From Isurus oxyrinchus (lineage: Eukaryota): DNA of 64,000 nt. The notes beneath the pieces are model-generated. The model made no database searches and was not told the origin of the DNA. It was given only the letters and a program-made list of their open reading frames with translations. The position numbers and the translations under genes were made by a program. Below are positions 1 to 64,000 of this stretch, piece after piece (the first letter of the stretch is position 1; each line of letters starts with the position of its first letter). The stretch lies in the NCBI GenBank assembly GCA_026770705.1, contig JANJGN010000041.1, positions 6,014,001-6,078,000 on the forward strand, read 5' to 3'.

Positions 1-124
1 CAGTAAATATTAACCAATGAAGAAAACGCGAGTGGCAAAGCTTCAGAAAAAATGCTGCCAAATTGTTTGAAATTTCAAACGGGTTTGTCACCAGTTCAGA
101 ATCGAATTCAATCAGATTATACGG

Positions 125-620
125 ACATGGGAATGAGTATCAGGATTAGGCCATTCAGCCCCTCAAGCCTGCTCCGCCTTTCGACAAGGTCATGGCTGAA
201 CTGCTTGTGACATCAACTCCACACACCAGTTTCTGCCCTCCACCCCAAGCAAATAACATTTTAACCCCTTGTGTCATAAACCTGTCTAACGCAGTGTTGG
301 ATATATTTAGTGAGCCGGCCTCTGCTGCTCTGTGGGGGAGAGAGAAAATTCCACAGGCTGACGACTCCCTAAGGGAATAAATTCCTCGTCACCTCCGTTT
401 TCAATGGGAGATCCCTTAATCCGAAACCCTTCAAGTCATGTTGTAGGTTCCCCCACCCCCAAGGAGGGGAACACATCCTTTCAGTATTCTTGATTCATTA
501 ATGTCGCCTCTCCTTCTTCCAAACTGTAACAGGCACCAGCAGAACATAGCCAACCTGTCCTCTATAAGGCAGCGCTCTTCATCCAGGAATCACCCCAGTG
601 AATCCTCTCTCAACGGCATC
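125..620 (-). mobile_element. CR1-clade LINE 3' end fragment
   Basis: Begins 'ggattaggccattcagcccctcaagcctgctccgcc...catggctga', the reverse complement of the 3' tail also seen at 1260-1340 and 19500-19600. Confidence 0.65.
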
Positions 621-658
621 TCCTGTGATCCGGCCCGTTCGAAAGGAAGGGAGATAAA

Positions 659-661
<3 letters not shown>

Positions 662-687
<26 letters not shown>
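662..687. repeat. (TA)n microsatellite
   Basis: Direct reading. Confidence 0.95.
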
Positions 688-690
<3 letters not shown>

Positions 691-759
691 CTGAATCGCC
701 TACTAGCAGTTACAATCGCCAACCTTTCAGACGCTTTATTCCCTCAACTGTACAAGTAA

Positions 760-1340
760 CAAGTTAGGCCATACCAAGAATACTATGAATAGTTTTGGTG
801 TCGTTTTCTAAGGAAAGTGATATTAGCATTCGATGGAGTCCAGAGAAAGTTCACTAGGTTGATCCCTCTGATGGAGGGATTTTCTTACGACGAGAGGTCG
901 ACTAAGTTGGGACAGGAATCATTGGATTTTAGACGTTTGAAATGTGATGTTACTGAAAGAAAGAAAATTGTTGGGTGGTTTGACTGGTTGGATGCTGAGA
1001 GGCTGTTTTCACTTGGGGGAGACTATAGGGCCAGACGGCATATTCTCAGAATAAGGGCAGAGTAAAGAGAATTTAACATAGAGACGAGGAGAAATTTCAT
1101 CTCTCAGTGGGTAGTCAATCCCTGGAATTCTTTACCACAGAGTTCCCAGGAAGCTAGATCGTGAAGCATTTTCGTGGCTGAAATAGACGGATTTTCAATA
1201 AATACCAGAATCAAGGGGTTTGGGGGAAAGACAGGAAAGTGGAGTGAGGGGTTATCTGGTCAGCCAAGATCTCATTGAAGGGTGGAGTGGACTCGATGGG
1301 CCAAACGGCCTACTTCTGCTCCTACCTCTTCTGGCCTTAA
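760..1340 (+). mobile_element. CR1-clade LINE, ORF2 C-terminus and 3' tail
   Basis: Degenerate VRP.LEY..QFW start; ORF 817-1065 'GVQRKFTRLIP.MEGFSYDER..KLG..SLDFRRL'; tail 'gggccaaacggcctacttctgctcct'. Confidence 0.8.
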
Positions 1341-1849
1341 ATCACAAGACAAATCTTCTCAATTAATATCAAGAGCTATTGCAGATGATGATTCAATCTC
1401 ATGGCCGCCATAAACCCAAAATCGCATATAACCCCAAAACACAACATCCCACCCCACGCAGAACCACGAGTGCGCCCACACCCTCATGCTTTCCAAGACT
1501 ATCATTCATTCCAGAAATCCGGCTGGAAACCACACGGTGAAGAACCAGGATCCTCCGGGATATTTCTTGCTCTCCTCGTCGGGATTCTCTTGTAATTTTG
1601 GCACAAGCTTATTGCACGGAAGATATTTTTTCAGCATTTCATGTACCTGGGAATGAGGATTCAGGTTGGTGAGAACGGGAACGCTGTTACTGGTCAACTG
1701 TAAATCAATCTCAGGAAACATGGACGGACCCCTTATTACGAGTGAAATTCCTTTCCTGAACAGGAGGGGGAAACGTGGCCACCTCTCTGCACTCGAACAT
1801 ACCCTGTCCCCTCCACACCAGGTCACTCTCTGCCCATTCTGCATCGGGG

Positions 1850-2205
1850 AAATTAACTCCCACCATCTGTTCAATCAAACACCCGTCAGAGAGTGAGGAA
1901 GGAATAATGATCCCTGCACGCGACTCAATGTCTACCGGAAATGTCCTATCAATGGAATGTTAAGTAATGCCAACTCGGGTAATTGATGCACTGAGGCCAA
2001 GAACTACTGCATGATGAACCCCCTCACCTGGCGGAGATGGGCTTCCTTTGCCTCCAACGTGTCCAGTTTATTCTTCCCGTTGAACATCGCTTGGACTTCG
2101 GCATTCATCTGGTCACAATCCAATTTGCTGAGTACCAGGACCATTGGACCATCGAGAGAACAAGGCTTCAGACACACCCACACAAAGCCCCTTGGCAGCG
2201 TTAGA
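1850..2205 (-). mobile_element. Possible decayed endogenous retrovirus env (SU end / TM ectodomain) fragment
   Basis: Minus frame reads LTLPRGFVWVC...NKLDTLEAKEAHLRQVRGFIMQ*FLAS, then a frameshifted 'CITYIP'-like stretch; the order resembles env heptad repeat, ISD and CX6CC region. Confidence 0.3.
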
Positions 2206-2994
2206 GGTGGGAGTTAGAACTGGCTACGGAGGTAGATTGGAGGGGATGAGTGTGGGTGGGGGAGAGGGGAGGGGCAAACCTCGAGAGTCACACTCTGTCC
2301 ACTCCCCTCGCTGACAGAATGAATAAGCTTCTGTGATGGAGTTCCATTTGGTGAATGTTATCCACAAATTGAGTTGGAAAGTCAGGCACCTGATTCTGAT
2401 GATCCCGCACTGAAAGTGGATGAATCCTGAGCGCATTTTCGACAGCATTGTCCCTCGGATCCCTCGTTGTGTGACATCTCAGGATCTGTGATACTAAATA
2501 AATGTGTTACTCACATTAAGTGCTGGTTGAAACCCCAAACGCCGCTGTCAATCACCTCTGCCTGGATAGTTTTAGATGACAGTAGCAAGAAGTTGAGATG
2601 CAGAATTACTCAGAACAGCTCAATATAAGAAAGGTATATTTGAAATGCACAGTCAGTAATGGACACACAGTCAGTAGGAAGAGGCATTGGCCTGAGTGAT
2701 ACAGATACAGGGTGAGCATATTTGTTAATTTTGAAATGGGTTCAAACTGAGACTTCGAATGATAAATCTGATTCAAGTTTAGTGTGAAAGCAATTTTACA
2801 AAATGAGCCTCATGCTGACCTAGAAATATTCAGTAAAATGGGCGTCTGCATTATCATTGGAGACATGGAGGATTGCAGACTCCAGATCACCTCAATATAT
2901 CATGTAATTGGTAGGAAAGTTTAGAAAATGGTTCACGTAAATATTTATAAAGTCTGAAACCCAAAAAATGTCACTCTGCTCTGCCACTGCTGGC

Positions 2995-3375
2995 TGCAAC
3001 CCCGTCACTAATTCTAAGTCCTCTCAGTTATTACATTCCAGTCCCTTCCATCGCGGCATCCCAGTCCCTTCAGTAATTACACCCCACTCCCCTCGACATG
3101 GCATCCCAGTGTCCTCAGTCACGAGATCAATACCACCTCAGGCACAACATCCCTCTCCCCTCAACCATTATATCCACATCCTGTCAGTCACTACAAACCT
3201 CTCTCCTCAGTCACGGAATCCCACTTCCCTCAGTGACTATATCACTCTTCACTCAGTCATGGCATACCACATGCCTCACTCAGGACATCCTAAAATCATC
3301 AGGCATTACGTCCCGTTCCACTCAGGCACTGCCCCCCACTCCTCTCGTTCATTACATCCAGCTCCATTCTGTATG
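2995..3375. repeat. Degenerate minisatellite, unit about 23 nt (CACTCCCCTCAGTCACTACATCC-like)
   Basis: Recurrent 'ctcagtcac/ctcagtta...catcc' periodicity; explains ORFs 2968-3387 and 3098-3376. Confidence 0.75.
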
Positions 3376-3738
3376 ATATTTCATTGATCATATTGTGTGA
3401 AGAATTTTGTAGAATATCCCCTCAAGATTGGAAACTGTTATATGAGATCCTCTTGGGCTTGATAATGCCCAAGGGGGCAGTCACTTGGTATTTTATGAGA
3501 GATGCCGATATTTTGGCTTTTCAAACAGGAGATCCGGGTAAATAATCCGACCCTACAGTTTCCAAAAGCCCCTCATCTAATCCAGACGGTAGCTGGAGTG
3601 ATTTTCCAGTTCACAGTTTATCTCAAAAAGTGGTTCAGGGTGGCTCAGCCCTTGTCATGAAGAGTCTGATAAGTGGCCTCGATCCTTGGACCTCCTGCAA
3701 ACAGTGGGTGTCGGGAAGATTATGAGGAGTGAGAGTCC

Positions 3739-4603
3739 TCAGCTCCACATTGAATGAGTTTTAAAATCGTAGTGAAGGGGATATTTCAGCTGCTCTCTTA
3801 ACTTAGCCTGTGTTACTGTATAGAAACCAATGATTGCTGAGCAGCTTAGGAGCTGCAGCATGAAGCCTATTTCTCTCATATAAATAGGTGGATTTATAGA
3901 ACTGCAGCCCAAAGCTACCAACCACTACCAGAGGGAAAACATCGCGAAGACAGCCCATAACAAAATGAAATTGAACGGGATAATGTGCATTAAAATGATG
4001 TATCTCCTTCTACTCTCCATCTCTGGGTCTCTGGTACTCACCCCATTGCTGTGAATCAGGATACTCCTGCAGGATCTGCTGCTCACTAAAATATGCCTGA
4101 CCGTTAAAACATTGAATACTAGAATGGGGAAAAATGCAATGAAGCATCTCGATTTTGCCCATGCCCTTGAATATACAGCATCCACTATCACAACACAAAA
4201 CCAGAGGAAATTCATCTTCCATTACTCCGGGGTATACATAAAATACCAATATTGAAACAGCTCAACATACTGACTGCACCCAGAACCACATGTGCAGTTT
4301 TCTCAGTGTAAGTTTCGTTCTCAGCTTACTGCAACAAATAGCCACAAATCGATTGAAAGTATAACGACAGTGAACCAGACAGAAGAGTCTGTGACTGCAT
4401 AAAGCAGAAGAGTATCGGAGTTACACACAGACATTTAAAGAAGAAACATAAACTCGAGAGTATAACCAGTTGAAAGGTGCCTCAGTATGAGATCGATGAA
4501 GAGGACAAGCAGATCTGCCCCTTGCAGGCCACAAAGTAGTAAGTGACACATTTCGAGAGGCCACAATTTCCCCGAGAAATGATTACTATTGTCAGCACGT
4601 TAA
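3739..4603 (-). pseudogene. GPR139/GPR142-like 7TM receptor pseudogene, exon 2
   Basis: Acceptor 'cccccttcctcgcag|' at 4604. Reads VNVLTIVIISRGNCGLSKCVTYY, ADLLVLFIDLILRH, VTDSSVWFTV, TFNRFVAICCSKL, FNVLTVRHILVSSR, DPEMESRRRYII, GFMLQLLSC, TQAKLREQLK. Disabled by frameshifts (about 4525, 4361, 4308, 4250), in-frame stops (TAA about 4435, TAA about 4222, TAG about 3925) and a TM5 deletion. Confidence 0.93.
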
Positions 4604-5368
4604 CTGCGAGGAAGGGGGACAAACATTTCCATTATTCTTCAGGCAGGAACGAGTTGCCAGCTGAACAGAATATGGCTGAATATTGGAAATGCCTTGCTGT
4701 GCCCAATTATGTCTTCTAACTCTTGTGTCCATGACACTGCTTTCCTCCGGAGAAAGGTGTTTTCTTTAAATATTATTGAATACTAAATGTTTAACATTAT
4801 CAGCGATGGGGGTTTCTATCAGCAAAAGTTGCATCTCAAAATGAGTTACGAATGTGGCAAAGCTAACTTAATATAATCTGAACACAAACAGATGAGACCA
4901 ATGCCACTTGGAAGAATGAAGCTAACCCTCAATCAACCAGTCAGATTAAAGCTCTGCGTTTCTGTAACATCAAATGTTGGGTTCATTTAAAAAAAAAAAC
5001 AATCAACTGACCAGAGGAAGTGGCTGTGCACTCATTCACATTCTCAATGATCTGAGCCCACAGCAGGTTAGCACAAAATACCCAGCTGCAAGATTTGTAA
5101 ACATATTCCGACAGAAGGACTAGGTGGTTGATCCATCCTCCTCAATTGCCCTGAATCACCGATGCTTGACTGAAGCTACTTCGATTCACATGGGTTATAT
5201 CAGGGGAGATGTGAGCTCACTGGGCACAGCAAAAGCCCCAGAGCTGACCGCATCTCTGCCACAGCATTGAGGACTTGTGCCCCAGAATTAGACGCAGCTC
5301 CATCCAAGCTGCTGCAGGAAAACCAGATGAGAGGAACCTACAGGGAGAAGTGGGAAATTGGCCTGTTA

Positions 5369-5531
5369 NNNNNNNNNNNNNNNNNNNNNNNNNNNNNNNN
5401 NNNNNNNNNNNNNNNNNNNNNNNNNNNNNNNNNNNNNNNNNNNNNNNNNNNNNNNNNNNNNNNNNNNNNNNNNNNNNNNNNNNNNNNNNNNNNNNNNNNN
5501 NNNNNNNNNNNNNNNNNNNNNNNNNNNNNNN
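5369..5531. other. Assembly gap (N)
   Basis: N run. Confidence 1.
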
Positions 5532-5544
5532 CAGAAGCTCGCCA

Positions 5545-5559
5545 CCCACACACACACAG

Positions 5560-5590
<31 letters not shown>

Positions 5591-5858
5591 GAAGGGAAGA
5601 ATGGGATTGATCTCGTTCATCAACAGTGTGATGTAATGTGTGAGTAACACACACACAGGCACACACACAAACACACACTCACACACCCACCCCACACACA
5701 CACGCACNNNNNNNNNNNNNNNNNNNNNNNNNNNNNNNNNNNNNNNNNNNNNNNNNNNNNNNNNNNNNNNNNNNNNNNNNNNNNNNNNNNNNNNNNNNNN
5801 NNNNNNNNNNNNNNNNNNNNNNNNNNNNNNNNNNNNNNNNNNNNCACCCTCACACACG

Positions 5859-5890
<32 letters not shown>

Positions 5891-5892
5891 AA
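5545..5892. repeat. (CA)n microsatellite complex spanning a second N gap (5708-5844)
   Basis: Direct reading; a ~35-nt spacer (aagaa.ggaagaa.gggattga.ctc..tcatcaaca) occurs twice, at about 5589 and 5895. Confidence 0.9.
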
Positions 5893-6651
5893 CAAAGAAT
5901 GGAAGAACGGGATTGACCTCAGTCATCAACAATCTGATGGAATGTGTATTTGGTCGTGAAAGCTGGCGCCAGTTGCACAGTTGAAACCTGGGGAATGCGT
6001 CTCACTCTGTATTCATCTAAGACCAGTGGCTGGCAGGCGTCATTGCAGCCATGGGCTTAACAGGGCGGAAATAATCAATTAAAGAAAAATGACTGGCAGT
6101 GACTGTCCATGAATTCAGGCCGCATTTGACACTATTTGGGCCGGCAGTCCGGAGAAAGGGAAGTGCTTTGGGTTGTTTGAGGCTAAGTAACTGCTCCTGG
6201 AGTCCCTCCGGTTAGTACCATAGTCGCAGACATCATCAACTGCTCCTGCAATGGCTTTCCCTCAATCATAAGTGCAGGAGTTTCGTTGTTCACTGAGCAT
6301 TGTACATTGCACAGCTCTATTCCTCATTCGTGGAAAGCTGAAGTGGAACTTCTGCACTCACAGTACTGCACAGGCAAAATTGGGGCTGATGCTGGTCAGG
6401 TTTGACAACATTTGCAACACAAAAATTGCAGGCAATGCCTATCAGTAGCATTCGATGATTATATGGTGTTTAGTGCAGAGAGTTAAAGAAGTGCAAGAGT
6501 ACTGCAGCGAATGGTAGCTTTTGGGAAAATTACTGGATACAGTGTCTTACCAGGAACAGCAATAACAGTGAAGAGAGGAGCCATTCAATGACAGGGACAC
6601 CAATAAAATAACAAATGTCTGAGAAAAACAATGCTGCGTGCAGAAACTTAC

Positions 6652-6748
6652 CAGCAGCTGCAAGAGCAGCGAACAATGGATAGTAAATTTCGTGAACCAC
6701 ATAGAGGAACATTTCAATCCTCAAATCCAGGGAATAACCCAGATGCAT
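6652..6748 (-). pseudogene. First coding exon of a GPR139-like receptor (likely partner of exon 2 at 3739-4603)
   Basis: MHLGYSLDLRIEMFLYVVHEIYYPLFAALAAA + G|GTAAGT. Phase-1 donor at 6651 matches the phase of the 4603 acceptor; IYYP TM1 motif. Confidence 0.8.
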
Positions 6749-7079
6749 TCTCTGCCCCTTGGTGGAGCTCCTGGCCTTGGATAGAGCCGGTGCTGATGTT
6801 CACAATGACAGTCAGAAATAGCAGTTTGGACTGGTTTTCCCTAATAATATCATTGAATTCCTCTGGTGGCAGAGTGAGTGTCCTTCCGGGGGTTGTTGAC
6901 GGGTGGAGCGGGGGGGGGGGGGGGGGGGGGGGGGGGCGGGGCGGGTGGGCGGAGTGGCGGGGAAGGTGGGGGGGGGGGGTGGTGGGGGGGGGTGTTGGGT
7001 TGTGATTCTCATTTCTGTTAAAATGGATTAGATCAACCCTGTTCAACACTACCTGACTATTTTGCAAACCTTACAACTG

Positions 7080-7270
7080 TATTTATATTATGTTTAACTG
7101 GGCGTGAAAAATCTCAAAACACAATCCTCAATACTCAACGGCAGTGATTGGTTTGAGTGACAGATGTGGCCTTCACTGACAAACAGTTACAGAGACAGAG
7201 AGACGATAAAGTACTGATAAGTTGACACAGCACGTCAGCCCCAATAAACTCAGCCAGCACCCGGAAACAG
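7080..7270 (-). promoter_or_regulatory. Candidate core promoter of the 6748 exon
   Basis: Minus-strand TATAAA (7082-7087), GGGCGTG box (about 7100), CCAAT (7147-7151) next to TGAGTGACAG (PBX/PREP-type decamer, 7154-7163), CACGTCA and CCGGAA sites further up. Confidence 0.3.
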
Positions 7271-7959
7271 AATTAGCTTTAATAACCTGATCATTCATCT
7301 CTCATATGAAGAGAGTCGGGGTGAGGAGAGAGAGAGTAAGGATGGGGGGCTGGTGGGGTTGGGGTGGAGAGAGCAGAGCCCTGGAGAGAGGGCGCGGGAC
7401 CCATCATCAGCCCATCAGCCCTCTCTATGTAAAAAATTCTTGACTCTCCAAACCGCTCCGTCCTTGCGAGTGAATATCCCATCTCCAAACTCATTTTCTC
7501 TCCAAATCTATTCAACATGATGTTCACACCGTTTCCCCAAAATCCCATCTTTCCCCAGTTTCCCCTGTACCACATTTCCTATGCCCACTAACGATGACGT
7601 TCCACTACCACAGAATTTCCTCTTTGCTCATGCTAAGGAAGCCTCCTATTGGATTCAGATAACCGCCTCGGTAACTGAAGGGAGAAGGATCTGGAGGGAT
7701 GGGCAATAGGTCACACATGGGTTAACGTGAATAACAGAGGGCTTCAGGGGTAGGAGAACACAAGGATGAGCCGCAAGGTTGCAGTGGGGCTGAGGTGGCG
7801 TTGCTGATGGGATTGAGCAGAGAGGGGAGGGTTTTGACCAGGGTGGAAATAGGCTGATGGTTTGTGGCTTTTCTGAAAGGCGGAGAAAAGGCCTAGTAGA
7901 GTGCGAGGGGTGAGACAGAGGAACGAGGGAATCCTGGTGTGATGCACGGTCGAGGGAAC

Positions 7960-8870
7960 AGAGCTCACGCTGGGTCAGGAACGCAAAGGCCAGCATGAAG
8001 GTCACAAATATATGAGGTCGAGGGGATTAGGTGTCAGACTGCGTCAGCTTAAAGCATAGGGTCAGGGGTTCGACAGTGGACCAGGTGTTGATAGAGTCGG
8101 TTTGGTTAGGCAGAGGGTAAGGGGTTATACAGATTGCCAGTGCAAAGACAGAACCGCATTGGTGGAGCAGAGTGTCAAGGGGTAGCCCAAGAGACAGGGT
8201 TAGGACACACATCATTGGTTAGGCAAAGTGTTGAGGTCAGGGAAAGGGCGAGGTGATAGGTAAAGCTATGGGGTGAAACAGAGTATGAGCTAGAGTCAAT
8301 GTTTATGCTGAAGGTCAGGGATTACGCAGATATGAGCAGGGTTAGGCGGAAATTCAGTGGATAGACAGACTCACCCGGTTAGAAAAAAAGGTCATGTGTT
8401 TGCTAGATGATTAGGCAGAAGGCCATTGGTTAGGCAGAAAGTCAGGGGTTAGGCAATGGGTGAGGTTTAGGTAGGGTTCAGACAGATGATCAGGGGTTAG
8501 GCAGGGTTTGAAGCATTAGGTAGGGAGTCGCGGTTACACAGACAGCCAGGTGTAATCTGGGTTAGGCACTGGATCAAGGGAGCATAGGTCAGATTGATTT
8601 AAAAGAACAGAGGGTACTGTAAGGTGTCAGGTGTCAGAGCATCAGGGCTCTGGCTGGGTAAGACAGAGGTTCAAAGTTTAGGCAACTTTTCAGGGTTCAG
8701 GTAAAGGTCATGCGATTGACATGGTCAGGGGAAATTAGGGTTAGGCAATGAATCAAGAGAGCAGAAGCCAAGCTGGTTCAAGTGAACAGAGGACACTTGA
8801 AGGTCACAGATTATATGCCTTTCAGGGGATCAGGGATCAGAGTGCATTAGGCAGAAGGTCAGGGGTCAAA
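7960..8870. repeat. Degenerate G-rich minisatellite, GGGTTAGGCAGAGGGTCAG-like unit
   Basis: Many 'ggttaggca' and 'ggtcagggg' cores at roughly 19-20 nt spacing. Confidence 0.75.
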
Positions 8871-8919
8871 TAGTTTAATTGGAACGGTGCTGGGTGGTTG
8901 CGGGTCTGTTTCTGCTCAG

Positions 8920-9257
8920 ATGAGATAAAGTATCTCAATCCCGCCAGGTGAGCACTGACCACTTTCTTGTTTATTTTTTTCTTTTCCTTTGCCCACCGAA
9001 GACGTGTTCCGGGACAACCGGAAAACACATTTAACAGGACGTACAGAATGAGGATAAACTGCGGCCTGATGAGGCTGCAGCGCTTGTATGACTAGGCCTG
9101 CGGGGCAGAGTTCCCGGCCATCTGTGAGAAGACGACCATCCGCCTCCACCTGATCTTCCAGCGAATGATGCAGAGCCAGCGAAGGAACGCTGGGCTGGCG
9201 TCCGCTCCATCATTCCTACCGTTGCCTTTCATCTTGTGGAGGGTGGCAATTTACTAG
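8920..9257 (+). pseudogene. C-type lectin domain terminal exon (9002-9257) with a preceding short exon (about 8920-8947); one in-frame stop
   Basis: Polypyrimidine tract + AG at 9001. A single frame reads RVPGQPENTFNRTYRMRINCGLMRLQRLYD*ACGAEFPAICEK...: GQPxN, NCG, xxD..C and ICEK are CTLD hallmarks. TAG at 9093-9095; terminal TAG at 9255-9257. Confidence 0.62.
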
Positions 9258-9539
9258 ATGAAATGTAATTCTGAATAGTGTGAGGTGCTACGCTTCGGAA
9301 GGAGTGATCTGACACGAAGTATACTATGAAAGGCATGGCAAGAGGAATTTCCTGAAAAAGTTTTCCGGACAGAAGTTTCTGCGAGGAGCTCCTGAGATGA
9401 TTTCCTGAGAGGCAGTGAGTGTGTCTGTTTTTGCTCTTGCATCCATCAGCATACAATTATGAGCAGCCTCTATCTTGATGATTCTGTTAGAAATCAACTG
9501 TAAATATGATATTCGCAACCTAAGGCCTCTGATGGAATA

Positions 9540-10010
9540 GAGCCATGGAATTACACATTTGAGGAAGACACCATGTGTCCCATGGAGTCCGTTTCAATAC
9601 GTTGCCAGACCTATCTAATCAACCCTTCTCTTCTCCCCTCCATTAGCTTTGCAAATACCCACTGCCTGTGCTCATCCAAATCTATTTTCACAATTAAATG
9701 TTTATTTGCATTCGCCAGCCTGTCAGGAAGAACATTCCAACTTTCTTGGCACTAAGAACTCTTCAACCGCTCTAAGCTTCTCTGCCAATCACTTTCAAAG
9801 TCCCTGTGCTGGTTACTGACTGACTTTCCAGTATCGCCAATTTCTCGTTATTTACATTATCAAATACAATCGTGATTTTAAATGACTCTACTAAACCTCC
9901 CCTTTGCCTGGCCTGCTCAACAGAAAACAATCCCAGCTTCTCCAGTCTCTCTACCTAATTCAAGCCCCTCATCCCTGTTACAATTCCAGTAACATTTCTC
10001 TGGACCCTCT
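9540..10010 (-). mobile_element. Old CR1-clade LINE 3' fragment
   Basis: Similar to the reverse complement of CR1 ORF2 C-terminal and tail sequence ('agaaaacaatcccagcttctccagtctctc', 'tctctggaccctctc'). Confidence 0.5.
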
Positions 10011-12654
10011 CGTCTCTTCACGCTTGCAATGGCAGAATTGGAATGTTTGACAGGATTGGATTCAAACCGTTAGACCCCGTTAATAATGTACCACCCATTT
10101 TCCTCTGGACTTCAGTTGTGCTTCGAAGCCGGATCTTCCTTCGCACAGCCACAGAGGCAAATCACTTCGCCACCCGACCTGCTGAATTTACGAGTATTTC
10201 AATGCAGTGTTAAGATAACTCCTTTCAATCTCCGCTTCTGCAGATGAGATCCCAATGGGGCTCATTAATGGGCAGACTCCTCTTCCAGAACATTGGAGAT
10301 ACATTATAATGAGATTTGCAGATCTGTCTGTGATGACGACGGGGACATGTTGATGAAAAATTTGCATGTGAGGATCTGGGCTGTAGAGCGGTCAAATCAG
10401 CCCCTGCCGGTTCCCATTTTGGTGCAGCTCCTGGTTCCTTTTGGCTGGATAATTTTCACTGCAAAAGCAATGAGTCCAGCATCGTGCAATGTCAAGCCAG
10501 CGCCTGGGGAGAACACACCTGCAACCCTGGCAATGCAGCATCTGTCAAATGCTCAGGTAAGAATGGATTTGTTTCCATACTTTTCAGAAAAAATAAATGT
10601 TGTTTTGAAATATCTTGTTAAATATATTGTCAATAATTCATTCTTACGTACGTTCTGTGATATGTTGCCTTCAAAATTCCAATTAGCGAACATTGCATTT
10701 TTGATAAAACCCTCTATACATCAGTTCAGTCCTGGATCTCATGTTTACGTTTGTAACAAAACTGGAGGTATTGTTCGGCCCTATTTATACCAGTCGATTG
10801 GCATTCAGTTCTCTTTATCGTGTAAAAGTTCGGGCAGGGGGACTGTAGTAAAAGTGTAATTGAGGGATAATTTGACTCTGAATTATAATGTGAATCATTA
10901 TATATTGCGTTGGCTATCCATGTTCACTCGGACGACTGATCTTGCCATTGTATTTTAAGGATTAGAAAGTGCCCGTGGCGCCGCTAATGTTCTGGCAAAT
11001 CATTATGGATAGTTTCATGGAATGCAAATGTCTTAAGATAACATCTACCATGCCCTCCCAAGACAGTTATTCAAGGGAAGATGGACACGAAGTTTCAGCA
11101 GTCGACCTTAACATTGCTTGGCAGTCTTAAGTACTTTATTGGCCTTCTGTTTAACAACTTTGCAGAACTTCATTCACCAATTAGAAAAATAAGGGTCTAC
11201 AACATTTCAGGGCAACTTGACAAACACCCTCCCTATGCTCATCGAATGGCGTAGAGTTTTGAAATGGGATCAATGTCTGCAAATGTTATCATGAATAAAC
11301 ATCTTTTGAGGGAATGATCTACTGAAGAGTTTATTAAAATAATGGAAGCCTCGGGGAAAAGTTGCCGATGATGGATTAATGACTAATTGGCTTCAATAGT
11401 TCTGATTCAACAAGTGTGACAGATTTCATGAATAGTTTGATTGCTTAAAAAGTTCAGCAATGGTAATGAAACCAGCACAGAAATAGATTTTGTTATAGGT
11501 TTAGCTTAAAATCATTTCTTTTCTTTGGCATTCCCATCAATGTCTCACGCGCAGGTTCAAAGAGCACTTCCTAGTGAAACAAAAATATTCCCTCTTCAGT
11601 TATTAATTCCAAGACGGAGTGAGCGGCATGAACCGATACAAAGTCTGGAGTGGGTGGACGTAACGGTGGGGTTGGGGGTAGCAGTGGTCGGGTGTGGAGG
11701 ACGCGAATGGGGCAGACTCAGGATGCTCAACAGAAAGATTGCACGGGCTCGATGGAGTGACAAGCCAACTTATTTGCTGCCAAAGCTCTTTTGATTCTTT
11801 GGGGCGCACTGAATCTTGGCTGTTCTTTCTGAAAATCCTGTTCACCCCCCTCCCCACATTAATGAGCTCACCAACCAGTTAAACTTCCGACAAGAAATGT
11901 TAAAGAATTAAAACTCTTTTTCAAGATCATTTCAAGCCTCGTTGCTTTTGTTGGGAATTCAGATGAGGCCCAATGGGGAAAAGGCTTTCGCACTAGAAAC
12001 GTTAAACTGGGTCGGTGACTTAATGCTTGATTTTAATGATGGGTCGTTCACGAATATTTTTTGCCCCCAAGCCTCACAAGGCAACTCCCAACGTGTTCAA
12101 CTGGATTCACCCCTTGTAGCAGGGATGTAGTCAATGGCAAACCCAGTCCGGTGTGGTTGGTGTGATGTGGGGGGTGGGGGGCGCAAGAGATGGGGAATTA
12201 TTGCAGCTTAATTTTAGACTTAGTAGTGGTTTTAGAACTAGAGGCAATTGGGGACTGCTTGGTCACTGGTGTTTGTTTGTGTGGCTTTATATTTGAAGAA
12301 GGTCCACCACTGAAGCCATATAGACAAGTTGAGGTACACACTCTGCATCAAGCACGGCTTGGCTATGGGCCTCTGCTCCCTTAACCCGTGCAACAGAAGG
12401 ATTCGATTTTTTTTACAGCTTTGTAATTCTTCTGCTTCAGCTGCTGCTCTGCCTGTTGCTCTGAGACTTGGATTGCCTAACCTATCAGAAGCTGCTTTCT
12501 CAGAGAGGTGCATGCAACTGAATGCACCACATGTGAGGTTTACTGCCAAGCAAATGGTCACTGTTGGTAGAGGTTTTTAGTTGTACATCTAGTCTCAACA
12601 ATGTCATAAATCCTCTTCAGTGGGTGTGAATAGGCAAGTTATTTAATTTGAGTT

Positions 12655-12775
12655 ATGGGGTGCAGGTTTCGCTGGCTTGGACTCGCATTAATTCCCATCC
12701 CTATTTTCCCTTGAGAAGGAGCAGGTGAGCTGCCTTCTTGAACTTTTGCAGTCTCTGTGACGCAGGACACTGTAA
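12655..12775 (-). mobile_element. LINE/SINE shared 3' tail fragment
   Basis: 'cccatccctattttcccttgagaagg..gagctgccttcttgaac' is the reverse complement of the tail at 54540-54600 and 58540-58620. Confidence 0.6.
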
Positions 12776-13228
12776 TAAACCTATTCCACTCCAGTTAGTG
12801 ACCCACTCTCCGTAACTTCCTAAACTGAGAGGAACACCCAGTCACATATTTGTCACTGGGGATATGTGTGGACTCTAGTTGGCGACCGACCCTCGGTTTG
12901 CTTTCAGTCTGATTCCTACTATTTCTTTCCTGGCAAGAAGTTTCCTTTCCTTGCTATGTGATTCAAAATTAGACGACATTCCACTAAATACAATAACATG
13001 ATCATTCAGAGAGCCTCTGAGTTATTCAGCAGGTATATTATCAGTTGAGAAAACCGAAAAAAACCGGAGAGAAATATCCAGACATTTGACTTAAGTAAGT
13101 GCTTTCACCCATCGGTTGGAGTTAGAACCGTGATCAGGAGAGAGCACATACGATTATCAATCACATTGTGAAAGGAGAGGGCAGCTCACTCACGTATTCA
13201 CACAACTTTAACGGTTCTAGTAACTTAC

Positions 13229-13316
13229 CTGGGACACCAACTACAGCAAGAATGATGTTCAGTATTTTAGCGACCGTTTCGTAAATATCCAACATTTTCA
13301 AAGTGAATTGCGGCAT
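13229..13316 (-). CDS. Orphan first coding exon of a GPR139-like receptor
   Basis: (MPQFTLK)MLDIYETVAKILNIILAVVGVP + G|GTAAGT; ATGs at 13316 and 13295; phase-1 donor at 13228; minus-strand TATAAA at 13380-13385. No dedicated exon 2 found between 13228 and 6750. Confidence 0.75.
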
Positions 13317-15261
13317 TTTTCTGTGCTGACGACTGTCTGTCAATTTGAAACTCGGACGCAATGTTCCCAAAGACATTAATTTATACGCTGTGGATCCTCT
13401 GAAATATTGAGGTTGCAACATTGTTCATTTTTTTTTTAAACTGAGCTAACAGATTCCAGCATTGATTGCTGTGGTAGAATTGGTTGCATTTTGGTTTCTG
13501 AACTGGAGTTGCAAATGTCACTTCTGATCACATTAATCAACTTAGAACATTAGAGGTGTATTCTATACCAAATGCCGCTGTTCACTCAAACAGCAACAGT
13601 CTCATCTTCTGATTTCTTTCTGTTTCAGTGATATCTTTTATGTGGATGTGAGCATTCAATAGTTTCTGATTTCGGGATATTCCAAAGCAGTTTGCGGTGT
13701 CGATTCTCCTTTTAATCTGTATGTTCAGTTAAGTGATTAATGTGGGATATTACTGACTATGCAGTGTAAAATTCAGAAAATATTATATCTGGATCTAATT
13801 CAATACCACAAAAAGCCTACACACCTGATCAAGTCAAGCTCCCAAACTAATAATATGCAGTAATGCAATATCTCACCTCAAAAAATAAAGCCTCTCAAAA
13901 GGGTAACAATAATTTCAACCAATGCAGCCGCCAGAACTGATAAAGTTTCAAAAGCTAATGCATTGACTAACAGCAATCTAGCACTCCAAGTTATAGAGGC
14001 CTGAAACAGATACAAACTGCCAGCTGTTAGAAACTATACAAATATTGCAGAGCTGTCAAATCCAGGATTGAGGGGATGATTCCATGGAAAGCGTGAAGTT
14101 TCCTCTGTAGATTGGGGGCTGAGGCAAGCAGGTTTGGGGGGGGGGGGGGGGGGGGCGGTTGGCACTGGGTGCTTTGGGCAGGCAAACTCAGTTTTGATGT
14201 ATGTTATTCAGAAGGTCAGGAATGCATCAGAAAGACTGTTGGGATCCGATTGGATGAAGGCCTCTGATATTGCCGTGGATCTTTGTAATCACTGCTTCTG
14301 GAGCGGAACAGAAGAGGACAAAGACATTTTGCATAATGGTTTCAGCTGAATAGATGCTTCTTTGAGCCAGTGCAGAAACCATCAGTAGAAGGACCCCAAT
14401 CTGGCTGCAACAATGAAATGATTCTTTCATTAAGTCATTTGTTTAAGCAGAGACGTTTCAGGAAATATTTCATAGATGTGCTCAAAATCATGATTGATTT
14501 TGGCAGAGTAAAGTTCAGCAGCAGAAGAGGGTACACGGGGTAGAAACTGAGGGCAGGTGATTGCTAAATTGCTAAAGGTACCATGGGCTGTGTCGGGGTG
14601 CTTTCCCGATGTACAACGTGTTGTTGTGATGCTGAATTTGATACCAATAATGGTTTTTCATTCAAGTATGAGTACTACGAGTCAAATGACAACAAAAATA
14701 GGATAATGACAATGCAAATTGTGGAGTAATGGGAACGAACGGAGAAATTGTATTAAATGAGGAACTCTTTCAAAGAGTACCACACACATTATACATATTG
14801 CATTTCATCTGTGCTTGAGTGCCCCAATGGCATTTAAATTTCTTCCGCAGCCTGTTAATAGCTCCTGATACTTGTGCACCCAGAACTCGGCTCTCTTGTT
14901 CACTTGCAAATATTGAAGCCCTTCAGCTTCTTCAGACCCTTTGCCGATTTCAAACCGCCCTGGGCTGCACTTGGACTTTCTGGACAAAAACAATCAGAAT
15001 GTCAGCTTCAGCAATCAGGTCAAACATAAAACTGTAATTAATCATTCATGTTCATTGGGCGACAAAAGCAAGCACGTGTGGACCAACATTTACAATTCAT
15101 AGGTTGACCCAAACTGTGGATTGTTTATTTTTATCTATTGTAGATAGCACCCCTTTCAGAGTGAACCTTATTGCGGCAGCACCATCTATGCATGACTGTG
15201 GCTACACAGCCACGTGAAGGTCAATGTTGTCGCTCATCTTTCAGAACAGGCGGGTAATAAG

Positions 15262-15475
15262 AGACAAAAACAAAAATCCTGGATAAGTTCAGCAGCTCTG
15301 ACAGATTCTGCGGAGAACAGTACAGTTAATGTTTTGAGTCCATTTGATTCTTCGTTCTGATGAAACTCGAAATGTTAACTATAATCCTCTCCGCAAATTT
15401 TATCAGACAAGCTGAGTTTTTCCTGATATTTTAGTTTTCGTTTCGGAATTCCAGCATCTGCATTTTCTTGCTTTT
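15262..15475. mobile_element. Old Penelope-derived palindromic element with a hammerhead-like core
   Basis: Imperfect inverted arms ('ctggataagttcagcagctctgacagattctgcggaga' / 'tctccgcaaattttatcagacaagctgagtttttcc'); CTGATGA (15357-15363) and GAAA (15369-15372). Confidence 0.6.
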
Positions 15476-15617
15476 AGGTGATGAAGAGAATTGTTAGCGC
15501 TGTTCAAAATCACGAATCATTTTGACAGTGCCAATTGTGAGAACGAGTGGAGCATGGGTAGTGTATGTGTGTGTGTTTCTCGTGGAGGGGCGTGACCAGG
15601 GAGACACTGATTTCTGG

Positions 15618-16219
15618 AACAAAAACAGAATTACCTGGAAAAACTCAGCAGGTCTGGCAGCATCGGCGGAGAAGAAAAGAGTTGAATTTTCGAGTCCTCA
15701 TGACCCTTCGACAGAACTTGATTTCGAGTCCAAGAAAGAGTTGAAATATAAGCTGGTTTAAGGTGTGTGTGTGGGGGGCGGAGAGATAGAGAGAGAGGGG
15801 GCGGTGTGGTTGTTGGGACAAACAAGCAGTGATAGAAGCAGATCATCAAAAGATGTCAGTGACAATGGTACAAAAGAACACATAGGTGTTAATGTTAAAG
15901 TTGGTGATATTATCTAAACGAATGTGCTAATTAAGAATTGTTGGTAGGGCACTCAAGGTACAGCTCTAGTGGCGGTGGAGGGAGCATAAAAGATTTTAAA
16001 ATATTTAAAAATAATGGAAATAGGTGGGAAAAGAAAAATCTATTTAATTTATTGGGGAAAAAAAAGGGGGGAAACAGAAAGGGGGTGGGGATGGGGGAGG
16101 GGGGGGGGCAGCTCACGACCTAAAGTTGTTGAATTCAATATTCAGTCCGGAAGGCTGTAAAGTGCCTAGTCGGAAGATGAGGTGTTGTTCCTCCAGTTTG
16201 CGTTGGGCTTCACTGGAAC
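15618..16219 (-). mobile_element. Penelope-like retroelement, 5'-truncated (GIY-YIG C-terminus + 3' pseudo-LTR)
   Basis: Minus frame SSEAQRKLEEQHLIFRLGTLQPSGLNIEFNNFRS*; terminal repeat nearly identical to 28605-28700; CTGGAAC at both junctions (15614-15620, 16213-16219). Confidence 0.88.
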
Positions 16220-18294
16220 CAAATTCACTGAATATCAACATTGAATGTATTCAATCTCTCCTTCGCCCGGAATCATTGATGTTAAACTAGCCACTGTGTT
16301 TTTTTTTTCTCGTGTTCACTTATAACCATTGAAGCTGCAAACATTCCTCAGCCAGTGCCACATGCAGACCCACCAATGGCCACGTCTCTAATTTCAGTAC
16401 TTCAGCGTGAAAACATCAGATTAAATAGAAAGCAAATATTTGCTATTCGTGTTCATTCTGCAACAATAGCAAACATGCTCGAATCAACACTTTCAGATCA
16501 TCGGCTTCACCCACAATGTGGATTATTTTATCTCTCCTGGGCTTCACAATTTTGAGAGAAAGCCGTATTGTGGCGGACCAAGGCACGCATTACTGCTGCT
16601 ACATGCAAAAATGAACTCGAAACCTGCTGCTCACCTTTAAACACAGAAAGCTGAAAATAAAGATTGTAAAAGCTATTTTAAGTAACGAACTATTTTGAGA
16701 AAGGAAACTTTTTTTGCAGAAGGGAGGGCACACAGTGGACAATGATTTAATTGGATTGATAACGGAACAAGGGGACGTTTGGAGATACGATAATTTAATC
16801 CAATGCGTTGCTGTTCTCTGGAATGCGCTGTTTTTATTCCAGACAAAATATTAACTTTGAGAGATCTGTGAAAATAATATATGGGAGACGTTGGAATGAA
16901 GGGACAGAGCTGAACACTTGGATTCAATGAATAGTTCTTTCAAAGAACAATAACTCTTTTATACCTATTGAATTTGACTGGCTTTTGACTGCTTTGAATT
17001 CAGTTCCTTTCGTGCTTTTGCCTGTTCCTTCCTTGCCCGTGCTTTTCCAATTGATGCTGGGTCTCACCCTGGCAATTTCAGTCATTTGTAAGGCTGGAAT
17101 TACTTAGGGATACAGGTGACCTCGAACTGAGATTCTGCATCTAAGGTGTAGCTCTCAGTCAGCGGTAGAACTTATTTTTTAACAAAATATTAATTAATTT
17201 CACCTCAACACCAATCACAGTGTCTGGGATAATTTGAAAGTTGCTGTTCCGAATACTTCTTGTTTGAGGGAAATGTCCTGGATACACCTTAAAACGAGTA
17301 ACCTGGGGGAAATGCTGAAATATTTTTAAAAATTAAACAGGGTGATGGTGGGAACGGCCTTTGCTGTCAGGTGATTGTTGGGCACTGGTCGCTCCATCCG
17401 TTTGCTGATACTTATTTTGATTCCAGACCGACTGAGGACGTGTTCTTTTTAATTATCTCCAGGTGGAATCTATTTGCGTATCAAATAAAAGCGACCCCTC
17501 ACTTCTGAATGCTTGTACATCATCCGATCCCCCATCGGAGAATAGATCCCTCATCTCACACACTAGACGAGCTAACTAAACGGACGAGGAGCTGCTTGGG
17601 ATTTGTTTCCCAGGGCCAGATGGACGTTTCAATCCAGCCTTAGGTTTCAATTAATTTACATAAGTTTACATTTTCGAGGACGAATCAAGCTTTTCCGCTG
17701 ATGCTAAACACACGGGAAGCTCCATCGCTGAAGGTAAACACCGGATTGTTTCAATTTCACCCAGCAACTTGAATCAAATATACTTCATCACCCAGAATTC
17801 TCTGCGCTTGCTCACCTGCAAAAATTGAAGCCATCCATGTCCTTCAGCCCCGTGCCACCTGCAAACCCGGCTTTGGCCGCGTGTCGAGTTTCAGGTCGGC
17901 AATAACCAGGGTTACATCTGCAACACATCCGATTAAAGCGAAAACAGACATTTGTTATTCGTGTTCATTCTGCAACAGAAGTAAACACGTCCGAACCAAC
18001 ACTCACAAATCACAGATTTGACACACCCTGTGGAATTTCTATCCGCTCTGGCCACAGCACTTTTCCTAGTGAGGCAGCTTCAGCGATAGATGATGGCGGC
18101 TATGTGCAGCAATGAAATTGAATGCTGCTCTTCAACTTTAATGGCAGGAGATTAAGAGGAGGTTTCATAGAGGTGATGAAAATCACAAATAATTACGATA
18201 GGAGCGGGAGAAAAAAGTGGCAGAAGTGTGGTTCCCCAGTGAGCAATGATTTAAGGGGTTTGCAAACGGAACCTTGGGCTGCATGGGATAATTA

Positions 18295-19600
18295 TATTTT
18301 AACGCAACAATTAATCTGAGTCAGCATGGTTTCATGAAGAGTAAACCCTGTTTGACTAATCTGTTCGAGACCGTTGAAGATGTGACATGCAAAGCGGATA
18401 ATGAGGATCCTGTATTTCTGAACTGCTGGAAGACTTTTGATAAGGTGCCGCAAAAAAAGATTAATACACGAGATACACGGAGTTAGAGGTAATGAATTGG
18501 CTTGGACAGAGCATTGGCTAACCAACAGGGAGCAGAGAGTTTGGATAAATAGGCATTTGTTGTGGATGGCAACCTTTAACTAATGGGGTGCCAAAGGGTT
18601 TGGTCCTTATGCCCCAAGTATTTACCATCTATATTAATGACTTGGATTCATGGATAGAAGGTACTACGGTTAAATTTGCAGATGACATCAAAGAAGGTGA
18701 GAAAGTAAATGGCAACGAAGAAAGAAGAAATTTACAAATGGATACGGACAGGTTCAGTGAATGGGCAAAATTTGGCAGATGGTCTTTAACGTGGAGAAGC
18801 TTGAGATTATCCAGTTTTTTCGGAGGAATAAAAGACAAATTATTATTTAAATGGACAGAAACTTGAGAATGCTTTATGCAGAGGGAGCTGGGTTGTCCTC
18901 GTGCATGAATCGCTGAAAGCCAATATGCAGGTACAGCAGGTAATAAGGAAGTCAAATTGAATTTTGGACTTAATTGCTAAATGAATAGAATATAAAAAAA
19001 TGGAAGTGCTGTTGCAAACTGTAAGAGGCATTAGTGAGTCCACGCCTGGAGTAATGTGGACAGTTTTGGTCCCCTTACTTGTGGATGGATGTAATTGCTT
19101 TGATGGCGGTTCCGGGGATGTCCACGAGTTTGCATCCAGGAATGCAGGGCTTGTTTTCCGCTGAGATATTAAGCAATATAGGCTGACACTCGCTAGAGTT
19201 TACAAGGATGAGAGGAGATCTAATGGAGACATAGAAGAAGTTAAAGGGGGGATACAAAGTACATGTGGATCGGATGATTCCCCTCGTGGGGCATTCTGGA
19301 ATGTATTCGCATCGTTCAGGGCTAAGCAGTGGCAGATGGGGAGGGATTACATTTCCCAAAGGGTCTTTAATTTCTGGAATTAACTACATAAGACTGCAGT
19401 GCATGCTCGGCTGTTGAATAAATTTAAGGAGGAGATAGTTAGATTTTTCATTAGAAACGGGTTGAAAGGTTATGAGAAGAGTGCGGGAAATTGGAGTTGA
19501 GGCCGAAATGAGTTCAGACATAATCATATTGAATGGCGGAGCAAGCTCGAAGAGCTAAATTGCCTACTGCTTTTTCTAGTTCTTATGATCTTATGTTCTA
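18295..19600 (+). mobile_element. CR1 LINE, RT C-terminal half and 3' tail
   Basis: SQHGFMKSKPCLTNLFE, GVPKG.VL.PQVFTIYINDLD, KFADD, LVSPRLE*CGQFWSP; tail 'ttcttatgatcttatgttct'. Confidence 0.92.
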
Positions 19601-19779
19601 TGGACTCCTGAGTCCACACAAGGAAGGTCTTCTTAAATTAAGACTCATCATTAACGTACACAGGACAATTCGATAAACATCCTCAGGGAAATGCAATTTC
19701 AGGAAGAAGGGGGAAGGGTGAAGCCCTGGAATTAAATATGTTGCTCATTCAAAGAACGATGGTATAACATTTGCTCTGA

Positions 19780-20260
19780 ATCATCGTTGAGTACAATCGA
19801 ATTATATGTTGTTTTTGCAGTTGTCCTTCAATAACTCATCAGCGATTATCCTGTTTGTTAGGTTATATTTTGCCCATCACCGCCTTACATCAGTCATTAA
19901 CAGCATGACATGCATGCAACTTCGAAATTCTGTCTCTTGCATTGTATCAGTGCGAGATCCACATGTGTTGTGAGAATTTTAGTTATGATGGCTCCGTCAA
20001 CCATTACAAAACCTGGTATGACTCGGATAGTTGTCATTGCTGAAGCATGTTGGATGTGGAAACTGTCCTGGATACATCTTGAATGCTTTTACTTGTGGAC
20101 AATGCTGAGAGGTTTTCTGAAATCATGGTGTCAAGTGGCCTGCATGTTACTAGTAAGTGTTTTTGCTGGCACAGGACTGTGATTGCCTGCTCTCCAGACA
20201 AAGTTTGCTGATGGTTCCTTTTGTAATGTTCAATGTCCGCCATGCTGATTGCAAGTCCTT
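19780..20260 (-). mobile_element. Highly decayed PIF/Harbinger transposase-like fragment
   Basis: Across frameshifts: QAITVLCQ, IPGFVMVDGAI...THVDL (cf. IAGFP.VQGAIDCTHVA) and G*SLMSY*RT.AKTTYN (cf. DKGYPL..WLMTP...E..YN). Confidence 0.4.
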
Positions 20261-20944
20261 TATGCTGAGCTCCATGTGGAACTGCAAACAGATTTGTGAA
20301 CTGATAAAGATGCCTCCTCTGTCAAGCGCTGAGCGTTTGGCGAAAAGCACAACTCTCCATCGGGGCTGAAACATGGGTCACCCGCTTGATTGAAGTCTAT
20401 AGGGATAGTCTCCCTCGGGAGGTGAATTGCGCGGACTTCCCAGCATCCGATGGGATTTCTAACCTATCCTTACCTTTCAATTAAAATTAATCACTTTCCC
20501 AGTTTTCTGCAAAAAAGTGGTTTAATTTGCAACTAAATACACAGCAAGCATCATCACCGAATGTTATTACTGAACCGTTTCAATTTTCCCCTCTGTCCGG
20601 AACAATAAATCATTAATTCCTACAGTTATGCCTTTTGTTTCGCATTTGTATTTATACCAGCAGCCCCGTACAATCTGAGGACCCAGGAAGGGCTGCATGT
20701 CAATTCTTACATCAGCGGTATTCTGGTGGTCAGTTTTGACACCCCAGATTAAACAGAAAAATTCCTTCTTTTTAATTATACTTCAGGAACAAGCATGTTC
20801 GAAACACCCTTTACAAATCACGGGTTCTGGAAAGCTTTGTTTTGTTTTCACTCAGATTGTTGTTGGTGCATAGAACTCCTGCCTAAAATGGTAGTTGAAT
20901 AACAGCATTCAACTGGTTAACACTTATGTTCTACTTTACTCTCC

Positions 20945-21170
20945 CGTGGGAAATGGCGTCACTGGCAAGGCAAGTACTTGTTGCTCATCCTAAATTGCAC
21001 TAAATTTAACCGGTTGGTTTGCCCCACCAATGAATGGTTCGGAATCAAGCACATTGCTCTGGCTGTCTTGTAACATAGAGGCCAGACGACGTTTGAACGG
21101 CAGATTTCTTTCCCCAAAGACCATTTTTGAAGCTGATGCGTTTATTTGTTTTTCATTATGAAATAAAGAC
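20945..21170 (-). mobile_element. HE1-like SINE
   Basis: LINE-derived tail plus the body 'cacattgct...ggccagac...ggcagatttc', antiparallel to the copy at 29335-29640. Confidence 0.55.
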
Positions 21171-21204
21171 CCAAAATGCAGCAATGATATAAACTTGTAG
21201 ACCG

Positions 21205-21500
21205 AAAGAGAGAGAGAGAGAAATGGAGGTAAGGAGAGAATAGAGAGAAAGACTGATAGAGAGAGTGGGGAGATAGATTAAAAGAGAAAACGATGGAATG
21301 AGAGAGGGAGGTAGACAAAGAGAGAGAAAGAGACAGACAGAGAAAGAGAGAATGCGGGGGTGGGGGGGGGGGGGGGAGGGAGATCGACAAAAAGAGCGAG
21401 AGGGGGAGATAGAAATTCAGACAGAAAGAGGGAGAAAGAAAGACAAATGGGGAATATAATATGTGCAGATAAAGGGACAGATAGAGAATAAACTAAAGAC
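21205..21500. repeat. GA-rich low-complexity tract with poly-G
   Basis: Direct reading. Confidence 0.85.
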
Positions 21501-21544
21501 TTGGATGAATATAATTTCAATAACTGGAAAGGGGTAAAACACTT

Positions 21545-21760
21545 TCAGGCCAATGTGGTCATGTCCAATATTCGCCAGTGCTGAAATCTAGGACAAGTGA
21601 CAGCTGATCTGTGCACAGGAAGATTCCAGCAGCAACGCCATAAATCTGGGAAACCTGATTTAGGTATGTTGGTCGATGGATAAACATTGGCCCCAGGGCA
21701 CCAATGAGTGCTCCACAACTCTTTCCCCAATAGTGGTTGTGGGAGATTTGGGATCCAGTG
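21545..21760 (-). mobile_element. DeuSINE-like SINE fragment
   Basis: Similar to 43060-43450 ('gcacag.aag.ttcc..cagcaa', 'ttggcc..gg.cacc'). Confidence 0.4.
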
Positions 21761-22517
21761 GAAACAGATTTCATTGCATTGACAAATAAATGAGCTGGGG
21801 GATGCTGAAAATTTGTTTTTAATGCAATGATTTGTTTTCTTCCTGATATTGCTGCCTTTAAGGTCGTTGGAAGAGGCTACAAAACGAAACTTCAAAAGAG
21901 AAATTGGGTAAATAAGTCAGAGGGAAATTTTTGAAATTGCTAAGGTCTAAGAACGGAGGGAACGGGGAATAGCAACAGAGAAATTGCAAACAGCTCGCAA
22001 ATGTACAATGGCCCGAATGGCTTCAATCCCTCCTGTATGAATCTCATTTAAAACACAGCAAAGAATTCCTATGAACCTTTGTCAGCTCAATCATTATTCA
22101 GATCTGCCCCTCCTCTTTTCAATGAAACACGGGTTGATTCGAGATAATGTTGGTTGCCGGCTGTTAGCTGTGTGAGGATAACCCCTGAGTCATATTCTCG
22201 ACTCTGGGAGGAGATGCAGTTTACATCGGCCATCCAGCCAAGCCAGAAACGTTTTGGGCTGCAAAAACCTTGTTTTTCCACAGCAGCATCCGAAAAAGTG
22301 TAAGAGACCGTGTAGTATACAAATATTAAAGCAGTTTGATTTGGGCAATATCACTGGGATTTTATATTTAAAGATCTATAAAGGAGTGTAGTCTGTACGG
22401 TGTTTAATTGTGGGCTTGACAAAGTAGCGGGCCTTCTGCAGAATGTCATGTAAGACTAATTTGTTCTGTATAAGTAATATGGCGTATTTTGTCACGAATA
22501 AATATTAATGTGCATAG

Positions 22518-23315
22518 TGTTACGGGAAATTATTTTTAAAATTGAAATTCTAGTGACAGCCTGTGTCTAGGTGTTTGTCTGTGTGTGTTTTCGTTATAAT
22601 AAAGGCAGCTGTTCTTGGTGCTTTGATGTAAAACAATTTTGGAATGTTAATTAGCGAACTGTAAGAATAACATTAACATAAAAATGTCCACTTGCTTTTG
22701 TTCAGAAAACATTCATGGTGGGGGTAAAATTTTGCACCTGACTAGAAGAAGCCACCAAATGTGTTTTGTTTTCAGTTTACTAATATAACTGGTGATATGA
22801 AAGGGTTTTTATTGTCATAAGAGCTGAAGTTCAAAAGACCTTATGATACAACGGGAAATTTATATTAAAACGGAAAAGCTAGCTATATACATAAATGATT
22901 TTGTGCTTGTCTGTAAGGTAGTGGAATTTAAGACATTCCCATCCTCTCCAACCAACTTGCAAATCAAACTCATTTGGAATTTGTAAGGTCCATTATGCTT
23001 TGCCTGGTGTCTATTCAATTTTTATGCAGTTATTGTTGTCATATTGAAGATTTGCCTGTGGGTGATTAATTTGGGAATTTGTTGAAATGTATTATAGTGG
23101 TGAATTGCAACCATATATTTGTGTTTAATTTGTTGTTAAGTTAATTAATGTTTAATTTAGCTTTTTATGTAAATCTCGAGACTCGGTATTCTCATTTCTA
23201 TTAAATTCAAAGTCTGCATTTCTAAATAACAAACTGCACAAATGGGTCACGACAATTGTTTCAAGTTTCGCTGTCGGATTTCAATCACTCAGCCTTTACC
23301 ATTGCCTTTGTCACA
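22518..23315 (+). mobile_element. Solo LTR nested in the Gmr1-like element's 5' region
   Basis: TGTTAC...GTCACA termini; 4-bp TSD ATAG (22514-22517, 23316-23319); homologous to 25285-26086. Confidence 0.7.
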
Positions 23316-25284
23316 ATAGTTTAGGTTTTATTTTTAGATAATGATAAAACATATTTTTAATGCAAACGGCCCCAGAGGTGCGATTAGACCTTTTGCTGCT
23401 GAGATCAATAGGCCTTCATCTCATTTTCCGCACACAGCAACAAGGGAAACCAAGTTTCCCTCTGGGATTTGGATTGCACAACATTTAACCCCTGCTCTGG
23501 TCAGGATCAGTTAGGGGGTTATCTGTGGCCTTAATTGAATTTTATCATTGGGATGGAGTTTATGAATCCAAGGGATACGAGTCCATGAATAACAATGAAC
23601 TCAGGAGTTTGTGCCGATGGACTTTTAAGTCTTTGGACTGAAAAAAAAAGGCTGTGGCAATTGCTATAACTTTTCAGAAAGTGGACATGTGACTGGGAAA
23701 CATTGAAATCACTAACAAAACTCAGCTGAGTGAGTTATCTCATAAGTGCAGGTAGAGATAAAAGTATAATTTCATCAGGCTGATATTGTTAAAACTCTTA
23801 AAGTTGGAGGAAGGGACAAGTTTGACTTACGTGCCTCAGATAGAAGTGGAAAGACTTCAGCTGCAAACTTAGCAGCTTGAACGAGAAAGAGATAGCAAAG
23901 ACAAAGGCTTGAATTGTCAGAAAGCGAAAACGACAAGACATGAAAAATTAGAAAAAAAAGGAGAAAGAAAGAGGGAGAAAAAAGCTTGAAAAAGAGAGTG
24001 ACAGTTTAAAATAAATAGACATTAATAAGCTTGAATGGAGAAAGGGAATCTGGGAAAAATAAAATAACACATGACGAAATAGAAATGCAAAAGCTTAAAC
24101 TTCGATTAGTGCCTAAATTAAGGGTGGATGGTCTTGAAATATATTTCGCCTGATTTGAAAATGTCGCTATCGGATTGCGTTGACTAATAGATGTTTGGAC
24201 TGTAATGTAACAAAGTTTTTGTCAGGTACAAACCTATCAGAGGAACAATCTGCAGATTACGAAGTAGTAAGGAAGGCACTACTAAATGCTTATGAGCGTG
24301 TTCCTGAAGTTTATCAGTAGATGGTAAGTACGTTAAGAAGGAGTCCTAATTAGACTTGTGCAGAGTTTGCAAAGTAAAAAAGAAATAAACTGGGATCAAT
24401 GCTTCAGGGCATTAACATTAGACAAAACGTTTGAAAAAGTAAAAGACGTTATGAGCATGGAAAGGTTTAGAAGTAGCATTCGAGTAAACATTGAGGCGCA
24501 TTTACAAGAAAAACAGAGCAAAAAAGAACAACAAAGATGCTGTTTCCACCTGTATGCACGATATTTCGGATTATAAGTTGAATGCAGGAAAAAAAAACAT
24601 ATGGAAATCTGCAGGGATATTGGAGATGAAGCACCCAAGTGATGCTGAAAGTGTTCGAAAAAGGACCAAGCTGAAGGGCGGCAGCCTATTAAATATCGAA
24701 AGGTGGAAAGTAGCGTTGAAGGGAGGAAACTGGTCAGTTAACACTATTAATGCTGAACATATGAGATCAAAATGTTTGAGGTTAAACAGGAGACCAAATT
24801 CAGTGACAGGAACTCAGAACAGTTTTGTAATAAGCCTATTGTGAACTCCGAGGACCTTGCGCAAGCTAGACCGATGTTTTTTTTTGTACAGTTGGAGCAG
24901 GTAGAATTAGTGGTAGCTAGAGCATTGAGCATGTTTTCACATCTTACCCAAGGTACTCTTGAAGGGCGGGTTACAGAGATGTTCAGAGATTTTACGTGGA
25001 AAGGAAACGGAGATTCCATGTCAAGATGGTAAGCGACAAGAGAGCTAGCCCTTACAAAATATTCTGGAAGAATGTCATATGTTCTCCAGGAGGTTTATTG
25101 CAGGTTCGGGTTATTTTGTGGGATTGTTCGAGCATTAAAAACTATTTCATTGTGCTAAGTAACTACAAAAAAAATCAAATGCAATCAGGAGAGGTGAATT
25201 TCGGGTTCGTAGAGAAATTGCTCATGCAGGGTTCATTTTAATCTCGGGAATTATGTCCCCGGGTGACAGGTATTCACAATGCCT

Positions 25285-26086
25285 TGACATGAAGAGATTA
25301 ATATTGACAATGTTATAGGATTTTTTTTTAACTGGAATTGTAATACTGTTGGTGTCTCTGTTTGTGTCTGTGTATCTTAGCTGGATGAAAGCCAGCTTGG
25401 CTGGGTGACTTGAAGTATAGTAGTTTGCGACATTAATTAGATAATTAGAAGCAGTAAAAGGTGAAACGGAATGCATATTTGTTGAATACACCTTTCAGAA
25501 GAATGGGTAAAATCTTGCTCCTAGCTAGCCGACACCAACCAATTGCATATAAAATGAGTGAAATTATTGTTAGGAGAGGTAAACAAAAAATTTAAAAATA
25601 GTAATGCAATTTGAAAACTTGCATTCAAAGGGTTAGCTTGATTTAATCAGAAATTAGTTTGTACATACGAGTCATTGGCAGCTACGATCAAACAATGCTG
25701 TCAGTCTGGAACTGTTTCTGCAAAAGAAAACAATTGAAATAAACCACAATTTGAATTCTTAAGGTCAATTGTGCTTTCCCTTGTGTCTATTCAAAGTCTG
25801 TTAGTTAATGGTTCCTTGGTGAAGGTTAACCTGGAAGGAATTAATTTGAGAATTTGTTTAAATTGTGTTATGTTAATAATTTGTAGACATGTGTGTACAG
25901 TAACATTTCTTGTTAAATTAATAAATGTTTACTTTAGTTTTGTATAAAAAACCTCGTGATGATTGGTAGTTTTATTTCTGAATTCAGCGCTGTCTCTCAA
26001 GCATACCAGTGTAGGCTAAGACAGTTGTTCAATTTTCCCTTTTGAATTTAAACAACTGAGCCTTTATCAACTGCTGTGTCATAATA
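25285..26086 (+). mobile_element. Solo LTR inserted in pol
   Basis: TGACATGA...TCATAATA termini; imperfect TSD GCCT/ACCT; pol-like reading resumes after it (VVEQPVE); similar length and 3' sequence to 22518-23315. Confidence 0.65.
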
Positions 26087-28559
26087 ACCTTTTGTAGTTG
26101 AACAGCCTGTTGAAGCACAATCAGCTTAGTTTGTACAGAAAGAGAATCATGGTTTGTTTCCAGATTGTGTGGTGACTAAACCACAGGTGTACCAGTTTAA
26201 ACAAGAAGTGGAATAGTCTAACAGACAGGCAGACATACTGAAATTTATTTAGCTGATAAATCCTTGAAAATATTGCTTAGGACCAGAGGGTTGAAGAGGA
26301 TGAGAGTGAAACATTTAGTTCATTAGTGGAGCTAAATTTGCAGTGTCCAGTCCTAACGCAGATAAACAGCACAGTTTATTCTGAAGCAGAAGCAGTATGC
26401 ATTACAGAGTTTAATTACATTCAGAACAATGTGTTAATGAAGAAAATGAGGCATCGACTTGTTCCAGTAGATGGAAATTGGACAGTAGTGCACGAAGTAG
26501 TGATAAGATGTTTGCACTGGAATTAAATTTTGAGAGTGCCTCATAAAATTTCAATCGCTGTATATTTGGGAATTAGGAAAACCCAACTAATTACAACGGA
26601 GAAAATATTGGACTTGATTACATAAAGATGTCGCCAAATTCTGTCAAACATGTCACACATGTCAGGTGAAAGGAAAACCACAAGCATCAGTTGAACCTTC
26701 ACATTTAATTCAAATGCCAGTGTTTGTGGAAACATTTAACAGTGTCCTGATTGATTGTGTAGGGCACTTCCCTAAGATTAAAAACGAGAATCAGTACTTA
26801 CTGACAAAGATATATGTGTCCACGAGATTTCCAGAAGCTTGCCTTGAAGGGAAAGAGCAGCAAAGTTGATTCTAGTGCAGTAAATCATTATTCATTACAA
26901 AATATGGATTACCAAACGAAATGCAGTCGGATCAAGGTGCGAATTTCATCTGTTAAGGACAGCCTAGGAATAAAACTATTTAGGACGACAGCGGATCACC
27001 CTGACTCACAGAGTGGCTTACAAAGTTGATAACAGTGCATAAAGACCATAATTAGTGTATCTGATCTGGATTATCAACATGCTTCTTTTCGAGGGATTCC
27101 ATAATTGTTGTTTTCCATTATCGAGATCATTAACTTGTCAACAGGGTCAGTCCTTATGATTTAATTTATGGTCATGAAGTGTGGGGAAAGTTCAGAATTA
27201 GTCCAGAGAACTCAGTGAGTCAAAATTCAGAAACTATTCGGCTAAATTGAGAGAAAGATTGCGGAAAACATCTGAGGTAACCAGGAAACTGTTCATTATA
27301 CCTCAGCAAGTAACGAAGGCAAATACAGCTGAAAGAGTAACGGGTCTTAGTTTGTAGGCTGTGGACAAAGTCTTAGTGTTTTTGCTAGTGTCAGGTGAAC
27401 ATTTGAAGGCAATGTTTTGTGGGCCTTAGCAGGTTGAAACGGGACGGAAGGTGGAAAACTATGTGGTAAAGAAGCCAATGTGAAAGGAAGAGCAGGCCAG
27501 TGCTCCATGTAAATATGCGTACAGATATTTTAACCGACAGGATAAACAGGAAGAGTTACAGGCATTTGTAAGTCAGGAGACAGAGATAAAGGGTAAGGAT
27601 TCTGAAACTGACGAACCACTGTTTTAATTGCATAATGAGGAAGTACAGAGGAACGTAAATGTGCGGTTAGGTTACCTTCAAGGAAAGCGTCAGAATGATT
27701 GAAAAGAGCAATATTATTCATACAAAGCAATTATTGGAAATAAATTGGGGAATGGATTTTTTCTGTACATGTTACTGTGGTGAGGAATTGAGCTTCAATA
27801 AGGCAACACGGATAGAGATAAACACGAGTAGAATTACCTAAATTGCGGGAAAAAATTGCATTTCTGCTTCAAAATGACATGATAGCGCCTAGATACACTG
27901 ATTGGAGTTCAGCCATTGTTATGGTTCGGAAACCAGATGGGTTACAAGCTCTATGTATTAATTACCGAAAAATGTACGCTACAACAAAAGCAGATTCATA
28001 TCACAGGTTATGATTCGATGAACATATCAAGAAAGTCGGACACTCAGCACCTACCACAAAAATTGACTTGATGTGAGGATATCGACAAGGACCCTTATGT
28101 GAAAGGACATCAGCTTTTCAGACACTGGATGGTCTACATCAATGCCCGTTACTGAATGCCAATTGGCATGAAGAATAAATGCAGCAGCAGTGCATCCTGG
28201 AAGGATAATGGGAAGATGATGCAGTTGCTGAAATGATTGAATTAGAAAAAAAAATTACAGAGCTATGGAGGATGAGAAGATATCGAGTTGGCAGAATTCG
28301 GTAGCTTTGGCCAAGCGCCAACTGAGGCTCAATAGCCAAAATGGCTTTATTTTGTTTAGAATGATTCTTAGTTCAAACACAGTGACGTTTTCTATTAAAC
28401 CTTCAGCAGTTCGATCATTACACAGACCTGTCTCCCTATTAATTACCACAAATCCGGCTTGGGATAGTTAGTGCCTCATCATCACTCTTAAAATGGAATC
28501 AATCCCCATTGTGTGCATGTTATTATTAATTAGTGAGCAGTCGCTCAATTCCTTTAAAG

Positions 28560-28760
28560 AACAAAAATAAAAACAAAAAACTGCGGATGCTGGAAATCAA
28601 AAACAAAAACAGAATTACCTGGAAAACCCAGAACGTCTGGCACCATCGGGGGAGAAGAAAAGAGTTGACGTTTCGAGTCCTCATGAACCTTCAACAGAAC
28701 TCTTTTCTTCACTGCCGATGTTGCCAGACCTGCTGAATTTATCCAGGTAATTCTGTTTTT
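28560..28760. mobile_element. Penelope pLTR-derived hairpin (about 62-bp inverted arms) enclosing a hammerhead-like core
   Basis: Arms 28605-28666 and 28698-28760 are reverse complements; the minus-strand loop reads CTGTTGA-AGGTTCATGAGGACTC-GAAA-CGTC. Confidence 0.8.
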
Positions 28761-28779
28761 CTTTCCTCTAAAGAACATC

Positions 28780-29320
28780 TGTGCTCTGCTTATCTCCCTG
28801 TGACTTTCAGGAGCTCAACAGAGGAAGTTGACAGCTCTGTTGTTGGTAGTTGGATTCCTGTTGCTGGGAAAGACTTTCTATCTCACTCCAAATTATTATG
28901 AAATTGGGAGGTGAGTGCATCTTTCAATAGTGATTCCTGAACAATATTGATAGGAACAGGAGTCCATTCAACGACTCAATCCTGTACTGTCACTGAATTG
29001 GTGCAGGGCAGATATGTGTTGTCTTCACATCGAGGAATCATTCCATCGTGTTGAGCGTCACTCCCACTGTGTCAGAACTGAACTAGCAGCGCCAGACTGT
29101 GCGTATTTGTGGCACTGTGTGCCATTAGCAGCAGCAGAATTGAGTCACAACCACAATCACCAATCACGGACTGGCATATCCCACAAACCACCATAACCGC
29201 CAAATCAAGAGTGCAAACATGGCTCAATGCAGAATGCAGGAGGCAATGTCGGAACCCAAAGCAGCAATGCCGCAACGTCGACGTTCTCAGCTGTAACACA
29301 AACATCAGTGGCATGTATAT
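28780..29320 (+). mobile_element. CR1/L2-clade LINE ORF2 internal fragment
   Basis: RTELAAPDCA..WHCVPLAAAE and WHIPQTTITAKSRVQTWLNAECRR (PWFN-like linker motif). Confidence 0.6.
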
Positions 29321-29334
29321 TAGGAGGAGGAGAA

Positions 29335-29640
29335 GGTATAGTGGCATTGTCACTGAGCTACTGATCTAGCAACCCAGAGTAATTCGCTGGTGGCTTGAGT
29401 TTGAATACTACCCCAGCATATGAACGAATTCAATGAAAAACAGAATATCTGGAATTAAAATTCTAATGGTAACCATGGCACCATTGTCCCTTGTTGGAAC
29501 AACCATACTTTCTGGGCTTAGAAGTGGGTCCTTACCTGCCCTGTTCTACTGTGAATACACAACCACAGCAATTTGTAGTTGACTGAAATGCCCCAGGAAC
29601 TGTCCGAGGCAATAAATCCTCGCCATGAATTAAATAATAA
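29335..29640 (+). mobile_element. HE1-like tRNA-derived SINE
   Basis: A/B-box-like head 'gtggcattgtcactgagcta...gagtttgaat', body 'atctggaattaaaa...ccacagcaat', tail 'gcaataaat'. Confidence 0.6.
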
Positions 29641-29679
29641 TGTTAAATTAATTCAGGCAGATGAGCTAGACTGATGCCC

Positions 29680-30120
29680 GAGTTTCCACAACCAACGGCT
29701 CAGGTTAGTTCAAAGCTGTGCAAATCAGCCATATCTAACTGTGTCCAACATTTAATAAAAACGAAGGAGTAGTGCTATACAACTGCCCCCGTTTTGAATA
29801 GTGTGGGCCGGGAGTCCAGTCACTAATTACCTCCAACCTGAAATGACAAGGTCCATCATGTCTGCTGAGCTCTCGAAAAAAAAATCATGGATGCCAATAT
29901 TTAGTTTTCTGTCCACGGGATGGCACCTAAGGGCTGAAAGATCTGGGTACAGCATCCTGAGAATAATGTGCATAATGTCCATTCAGACTGACAGCTCATT
30001 GCGCACTCCTTGCTGAAGTGTGTTGCGTAGGATTGCCTCATTGCTTCATACCTTCCATAAATCGCTTCCGATCCCCACCACTCAAATACACGTTGTAAGG
30101 TGCCAGACAAACGTTGGAAG
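29680..30120 (-). mobile_element. Possible RTE-clade LINE 3' fragment
   Basis: Degenerate 'LGAIPWTEN' and 'LDSRP...LYS' resemble RTE ORF C-terminal motifs. Confidence 0.3.
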
Positions 30121-30849
30121 TTTTAGAAGTTTTGACATCAAATTGTGTGACCCTCGTCATGTATGGTTCTCCAAATACTCACATCTTCTGTAGTAGGGAT
30201 CACAACCGGAACTTTTTGCTCAGAGGGGGCACCAACACGTGCCTCCTTGAATATGTTAACACCCCTTTGTTTACATTTAAGAACATTGCCTCTGATTAGA
30301 ACACAGCACATTGAAACTTAATGTAACATTCTTACATATTATGCTCAATCTTTCCTAAGGGCTCCTTCACATCATGGTTTTTGATTGTCAACTTTCAGTT
30401 ACATTCCTAACTGAGGCACATCTTCTGTCAGACGGTTTAACAATGACCGATTTCAATATTTTACAACCCACAATCGGTTAAACTATGAAATGTTTATCTA
30501 TCTGGGCAGAGTTCTGTGGAGGCCTGAGAGAAACCACGAGAGACACCACGAAGGAAGGAAAGAGAAGGTGCTGGAGGGAAGATCGAATACAAGTCAAGTG
30601 CAGTGCAAGCAGATTGGCAATGGAAAGAAGAAACTGGTGATGTGAGGGAATATAAATAATATTACAAAGATAAATTTTAGAATTTCGGAGGAATTGTTTG
30701 ATAGTGAGGGTGGGAAAATTCCATCATGGTTCTCAAAAGAGAATTTGATCATCATCTGAAGGGAGGCATATGTACGGTTACGCTGAAAGGGAGTTTGAAC
30801 TGTTTGGTGACTGCCGCCAACCCATGAGCTCTAATTTTGCTTACTAACT

Positions 30850-33800
30850 GTTTTGTATGTGTCTTTATATAAAGCTTACCAAACAATCTAAAGATACCAC
30901 ATCGACCAGCTCCCCTGTATCAATTTGCATAATTGTATACACAACATGTACCATCAGATTGTTTAAACATGATTTCCCTTTCCTAAATCCTTGTTGCCTT
31001 TTCTAAATCCTACCATTTTTATCGAGATATCCTGTTATCACATCCTTTCTTATAGATTCGAACATCTTTCCTAGTAGTTATGCAAATATGAAAGGCTTGT
31101 CGTATTCCCTTTAGTCTCTAACTCCTTTCTTAAATAGTAGGGTTAAGTTTGACACTTTTCAATCTCTACATCTTCCTGAGAATTTTGAATGGTTGTCACA
31201 AATGCATTTGACATCTCGACTGCCACCTTTTATCAGCCCTGCTGCTTAAGGATCATTAGGCCCAGTGTGATAATGCACTTTAAGTGCCATTAATTTCCCG
31301 AATGCTTTTTTTCTCACTTGAATTAAAATCCAACAGATCCTTTTTTTATCTAGCGCTCTGCTTGTCAATCATTTTTGGGATTGGTTAGTATTTTTCTCCA
31401 TGATGACAGACACAAAGTATTTTTTAAATTTGATATGTCATTTCTTTACTACATGAAATACATTCTCCTGACTCTGCCATTGAACATACATTTATTTTTG
31501 GTAATCTTTTCATTTAATTTACATTGAGGAGCATTTCAGAAATTTATTTTGTTTCTCGCTGGTTTATTTGTATGTTCCCTTTCTTATTATTTTTATTGGT
31601 CCTCCTTAGCAGAATTCTAAAATGCTCCCAAATCTCAGATTTACTATTTATCATATAGGCCGCGTAACCCCCAACTGCCCTCCCCCACGGTTTGAAGAGT
31701 TTCCTTGCCAGACTTCTGTGCACTAAAGAAATGTCTTCCTGTTGTAAACTATGTATTCATTGCATAAATGTTAGCCATTGCTTGTCAAACTCCATACCTT
31801 TAGCAAAATTTTCCAATCTATCACAGCCAATCATTCTCCCGCCCCGTCCCCCTGAATTCCTTAACAGTCTCTTTGTTTATATTAGGACCCTTGTCTCTGA
31901 TTGGAAAACAGCACATTGAAACATTATAACATATTATGCTCACTCTTTCCTATTGGCCTGTTAACATCATGAGTACCAATGAGCAATGTTCAGTTGCACA
32001 AGTCTTGATTTGAAATAAAACGTGCACTATTTGAATGATCAACGTGCTGCTCTAGAAAATAATCCTGCAACTTTCCTAATAACTCATTCCCTAAAACATT
32101 AGAAGGAATCAGTTTTACCCACTCTGTACGTAGAGAGAAATCCCCCACAGTTAGATTTCTGTGCTTCATACCAGCATCTCTAATGTAATGATATTTTCAG
32201 AGACTGACATTTCCACCGCAATTTGTTGCAATATAAACAACTCACTGCAATATTTTCTGCTCCCTGCTTTCCGATAGTTGCACACAAACTGATGCTACAT
32301 TTTAACACTTAAAACACCGGTCATTTCTCAGCACAGTACAATGCCCTCTTTGATAACGAGAGCTATCCCAATAACTTTTCCCAGCTTCTTGTCCTTTCAG
32401 AATGTCACATGCCCGAGGATATTCAGTTCCCTGCATTGGTTTGCTTGTAGCCACGTCTCCACAATGTCTATCAGATCAGAAATATCAAGTTATATTTGAG
32501 ATTAGAATTCACTTGTTTTCATGCGAATGATGCTGGCATTCAAAATTAGAGCCATTAATTCATTGTTTTATTACCGTTTTTGCAAACACCGCCCCTTCCT
32601 GCTAGCACACTGCTAAGCTTGCAATTACTTCTCCTTACTTCCATTACCTGATTACCTTCACCTTTATACCTTTAATGATATATTTTCTTGCCATTTCCAT
32701 TTTACTTATTCCAAATGCACGAGATGATCTCTTCACCCTCTGGTCATTTTGAAACCATCTCTTCTCCAATTGAACTTTATCCCGCTGTTAATCTGCGGGT
32801 TTAAGTTTAGACTGCCCCAATGGCAAAACTCCCACTTTCAAAGTACTGGTGCCAGGGTGACTGAATCGGCACTCATTTCTCCTACAGTATTCTTTGAGAC
32901 ACGTATTAACCTTCCTAATTTCATTCACGTTACAGCAATTTTTATATCACACTGGTCATAGGCATAAATTGTTAACGTTTATCTTCTGCTGTTTAACCTC
33001 GTGCCTTTCTACCCCCAATCGCTATGCGGAAATTAATTCCTTCTTGTTCCAATCATTTTTGTACTTACATGGACAACGACCCACTGAATTCACTCCGTAC
33101 AACATAAAGCTCCTCTCCAGCCCGAGCAGGTCTCTGAGAAGCTACAAGCTTGGTGGTAACCCAGCAGCCTGGACTCATGTTTTCAATTGCAGTGAACACA
33201 ACATGACTGTTGCCTATCACTACTATATTCCTCTTCGCTCCACCCATTCGAAACACATTCCTCACTATTGTGTCATGATCAGTGCATTCATCTACCTTGC
33301 AGTCCTCCCCATTCGCAAAGCTTGCACGCACTTCATACCTTTTGAAAACGTCATGGACCAAGGTTCCTTGAAGTCTCATTGCTGGGTCCACTTAACCGGC
33401 AGACGCGCAGTCACCCTCCAGCTTCTGACTCCCGACCAATCCGAAGATCTCTCTAATGTAGGGGGAATGACTGCTTACTGGGGCAAATTGTCCAAGCAAC
33501 ATTTGCCCTCATTGCCTCCCCACAAATGCCTGACCATTTCCACAACTCATAAGCCCACTCAATGTATTCCATCGATAAGTACATTCTGCTAAAATTGGCC
33601 CACCAGCAGCCTGCAAATGCTGACACTGACGCTCATTTATTTAGCCAATTAGTTAATACTTTACAGAGATAAGTTCCCAGAATGTTGCACTCAGCTATAT
33701 TGGAGACGAGGAGGAAAACTGTCCAATGACCGGATGCTCATGAAAATAGGAAAAGAAACACGTCTTGACCTCACTTTCCCAAATTCCCATCTGATTCAAA
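30850..33800 (-). mobile_element. CR1 LINE 5' portion (ORF1 esterase-like, endonuclease, start of RT), decayed
   Basis: ORF 33065-33391 'KRYEV...TDHDTIV...KRNIVVIGNS' (GDS-type ORF1 motif); EN 'DLIDIVETWL' near 32460; RT 'QQGFRKGKSCLNNL' near 30970. Confidence 0.8.
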
Positions 33801-34619
33801 TTATCAACTGCTAAAGCAATCTAGATCTGTCTCAGATGTAGCCGCGTGCCTACATGGCCTTTTTGATGTGCACATTGAATAACCCTGTGTTGTTATAGTA
33901 CATCTAATGACTCACCAGCTAGCTCAGCATTCCCTTACGGCAATTAACATCTATTAGGAGAATCTATTTCAGGGACCTGGTGCCTATTTGCTGATGTGTT
34001 GCCCCAGAAAGAAGTCACCATGCTTAGGATTCGCACATTACCACAGGATGGTTTGGACATGCTGAATAATTGATAGCGGCGTCATTTCTGCACCAGTTCT
34101 TCAGCTTGGTCTGAAATGCTTGATGCTTGTACACTTCTCAATAAATCTTCCAAAAAGATACCACGTTGCCACCATGTTGTGCTCTCATTTTCAAATGAAC
34201 ACACCAAGCACAGGACAGGAATTGGTAAAACGATTTTCGACTTTTTAAACTTGGAAATACATGTAATTTGGTGAAAGGTGACCAAGGAAAATTACCGCTG
34301 ATTAGCGTCTAACATCAACAAACAGTGGTTGGATCACTTATCCGCCATGTTTAACATAAGTTGAAGATGGAATAAAGGTATGAACGACAAACAGTAGATT
34401 TGCTTGAGAAGTACACAAGCATCAACATTTGCAGATCTTTCCAATTGTATTCCGTATCCCTTTTTTCTTCACCGTGACAACATCTGAAAGACTTGAGAAG
34501 CCATTTCTGACCATCATTTAACACTTAGCAACGCTGTGAATCAGCAGTCACGTGCACGTTAGACCGAGTTAAGACGGAAAATGTCATTCCTTAAGCGTAT
34601 CAGATGGTTCGTCCGTACG

Positions 34620-35870
34620 ATCCAAGAATTCTTGCTGGCCACAAATGATAATTGAGAGGACACGCACAGTGTGGTTGGGGGAGGTGTCTGTCGTACAAAA
34701 GGATACTGACCCAGTGACAGTTAAGGAACACTGATGTTTTTCCAAGCTTGGATGGTCCGTGTCTTGGGGAGGTGATTGAATATTGTCTTGCTCCCATCCA
34801 CCTGCTGACCTTATCCTTCGAGGGGCAATTGGCTGTGGAATTGGAAGGTGCAGCCGAAGGGTCTTCATGCTTTCGTGCAACGTATCTTATAGATGGTACA
34901 CACTGCTGCTGTGCATCGGTGGTGGAGGGAGTGTATGTTTGGTTTGGTATGATCATCAAGCGGGCTCTTTTATACTGGATTGTGACGCATTGCTGGAGTG
35001 TCTTTGGAGCTGACTTCATCCTTGAAAGTGGAGAGTATTCAGTCAAACTCCCGACTTGTGCCTTATAGTTAGTGGAAAACGTTTGGGGAATCAGGAAGTG
35101 CATAATTCCCCAGGCTATTCCTGGTTTCAGATATGCCATTGTAGCCACAGTAAATGTGAGACTGGTCCAGAACAGTTTGTGTTCAATGCTGGCCTCCTGG
35201 ATGTTGATATTGATGGTGATGATGATGCCATTGATTGTCAGGGCCAATGGTTAGATTGTCTCCTGCTGTAAATTGTCATTGCCTGGCACTTTTATGAAGT
35301 GATTTTTCCTTGCAGCTATTCAGCGACAGGCTGCATATTTTCCAGAGCCAACATTTATTTGCCTAACACGGTGTTTCTCGCGACTTAAAATACAACCCAC
35401 ACCCCATGCCCCTCACCACACTCCTTGGAGGATGAGAAGAGCTACGTTATTAGCAAGCAGTTCGGCAGGCACGTAATGCCCCGCCGGTTGGGGGAGGCCG
35501 CAACATCCTGACCAGGTCGTGCTGCACATGAACCTGGGCCTCTTCAGTATCTGAGGAATCGTGAATGCTCCTGAACATTGTGCAAACATCAGTGAACATC
35601 CCCACTTCTGACGATATGATGGATGGACACACATTGATGAAGCAACAGACGCTGGTTGGCACTCTGGAATTAACGTGAGGAAATCCTGCAGTGTGCCCTC
35701 TTGCTTTGCACCTAAGGCGAGTTTCCAATTGGCACCATTTTTGTTCCGGCACCTTGATGCCACATTCGGTCAAATGCTGCCTTTATGTCAAAGGCACTCA
35801 TTCTCTCCTCACCATTGGAAATAGCGTTTTTGTCCAATTTTTTCTTACTTTGTTTGGTGATGATTATCCA
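34620..35870 (-). mobile_element. CR1/L2-clade LINE RT C-terminus and tail
   Basis: ORF 34600-35247 'FSTNYKAQVGSLTEYSPL..MKSAPKTL...IQYKRARL'; 'SEVGMFTDVCTMF' (FADD-like). Confidence 0.85.
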
Positions 35871-35927
35871 AAGCACCTCTAAACGTTATATTTAATTCAA
35901 TATGACATCTGGCTGTTGTGGAGGTAC

Positions 35928-35998
35928 ATGCCAAGCCTGACAGACACCATTGAGAGATAAAGACTGTTCATGGCCCGTACCTTGCAGTGCTTGTGTTG
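35928..35998 (+). pseudogene. Candidate decayed first exon for the 36794 receptor pseudogene
   Basis: ATG 35928; after a frameshift IKTVHGPYLAVL then G|GTGAAA; TATA-like 'ttatatttaa' at about 35886. Confidence 0.3.
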
Positions 35999-36793
35999 GT
36001 GAAATCTCTGAATGTAACTCTCTGCAGCATGCAATGACACAAATATTCTGCTGAGCTCACCTAAGAAAAAAAGCCAGGAGTTTTATCATGTGCGAGCCAA
36101 CATTTCATCAAGATGTTGAGCAGATTGCGCAGTACGTATATAAAATCATTCATTGTTTTTATTGCAAGTGGCTCCTATCATATTGAGAGGGTGCTCTGGA
36201 GAACAGACCCTTAAACCATTACTGTGCCATAATCTCTGCCTTACCACGCTCCCCTCCCATCCTGCACTCAAACAACATTGGATCTTCTCCCCCATGTTAC
36301 ACCAGCTTTTCCTCAAGCAGTTAACCCATTACAACTCGTCACCAAAACTTCCCACGGCATCCTACCACCCCGTAATTCTCCTGTTCATACCATCAATCCT
36401 AATTTCCCCATTCCTCCATGATGTCTCACGTACACAATTTTCCCCATCAACCCTGCTATACTTGTGTCCACACCGTCATTCCTAGGTGCCTGCCCATTTA
36501 TACCCATCAACTCATATCTTCGTTCGTGAAAACTTTTGCCTCAATAGCCTCAGCTTCCCCCATCAACACTAGCTCCTCCCTCACCCGTCGCTGTGCCAAC
36601 ATCCCTACTTAGCCCATAACTTCTGACTTGCTCCCTCAAACCGTTTTTTCTTCTCCAATAATTTCCATTAATGCTTTGTGCCTTCCCGCGTATCATCAAC
36701 CGTCTGATCAGTAAGGTAGAATGATTCTGAAATATTCAATAAGTCCTGACACAAGCTTGCAAGTTTGGTATTGCACATTTCTCTTACACTTAG

Positions 36794-37620
36794 CTAACAA
36801 ATTAACGATTATGCCACATTTGCAGAAAGTGTGGTCTCTCCAAATGTGACATTCAGCAAGTGGTGACTATGACAATGGCAAACCTGGTTTCCTCAGCCTG
36901 ATATTTCGAAACTTTCTGATTGTTTTCTAAAAAGCGTTTCGTTTCATGAACTCCAACCCCGTGTTTAATGCCAACACAGTCAGCCACTGATTTTTCTGAC
37001 TGGTACACAGTCACACGCATCATTGAAATCTCTGTAGCCTTTTGTTGGCAAAATCTGAAGTATGATATTGTGCTGGAGAAACAGCTGCTGAGCTTCGGGT
37101 AATAGTCAATTTTTTGGGGGCTGTTTTAGGAACCTTTCCTGATATTTATTTTTAGCACATGAGTATTGGCTGTTGCAATAAACCCGCTCTGTGATGAGGC
37201 AATAAATGACCCGCATTCTCATTCCTTGAGAATAATGGATTTCCTTAATCACATTCTAACCAGGGAGAGACCAGTTTCCCTGCTTCTACTACTCATTGGT
37301 TTCACTGTCAGGCACAGGTTACTGACCAGCAGAAGCGGCAGGAGACTCCGGGCTTTCAGGGAGATGGAAAATCGAAGGGAACCCAACATTTAATTTTTGT
37401 CCTCTCAATAAAATGCAGCTAGTTATTGTTAGCATTTATGCTTTATTATCTGTTTTGGCAGATGTTAGATGCGTTGTCCAATTTAACGCATCCAGACAAT
37501 TTAGCCAAGTAATTGACTTCATTCTGGAGCTCCTGTGTTGATGCACAATGATTTGCATTTATATTGTGGTTCAGAATATGTTGCGACTGCATTTAAAGAA
37601 TGTGCTGGGATATGATTAAA
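36794..37620 (+). pseudogene. GPR139/GPR142-like 7TM receptor pseudogene, exon 2, heavily decayed
   Basis: Acceptor 'tttctcttacacttag|CTAAC'. Reads KCGLSKC, ATDFSDWYTVT, VAFCWQNLK, DFLNHILT, FTVRHRLLTSR.GRRLR..REMENRR, LELLC*CT.ICIYIVVQ...LKNVLGY; many stops and indels. Confidence 0.85.
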
Positions 37621-38384
37621 ATAATGAAACACTGTTCGTGTGCAGCATTGTCCACTGCTACTTCAGGTTTTCAGTGTTTGGAGGGGCTTGCCAGCAAGGC
37701 AAATGTGGAATCGTGGGGCTGGTCGCAAATGGTAACATTGTCTGTTGAAGAATTGGGGTTTACAACATGAAGGTACCTCTCACTGATTAGACATCATATT
37801 ACTCAGAATAAGCACACTTGCATTGGGCAATCCACTGGTCGTATTCCCTTTCCCTTCACACCAATTGTACAAGGACCCCTCCCAGCAGCATCACCCGCCA
37901 AACCCAGCACCCCCATCCACCACACCCCCAAAATCCATTTAGCCGGCCCATGTTTCCAACCTAATGCATTCCACAATTGTCCATTGCAATATTGCACATA
38001 TTTTGGGGAGTGGTGAACTGAGTTAAACAATGCTCCGAGACATCGGCCTGTTATTATAGCAAAAATAGCAATGGCTTTACTGATGAACATGAACAATAAA
38101 TCTCACAAGGAAATTGTTATCCTTCAAATTGTTTTATTTGCCACAAGAATCGAATGTCAGCGACCAAATTCCTGGACAACATACCTGATCCGATATTTAA
38201 GGGGATTTGTCAGGCGAAATTCCCAGTTTTATTCGTGTTCAATATTCGTATGTATACATTCATTGCGTTTTTGAGTTTCTTTTTAAATCACAATCACCTT
38301 TTTTGCTTCAAGGTCGTCTTTGTCAATGATCCGCAGGGGACATTTTTTGCAAGAAGCACTTGTATTTCAGCCCTTGATGTTCTT

Positions 38385-38630
38385 ATCTTTCTATGTATCT
38401 ATCCATCCATCTAACTATCTATCCACCTCTATATCTATAAATCTATCCGTTCATCTTGGTCTCACATTCTCTTGCTCTTTCACTTGCAAGTCCATTTGTT
38501 GCTCGTTCTGTCTCGCTCTCTCTCTCACTCGCGCAAAATTTTCTCTTCTAATCAGTCTATCCATTTGAATGTCTGTCTATCTGTGCATCTATGTGTCTGT
38601 CTATCTGTCTGTCGGTCTGTCTGTCTAACT
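38385..38630. repeat. TC/TCTA/TCTG low-complexity tract
   Basis: Direct reading. Confidence 0.75.
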
Positions 38631-39059
38631 ATCTTGATAGTTAATTCTCCCGGCCCTTCGATATGCGAGTTTGCTGCAAAAAAATGTCAGTGTGATATCA
38701 CGTGTGAGATTAGATCAAGTCTATACTTTCATAAACGAGTATCAAATTCTGCATAAGATGAATATTCGGGGGAATAAACTAACCTTGCCCGCGCTTCCTT
38801 GTCCTTAAGGTGCTTGACTCTGTTCTCCACAAAGGCTGATATCACTGGATGATTACTACATTTGGTTGTGCCAAAGGTTTGTTCCCAATCAGCTTTTCAA
38901 ATATATACTTTCATGTGCCGAGGATGTGGTTAGATGGGCCACAAGTTACTGTTCTATCCAAATTGCCCTTGAAAATGTGGAGGTGCCCTACCTTCCTGAA
39001 ATTGTGTATTTCATCTGACTGATGTCAGTGGCATTCCCTCAGTACCTCGAATGAAGTCC

Positions 39060-40620
39060 GTTAGGCTCAGTGCGATTTCAGATGACTGAGGAGTCACATT
39101 CTGGACCTACATTTTCTTCCACCGTTTTTTGCACTGAGGAGTTGAAATCAAAGTCCCAGAATGGTTCACTTCTTCTTGCTGTGGCTCAGCCTTTCCACGA
39201 CTCTGTTGAGCCGCTGAGACACGAAGCGGTTTTCGAATGGATGGACCAGGTGATACCAGGCCCAGTGATTGGCAGCATTCTCCTCCCGCTCCCTGGTGTT
39301 TAGCAATCCGTGCATTAGGGAGACCTGGAGAGAATCCTTACAACGTGCTATTTGGCCGCCCTTTGGACGAGGACTGCTAAGTGGCAGAAGCAGGTATGGA
39401 AAGGCAAACTTTTCCCGAAAAATGTGCCCACGACCACCACATATCTGCTGCATTTGTACAGGACTTTGGCTGGGGCCTCCAGGAATCACAGCCTTGCACC
39501 TGTACCCAATCCTCCATCCCCACAGGGCTTTTTGCCTGAAGCAGAATTGTGAACCCATATTTTATTATCAGGATTCTGGTGCACCACCTGTCTGCTTCAT
39601 GTGGCGCAGGCACACCGCGTTGCTTTTAGTAAGGTAGTGTCAGAGTGCCATGTATTGGGATCCAGCTTGCAATCTCTGAGATTGGCTTTGAGATTTCAGG
39701 CATCCTGTAGTGGAGCTTCCTGTGCTCACTGAGTGTGGCTTGTTTGTACGCAGGAATTTTCTGGATGAACGGTCTGACTGACCCAGCCAGCGGGGCTCTA
39801 CTGAACATATTTTCGATGTCAGGCATGTTACACTTGGCAAAATCATCGGCTTTGCGGATTTTCCCTTGCTAACAACCGTTGGAAATGGTTCACAGACAGT
39901 TACGTTTGAAAGTTTTCATTAGGTATCTACCAGGCCGATAGGTTATGCAAGTCTCGCACTGATATGGAAGTGATATAAGAAACAATGTCTCGCAGACCTT
40001 TATCTTCTATCTGAGGGCAAATCCATGTTTTTTTTGCAGAAATCAGTGAGTCAATCCTGCCACGTGCCGAGCTTGTTTTGGTCAGGTGGTGGGTAATTTG
40101 TCCATCCAGTTAGTGCCCTTGGAGTGCATGTTGCCAAGTTAACAAAACTTCCATACTGAACAGAGGCATGCATTGTTCAAAGCGGCTGTGGTATCTTGGA
40201 GCACGTGACTAGCAACGGTTTGATGCAGCATCTCTATCCTCAGTTATATTGCCAATGGAAAACAATCTGAGTTTGCAGCAAAGTGCTCAGGACGCAGCTG
40301 AATGTCTCCGGATACTGACGTATGAGAGCGCATTGGTCCAAGAAGATGACTCCTCTCTGTGGCTACCCAGTAGCTTCTGTGCAAGGTTTTATTCTTGCCT
40401 CTTTGAAAAGGCTGTCTGTGGTCCTGAAATGAGGGTGTCAAGCTCTTGGAGTGCATGCTTTGACAAGTACTGACAAATATATGACAAACTGATCTGGGCA
40501 CATTATCCAGCCTTATTTGGCGAAGCAAGTGGCAGGAAATGGGTTCATACTGCCGAACCACTTTGCAGCCCTCTGATAATGACATCATCGACATAGATTG
40601 AGTGACACTGAAAATCTGTT
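39060..40620 (-). mobile_element. Possible decayed L1/Tx1-type LINE ORF2 C-terminal region
   Basis: 'CGGRGHIF..F' zinc-knuckle-like and 'W..HL' motifs in ORF 39166-39558; coding-like composition with many disruptions. Confidence 0.3.
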
Positions 40621-41889
40621 CCGGGCTGTCACATATCCATGGCTGAGTTGGATTGTTTATTGACCAGTAAGGGAGACCAGGTTCATGAGGCTGTATGTTT
40701 GCGCTGTAAAGGAGGTGGCAGAAGGTTCCGGCGGAAGATGCTGGTTAGGGGAGAGCAGGCAGGAGAGTGTGCCTGAGGCCAGGATCAGATAAACCATGAA
40801 TTTTCCGTGTTGCAGAACAGGCCCAAGTGGTCAAATGATCTACTGATCTGAACTATTCTGTCTTTGGTGTTTGTTTGAAATGCAGCCCACACCAAAACAG
40901 CAGGCGCCGTCGATTCTGGTTCATTATAATCAGTGAAAACATCTGCTAATGATTGTCTTCTGAATAGATTTGACGGCCAACAGTTTCATGTTCAGATTGG
41001 ATTGCCTTTCCAGTGATGTGCTCTATATATGACATTAATTTTTAAAAACATTTTTTCATTCATTTCAAGCATCACTCTGCACTATTGCACATCAAGACAC
41101 CAACAACGCCAAACTCGCAGGTCCAACGGTTGTGTTTATAATTTCCAGCCAGAATGGTACAAATTTATGGGCAACAACAGAGAATGCAGGTCAAGTCACC
41201 GGCAGAAGTGTCAGTGCCAGAGGAAAGATCTGGGCAGCGTATGAGTTCCTTCTGGAAGCTTAAATTTCAAAGATAAACATCACACATATGCAGTGTTGGA
41301 ACATAGAATGTTTCCTGAAACACATGACAGTGGTGAGAATCTGAAATTTACTCCACTACCTCTCCTAGCAGTTCAGGCCTATTGAGCTTCCTGGAATCAT
41401 TTTGATCTAAATTAGTATTGATTTGATTCCCGACATCGCTGTGTAGGTCAATCATTTCCCGACGTGACTATCCACTATGGAATCTACTGGTTACTCGGTA
41501 AAATATAGCCCCTTCCATTTTATTGACCTCGCACATCATTACATTGTTTGACGTTTCATTTCGAAACGGTTCCTTTCAGAAGGAGAGTGACTGATGTAAC
41601 CTGTTTGTTCAATGACTGAAACTAATTGATTTCTTCAAGGGACATGAATGCGCTCATGGGGATTTATCTGCTGTCTACATAACAGCTTCTCTGAATGTCA
41701 CATTTCATATTTTCCAACAGGCTTGGTGTTTGTGTTTCAACAGGAGTTAGATCCTCTCTCAGTGGATATACTTTGTTGTACTTCATCAGATACAAGCCAT
41801 TTACAAATCCGTTTTCGAGCTCTCGTTTTCCAATGTACGTTTATTAACATGACTTCGGACTAACAATATGAATTATTGTCCTTCTTTTC

Positions 41890-42170
41890 ATTCGTGTATG
41901 AGGGCAATGCTGGCAAGGCCAGCATTTATTGCAAATCTCTAATTCTCCTTGTGAAGTGGGTGGTAAGCTGCTGCGGTCTTTATGGTGTAGTTACATCAAC
42001 AGTATTGTCACGGGCGATCCATTAATTTGACACAGAGACTGTGAAGGACGACGATATTTTTCCAGATCAGAACGATGAGTGTCCTGGAGAGCAATGTTCA
42101 GCGAGTGGCGTTCCCATCTTCATGTTGCCTTTGTCTTTTGATATTGTAGCGTTCGTGGGTTTGATTAGTT
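41890..42170 (-). mobile_element. CR1/L2-clade LINE 3' tail
   Basis: 'gctggcaaggccagcatttattgc...gtggtaagctg' is the reverse complement of the family tail. Confidence 0.6.
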
Positions 42171-42424
42171 AACTAAAGGGCTTAATGTTAGGTAAAGGTA
42201 ACAGCTTTTCTCTGTTCACTGCTAGGAATCATGTCGTGCTAGTTCTACCCTGATGCTCTAGGTTAATTAATGTAGCATTTGCTTCCGAAATTCCTGTGAT
42301 TAAAACGTGTTTCTATTATTTTCCTGAGCTAAATTTAAATAAGAAGAGTATTTCTAAATTTCAGAACAGACGTTCATTCCACCTTGTGCATACATCTCTG
42401 CAGGAAAGGCGCTTCCTCATAAAG

Positions 42425-42494
42425 ATGGGAGAAAAGATACTTCGCCAGATAGAAGCCATTTTCTATCCTATTCTTGTGGCAATCGGTGTTCCTG
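42425..42494 (+). CDS. Intact GPR139/GPR142-like 7TM receptor, coding exon 1
   Basis: aaagATGG context; MGEKILRQIEAIFYPILVAIGVP + G|GTAAGA; 70 nt, phase 1, joins in frame to 51189. Confidence 0.88.
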
Positions 42495-43059
42495 GTAAGA
42501 GCCGAAATACAATCATCACACGTATAAATAGATGTGTATGTCCTTCTCAAACGCCGCTTCCGATAACATGGAATCGTTTCTTTAATATTGGGGAATCATC
42601 AAAGCAGGGAATGTATGCTTAACCATAAAGTTAACAGATTTCTTCCTTTTGTTGCATCTTTCTGTCCGTGGTATCCACTGCTGACACCTTGTTCCTGCTT
42701 AACGAAATGTCATGTAACGGGGTGGGCTCTGCAATAATTATTATAATGAAGTGCAAACCGAGTATCTACTTGTAGACAACGCAATCTGTGAAAATCTGTT
42801 CAGAGGCAAATTCGCATTCTGCAAAATTCTGCTTGAAATGCTTGAAGCCGTTGCCAATGTTTTTCATCTAGTTGCCAATATTTCAAGAATGGGATCCCTG
42901 TCAAATCACATACTCATTACGACAGCGATACTTTTACAAATCGGTATGCAGAGAGGATATCTGGAAGCTTGTGTGAAACAGATTACTGTGTGTGCTGAAG
43001 ATATTCCAATGTCTTAGTCACTTGTCTATTGAAATACATGCATTTTTGCTGCATCAAAT

Positions 43060-43450
43060 ATCGACCACCTTAATGAATTTACATGACGTGTAGTCACTGA
43101 AGTAACGCAAAAGTTGACAGGCAATTTTTGGTTGGGAAGCTTCCACAAGCAGCAAGTTGACAATGACCAGATGATCCTTTATGTGGGCTTTAGCAGAAGT
43201 TTAAATAGTGGTCAGGACAGAAGGGGCTACGACAATGTCGATGTTTGAAATAGGGGCATGGAATCGTTGATGATTACCCTGTGAATCGATTTGAAGTCTG
43301 TTCTAAAAGTTATTAAACCCGATAGTGCAGAACCACTTCACTACAGCAATGGAGCATTAGCAGAGGCTTTTGTTCTCAAGTACTTACGCCAGGATGTTAG
43401 TAATGAAACATCCATCTTAGCACGCAGATTGCTAACTGAGCCATAAGTGG
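43060..43450 (-). mobile_element. DeuSINE/SacSINE1-like SINE
   Basis: 'gtgtagtcactg', 'cacaagcagcaa...aatgaccagat' and 'agtgcag.acc.ctt..actaca.caatggag' blocks. Confidence 0.55.
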
Positions 43451-44289
43451 TCCGATCTTTGAACACCTATGCTCCCCGAATAGTTATCTGGTTCTCATTA
43501 TTCTGCTCATTTCAGTTTCTAGCCCTCCACTTCCTGGTGTTGCAAACCTGCTGCCTAATCTAGCTTACTTAAATTGAGAATTGCAATGGATTGATATATA
43601 GCATTGTCGCACTCCCCTTTGGCTTTGGGAAACCCACGTTGTCATATTACATGGTGGCCCTGACAGAAGGATATAGCAGCACAGGGAATACGAGTAGAAG
43701 TTGATCTTTTGGCTGCACAACGGTGCTCCACTACTCCAGTCTATGATGACTGGAGGTATGTCTCCCCGACATTCCACGCACTATCTCATATCTTTGGATG
43801 CATTCAATATTGCACATTTGGTTCATCAGCACCTGCAAAATACTTAATGACTGCCGATCTTCCGAGGTTGCAGTACATAATTTCGAACATTTACCCCTCC
43901 CTGAGTGATGAAATTCTTCCTGATCTCAGTTCTAAATGCAGACCTCCTTTTTTGATGCTGCTTTTTCTGGTTTTAGACACACCTACCAACGGAATCATCC
44001 ATCCAAGATCTACAACAACGAAACTTATAAGAAGCGTGAATGCTTCAGGGAGATCACTTCTCATTTGCCAATGCTCCAGAAAGCAGAGGGGGGGGGGGGG
44101 GGGGGGGGCGTCAATGTATCCATAAGGCAATCCCAGTTAAAAACCAGTAATCCAATAAGTGATCTATTGAACATTCCTTATCGCAGAGCTACACAACACC
44201 TAATGAAATCTCCACCAAAGGAGCAAAGTAGAATGCTTGACAGGCATCACAAACATCATCATAAACAGACCACATGAAAATTGCAGAGC

Positions 44290-44870
44290 TGGGGATACGC
44301 TGGACTTGTGGTTACAAATTGTGGTTGTGCACAAATCAGTTCCAGCTAATGGTGCACAGTGCCTCGTGAATGCGCACTTTTGAGTTCCTGATCAAGGTGA
44401 AACCTACCCCATTTAGCACAATGCTTGTCTCACACAATACGATGAATGGAAGCACCAATCTGAAGGCACAATTCGTCTGCACAAGGACCGTGCGGTGGTC
44501 AGTACTATCAATCCTTTAATGGACAGATTCCCCTGTGTTGGCTAGTTTGATGGAGCGAATTCACTTAGAGTTTTGTAACTGGTTGGTTCCCTGACCACCT
44601 GCGAAAGAGCCTGTCTAGCAGTTATCTTTATGAGTCGGCCAGCACGGACATTAGTGGTGCCAAGGATCATTTCTTGCTCACAGACATCGAGGTCCCCGAT
44701 GTAAAGCATTCTTTTTTCTTCTCACTCCCCAAAACGTCGGCCATTGATGATCATTGTTTCATCCGCTGAGGGGAACGGGAGCTGGTCAGCAGGAGGGGAC
44801 ATTCATTGCCGATGTGTTACGTGATGACATGAGATTTCACTTAAGTACCACGTGTAATCAAGGATATGAA
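44290..44870 (-). mobile_element. CR1/L2-clade LINE endonuclease fragment
   Basis: GDLDV.EQE*SLGTT..RAGRLIKI.ARQALSQVVREPT (GDFN-type EN motif). Confidence 0.6.
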
Positions 44871-45039
44871 AAATGGTGCACAGTGAAAGTGTTGCAAAAT
44901 GATATTTAGGAAAGCAGTAATACAATTGAGTGATACCGAGAAATTGGGTGGATACTCCCCATTTTGGATAATGTAATTTCAATCAGATGTTTGCTGCTGA
45001 TTCATATGAACTTTAAAAGAAGTACGAGGAATTATTCAG

Positions 45040-46620
45040 ATAAGGATAAGCAGTATGAATCATTAAATTTACGGAATGATTGCAAATACAGCAGGCTGTT
45101 TTTGTCCTGGTTTCAGTCAATATCTTTGAATTCAGTTGGAGCGTAAATCAACCAGACAGCTGTAGTGGATACTTTCACACTGCTGCTTTGTACATTTTAG
45201 ATGGAGGAAAGGTTTTGGAGAGTCAGGGGGTGCGTTGCTCACCACAGCATTCTCAGATCCTGACGTGTCCTTCTAATCACAGTTTCTTGTCAAGGGCTTG
45301 TCCAAGGATGTTGAAAATGGGGGCTTAAGCGATGGTAATTTCATTAAATCTCAGGGTTATTATGTTGGATATTCTTTTGGTGCAGGTGGTCATTGCCTGT
45401 TAAGGGGCAAATATTACTTGTCATTATTCAGCTTCACAATTCTGGCTATTGCCCAGGTCTTGATGCACATGGGGACGGATTTCATCATCATCTGTTGGTG
45501 CTGAACCTTTAACGATCATCAGTTGGTACAACCTCTTCCCACTACCCAACTCTCTCCCCACCACACCAAACCTCCTTCTGTGTTTCAAATGGAGAGAAGT
45601 TCATTGATGCAGTAGCTTCAGATGGTTGGGCTCAGAACATTGCCATTAGGCTCTCGTCCATTTATGTAATGGTGCTGAGATGATTCACCTGCAAAACAAA
45701 ACAAAAAGAAAAATAAATTGTTTTAGCTTGGTGTAAGTTCAAGCAGTGGGGAAGTTGCCCCTTATTCTTATTGACTACAGTTATCATAGCCCACATTGAT
45801 ACCACAGTGTGATAACAGCTGTATTGGTATAAAACACAGCCCCCCTCTCCTCACCTTATCAGTACAACACATTTGGCCATGTTTGGACCAAGGCCAATTC
45901 GGGAGCTGGAGCTCGTATGAAGCAAAACGTGAGCGTCAGTGTGCAGTTTACTGCCAAGTACGTAGCGATTAAAAGCATTTTCCATGGTACTTTTCTTCAC
46001 TTTGATCATGATGATGTGTCGGCAGGTGGGGCTGTAAATGTCTTGTTTGGATTTGTCCTTATTTTTTGGCGGATAGGCGTACCTCTGAAAATGCTCACAG
46101 TTTTGTGTATATGCCAGCACTTTGAATGCACCATAGGAAGGCTTATTTAGGAGCACTGATCACCAGTAATATTGACAATATCTAAAAGGACACATAGTCT
46201 CTGCATCATCCAGTTCCTTCAGTCAGTCCTTAAATTCGAGTGCGAACAATCCCATTGCATGAAGTCTGGCATCTGTGATGCTTGTCTTCCGTAGGAGGAG
46301 GCCGGGATGATTCATCCACCCGTCACTTCCGGGTGAATGTGGCTGCAAATTCTTCAGCCATGTATATGCACCATTGCACTGCGCTCCAAAATCATTGCCG
46401 ATGGGGATATAGGTGGAGAGCCATTCTCCAGTGAGTTGCAGAATATTTCAGCACCATTGAAGGCGAATGTGACAGGACCTCAGAGCTGAGCTATGGAAAT
46501 TCGGAAAAGAGAAGAATGAGCCCTGTCGATCTCAAGGTGAATATGCTGTTTTGCATGCAAGTAACCCGGTCTTGCATTTCACCAGTTTAAGCCGAGATGT
46601 TAGGTTTGATCGTTGCTGCT
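45040..46620 (-). mobile_element. CR1/L2-clade LINE ORF2 fragment
   Basis: IDRA..RSSAL, DESSRPPP..SITDARL, AETMCPFRY.NITGDQCS and TPQNLSSI*NVQ motifs shared with other copies. Confidence 0.7.
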
Positions 46621-49600
46621 GTGGACATCTGCCAGATGTCTGCCATGTTCTGTCGTTTCTGAACTTGACCTCAAAAGCCAGGAAGGACAAGAACAGAAGA
46701 GGCATGGCAACACTCTTAGTTACAAAATCCTTTCCAAGTCACACAACAAGATGACTTGGAATTCGATCAACGTTCCATGACGGTCACTGGATCGACAACC
46801 CGGAAATCCATTGCTAGCAGCATTGTCTCTGCACCCCCTTCATATGGTCAGCAGTAGAAGAAAACCTTTACATTCAAGAAGACTTAGTGAAGGCGGAAAT
46901 GAAAGTGCTAATCATATCAAAATATAAAAAGAAAATAAAATGCTGCATGATGACGAATATATGAATATTGATTTCCTTTTTGTATTGAAATGACGGCCCT
47001 GGCTGTTTCATTTGTTCCAACTCAACAACTCAACACAATGCATTTTGAAATGTAAATCATTTCAGATAATACTGGCCCCTAACTGCGAACGTATATTTTG
47101 TATTCACTTCTGAATAGCTAATCATTTAACACAAAAGTATTGGCTGAAAATTTATCAGCAAATCGCCCCCCCTCAATGCCATCCCCCCTCATCTCCCAGA
47201 AGGCCCATTCCCCACCCCACACAGAAATGCCAAATCCGCTTGAAGATCAATGATGTGAATCGGGTTTCATGCCATCAGGTACGTGAATCTCCCAGTTGCA
47301 GATGAAGAACGGGCCGGGCAGGAGGAGAGGGAAAAAAATGTTTCTGGACATCTACCATCAGCGATGAATCTTGCCAAAGAGATGTTCTGCCTCTGGGGCC
47401 ATGATTAAATGTAGCAACAGATTGTGCTGGGGAAGGTGGTAGCGCCTTCCGGTTTACTTATCATTTTTTTTGTTTCTTGCCTGAGCTTTCAACGAAAAAT
47501 GTTTTTGGAAAAACAGTTTCTGTGAGCAGGTGGACTTGAGCTTGCAGCCATACCGACTTTATGTTCACAGCATTACAATCTGCCACATCATGTTGAGGCT
47601 TTCACTGCCAATTGGATGCGGACCCATTTTGCATCACTCAATGCCTCCTCCCAGTAGGAATTTAACGAATTGTGGAGCGGGAAGTGGTCTTAGAGAGGGT
47701 GAGTAGGAAAGGGCTGATTTTACATTTCTCCAAACTCATGCTGCCGAACAACGTAAATTCAAGGCCGCTCTCTACTTACGGTCATGTTTCTTTATGATTT
47801 TATGTCACGATTAGTGTTTTGTACCTGCACCGGAGGATTTGTGTCGCTTCTCCAGTGTAACTGCCGCTATGGAGCCTGCGGCAATGGGTCATAACTACAA
47901 ACACAATTCAGTGGATCACACTCAGTTGTGCGTTCGCAACAACATTCACAAATTCGCTGAAATAAATTATGAAATGAATATGTCATTGAAAATTGTTATT
48001 TTGTACGTACATTGCGAATAGAACATTTCTGTTAAAGTGATATGGATTCGGCACCCTGGTGGAACCTCCTTTGCTCTGCAGTTCTGCAGACTCGGGTGGT
48101 TGCAGTAAGGACACCAATAGGCACATAAGCACTGCTCCTGCTCCATGTTACTCTTCCCAAACAGCAATTAACAACAGGCCAGAAGCAGATTGCAGTTGCA
48201 GAGAGCAATGGGTAATTCTGTAGCATATATAAATATTCATTTCACTGGTTTATTTAGCAGTGAGTAATGTTGATAATATATTTGTTGCCTGTATACTTAA
48301 TTTGCTAGCAGAATAGTGGACAATGGTTTGGATACGTCATTATTGAATTAGGCAGATAATTGGTAGTTCATTCCTCCGGCATTTCAACGTTTAATTCTGA
48401 GGAAATTTCTGGAAATATACTGATAATTTATTGGATAATAGTATTGATAATTAATTTGTTCATACATTGGCTGATTCATTATATAATTGTTTAAAATACT
48501 GTATTTTTATAACTGTATGCTTTTTTAGATTGCTGGCAAGTACAGTTTCAAGTGCTGATAATTTGGCGACAGTCTTTGTATAATTCACAATAGCGCACGG
48601 AAAATTATGTCTCTCATTTTAAATGCATGTTATTGAAGTAATATATGTATTAGGTTTGCTCAAATAATAGTATGTATCGGGTAAAGGAAGGTATATTTTC
48701 AGTTTTAACATTTATTTTAAGCTGCAATTGTGTCAAAATAATGTTGAATTATAATCCTTCCACCTTTAGCACTGCATCCTGCATGGTCAAGAGAAGGTCA
48801 AACTTTAATTTGTATACATTGCCTGGCGTTTTCAAGGCTGTTTGTGACAGCTCTATTAAGTCAGTCAATGTTTGCTGCTTGCATTCCAGCTAGAGCATTG
48901 TGAATTGGAGGCTGCCAACTGGGCTGTGTATGTAACAGGAATAGATTTTTTTTTTTGTTTGTATGGTCTATGCTTGCCAACTTGAAATCTGATCCAAAAA
49001 TATAAAAAGCCTTATCCGACTAATTCGCCATACTTCATTCAAAGTTCATCTGAATCATTAACCAACAATTTACTGAAATAATATGATCCAAATTGTTACT
49101 TCACCACCACGTTTATAGTCGTTCAATGCATTGTTGTTTCCCGAAGTTCAAATTTGCAAAAAATCTACGTTCAGTTTGCACCATGTTGCACAGACATGAA
49201 ACCAGTTGGTACTTGAAATAACTTTCTATCCACTCATCCCCTTATTTTGACAATGTTCACTATCCATTCACTAATCTGTGCCGCCCCAATCCGACTGCAG
49301 ATTCCAATCAGAAAGCTATTCTGCGCCCTTGCAGAGCCGTGACATCCTTTCCCATAGCATCGCCACCAGAACTACAAACAAAATTTCGGTAGGGAGCAGA
49401 TTGCATACTTTCGATAATAATTCAGTCTGGAGATATTTAACTTGCTTTGAAATGCCGAAAATAATCTAATAAACGTGCGCATCAAATTATTACATATCTG
49501 GCAGCTACAAATTTGTTCAATGAGATTCACTTAGAAGATATATTCTACAAAATTCAAATGGACCTTTACTAAGTAAACAACAGAAATCATAATGCAACCA

Positions 49601-50128
49601 GGAATATCTGTGGCTCACGTCAATTTTGCTTGATTTATATGGATCATTTAATTCCATCAGTAATCAGCATAAATGAAGTTAATCTTCTGTATAATAAGGT
49701 AGCATTGAATAACTTTGCTAATTATCTAAAGGTGTTCCTGCATTTTGAAAACAAAAAATATACTTTTTAACAAATAATGCTAAGTTTTATGGGTTTTATG
49801 TACCTGGACAACCTGAAATGAAATAAGGATACAGGATGATATTTTAAAAATGGGTGTGTTATGTCCTAGGTCTTTATCCCCAGGTAATCGACAATTCGTA
49901 TTTTCACTTTTCTGAACATATATTATTCGACAGACTCAAATCGGTTTGCCAGTTACAGTCATTTTTTACCGCAATCTTCTGCACGGTGCAATGCAAAAGT
50001 TAATTTTCAGCTTTACATTTCAAATCATTTTGCACGGAGGCTGTATATAAGACACAAGCGACTCCCTTCTGCCCTTTCAGCAGCAAGGTGATTTGTTCTG
50101 TAGCCGATCAATTAACAGGAACTGTCTC

Positions 50129-51010
50129 ATGTCTACCTGGAAGCAAAACGATAGTTATGATCTCACTAGAATCACATCATCAAATTGCTCTTTCAGTATG
50201 TTTTGCAGTAGGTGTGCCCTTGTGGCTTATAAATATTCCCCACTCAATCTGACAGCAATGCCACTGGTCCAAGTCAGCCGTTAAACTGCTCGTTTGATCA
50301 GCACTGACTGCACCCATTCTGCAGAGCAATTTTGCTTCCCTCTTTTCGCAATGTTTTAGCGATGCATTCACCTGAAATAATCCTGCACAATGCCCAGACA
50401 GCATATCAATCTCACATTACTCAGTCTGCCTTAAAACACATGGCTGATCAGCTCTCATCCCCGAATAAAACTTCTCCCTGGGAACCTGCATAAGATTTGC
50501 ACCTTGTCATTGTACCGCCGCTTTGATGAAGCCTGTGTAAACTGGCATTCGGACTCATCTGTGCTGGTCTTTTAAATAGCTCAGTGACTATTTTCTGTTC
50601 CTGTGTCTTTACCATCCCATCTTAACCCTCAGAAGCGTTTAGAGAATGTTTGTTCCCCTGGGCAATATTTTACTTTCAAGTTGTAACTCCTGTAGCACCG
50701 TAATCCTTCCCAGTACTTATGACATCTTTAGACCACCCAAAACGCATTGCACCACTAGCTCTTCAAAAGCATATCTCTACTTGGCCCAGATTTTATTTTG
50801 TGCATTCATTTCCAACTTCACATTGCACAAACACACATGAATTGGCACTTTACACCTTCCATTTACCTTTTAATATTCACCATGCTCAGACGTTTGTGTG
50901 CATTCAAGTTGTCCAGGGCACATTCACCATCAGCAAAATCAATTGTTATTAAACAATAGTTGTGCAGTCTACGTTGAAGATGTTCCTTCCAAAAAGCGCA
51001 TTATCAACTG
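50129..51010 (+). pseudogene. Candidate ancient, apparently intronless GPR139-like remnant inside the intron of the intact gene
   Basis: AVGVP + 13 aa + CHWSK (same spacing as spliced IGVP..CGLSK), FVPLGNILL (TM5-like), ILFCAFISNFTL (TM6-like), QLLLNNSCAVYV (TM7-like); TATATAA at about 50045. Confidence 0.33.
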
Positions 51011-51188
51011 ATGTTTCCCGTCCCTATCCGAATTCATTAGGTCCATTTTACATTTAGAACCTGCTCACCTCGGAAAGCAGGCTGTGCATAATTGGCTCAA
51101 AGGCAAGATGCTTTGCTGCAACAGGAAGGAAATTAATCATGTTCATCTGTGCCATCTATCTCCTGCTCTCTCTATCCCTTTCTTACAG

Positions 51189-52093
51189 TTAATGTTCTTG
51201 CTATTGTGATTCTTTCCCGGGGAAATTGTGGCCTCTCCAAATGTATTACCCACTATATGATCGCCATGGCCACGGCGGATCTCCTGGTTGTTTGTGCTGA
51301 AGTCATTTTGAAGAATACGCTGAATAATTATTTCCCTGCTTCCTTCTTGACCATGAGCACAGTGTGCCAACTAACTGTGACACTGACTTATGCGGTCACA
51401 TCAGCCTCAGTCTGGTTTACTGTGGTGTTCACCTTTGATCGTTTTGTGGTCATATGTTGTAAGAAACTTCTAAAAAAATATTGCACGGAGATAACCGCAG
51501 TAGCTGTCATATCAGTGGTGAGCATGTTGTGTTTTTTGATAAACATTCCCTGGTACTTTGCATTTGAACCTGCGTATGTAATGGACAATGTAAATCATGG
51601 TTGTGTCCTAAAACAGACATTTTTAATTTCTGCTGAATGGGCCGCATTTGACTTGTTTACCATTACCTTGACCCCATGTGTTCCATTCATTCTAATTTTG
51701 TTGCTAAATGTTTTGACGGCAAGACGTATTTTGGTGGCGAGTAAAGTTCGCAGGAGTCTCTGTAGTTGCAGCAATGGAGAACATCACAAAGATTCTGAAA
51801 TAGAAAACCGAAGAAAGTCCATTATTTTACTGTTCAGTATAACCGGCAGCTTTATACTTCTCTGGACAATTCCAGTTATATACTTTATCTCTCTGCGTGT
51901 ACAAATCATATTGAATTATTGCACAAATGAGCTTGAGGCAGTTGGATCCATGCTTGGGGGCCTCAGTTGCTGCATAAATACATTCATTTACGTTCTGACG
52001 CAGGCTAAGTTTAGGGAGGAGCTGCAGAGCGGAATGCAGTACCTTGTGAAACTGTGTGTAAAAATAGGCAAATCACAGCTGAAATCCCATTGA
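51189..52093 (+). CDS. Intact GPR139/GPR142-like 7TM receptor, coding exon 2 (spliced product 324 aa)
   Basis: Pyrimidine tract + CAG at 51186-51188. Open 905 nt with seven hydrophobic segments: AMATADLL (TM2), TVC and TFDRF (TM3), NIPWYF, ECL2 Cys, PCVPF (TM5), FILLWTIP (TM6), CCINTFIY (TM7), helix 8 KFREEL. 70+905=975 nt. Confidence 0.95.
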
Positions 52094-52295
52094 CATTTAC
52101 AGGAGGACATACGATTTATGCTCTGAATGAACACATGTAAGCAAAACGCCTGTAACAACGTTTAAGCACTCTGGATAGAATAATATCCCTACTAAAAGGG
52201 TTATTTTATAATATAATTTCAGATTGAACTCCTTTTTACAGTATAATGTAATCAATGGCGAATTGTAAGTTGTGATAACAATAATACTAAATAAT

Positions 52296-52301
52296 AATAA
52301 A
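52296..52301 (+). terminator. Candidate polyadenylation signal AATAAA
   Basis: About 200 nt after the receptor stop codon, followed by GT-rich sequence. Confidence 0.45.
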
Positions 52302-53679
52302 AATACTGATCAGCCCCTGTTAGTGTTGCAGAGTTTGAAAAGGTGAATTGTGATGCCAGGTTTTGACAGCCTTATGTTCATTGGAACAGTTGTTCCTTTC
52401 AACAAGAGAACACTCCAAGCATCACCAGCAGGATCACGATAACTCGACAAATGTAACGTAGGCAAAAATGTCACAAATTTCCAACAACGTCTCTTTTGGG
52501 CCAAATAGCACATGGGGGGAATTTACTGTGCAAGTTGCATGAAGTCTGGTACCCTCCAAATACCGGACAGTTGCACAATGAGCTGCTACTCAGCGTTCCA
52601 TATACCTCACATGATTAAAAGAAAGAAGGCCTGGTCATCACGTGTTTTATGAAAGGACGGGCATTGTCACAATTGATCACTCATTCCTAAGATCCACCGT
52701 GCTGAGAGACGACTCCAGATATTGGATTCAGAACGTTTAAATCCGATTTCCCTACGATTCATTTGAAAGAGCAAATAGCTAATACTTATTTTTTTCATGA
52801 TTAATGGGGTTTCTTCCTCCCAGCATGCTAATTCACAAAACTCTCTGTTTCATGTTATCTGGTCCTTTCACACAAACAGCCACCAAATGGCTGTGATCAT
52901 AATTCTCCAATGTTTTAACATGATTCACGACATATCCACTCATCAAGCGAGTGACACTTCAACTAGTTATCTGAATTCCCAGCCAAGAAACCTCTGACCA
53001 CACATCGGCCTACCTTCAACTTCCGTCTTTTTATAGCTGCGCATATTGAATGTGAAAAGTTGTAATATATTTCCTCTCGTCGCATATTCTTATAATTTAC
53101 TGAAATTAAATGCCGTTCGTAGAATGCAACCACAGTTGGGTTACAGCACAGAAACAGATCATTTGGCCTTTCATTTCCTTATTGTCTCTTTGAAGGAATT
53201 TGCAGCCGGCAGCCACTCCTGCGGCTTTTCCCTGTTATCTGGGTCAATCGATTTTCTCAGATATTAATCCAAAATCGTCTTGATGATTTCTAATTAACGA
53301 CTCTAACCGCCCGGTAAAATGATTGGCTAGAACAACTGCCGATTAAATTGAATACTACAATAGCTGTCCTTGAATAAATTCAGGGTAAAAACAAGACAAA
53401 TTCGGTGATGGCATGAGGGACATACTTGACAAAACATTCAATTATTACCATTCTTTAATTGCTGTTACAGCAAAGCATACATGATCAGTGTTTACGAGCA
53501 TCTACAGTGTTTCTGATGTTTTTGCACTGGCTGCTTAGGCATGAATTACTAATTGCCCAGACCGCCGGATCAGCTAGCCCTCTTTTCTAAATGTTGGCTC
53601 TGGATTTTCGGCCCCTGCACTTTCTCAGTATACACCCCAACTGCTAAGCTCCCTGTCCTTGTAATTCCTGAGGCAACCT

Positions 53680-54630
53680 GAGTTCCTCAAGGTAGCGTCT
53701 GAAGCTCAACCATGTTTAGTTCCCTCATCAATCACCTTCTCTCCAGTTTAAGGTCAGAAATGGGGATGTTCCCTGATGATTACTCACTGTTCAACCCAAT
53801 CCGTGACTCCTGATGTAATGAGGATGACCAGGGCCAAATGCAGCATGTTCAGGCTCTTGATGACAAGTGGGAAAGGACATTCACACCATACAAATACCAG
53901 GCAATGACTATCTCCAACTGAGAAAAGCAAACCATGTCCCGTTAACATTCAGTGGCATTACTAATGCCGAAGTTTGCACTTTCAGCATTGTAACGGTTAA
54001 TATTGACCAGAAGCAGAACTGGAATAGCCATATAAACACAACATCTACAATTGCAGTTCAGAGGCATAGAATACTGCGGCGATTAACACAACTCTTGATT
54101 CCCCAATTCCTTTCCACCTTCAATAAGGCACAAGATAGGAATGTGATGGTATACTCTCCACCTTCTTGGGTGCGCGCAGCTCCAGTAGCAGTCAAGAAGC
54201 ATGATAGCATCTGGGGTAAATCAGCCATTGATTGACAGCAAGGCAATAAACGTTGACCCATCCACCACCGACGAACAATAGCAGCAGTGTGTGCTATCAG
54301 CCAGGCGAACTACATGAATTATCGGAGTCATCTTAGGAATTACAATGCAAAACAACGACCGCAACCATCCAGACGGATAATGGGCAGCTGGTGCATGGGA
54401 CCACAACGATCTGGAAGTTCCACTCCAAGCTAGTCACCAGCCTGACTTCAAAATATATCCCTGTTCCATCATTGCCATTGGGTCACATTCCAGGTACTCC
54501 CTCCCTTTGATCTCTATTTGTGCAGGGTTACCTCCTGCGATTCAAGAAGGCAGCTCACCTCCACCTTCTCAAGGGTACCTGAGTCTGGGCAATAACTGCT
54601 GTGCGAGTGCTTGACGCTAAAACCCCCTTA
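53680..54630 (+). mobile_element. CR1/L2-clade LINE RT C-terminus and tail
   Basis: 'VPQGSV', 'SEMGMFPDD', ORF 53867-54235 'FLSTFNKAQDRNVMVYSP.SW..AAP'; family tail. Confidence 0.85.
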
Positions 54631-55189
54631 ATTTATAATAATAAAATGTCAGTGTCTCTGTGGCTGCACAGGTACTGCGCTTCCCATTTCTCCAGTCTGA
54701 CAGCTCTGTTCAACTATCACCAAATCACTTACCTAGATAATACTCCCTGCTTCTTACAAAACTATGTTCTAGCTATTTTGTTCCCGTATTTTTATGCATC
54801 TCTGCTTTGGGATAAGATCTCCTTTTACTTTCCAGTCTGTGATTTGATTATTTGGCTCCCACTATTTTTAACTCTCTTATGGCGGAGCAGCCCCTTTCTA
54901 TTCCGTGCTTTGAATACCTCGTTGAAGCTCTTTTTAAATCTCTTCTGTGGCAGCTCGTCTCCCGCTCCTTTTCACTTCCTGCCCTGGTGCATCAAATCCC
55001 CCTATTTGAAAATGTCACCTGTTCATGCTCAGCTCCCCGCTCTCTGTAATTCTCTGCTCTCACTATTCAGCTGCAGCCGTAAAGCAATAATGAAACCCGC
55101 CTTGACTGCCAAGAGTATAGCCAGGAATAGGAGACTGTTGAGGTTAATTAAGAATGATCATTAGTTTCTTACACCATGCCTTAAAATAA

Positions 55190-55800
55190 GAAGATTGTTG
55201 TACAAACTAGTTGCAATTCGATATTACAAAAGAGAAGATTGTTGAAGAGAATACATGGCAAGTGGATTTTGAGATACTAATTGACAACTTATCGCAGATA
55301 ACGTTGCTTACGAATATTTAGCCTCATTAAAGAGGACAGAGGCACGGGTTGTAGGAGGGAGAGAGGTTGCTTTTCAATTGCATCAATTTCGGTAATGCGC
55401 AGAAAACGGAAACTGTTTGTTATCGTTTTGTTTCAGTCTGCATGATGGTAGCCAGTAGTGTTCCTTACGAATCTGGGTTTGTTATATTTTTGCTCGATGT
55501 AAACCAGTTGTATCTTGGAATACAGCACAACGTCTCAAAATGTGTTCGTGCTGCACGCATGGTAGGCTGGAAGTTAACCTGTCAGTATGATACGACGCCA
55601 TTGCAATAGGACATGGAGTGGCGAGCAGACTTGGCAGGGGATTAGCAGAGGCAATTTATCGTATTGCAATGTAATATCATACAATTTGGTAGAAAGGGTA
55701 GTCATGGGAAATAGAAACAGAATGTCACAGTCCTAAAAGATGGGATACAATGGAGGGACCAAGGTGCATACGCTTCAATTTTAGAGTGTGGTAGACAGAG
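55190..55800 (+). mobile_element. Old CR1 RT fragment
   Basis: 'VASSVPYESGFVIFLLDVNQLYLG...VSKC' resembles V.SGVPQGSVLGP.LF.I.INDLD. Confidence 0.5.
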
Positions 55801-57079
55801 GCGGGCCTCGGGTATGGAAAATTGTGGTCACCGCACCTGGCAGCGCACTTTGAGGGTGGGATGTGGATTGTGATTGCGGGCGACCTTTCATTTCTCAGTA
55901 AGTTAGAATGTAATTGACACAAATCAGCAGGCTTATTTGTATTTAGTATTCAATGGATGGCACGAGCAGAGATAGAGAATACGGGGGAAATATTGCTCGC
56001 GTTTGAAGAAAATACAGAAAAAAAACGAGGGAATGATAAGACCCTGAAATGTTCTCTGGAAAATTAGAAAACGTTTAAAAGGTTTTCCGCAAATCCGCAA
56101 AATATTGAATTAATGCACTCCAGCGAATGTACCACCGAGGCTGAGAGATTGGAAGTTAGTGCAAAACGTACACAGGTTGATGAAATAGGGAATTCTTCTG
56201 ACATGCTTCCCACTGAAGAAGTAATATATGGTTCAGAACATTCGCCAGAATTATTCACCAAGAAGAAGATGGACATTGCATTGAGGAGGGGTTCTGTGAA
56301 AATAATTGGCAGTGCCTGTAACTTTCCACCGATGATAAGACCGAATCTTTTCAGAAGACTTAAGCTCACGGGAAATGCCAAACGGGGAAAGGGTTGAAAC
56401 AAGTTGCCTGGTGTACACGAAAAAACGCTGATGTGGCTTTTTGATCCTGCTGCAAATTGTATGGCTCAGAAACCGCACGGAGATTATGAAATAAATGTTG
56501 CAGTGCTTGGAAACATCTCAATGCGAGATTACAGTGTCATCGAATTATCAAAGGACCATATTCAAAACGCAACAAATTCGTTGATATAAAGTGAATGTTC
56601 CCTGACATGAAGGCACTGGATGGGTTAGCACAGAGATAAATAAACAAGGTGAAGTAAAAATAATGACAGACAACGTTGATAGGTATTATCGCAGCCATTC
56701 AGAGGTAATTGATCATAACTCAGAATAGCGCTGAAGTCATGCAATAGTTTATGAACAGAATAATGAATCCTTTCTAGGCTTATTTGGCGGTACAGCGAAA
56801 ATCGACCCTCCAATGCAATGATATGTCCCATGCATCAAAAAACAATACACTCCTGACCATTTAATTGGACCTCATATTCAAATTGATCTAATGTCGATGC
56901 TGGCGTTTCAGGTGAAGAAATTAAACGTTATTGTAAAGGTGAAGGCTGCAATAAACATTGCGCTTTTCTTGACAGGACCCCTGGCCTGAGTGATGAAGAT
57001 CAGATATTCTTTGTGCTTCGTTTGGTTGATCTTTTTCTGAAGATGTGAATCAAAGGGAGGTTTTGAATCATTTTCTACT

Positions 57080-58630
57080 GATCCAAGAGAAAATCTGGCA
57101 AGGCCTGTCTGATTCTGTGAATGATGCGCCAGATGGAAGGCGCTGAACATCTGGATTCTGCAAGACGATGGGTACCGAGAATATTCCGGCAATTGTCAAC
57201 CCGATAGTGCCCTGTGTCATAACCATGCTGCTCCAGTACAGATTCTAAACAGGCATCTACCCAAATATGTGAAAAATCGCCTAGGGACGTGATACAGAAA
57301 CACGCAGCACAAACCCAAGCCATTGATTAACAGTCGCATCAGCCAACCTTTCATCATCAGGAAAGTAATTGAAGGGTTCATCAAGCGGCTTCTAATCAGC
57401 AGTACTCTGCTCACTGAGGCTCCATTTGGATTCCACATGGCTCATTCATTTCCCAGTAGCATCACAGCCATCGTCCAATCATGGAGACAAGAGCTGAACT
57501 CCAGATGTGACATGACAGTGACCGCACTTAATATCCAGTTAGCACGTGATCCGATGTGGCATCAAGGCACCCTGAAATAACTAGAGTCAATGCGAATCAA
57601 CGGGAAAACTTTAAGTCCGATGGAGTTTTCTCTGGTACAAATGAATATGGTAGTGTTATTTGAAAGGCATTCATTTCTGTCACTGCAGGGGATGCTCAGG
57701 ATTGTGGCTAGTCTTCAGTACCTTCAGCTGCTTCATCTCTCACCTTTCTTCCAACATAAGTTCGGACGTGGGGATGTTCGATGACGATTGCTCAATGGAG
57801 AGAACATTTGCAACTCTTCAAATACTGAGCCGTCTGTGCCAAAATATAGGAATGTGTGGACATTATCCACGCTTGGGGAGAGAAGTGTCAAGTAACGTTC
57901 ACTCCACATGAGTAATAAGCAATGTTTATCTCCAAAAAAAAATATATAACCGTTGTCCCTTGGCATTCAATGATATTTTGATTTCTGAAACCCCCGCTAT
58001 CTTCATCCTAGGAACAACTGCTGATCATTACCTGAACTGGACTAGCCATACTAATACTGTGGCTGCAAGAGCAGGCCAGCGGCTGGGAAAACTGGTTTGA
58101 GTAACTCACGCCCTGTCTTCTCAAGGCTTGGCCACCATCTAAAATGCACAAGTCAGGAGTTCCCAGACCAATGCTGTTCGAACAGCGATCTGGAATCTCA
58201 AAAACACCCACGTTTAAGTTTGATTGGCAGTCCTTCAACAAATGTGCGCTCCATCCACCACCGACAGCGACGGCAGTGCGCAGCAGCTACAATATTTTCC
58301 TCAGGAGCTCACCACTCTACCTCAGACAGTCCATCCCAAATCCAGAACAGCTACCATCTAGCAGGACAAGAACAGCAGGCACATGGGAACACCAGCACTT
58401 GCAAGTTTTTCACCCCGCCACTCGCCATCCAGGCTTGGGGCTATCACCATTCCTTCATTGACACTGGATCAGACTCTGCAGCAACCTCCCTAACTGAACT
58501 GTGGGTTTATCTGCACCACATACACAGACATGGCTCAAGAATGTAGCTCCCCACCAGCTTCTCAAGGGCAATTAGGAGAGGCAGAAAATGCCTGCCTCGC
58601 CAGTGATGCAAATATCCCGTAAAAGAATAA
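57080..58630 (+). mobile_element. CR1/L2-clade LINE RT half and tail
   Basis: RISQPFIIRKVIEGFI..LLTEAPFGF, ALNI..A.DPMWHQG, SDVGMFDDDCSM; tail 'ttctcaagggcaattagg'. Confidence 0.85.
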
Positions 58631-59379
58631 TAACAATAGAGACATGTTCATAAGGTGAGTTTTTTTTTTCCAACTTTCTGTCACTATGTGGCATTCAGTT
58701 AGTGAACAATAAAGGCTATGTCATGGAATTTATTCAATGTAGAGATAGAAAGATCTTTGGTAGAGCAGGGAGTTAAGCGTTATGGACTTTGTCGAAAGTT
58801 GGAGTACAGAGAGCTTGCAGGTCAATCATGATCTTAATGAATAGTGGAGCAAGACCAAAGTGCCAATTGACCTACTCCAGCTGCTTAACGCTATATTCAA
58901 ATCTTACTTTTTCCATCAGTATAAACAATATGTATATTTTTTTACTCCTCTACTCCAATCCTCTTACAAATAATCTCAACGTTTCATCTGCCCGCTTAAC
59001 TGATTTCTTTACACGCAAGCCCTCACGTTTTACACATTTTAATATATTATAATCTGCTTTCATAATATTAGGGCAGAAGTCAACGACTTCATACTTCGAC
59101 AAATGACACTTCATCTAACATCACACAGACAGCTCACTTCATCATTCTGTATTTCTCTGCAACCTTTCATTTCTCCCCCTCAGGTTACTGTTCTGCATGG
59201 ATCGATATTATCAGCAAAGTTGGATAATGCTTTTTCTCTTGTCTTGTCATTAAGATTGATTTTAAGAGCTATTCCGCACCTTTCAGCCATTTACACAGGA
59301 ACAGGAAAAGGTAATTCTGAACGTCCGGCATTTTAAATTGACATGGAGTTGGCATTCAATGTCTTGAGCCAGTTTAGCA

Positions 59380-60720
59380 GAAATAGATGAAGGCTATTCA
59401 TTCCTTCTTGTGTTTGCTACAGACGAGAGGTATAACGCATTCAGCCTCTGTCGATCCTATTACACAGCAAATATTTTGCGAAGCAATAATCATTCTATCT
59501 CCTTATTCAAAATAATCAGCGATCGCTCCTCCACCACCACCTGAGGCTGACAGTTGTTTAATGGAACATCCCACTGAGAGAGAAAAATAATTCTCCACAC
59601 ATCTGTCCTAAAAGTGCGAGCACTAAATTTTAAAACGGTGCTCTCCAGTTCTGGACTCAACACCACCCGCCCCACCACCCACCACCCGCCACCCCCCCCC
59701 CCCCCCCACCCCCGCACCTCGCAAGTTGAAACACCATTTGCACGTCCACCTTGTCAAAACCATTCAACCTCTTGCACACCTCAATGAAGTCACTACTTAA
59801 CCTTCAAAACTCCAATAGCAACAAACCTAGCCTTTCCATCCTACACTCAGAAGACAAACCATTCATTCCAGGTATAAATCTAGTGAAACTCCTTTGAACA
59901 GTGTCTAATGCATGAACACCCATCCTTAAATAAGCAGATCAAAACTGCAAACAGTATTCTAGTTGTGATCTTAAAAAGGGCCCGTCTGACTGAAGCATCG
60001 CATTCCAATTCTTATGTTCAATTCGTCCCGTAATCGATGATAGCATTCCAACACCCTTCTTAATTAATAGTTCTACCTGTAAATCAACATTTTGCGACTC
60101 ATGCACTGGAACAACTAGATCCCTCTAAACCTCGGAATTCCGCAGTCCTGATCCATTGAAGTAACGCTCTGCTCTAATATTGTTCCTGCCAAAGTGAGCA
60201 ACTTCACATTTTCTCACATTAAACACCAACGTCGAGGTTGTTTTTCCAACTCACTCAGCCTATCTCTCTCCTTCTGCAACCACCTTGTGTCCACTTCACA
60301 ACACAGTATACTGCCTACCATCGTGTCACATGCATTTTTATTGCCATCTTTGCTACCATTTTGTAACTCATTGATATGAATTGTGAACGGAAAATGCCAG
60401 AGCACCGACTCCTGCGGGACTCCACTCGTTACATCCTGACTATCAGAAAATGTCCCATTTCTGAGTCCTATTTCTTTCTGCCAGCCAGGCAATATTCTAT
60501 TCAGCTCAAATACTATCCCCTGAGCCACGGGTTTTCATTTCCTGCAATACGCTTTGAGGTGGAACCTAATCAAATGCCTCCTAGACTTCCTAGTACAGCA
60601 CCTCTACAAGCGTCTTTGTATCCAGGGCACAATTTACCCCTTCAATGAACTCCAATGAATTGGTTAGACATGATTTCCTTTTCATGAAGCCTTGCTGACA
60701 CTTCCCCATTAACTTCTGAT
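59380..60720 (-). mobile_element. CR1 LINE RT C-terminal half
   Basis: ORF 60214-60528 'NGTFSDSQDVTSGVPQESVL..FTIHINEL'; 'SQQGFMKRKSCLTNSLEF' near 60680. Confidence 0.88.
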
Positions 60721-60799
60721 TTTGTAAGACTGAATGTCAGTATTCTGGTTGCTGTTGAAATTATTGTTTTTCCTTTAATTGGCCCTTTGTTTAAAAAAA

Positions 60800-61335
60800 T
60801 CTTTTGCGGTTTTCAACGTTGAAGTCGTCGTTGAATTTGTTTTTGTTTTAGCAGCTTCGTGTTGCTGTATTTGTTAGTGCTTTTACAGGTTGAGGCTGTG
60901 TGTGTTTTCTTTCAATGTCCAAATTGTTTCTGTTTTTCAACGTTAAGGTAATTGTTGAGGTGGTTGGTGTTTTCAATGTAGAAGCTGTTCTTGAACTTGT
61001 TATTGTATTTCAATGTTGAAGTTGTTAAATTTGAAATCTTGTTTTAATGTTGAGGACGTTGTTTATATTGTTGGTTTGTTAATTATTGAGGTTATGTTTG
61101 AAAATTTTGGCATTTTTAGTTAATGCCTTTTTTGCTGAACTTGGTGTTTCTCGGGTTTGTTGCTGAATTTGTTGGTGTTGTTCAATGCTGAGGTTGTTGC
61201 ATTTTATGTTTTTATCAATATTGAGGTGGTCCTTGTGATTGTTGTTCATTTTCAATGGCGAGGGTGTTTCCGAATTTGCTGGGTTATTTCAATGTTGAAG
61301 TGGTTGTTGAATTTGTTGATTTAAATTGTTGTAAT
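60800..61335. repeat. Degenerate TG-rich minisatellite, unit about 33 nt (GTTGTTGAATTTGTTGGTGTTTTCAATGTTGAG-like)
   Basis: Recurrent 'ttcaatgttga' and 'gaatttgtt'. Confidence 0.75.
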
Positions 61336-61354
61336 ACTCTAGTAACATGCATGC

Positions 61355-61700
61355 AGTAACTGAGGGGAGTGGAATATAGTGATTGAGGAGTGTTGGATGT
61401 CGTAACTGAGGATAGTGGGATGAAGTGATTGAGGCGAGTGGGATGCAAAAATCGAGGGGATTGGGATGTAGTAACTGAATGGTGTGGGATGTAGCGACTG
61501 AGTGGAGTGGGTTATAGCTGCTCAGGGTAGTGGGATTATGTGACTGAGGGGAGTGGGATGTAATAACTGAGGGGAGAGTGATGCATGACTGAGAGGTGTC
61601 GGACGCAGTACCTGAGGGGAGAGGATTGCAGTACTTAAGGGAGTAGGATGTTGAGTCTGTGAAGCTTCGCAATGAGTCAGTTTGGGTAGTGGAATGTGTT
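61355..61700. repeat. Minisatellite GTGGGATGTAGTGACTGAGGGGA-like (reverse complement of 2995-3375)
   Basis: Recurrent 'actgagggga' and 'gggatgt' at about 23 nt spacing. Confidence 0.8.
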
Positions 61701-62156
61701 AACTGAAGTTGTAGCCTTTACTTAGGTCACAGTCTGTGTTCACAGGGGAAAGATTCATCAGATAGAAACATATATTACAAACACTGCTGTGTGACGTTCT
61801 CTAGACACTTCTGCCGAATAAGGTTGAGTTGTTCAATGGGATCCCCATATTGCTCCTTTTCTCTCACCCTTTATTTCATATCCAGGGACATTGACAACTA
61901 AGAAACCTGAAGAAAGCTCTATCACAGCATCCACTCAGAGAATATTCTATATCTCACCTGTGTCTCCAGCCTCAGCTATCTGCCCTGTGGCGTACTTTAT
62001 AAGCTGATGCTTCACTCATTGTGACTTCAAAATGACTCAGACCCAGAGATTCGCCCTATTGACGATTTGGGATGCAGTGAATGAAGGCTGCTTGATTTTG
62101 AGTAGAGTCGCAGGAGTGAACTGATGAACTTTTAGTGAAATAATAACATGTTTATC

Positions 62157-62160
<4 letters not shown>

Positions 62161-62218
<58 letters not shown>

Positions 62219-62230
62219 TAGATAGATAGA
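62161..62230. repeat. (TA)n followed by (GATA)n
   Basis: Direct reading. Confidence 0.95.
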
Positions 62231-62959
62231 TTTGAAAGGATAACACAAGGTTAAAAACTGTGCCATACTCGAATGTTCACAGTATGTTTACAGTCCATGT
62301 AAAAGTATGACACCCTGTGATTATGTAATCCACACCTTGACATAAAGTGACAGCTGCCACCTCAAACAGATGCTATAGATTTCTCATTAACTCCTTCAAG
62401 ACACCTGTCACACTGGGACCTACACGTTTGACCACACTCTGTCTTTCATATGAGGAATTTCATTCTCCACTCTCCAAGTCCTCACCTTGGAATCTTCTCC
62501 TAAACCGGTGCTTACTCCCAGGCGCCTTTCACAATGCTTCACCTGCGGGTTTCAAAATCTCTTCCTTATGTTCTTCTTCCCAGAGCCGCCACATGAATCC
62601 AAGCTGCCTTCCATGTGTTCTCTCTCACCAAATCAGCTGTGACAGTACAGTAACTGCACATGTCCTAGCAAAGAGTTGCAGACCTTCAGCCATGTTTTCA
62701 GTCATTGTCGCCTTTTATAAGAACTTCTGGCTTTAAATCTGATTTCTGCAGCTTTTGTGTCATTAACAATGAAGCCTGAATACATTCGCTCTGCCCCTCA
62801 CCCTTACCTTCATTAATATAATCCATTCCAGGTTCCTGCTCTTCATTCACCCAGAAGGTCTTCATTGGAATTTATTCTGTTCCACCTGCCTGGATGTTGT
62901 CGTTTTCACTTTAGCTTTGGGTTGTTTATTTGTTCCCTTTTCACCAATCGATTACCAGA

Positions 62960-63320
62960 GGGATTTGGGATGCAGCAATGGAGTGGAGTGCGATATGCTC
63001 ACTGAATGGAATGGGATCAAGTCATTGGAAATGTGATATAGTGTCTAATCAGAAGGCAAAGCAGTCAGTGAGGGAATGGGATTTAGTGACTGAGGTGAGG
63101 AGGGTGTGCAGTGTGAGAGGACTGAGTGTTGTGACTGTGGTGGGTGGGATGTTGTGCCTGAAGAGTTTGCGATGTTGTGATTGAGCGGATTGGGAATTTG
63201 TCACTGTGTTCCTGTGGGATGTAGTGAATGAGGTGAGTGGAGTGGGATGCATTGAGTGAGGTGTATGGGATGTAGCGACTGAGTAAGTAGGATGTAGCGC
63301 CTGAGGGGTGGAGTGCTGAC
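62960..63320. repeat. Minisatellite GTGGGATGTAGTGACTGAG-like, continuation of 61355-61700
   Basis: Same unit; separated from the first block by about 1.25 kb of unrelated sequence. Confidence 0.75.
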
Positions 63321-64000
63321 TTGTATTTTCCCCACCTTTAGTTCACATTCTCGCCTCTTGCAATCTGCTCTCTTTTTAATTTCGCTTTATGTAACTTTTG
63401 ACTGTTTAAATCTGAAGCATGTTGCATTTCTCTCTTCCCCTCACTCTTAACATAATTAACATGTCCTGCTTGAGATTTTAAGCTGTTCCTCACGAACAAA
63501 TTTCGTTTTATTTTCATTAGTTTGGGACTGGTTATCTGTCTCCTTTACCCCATTCTCTCTCAGAGCCACTTACAAACAAATATAGCTTGGGACTCGCTCT
63601 CTGTCTCTTTTCAGTGACTTCTTTGGCAACATTCTTGAAAGCTAGCTGGACTCCAACAGCTTCCCACACAAGCTGCTGCATTTCATCCTCCGCGTGTGTC
63701 TGTGGGAGATATGTGCCTGCTTGGACGGCTGTTGCTAGGAAACAACGCTATTTTTTTCTACACTTGTGTTTGCTTAACGAAAAAAGTCATGAAATTCCCT
63801 TACAAATGCAAGTAACTGTTTAAACTGAAGCTAAAATTCATTTTGGCGTTCCATGTAACAAAAGTCCAGAAATAAAAATCACAATTAAACTTTAAAGCGT
63901 ACACTCACACCTAACACCTACAAATGCCAATGTAACCTGCTAAAATTATATACACTTGCTAACTTGTATGACGTTTTCTGATGATTCCTGTCAAACAGGT

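What the first reader, a model, noticed from the sequence alone, without database searches (positions are those of the whole stretch)
3739..52093. Birth-and-death cluster of divergent GPR139-like orphan receptors: a candidate cartilaginous-fish chemosensory receptor repertoire
Seen: within 50 kb there is one intact gene, two clear pseudogenes, an extra first exon and fainter remnants of one 7TM family. They share a tiny N-terminus, a phase-1 intron in TM1 (after GVP or AAA), an RG(N/K)CGLSKC ICL1 motif and E(M/I)E(N/S)RR before TM6; the intact gene has DRF and NTFIY in place of DRY and NPxxY. Extracellular loops diverge strongly between paralogues. Known: mammalian GPR139 and GPR142 are single-copy receptors for aromatic amino acids (Trp/Phe); GPR139, as I recall, has its intron at the same TM1 position; sharks have very few canonical OR genes. 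Inference: clustering, conserved intracellular with variable extracellular faces, and frequent pseudogenisation are the signature of OR/TAAR/V1R-type repertoires, so this may be a poorly characterised amino-acid or peptide sensing family that automated annotation labels only as GPR139-like.
Basis: partly seen in the sequence, partly recalled or inferred. Interest (0 to 1): 0.85.

Follow-up and report, generated by a model that had tools for sequence, protein, structure and literature searches.

The report
Expanded shark GPR139-like receptor cluster
This stretch of shark DNA holds one working gene and several dead copies of a very large, undescribed receptor family of cartilaginous fishes, whose outward-facing ligand side varies between copies while the inward signalling side stays fixed, as expected of receptors that sense many different chemicals, although where they are expressed is still unknown.

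Summary
The window holds one intact two-exon class-A GPCR gene (exon 1 42425-42494, phase-1 intron of 8694 nt, exon 2 51189-52093). It also holds a pseudogene on the minus strand with its own intact first exon (6712-6652; exon 2 4603-3757), an older pseudogene (36824-37619) and a faint remnant (38100-38285). Both N gaps lie in the minus-strand pseudogene's intron and touch no exon. The family is not GPR139 or GPR142: human GPR139 is the nearest solved sequence at only 43-45 bits. It forms a separate clade present in sharks, rays and a chimaera (99 clusters at 50% identity with E<=1e-30). That clade is sister to a gene conserved in amphibians (one row per species listed) with a sturgeon relative, and distinct from a second conserved GPR139-like gene that sharks also keep. 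Extracellular-side sites are twice as variable as intracellular ones (p 1e-13), whereas the two conserved sister genes show no such bias. This supports a ligand-diversified repertoire evolving by birth and death. A chemosensory role remains untested: no RNA evidence could be obtained. Seven literature searches found no description. The scan has noted the same family on other DNA of this genome (99 notes).

The parts
42263..42343 (+). Promoter-proximal AT-rich elements of the intact gene: TAATTA-type sites at 42263 and 42297, and a TATA-like TTTAAATAAG at 42334 (91 nt before the ATG)
   Evidence: Seen directly in the sequence. Conservation was not tested here. There is no similarity to the region upstream of copy A's exon 1.
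42425..42494 (+). Exon 1 of the intact gene: ATG, 23 codons (N-terminus and the start of TM1) plus the first base of a split Val codon
   Evidence: tblastn with family N-termini gives 41.6 bits to P0001. Exon-1 HMM E 1.1e-7. Donor G|GTAAGA.
42495..51188 (+). Phase-1 intron of 8694 nt, GT...AG
   Evidence: Coordinates. None of the intron ORFs tested matched Pfam (one search covered 43709-44122).
51189..52093 (+). Exon 2 of the intact gene: rest of TM1 through helix 8, 300 codons plus the stop
   Evidence: Open frame. Pfam 7tm_1 E 2.4e-19. Family HMM E 1.7e-133. Keeps all 37 columns that are invariant in alignment A1.
52296..52301 (+). First AATAAA after the stop (+203 nt), a possible poly(A) signal
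   Evidence: Pattern match only, so this is inferred. No transcript data.
6652..6712 (-).
   Evidence: It is one of only two exon-1 pattern hits in the window. Its HMM score alone is weak (E 0.72).
4604..6651 (-). Intron of copy A as assembled (2048 nt), containing both N gaps (5369-5531, 5708-5844)
   Evidence: Continuity across the gaps was not tested.
3757..4603 (-). Exon 2 of copy A, a pseudogene: acceptor conserved, at least three frame changes, 5 stops in the main frame
   Evidence: HMM E 1.3e-43, with pieces in three frames. blastx. Stop count.
36824..37619 (+). Copy B, an older pseudogene (two HMM pieces, 9 stops). It keeps RKCGLSKC and EMENRR, and its 5' end is no longer recognisable.
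   Evidence: HMM E 2.9e-18 and 1e-6. blastx identity at most 33%..
38100..38285 (+). Faint remnant covering ICL1 to TM2/TM3 (ISQGNCYPSNC...)
   Evidence: HMM E 0.0022. blastx hits 9 of 120 family proteins at 31-40% identity among the 8 best shown. This is borderline.

Best explanation
The window is one birth-and-death cluster of a very large family of class-A G-protein-coupled receptors that is specific to cartilaginous fishes. The family is a separate branch of the GPR139-like group. On the tree it is the many-copy counterpart of a gene that amphibians carry in what appears to be one copy per species (a sturgeon has a relative). It is distinct from GPR139 itself and from a second conserved GPR139-like gene that sharks also keep.

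Shown: one gene in the window is intact (two exons, phase-1 intron in TM1). Two copies and a remnant are decayed, and they belong to old, different lineages of the family.

Inferred mechanism: all members share a nearly fixed cytoplasmic face (ICL1 CGLSKC, DRF, the cytoplasmic ends of TM3 and TM6, ExExRRKS) and therefore probably one transducer. The outer halves of TM2, TM3, TM6 and TM7 and ECL2/ECL3, where class-A receptors bind ligands, differ from copy to copy, so each paralog would recognise a different ligand. Such a repertoire most plausibly senses external or diet-derived chemicals, but the tissue and the ligands are unknown.
For: Anatomy.

Family size and range:
- 1251 proteins at E<=1e-3, and all 120 listed are from 15 elasmobranch species.
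- 99 clusters at 50% identity with E<=1e-30.

Not GPR139: the window's gene scores 43-45 bits against human GPR139, but 113 and 110 bits against the coelacanth and salamander genes.

Trees:
- The family is one clade (SH-aLRT 95) in the 94-row tree.
- Family plus the amphibian/sturgeon gene has support 99 in both trees, and the other conserved gene, with three shark orthologs, has 99.
- The relation is reciprocal: after amphibians and sturgeon, the next hits of the amphibian gene are members of the shark family.
- There are species-only clades of Heterodontus and Heptranchias as well as mixed shark and ray clades.

Structure: the model has pLDDT 80.7, seven TM helices and helix 8.

Site variability:
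- EC 1.59 against IC 0.79 bits, p 9e-14.
- Control: ratio 2.01 in the family, 0.99 in 93 orthologs of the conserved gene at similar divergence, and 0.53 in 20 amphibian orthologs.

Constraint on the window's gene: it keeps all 37 invariant columns. Its differences from the closest relative lean to the EC side (37 of 134 against 26 of 161, p 0.022).
Against: - There is no expression evidence at all. No RNA run holds exon 2, and four small runs of the same species label put nothing on the gene.
- Intactness is judged from the open frame, splice sites and conserved residues only.
- True GPR139 and GPR142 sequences could not be placed in the trees, and the root (amphioxus) is assumed.
- The node uniting the shark/ray family with the chimaera sequences has only 72 support in the second tree. 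The first tree carried a long-branch warning for the salamander join.
- The alignments sample the members most similar to the query (60 rows including the window's exon 2, from the 120 listed). The topology split comes from one AlphaFold model with helices simply halved.
- By fold the model is a generic class-A receptor, and GPR139 ranks only 27th.
- No dN/dS was computed.
Confidence: 0.8

Rival explanations
1. One reading: the family is the odorant (or taste or other external chemosensory) receptor repertoire of cartilaginous fishes. It would be expressed sparsely, one or a few receptors per sensory cell, and would make up for their very small OR, TAAR and ORA families. This is a more specific form of the best explanation, not a contradiction of it.
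For: - Family size, clustering with pseudogenes, lineage-specific clades, and a pocket-side variability absent from the conserved sister genes.
- The catshark genome paper reports only 2 canonical OR, 6 OR-like, 3 ORA, 3 TAAR and 2 TARL genes, most of them not enriched in olfactory tissue (PMC11979771, passages read).
- Earlier notes of this scan report a shared homeodomain/TATA promoter layout in other clusters. Here I only see a TATA-like site and TAATTA sites upstream of exon 1.
- From general knowledge: nearly all very large class-A GPCR expansions in animals are chemosensory.
Against: - No expression data.
- The catshark paper found no GPCR among the 50 most specific 'brain & olfactory epithelium' genes. 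That argues only weakly against this reading, because bulk RNA dilutes chemoreceptors.
- Promoter conservation could not be tested here, and copy A's upstream region shows no similarity.
- The follow-up agents on other windows also found no proof of nasal expression.
Confidence: 0.35
2. The family is an internal signalling repertoire (neural, endocrine, gut or immune). In this reading it is a set of receptors for diversified endogenous peptides, amino-acid metabolites or pathogen-derived molecules, as with chemokine, formyl-peptide or MRGPR-type expansions.
For: - The nearest named relative, GPR139, is a brain receptor for L-Trp/L-Phe (PMC12208981, passages read).
- The closest folds are peptide receptors: SSTR2, NOP, ETB and opioid.
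- The catshark paper reports that the few canonical olfactory-family genes of the catshark are often expressed outside the nose, so receptor expansions in sharks need not be nasal.
Against: - From general knowledge: an internal ligand set matching a family this size (99 clusters at 50% identity with E<=1e-30) would be unprecedented in vertebrates.
- The fold ranking is not discriminating: E-values span less than a factor of 40 over 50 hits.
- There is no expression evidence for this reading either.
Confidence: 0.2
3. The expansion is largely genomic inflation without function. Copies would be spread and kept by duplication or repeat-driven processes, and the 'intact' gene here would be a copy that has not yet decayed.
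For: - In this window three of the four family pieces are dead.
- Many database models are odd lengths or fusions, ranging from 265 to 543 aa.
- No transcripts were found.
- Another note of the scan reports retroviral env relics interleaved with such genes elsewhere (untested).
Against: - The intact gene keeps all 37 family-invariant residues, canonical splice sites and a full-length frame. It has relatives at about 80% identity in two other sharks.
- The cytoplasmic half is more conserved in this family (0.78 bits) than in the conserved sister gene at similar divergence (1.31 bits), which requires purifying selection on many copies.
- The ten longest other ORFs in the window have no Pfam (transposon) domains.
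- The copies share no duplicated DNA blocks.
Confidence: 0.07
4. The genes are simply GPR139 or GPR142 orthologs, as the automated names imply.
For: Human GPR139 is the best solved-structure sequence match (E 1.3e-10, against 8.3e-6 for the next). Both lack the proline of NPxxY.
Against: - Only 43-45 bits at low identity to human GPR139.
- There are hundreds of paralogs.
- The amphibian/sturgeon gene and the other conserved GPR139-like gene are both closer relatives (110-113 bits), and they are themselves only 53-70 bits from GPR139.
- GPR139 has DRY and no CGLSKC.
Confidence: 0.01

Closest known systems
GPR139 (human, PDB 7VUG/9M42), the receptor for L-Trp/L-Phe; and GPR142, its close paralog by recall
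   Same: Both are class-A 7TM receptors. GPR139 is the best sequence match among solved structures. It has a short N-terminus and no proline at the NPxxY position (NFFLY against NTFIY).
   Different: - Only 43-45 bits.
- DRY against DRF, and no CGLSKC in ICL1.
- GPR139 is a highly conserved brain gene (PMC12208981, passages read), whereas this family has hundreds of divergent copies.
- GPR142 itself was not available for comparison.
Conserved amphibian gene (frogs, salamanders, caecilian), one row per species listed, with a sturgeon relative; auto-named 'probable GPR139' (P0226 group)
   Same: It is the sister group of the cartilaginous-fish family in both trees (support 99), and the best-hit relation is reciprocal. 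It shares the N-terminal (F/Y)YP motif (20 of 21).
   Different: - Each species appears once in the list, and the amphibian proteins are 66-74% identical to the Pleurodeles query.
- DRY in 21 of 21 and no ICL1 cysteine motif.
- Its extracellular side is more conserved than its intracellular side (ratio 0.53).
Second conserved GPR139-like gene of jawed vertebrates (P0223 group). Some gene models are fused to TMEM183A. It is possibly one of the 'GPR210A/B' orphans named in PMC6504862.
   Same: It is GPR139-like (70 bits to human GPR139). Its ICL1 reads R(R/K)NCMLS(K/R)S, which resembles RGKCGLSKC, and its length is similar.
   Different: - It is a separate clade with its own shark orthologs (catshark 66% identical to coelacanth).
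- Most species appear once or twice in the listing.
- ERF in the four members inspected.
- No EC/IC bias (ratio 0.99).
- The mapping to GPR210 is a guess: I read only passages of the paper, it uses Ensembl ids I cannot match, and it never uses the word 'shark'.
Vertebrate chemoreceptor repertoires of class-A type (OR, TAAR, ORA/V1R, T2R)
   Same: Large size, genomic clusters containing pseudogenes, lineage-specific clades, and variable pocket positions on a conserved signalling scaffold.
   Different: - It is not related to them beyond the class-A fold: Pfam assigns it to 7tm_1, not to 7tm_4.
- The coding region is split by an intron in TM1, whereas OR coding regions are usually single-exon (recalled).
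- Sensory expression has not been shown.

Membership tests
Class-A (rhodopsin-like) GPCR, Pfam PF00001 7tm_1 | Profile match above the curated cut-off | tested here: met
   70.3 bits against a cut-off of 30.5, covering profile positions 2-260 of 260.
Class-A (rhodopsin-like) GPCR, Pfam PF00001 7tm_1 | Seven TM helices plus helix 8, and the conserved core residues (N in TM1, D in TM2, D/E-R-x at the end of TM3, a TM3-ECL2 cysteine pair) | tested here: met
   AlphaFold model with pLDDT 80.7 and 7 TM helices plus H8. N25, D54 and D107-R108 are invariant; C83 and C162 are nearly invariant. Assigning these to the generic positions is my own reading.
GPR139 / GPR142 orthologs | Ortholog-level sequence similarity to GPR139 | tested here: not met
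   43-45 bits, E about 1e-10. Two other vertebrate genes are closer at 110-113 bits.
GPR139 / GPR142 orthologs | One copy per genome, conserved across vertebrates | tested here: not met
   1251 hits, 99 clusters at 50% identity with E<=1e-30, and dozens per species in the top 120.
GPR139 / GPR142 orthologs | Groups with GPR139/GPR142 on a tree | tested here: inconclusive
   No true GPR139 or GPR142 sequence was available as a stored protein. The trees show only that the family is a clade of its own next to the amphibian/sturgeon gene.
GPR139 / GPR142 orthologs | Intron at the same TM1 position; activation by L-Trp/L-Phe | not tested
   No GPR139 genomic sequence was at hand. Ligand assays cannot be done with these tools.
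Chondrichthyan expanded GPR139-like family (auto-named 'probable GPR139') | Signature motifs: CxLSxC in ICL1, DRF, N(T/S)xxY, and an ExExRRKS-type stretch before TM6 | tested here: met
   The window's gene has RGNCGLSKC, DRF, NTFIY and EIENRRKS. Family frequencies are 115, 118, 115 and 104 (loose form) of 120. They are absent from the sister genes (0 of 21 and 0 of 47 for the ICL1 motif).
Chondrichthyan expanded GPR139-like family (auto-named 'probable GPR139') | Falls inside the family clade | tested here: met
   It groups with Carcharodon and Cetorhinus (support 100), inside a 9-row clade (98) within the family clade (95). The placement is the same.
Chemosensory receptor repertoire (OR/TAAR/V1R type) | Large, clustered, pseudogene-rich family with lineage-specific gains | tested here: met
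   In addition, 99 notes of the scan in this genome mention such genes (unchecked).
Chemosensory receptor repertoire (OR/TAAR/V1R type) | Diversifying ligand-pocket positions on a conserved scaffold | tested here: met
   Entropy ratio of 2.01 against 0.99 and 0.53 in the controls. This is at the protein level only; codon-based selection tests were not possible.
Chemosensory receptor repertoire (OR/TAAR/V1R type) | Expression in sensory neurons or cells, one or a few receptors per cell | tested here: inconclusive
   No RNA run holds the gene, and nothing was laid on it from 4 runs. This is no proof of absence.
Chemosensory receptor repertoire (OR/TAAR/V1R type) | Activation by external chemical cues | not testable with these tools
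   Needs heterologous expression and ligand screens.

The most novel reading that the evidence does not exclude
This family is the long-missing main odorant-receptor repertoire of sharks, rays and chimaeras. It would be a chemoreceptor family born from a GPR139-like gene (conserved in amphibians), expressed one receptor per olfactory or other chemosensory cell, and it would explain how animals with only a handful of OR, TAAR and ORA genes smell so well.
Probability: 0.3. Interest if true: 0.9.

Novelty: new variant of a known kind. Interest (0 to 1): 0.62.

Why it matters
Cartilaginous fishes are known for acute chemical senses, yet they have very few genes in three of the four classical olfactory receptor families (catshark genome paper PMC11979771, passages read). 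This is a family of class-A receptors with about a hundred clusters at 50% identity and over a thousand database proteins. Its ligand-facing side has diversified while its signalling side is held fixed. Databases call it only 'probable GPR139', and seven literature searches found no description of it. That makes it a concrete candidate for a new vertebrate sensory or ligand-recognition repertoire.

It also has a clear point of origin: a GPR139-like gene that amphibians still keep, listed once per species. This gives a clean system for studying how a conserved receptor turns into a repertoire. The question can be tested directly with tissue RNA-seq, in situ hybridisation and ligand screens in catshark or skate.

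Tried and rejected
1. Expression. The look-up of sequencing runs listed no RNA holder. Read laying on 49700-53600 with four runs of the same species label put one 31-letter contig piece at 53139-53168 and nothing on the gene. This is uninformative, not negative.

So dN/dS, promoter conservation and the intron position in relatives were not tested.

3. Fold comparison as a way to name the closest receptor. Foldseek gave a generic class-A ranking: SSTR2, NOP and ETB first, GPR139 27th. I rejected it as non-discriminating.

4. ESM Atlas. It returned only auto-named 'probable GPR139' clusters and unrelated invertebrate GPCR clusters, so it added nothing.

5. P0266 as a possible true GPR139 outgroup. 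It scores only 60 bits against human GPR139 and falls inside the conserved-gene clade, so I rejected it.

6. Shared promoter between the two first exons in the window. No similarity was found upstream of exon 1. Copy A's upstream region is a G/C homopolymer-rich tract.

7. A second first exon near 13.4 kb, as claimed in scan note s1-898061. My pattern search and the exon-1 HMM did not find one.

8. The weak tblastn hits at 13543-13740, 21475-21570, 23017-23091, 33409-33495 and 57808-57861. The family HMM did not confirm them, so I dropped them as chance.

9. Transposon or other genes in the window. 0 of the 10 longest other ORFs match Pfam.

10. Recent tandem duplication. Self-blastn gave 5 short repeats, none linking receptor copies.

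11. Literature. One search ranked papers by the number of terms matched, so it says little about GPR139 combined with one other term. I judged the papers listed in these searches from titles and abstracts only. I read passages (the find mode) of PMC11979771, PMC12208981 and PMC6504862, and no paper in full. Supplements are closed. Supplementary datasets S7/S8 of PMC11979771 (tissue-specific genes) may hold expression values for these genes, and I could not see them.

12. Rows and sampling:
- The HMM used 82 of the 120 proteins (305-350 aa).
- Alignment A1 used 59 of the 120 plus the window's exon 2.
- Tree 1 used 94 rows.
- Tree 2 used 71 rows. It left out the unnamed long-branch proteins P0257, P0264, P0265 and P0266, and 27 family rows of tree 1.
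- The control used 93 conserved-gene proteins of 300-375 aa out of the 120 listed, and 20 amphibian proteins (the sturgeon protein was left out as partial).

13. Joined exons. The spliced product was never joined: all searches, alignments, trees and the variability test used the exon 2 translation alone, or database proteins. The 324-residue total is arithmetic (23 codons, the split codon, 300 codons), not a sequence I built.

Full report
WHAT IS IN THE WINDOW

The window is 64 kb of vertebrate-type DNA (GC 0.42, CpG observed/expected 0.50) with two N runs at 5369-5531 and 5708-5844. The longest ORF (51149-52093, + strand; open frame from 51137) is a rhodopsin-type receptor: Pfam 7tm_1 at 70.3 bits against a cut-off of 30.5.

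I built a profile from 82 of the 120 closest database proteins and ran it on the six-frame translation of the window. It finds four places:
- 51182-52072 (+), E 1.7e-133.
- 4610-3757 (-), E 1.3e-43, with pieces in three frames.
- 36824-37390 and 37434-37619 (+), E 2.9e-18 and 1e-6.
- 38100-38285 (+), E 0.0022.

Five other weak tblastn hits were not confirmed by the profile and were dropped.

The intact gene has two exons. Exon 1 runs from the ATG at 42425 to 42494 and reads MGEKILRQIEAIFYPILVAIGVP plus one base, followed by GTAAGA. Exon 2 starts at 51189, after a polypyrimidine tract and AG. The split codon is GTT (Val), so the intron is phase 1 and 8694 nt long. The basking-shark protein P0001 starts MGELILRQIEAIYYPIVAAIGVPVNVV, which matches this junction. 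By arithmetic the product would be 324 residues, which is also the commonest length in the family (30 of 120). Every search used the exon 2 translation or database proteins.

Copy A on the minus strand has its own first exon: ATG at 6712, MFLYVVHEIYYPLFAALAAA plus G, and donor GTAAGT after 6652. Its acceptor sits at exactly the homologous position, and exon 2 starts at 4603. Its exon 2 needs at least three frame changes and has 5 stops in the 261 codons of its main frame, so it is a pseudogene.

Copy B has 9 stops and about 30% identity to any family member, yet it still reads RKCGLSKC and EMENRR. The remnant at 38.1 kb is borderline.

A pattern search over both strands, for the family's (I/L/V/M/F)(Y/F/H)(Y/F)P motif, then 8-11 residues, then a phase-1 donor, returns exactly two hits: the two first exons. 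Another scan note claims a second first exon near 13.4 kb, and I could not find one.

THE GAPS

Both N runs lie between copy A's exon 1 and exon 2. They are in its intron (2048 nt as assembled), next to GT/CA microsatellite. No receptor-like coding sequence lies around them. I did not test continuity across them. It matters only for the pairing of copy A's two exons and the distance between them.

WHAT THE FAMILY IS

The exon 2 product finds 1251 proteins at E<=1e-3 in the 90%-clustered database. All 120 listed come from 15 elasmobranch species: 51 from Heterodontus francisci, 41 from Heptranchias perlo, and the rest from catsharks, whale shark, smooth-hound, sawshark, basking and white sharks, skates, rays and an electric ray. 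Nearly all are auto-named 'probable G-protein coupled receptor 139'.

An exhaustive search of cluster representatives at 50% identity gives 99 clusters at E<=1e-30, 148 at E<=1e-10 and 580 at E<=1e-3. I looked up 20 clusters from the stronger part of that list (E 7e-81 to 9e-31):
- 17 are elasmobranch.
- One is the chimaera Callorhinchus milii (P0152, 46% identical, with QGMCGLSKC, DRF and NTVIY).

The family therefore spans cartilaginous fishes.

The window's gene is 79-80% identical to one Cetorhinus and one Carcharodon protein, and 62% or less to everything else. Copies A and B reach only 40% and 33% to any of the 120. The window has no DNA-level duplicated blocks joining the copies. So the cluster is old, and its members belong to different lineages of the family.

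RELATION TO GPR139

Human GPR139 is the best match among solved structures, but only at 43-45 bits (E about 1e-10). The next match is a prolactin-releasing-peptide receptor at E 8e-6. The alignment shows that GPR139 has DRY where the family has DRF, has nothing like CGLSKC in ICL1, and itself lacks the NPxxY proline (NFFLY). That feature is therefore shared, not special to this family. By fold the family is a generic class-A receptor, and GPR139 ranks 27th.

Two bony-vertebrate genes are much closer than GPR139.

(i) The first is a conserved gene found in catshark, zebra shark, sawshark, coelacanth, sturgeon, bichir, bowfin, many teleosts, amphibians, turtles and squamates. Most species appear once or twice in the listing (145 hits at E<=1e-5; 113 bits to the window's gene; 70 bits to GPR139). 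Some of its gene models are fused to TMEM183A.

(ii) The second is a gene of frogs, salamanders and a caecilian, each species listed once and the proteins 66-74% identical to the Pleurodeles query, with a 46% sturgeon relative. After those, its next hits are shark family members at 32-33% (25 hits at E<=1e-10; 110 bits to the window's gene; 53 bits to GPR139).

In two maximum-likelihood trees (94 and 71 rows, quick IQ-TREE, amphioxus as outgroup), the cartilaginous-fish family joins gene (ii) with SH-aLRT 99. Gene (i), with its three shark orthologs, is a separate clade at 99. The family itself is one clade at 95 in the first tree. With the two chimaera-type rows added, that node has only 72, and those rows sit inside the family without support. 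The split 'family plus gene (ii)' against 'gene (i) plus amphioxus' does not depend on the root.

A 2019 survey of Ensembl genomes named unassigned GPR139/142-like orphans of coelacanth, gar and fishes 'GPR210A/B' (PMC6504862, passages read). Gene (i) may be one of these, but I cannot match the identifiers, and that survey never uses the word 'shark'.

HOW IT PROBABLY WORKS

I made an AlphaFold model of the basking-shark relative from a 60-row alignment (pLDDT 80.7, pTM 0.79). It gives seven helices, an ECL2 hairpin and helix 8. I split each helix in half and assigned the loops to a side. Extracellular-side columns then average 1.59 bits of entropy and intracellular-side columns 0.79 bits (Mann-Whitney p 9e-14). 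ICL1 is the most conserved region (0.20), along with the inner half of TM3 (0.28). ECL3 (2.57) and the outer halves of TM7, TM1, TM3 and TM2 are the most variable.

This is not a generic property of such alignments:

| Set | Rows | Mean pairwise identity | EC/IC entropy ratio |
|---|---|---|---|
| Expanded family | 59 | 0.63 | 2.01 (p 1e-13) |
| Gene (i) | 93 | 0.59 | 0.99 (p 0.5) |
| Gene (ii), amphibians | 20 | 0.75 | 0.53 |

The inner side of the expanded family (0.78 bits) is also tighter than that of gene (i) (1.31 bits).

The window's gene keeps all 37 invariant columns of the alignment. Its 63 differences from the basking-shark protein lean to the outer side (37 of 134 against 26 of 161, Fisher p 0.022).

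My inference is that the paralogs share one cytoplasmic partner and differ in what they bind. The double-cysteine ICL1 motif and DRF are signatures of the expansion: 115 and 118 of 120 in the family, against 0 of 21 and 0 of 47 for the ICL1 motif in the sister genes. What they do is unknown.

The size of the family, its clusters with dead copies, its species-specific clades and its diversified pocket side all fit a chemoreceptor-type repertoire. The catshark genome paper documents how small the classical olfactory families are in sharks (PMC11979771, passages read). But nothing here shows where the genes are expressed. No RNA run holds exon 2. Four small runs of the same species label put nothing on the gene.

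Upstream of exon 1 there is a TATA-like TTTAAATAAG 91 nt before the ATG, and there are two TAATTA-type sites. Other notes of the scan describe a shared homeodomain/TATA promoter layout in other clusters. I could not test its conservation here, and copy A's upstream region is unrelated.

I therefore hold the evolutionary and structural reading at about 0.8. I put the specifically chemosensory reading at about 0.35, of which about 0.3 is the olfactory version given as the novel case.

NOVELTY

Seven full-text searches found no paper that describes this expansion: GPR139 with shark; six terms including GPR139 and elasmobranch words; 'GPR139-like'; the long name with expansion, genome and fish; GPR139 with olfactory and evolution; the long name with shark; and shark with olfactory, chemoreceptor, orphan and GPCR. 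The genes do exist in public annotation under a misleading automated name. The scan has flagged the same family many times on other DNA of this genome (99 notes), and some follow-ups there reached the same 'large family, function unproven' verdict. This particular window is one ordinary cluster of the family. The family as a whole is what is of interest.

Noticed in passing
window 3174-3282 and 61361-61472: A 46-nt tandem unit (2.3-2.4 copies) occurs near both ends of the window, apparently in opposite orientations. The long ORFs at 2968-3387(+) and 61289-61672(-) are read through these repeats and have no Pfam match.
   Followed up: no
window 6901-6994: A G homopolymer and G-rich 13-mer array (C-rich on copy A's strand) lies about 190 nt upstream of copy A's first exon. 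It may have disrupted that gene's promoter.
   Followed up: no
window 5217-5984: Both assembly gaps are flanked by GT/CA microsatellite, seen as CVCV/THTH translations. This probably explains why the assembly broke there.
   Followed up: no
window 15618-15718, 28602-28701 and 28698-28763: A repeat of about 100 nt at 90% identity, with an adjacent inverted partial copy. It is probably a short interspersed element and is unrelated to the receptor copies.
   Followed up: no
window 6652-13385 (scan note s1-898061): Another note claims two tandem first exons upstream of one exon 2. I find only the one at 6712-6652. Neither the pattern search nor the exon-1 HMM finds a family-type first exon with a phase-1 donor near 13.4 kb.
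   Followed up: partly
database proteins P0276 (Stegostoma) and P0374 (Hyla): Models of the conserved GPR139-like gene are annotated as isoforms of 'transmembrane protein 183A'. This suggests that TMEM183A is its neighbour, which would be a useful synteny anchor for naming that gene.
   Followed up: no
window 62161-62228: A (TATA)n microsatellite of 17 copies.
   Followed up: no
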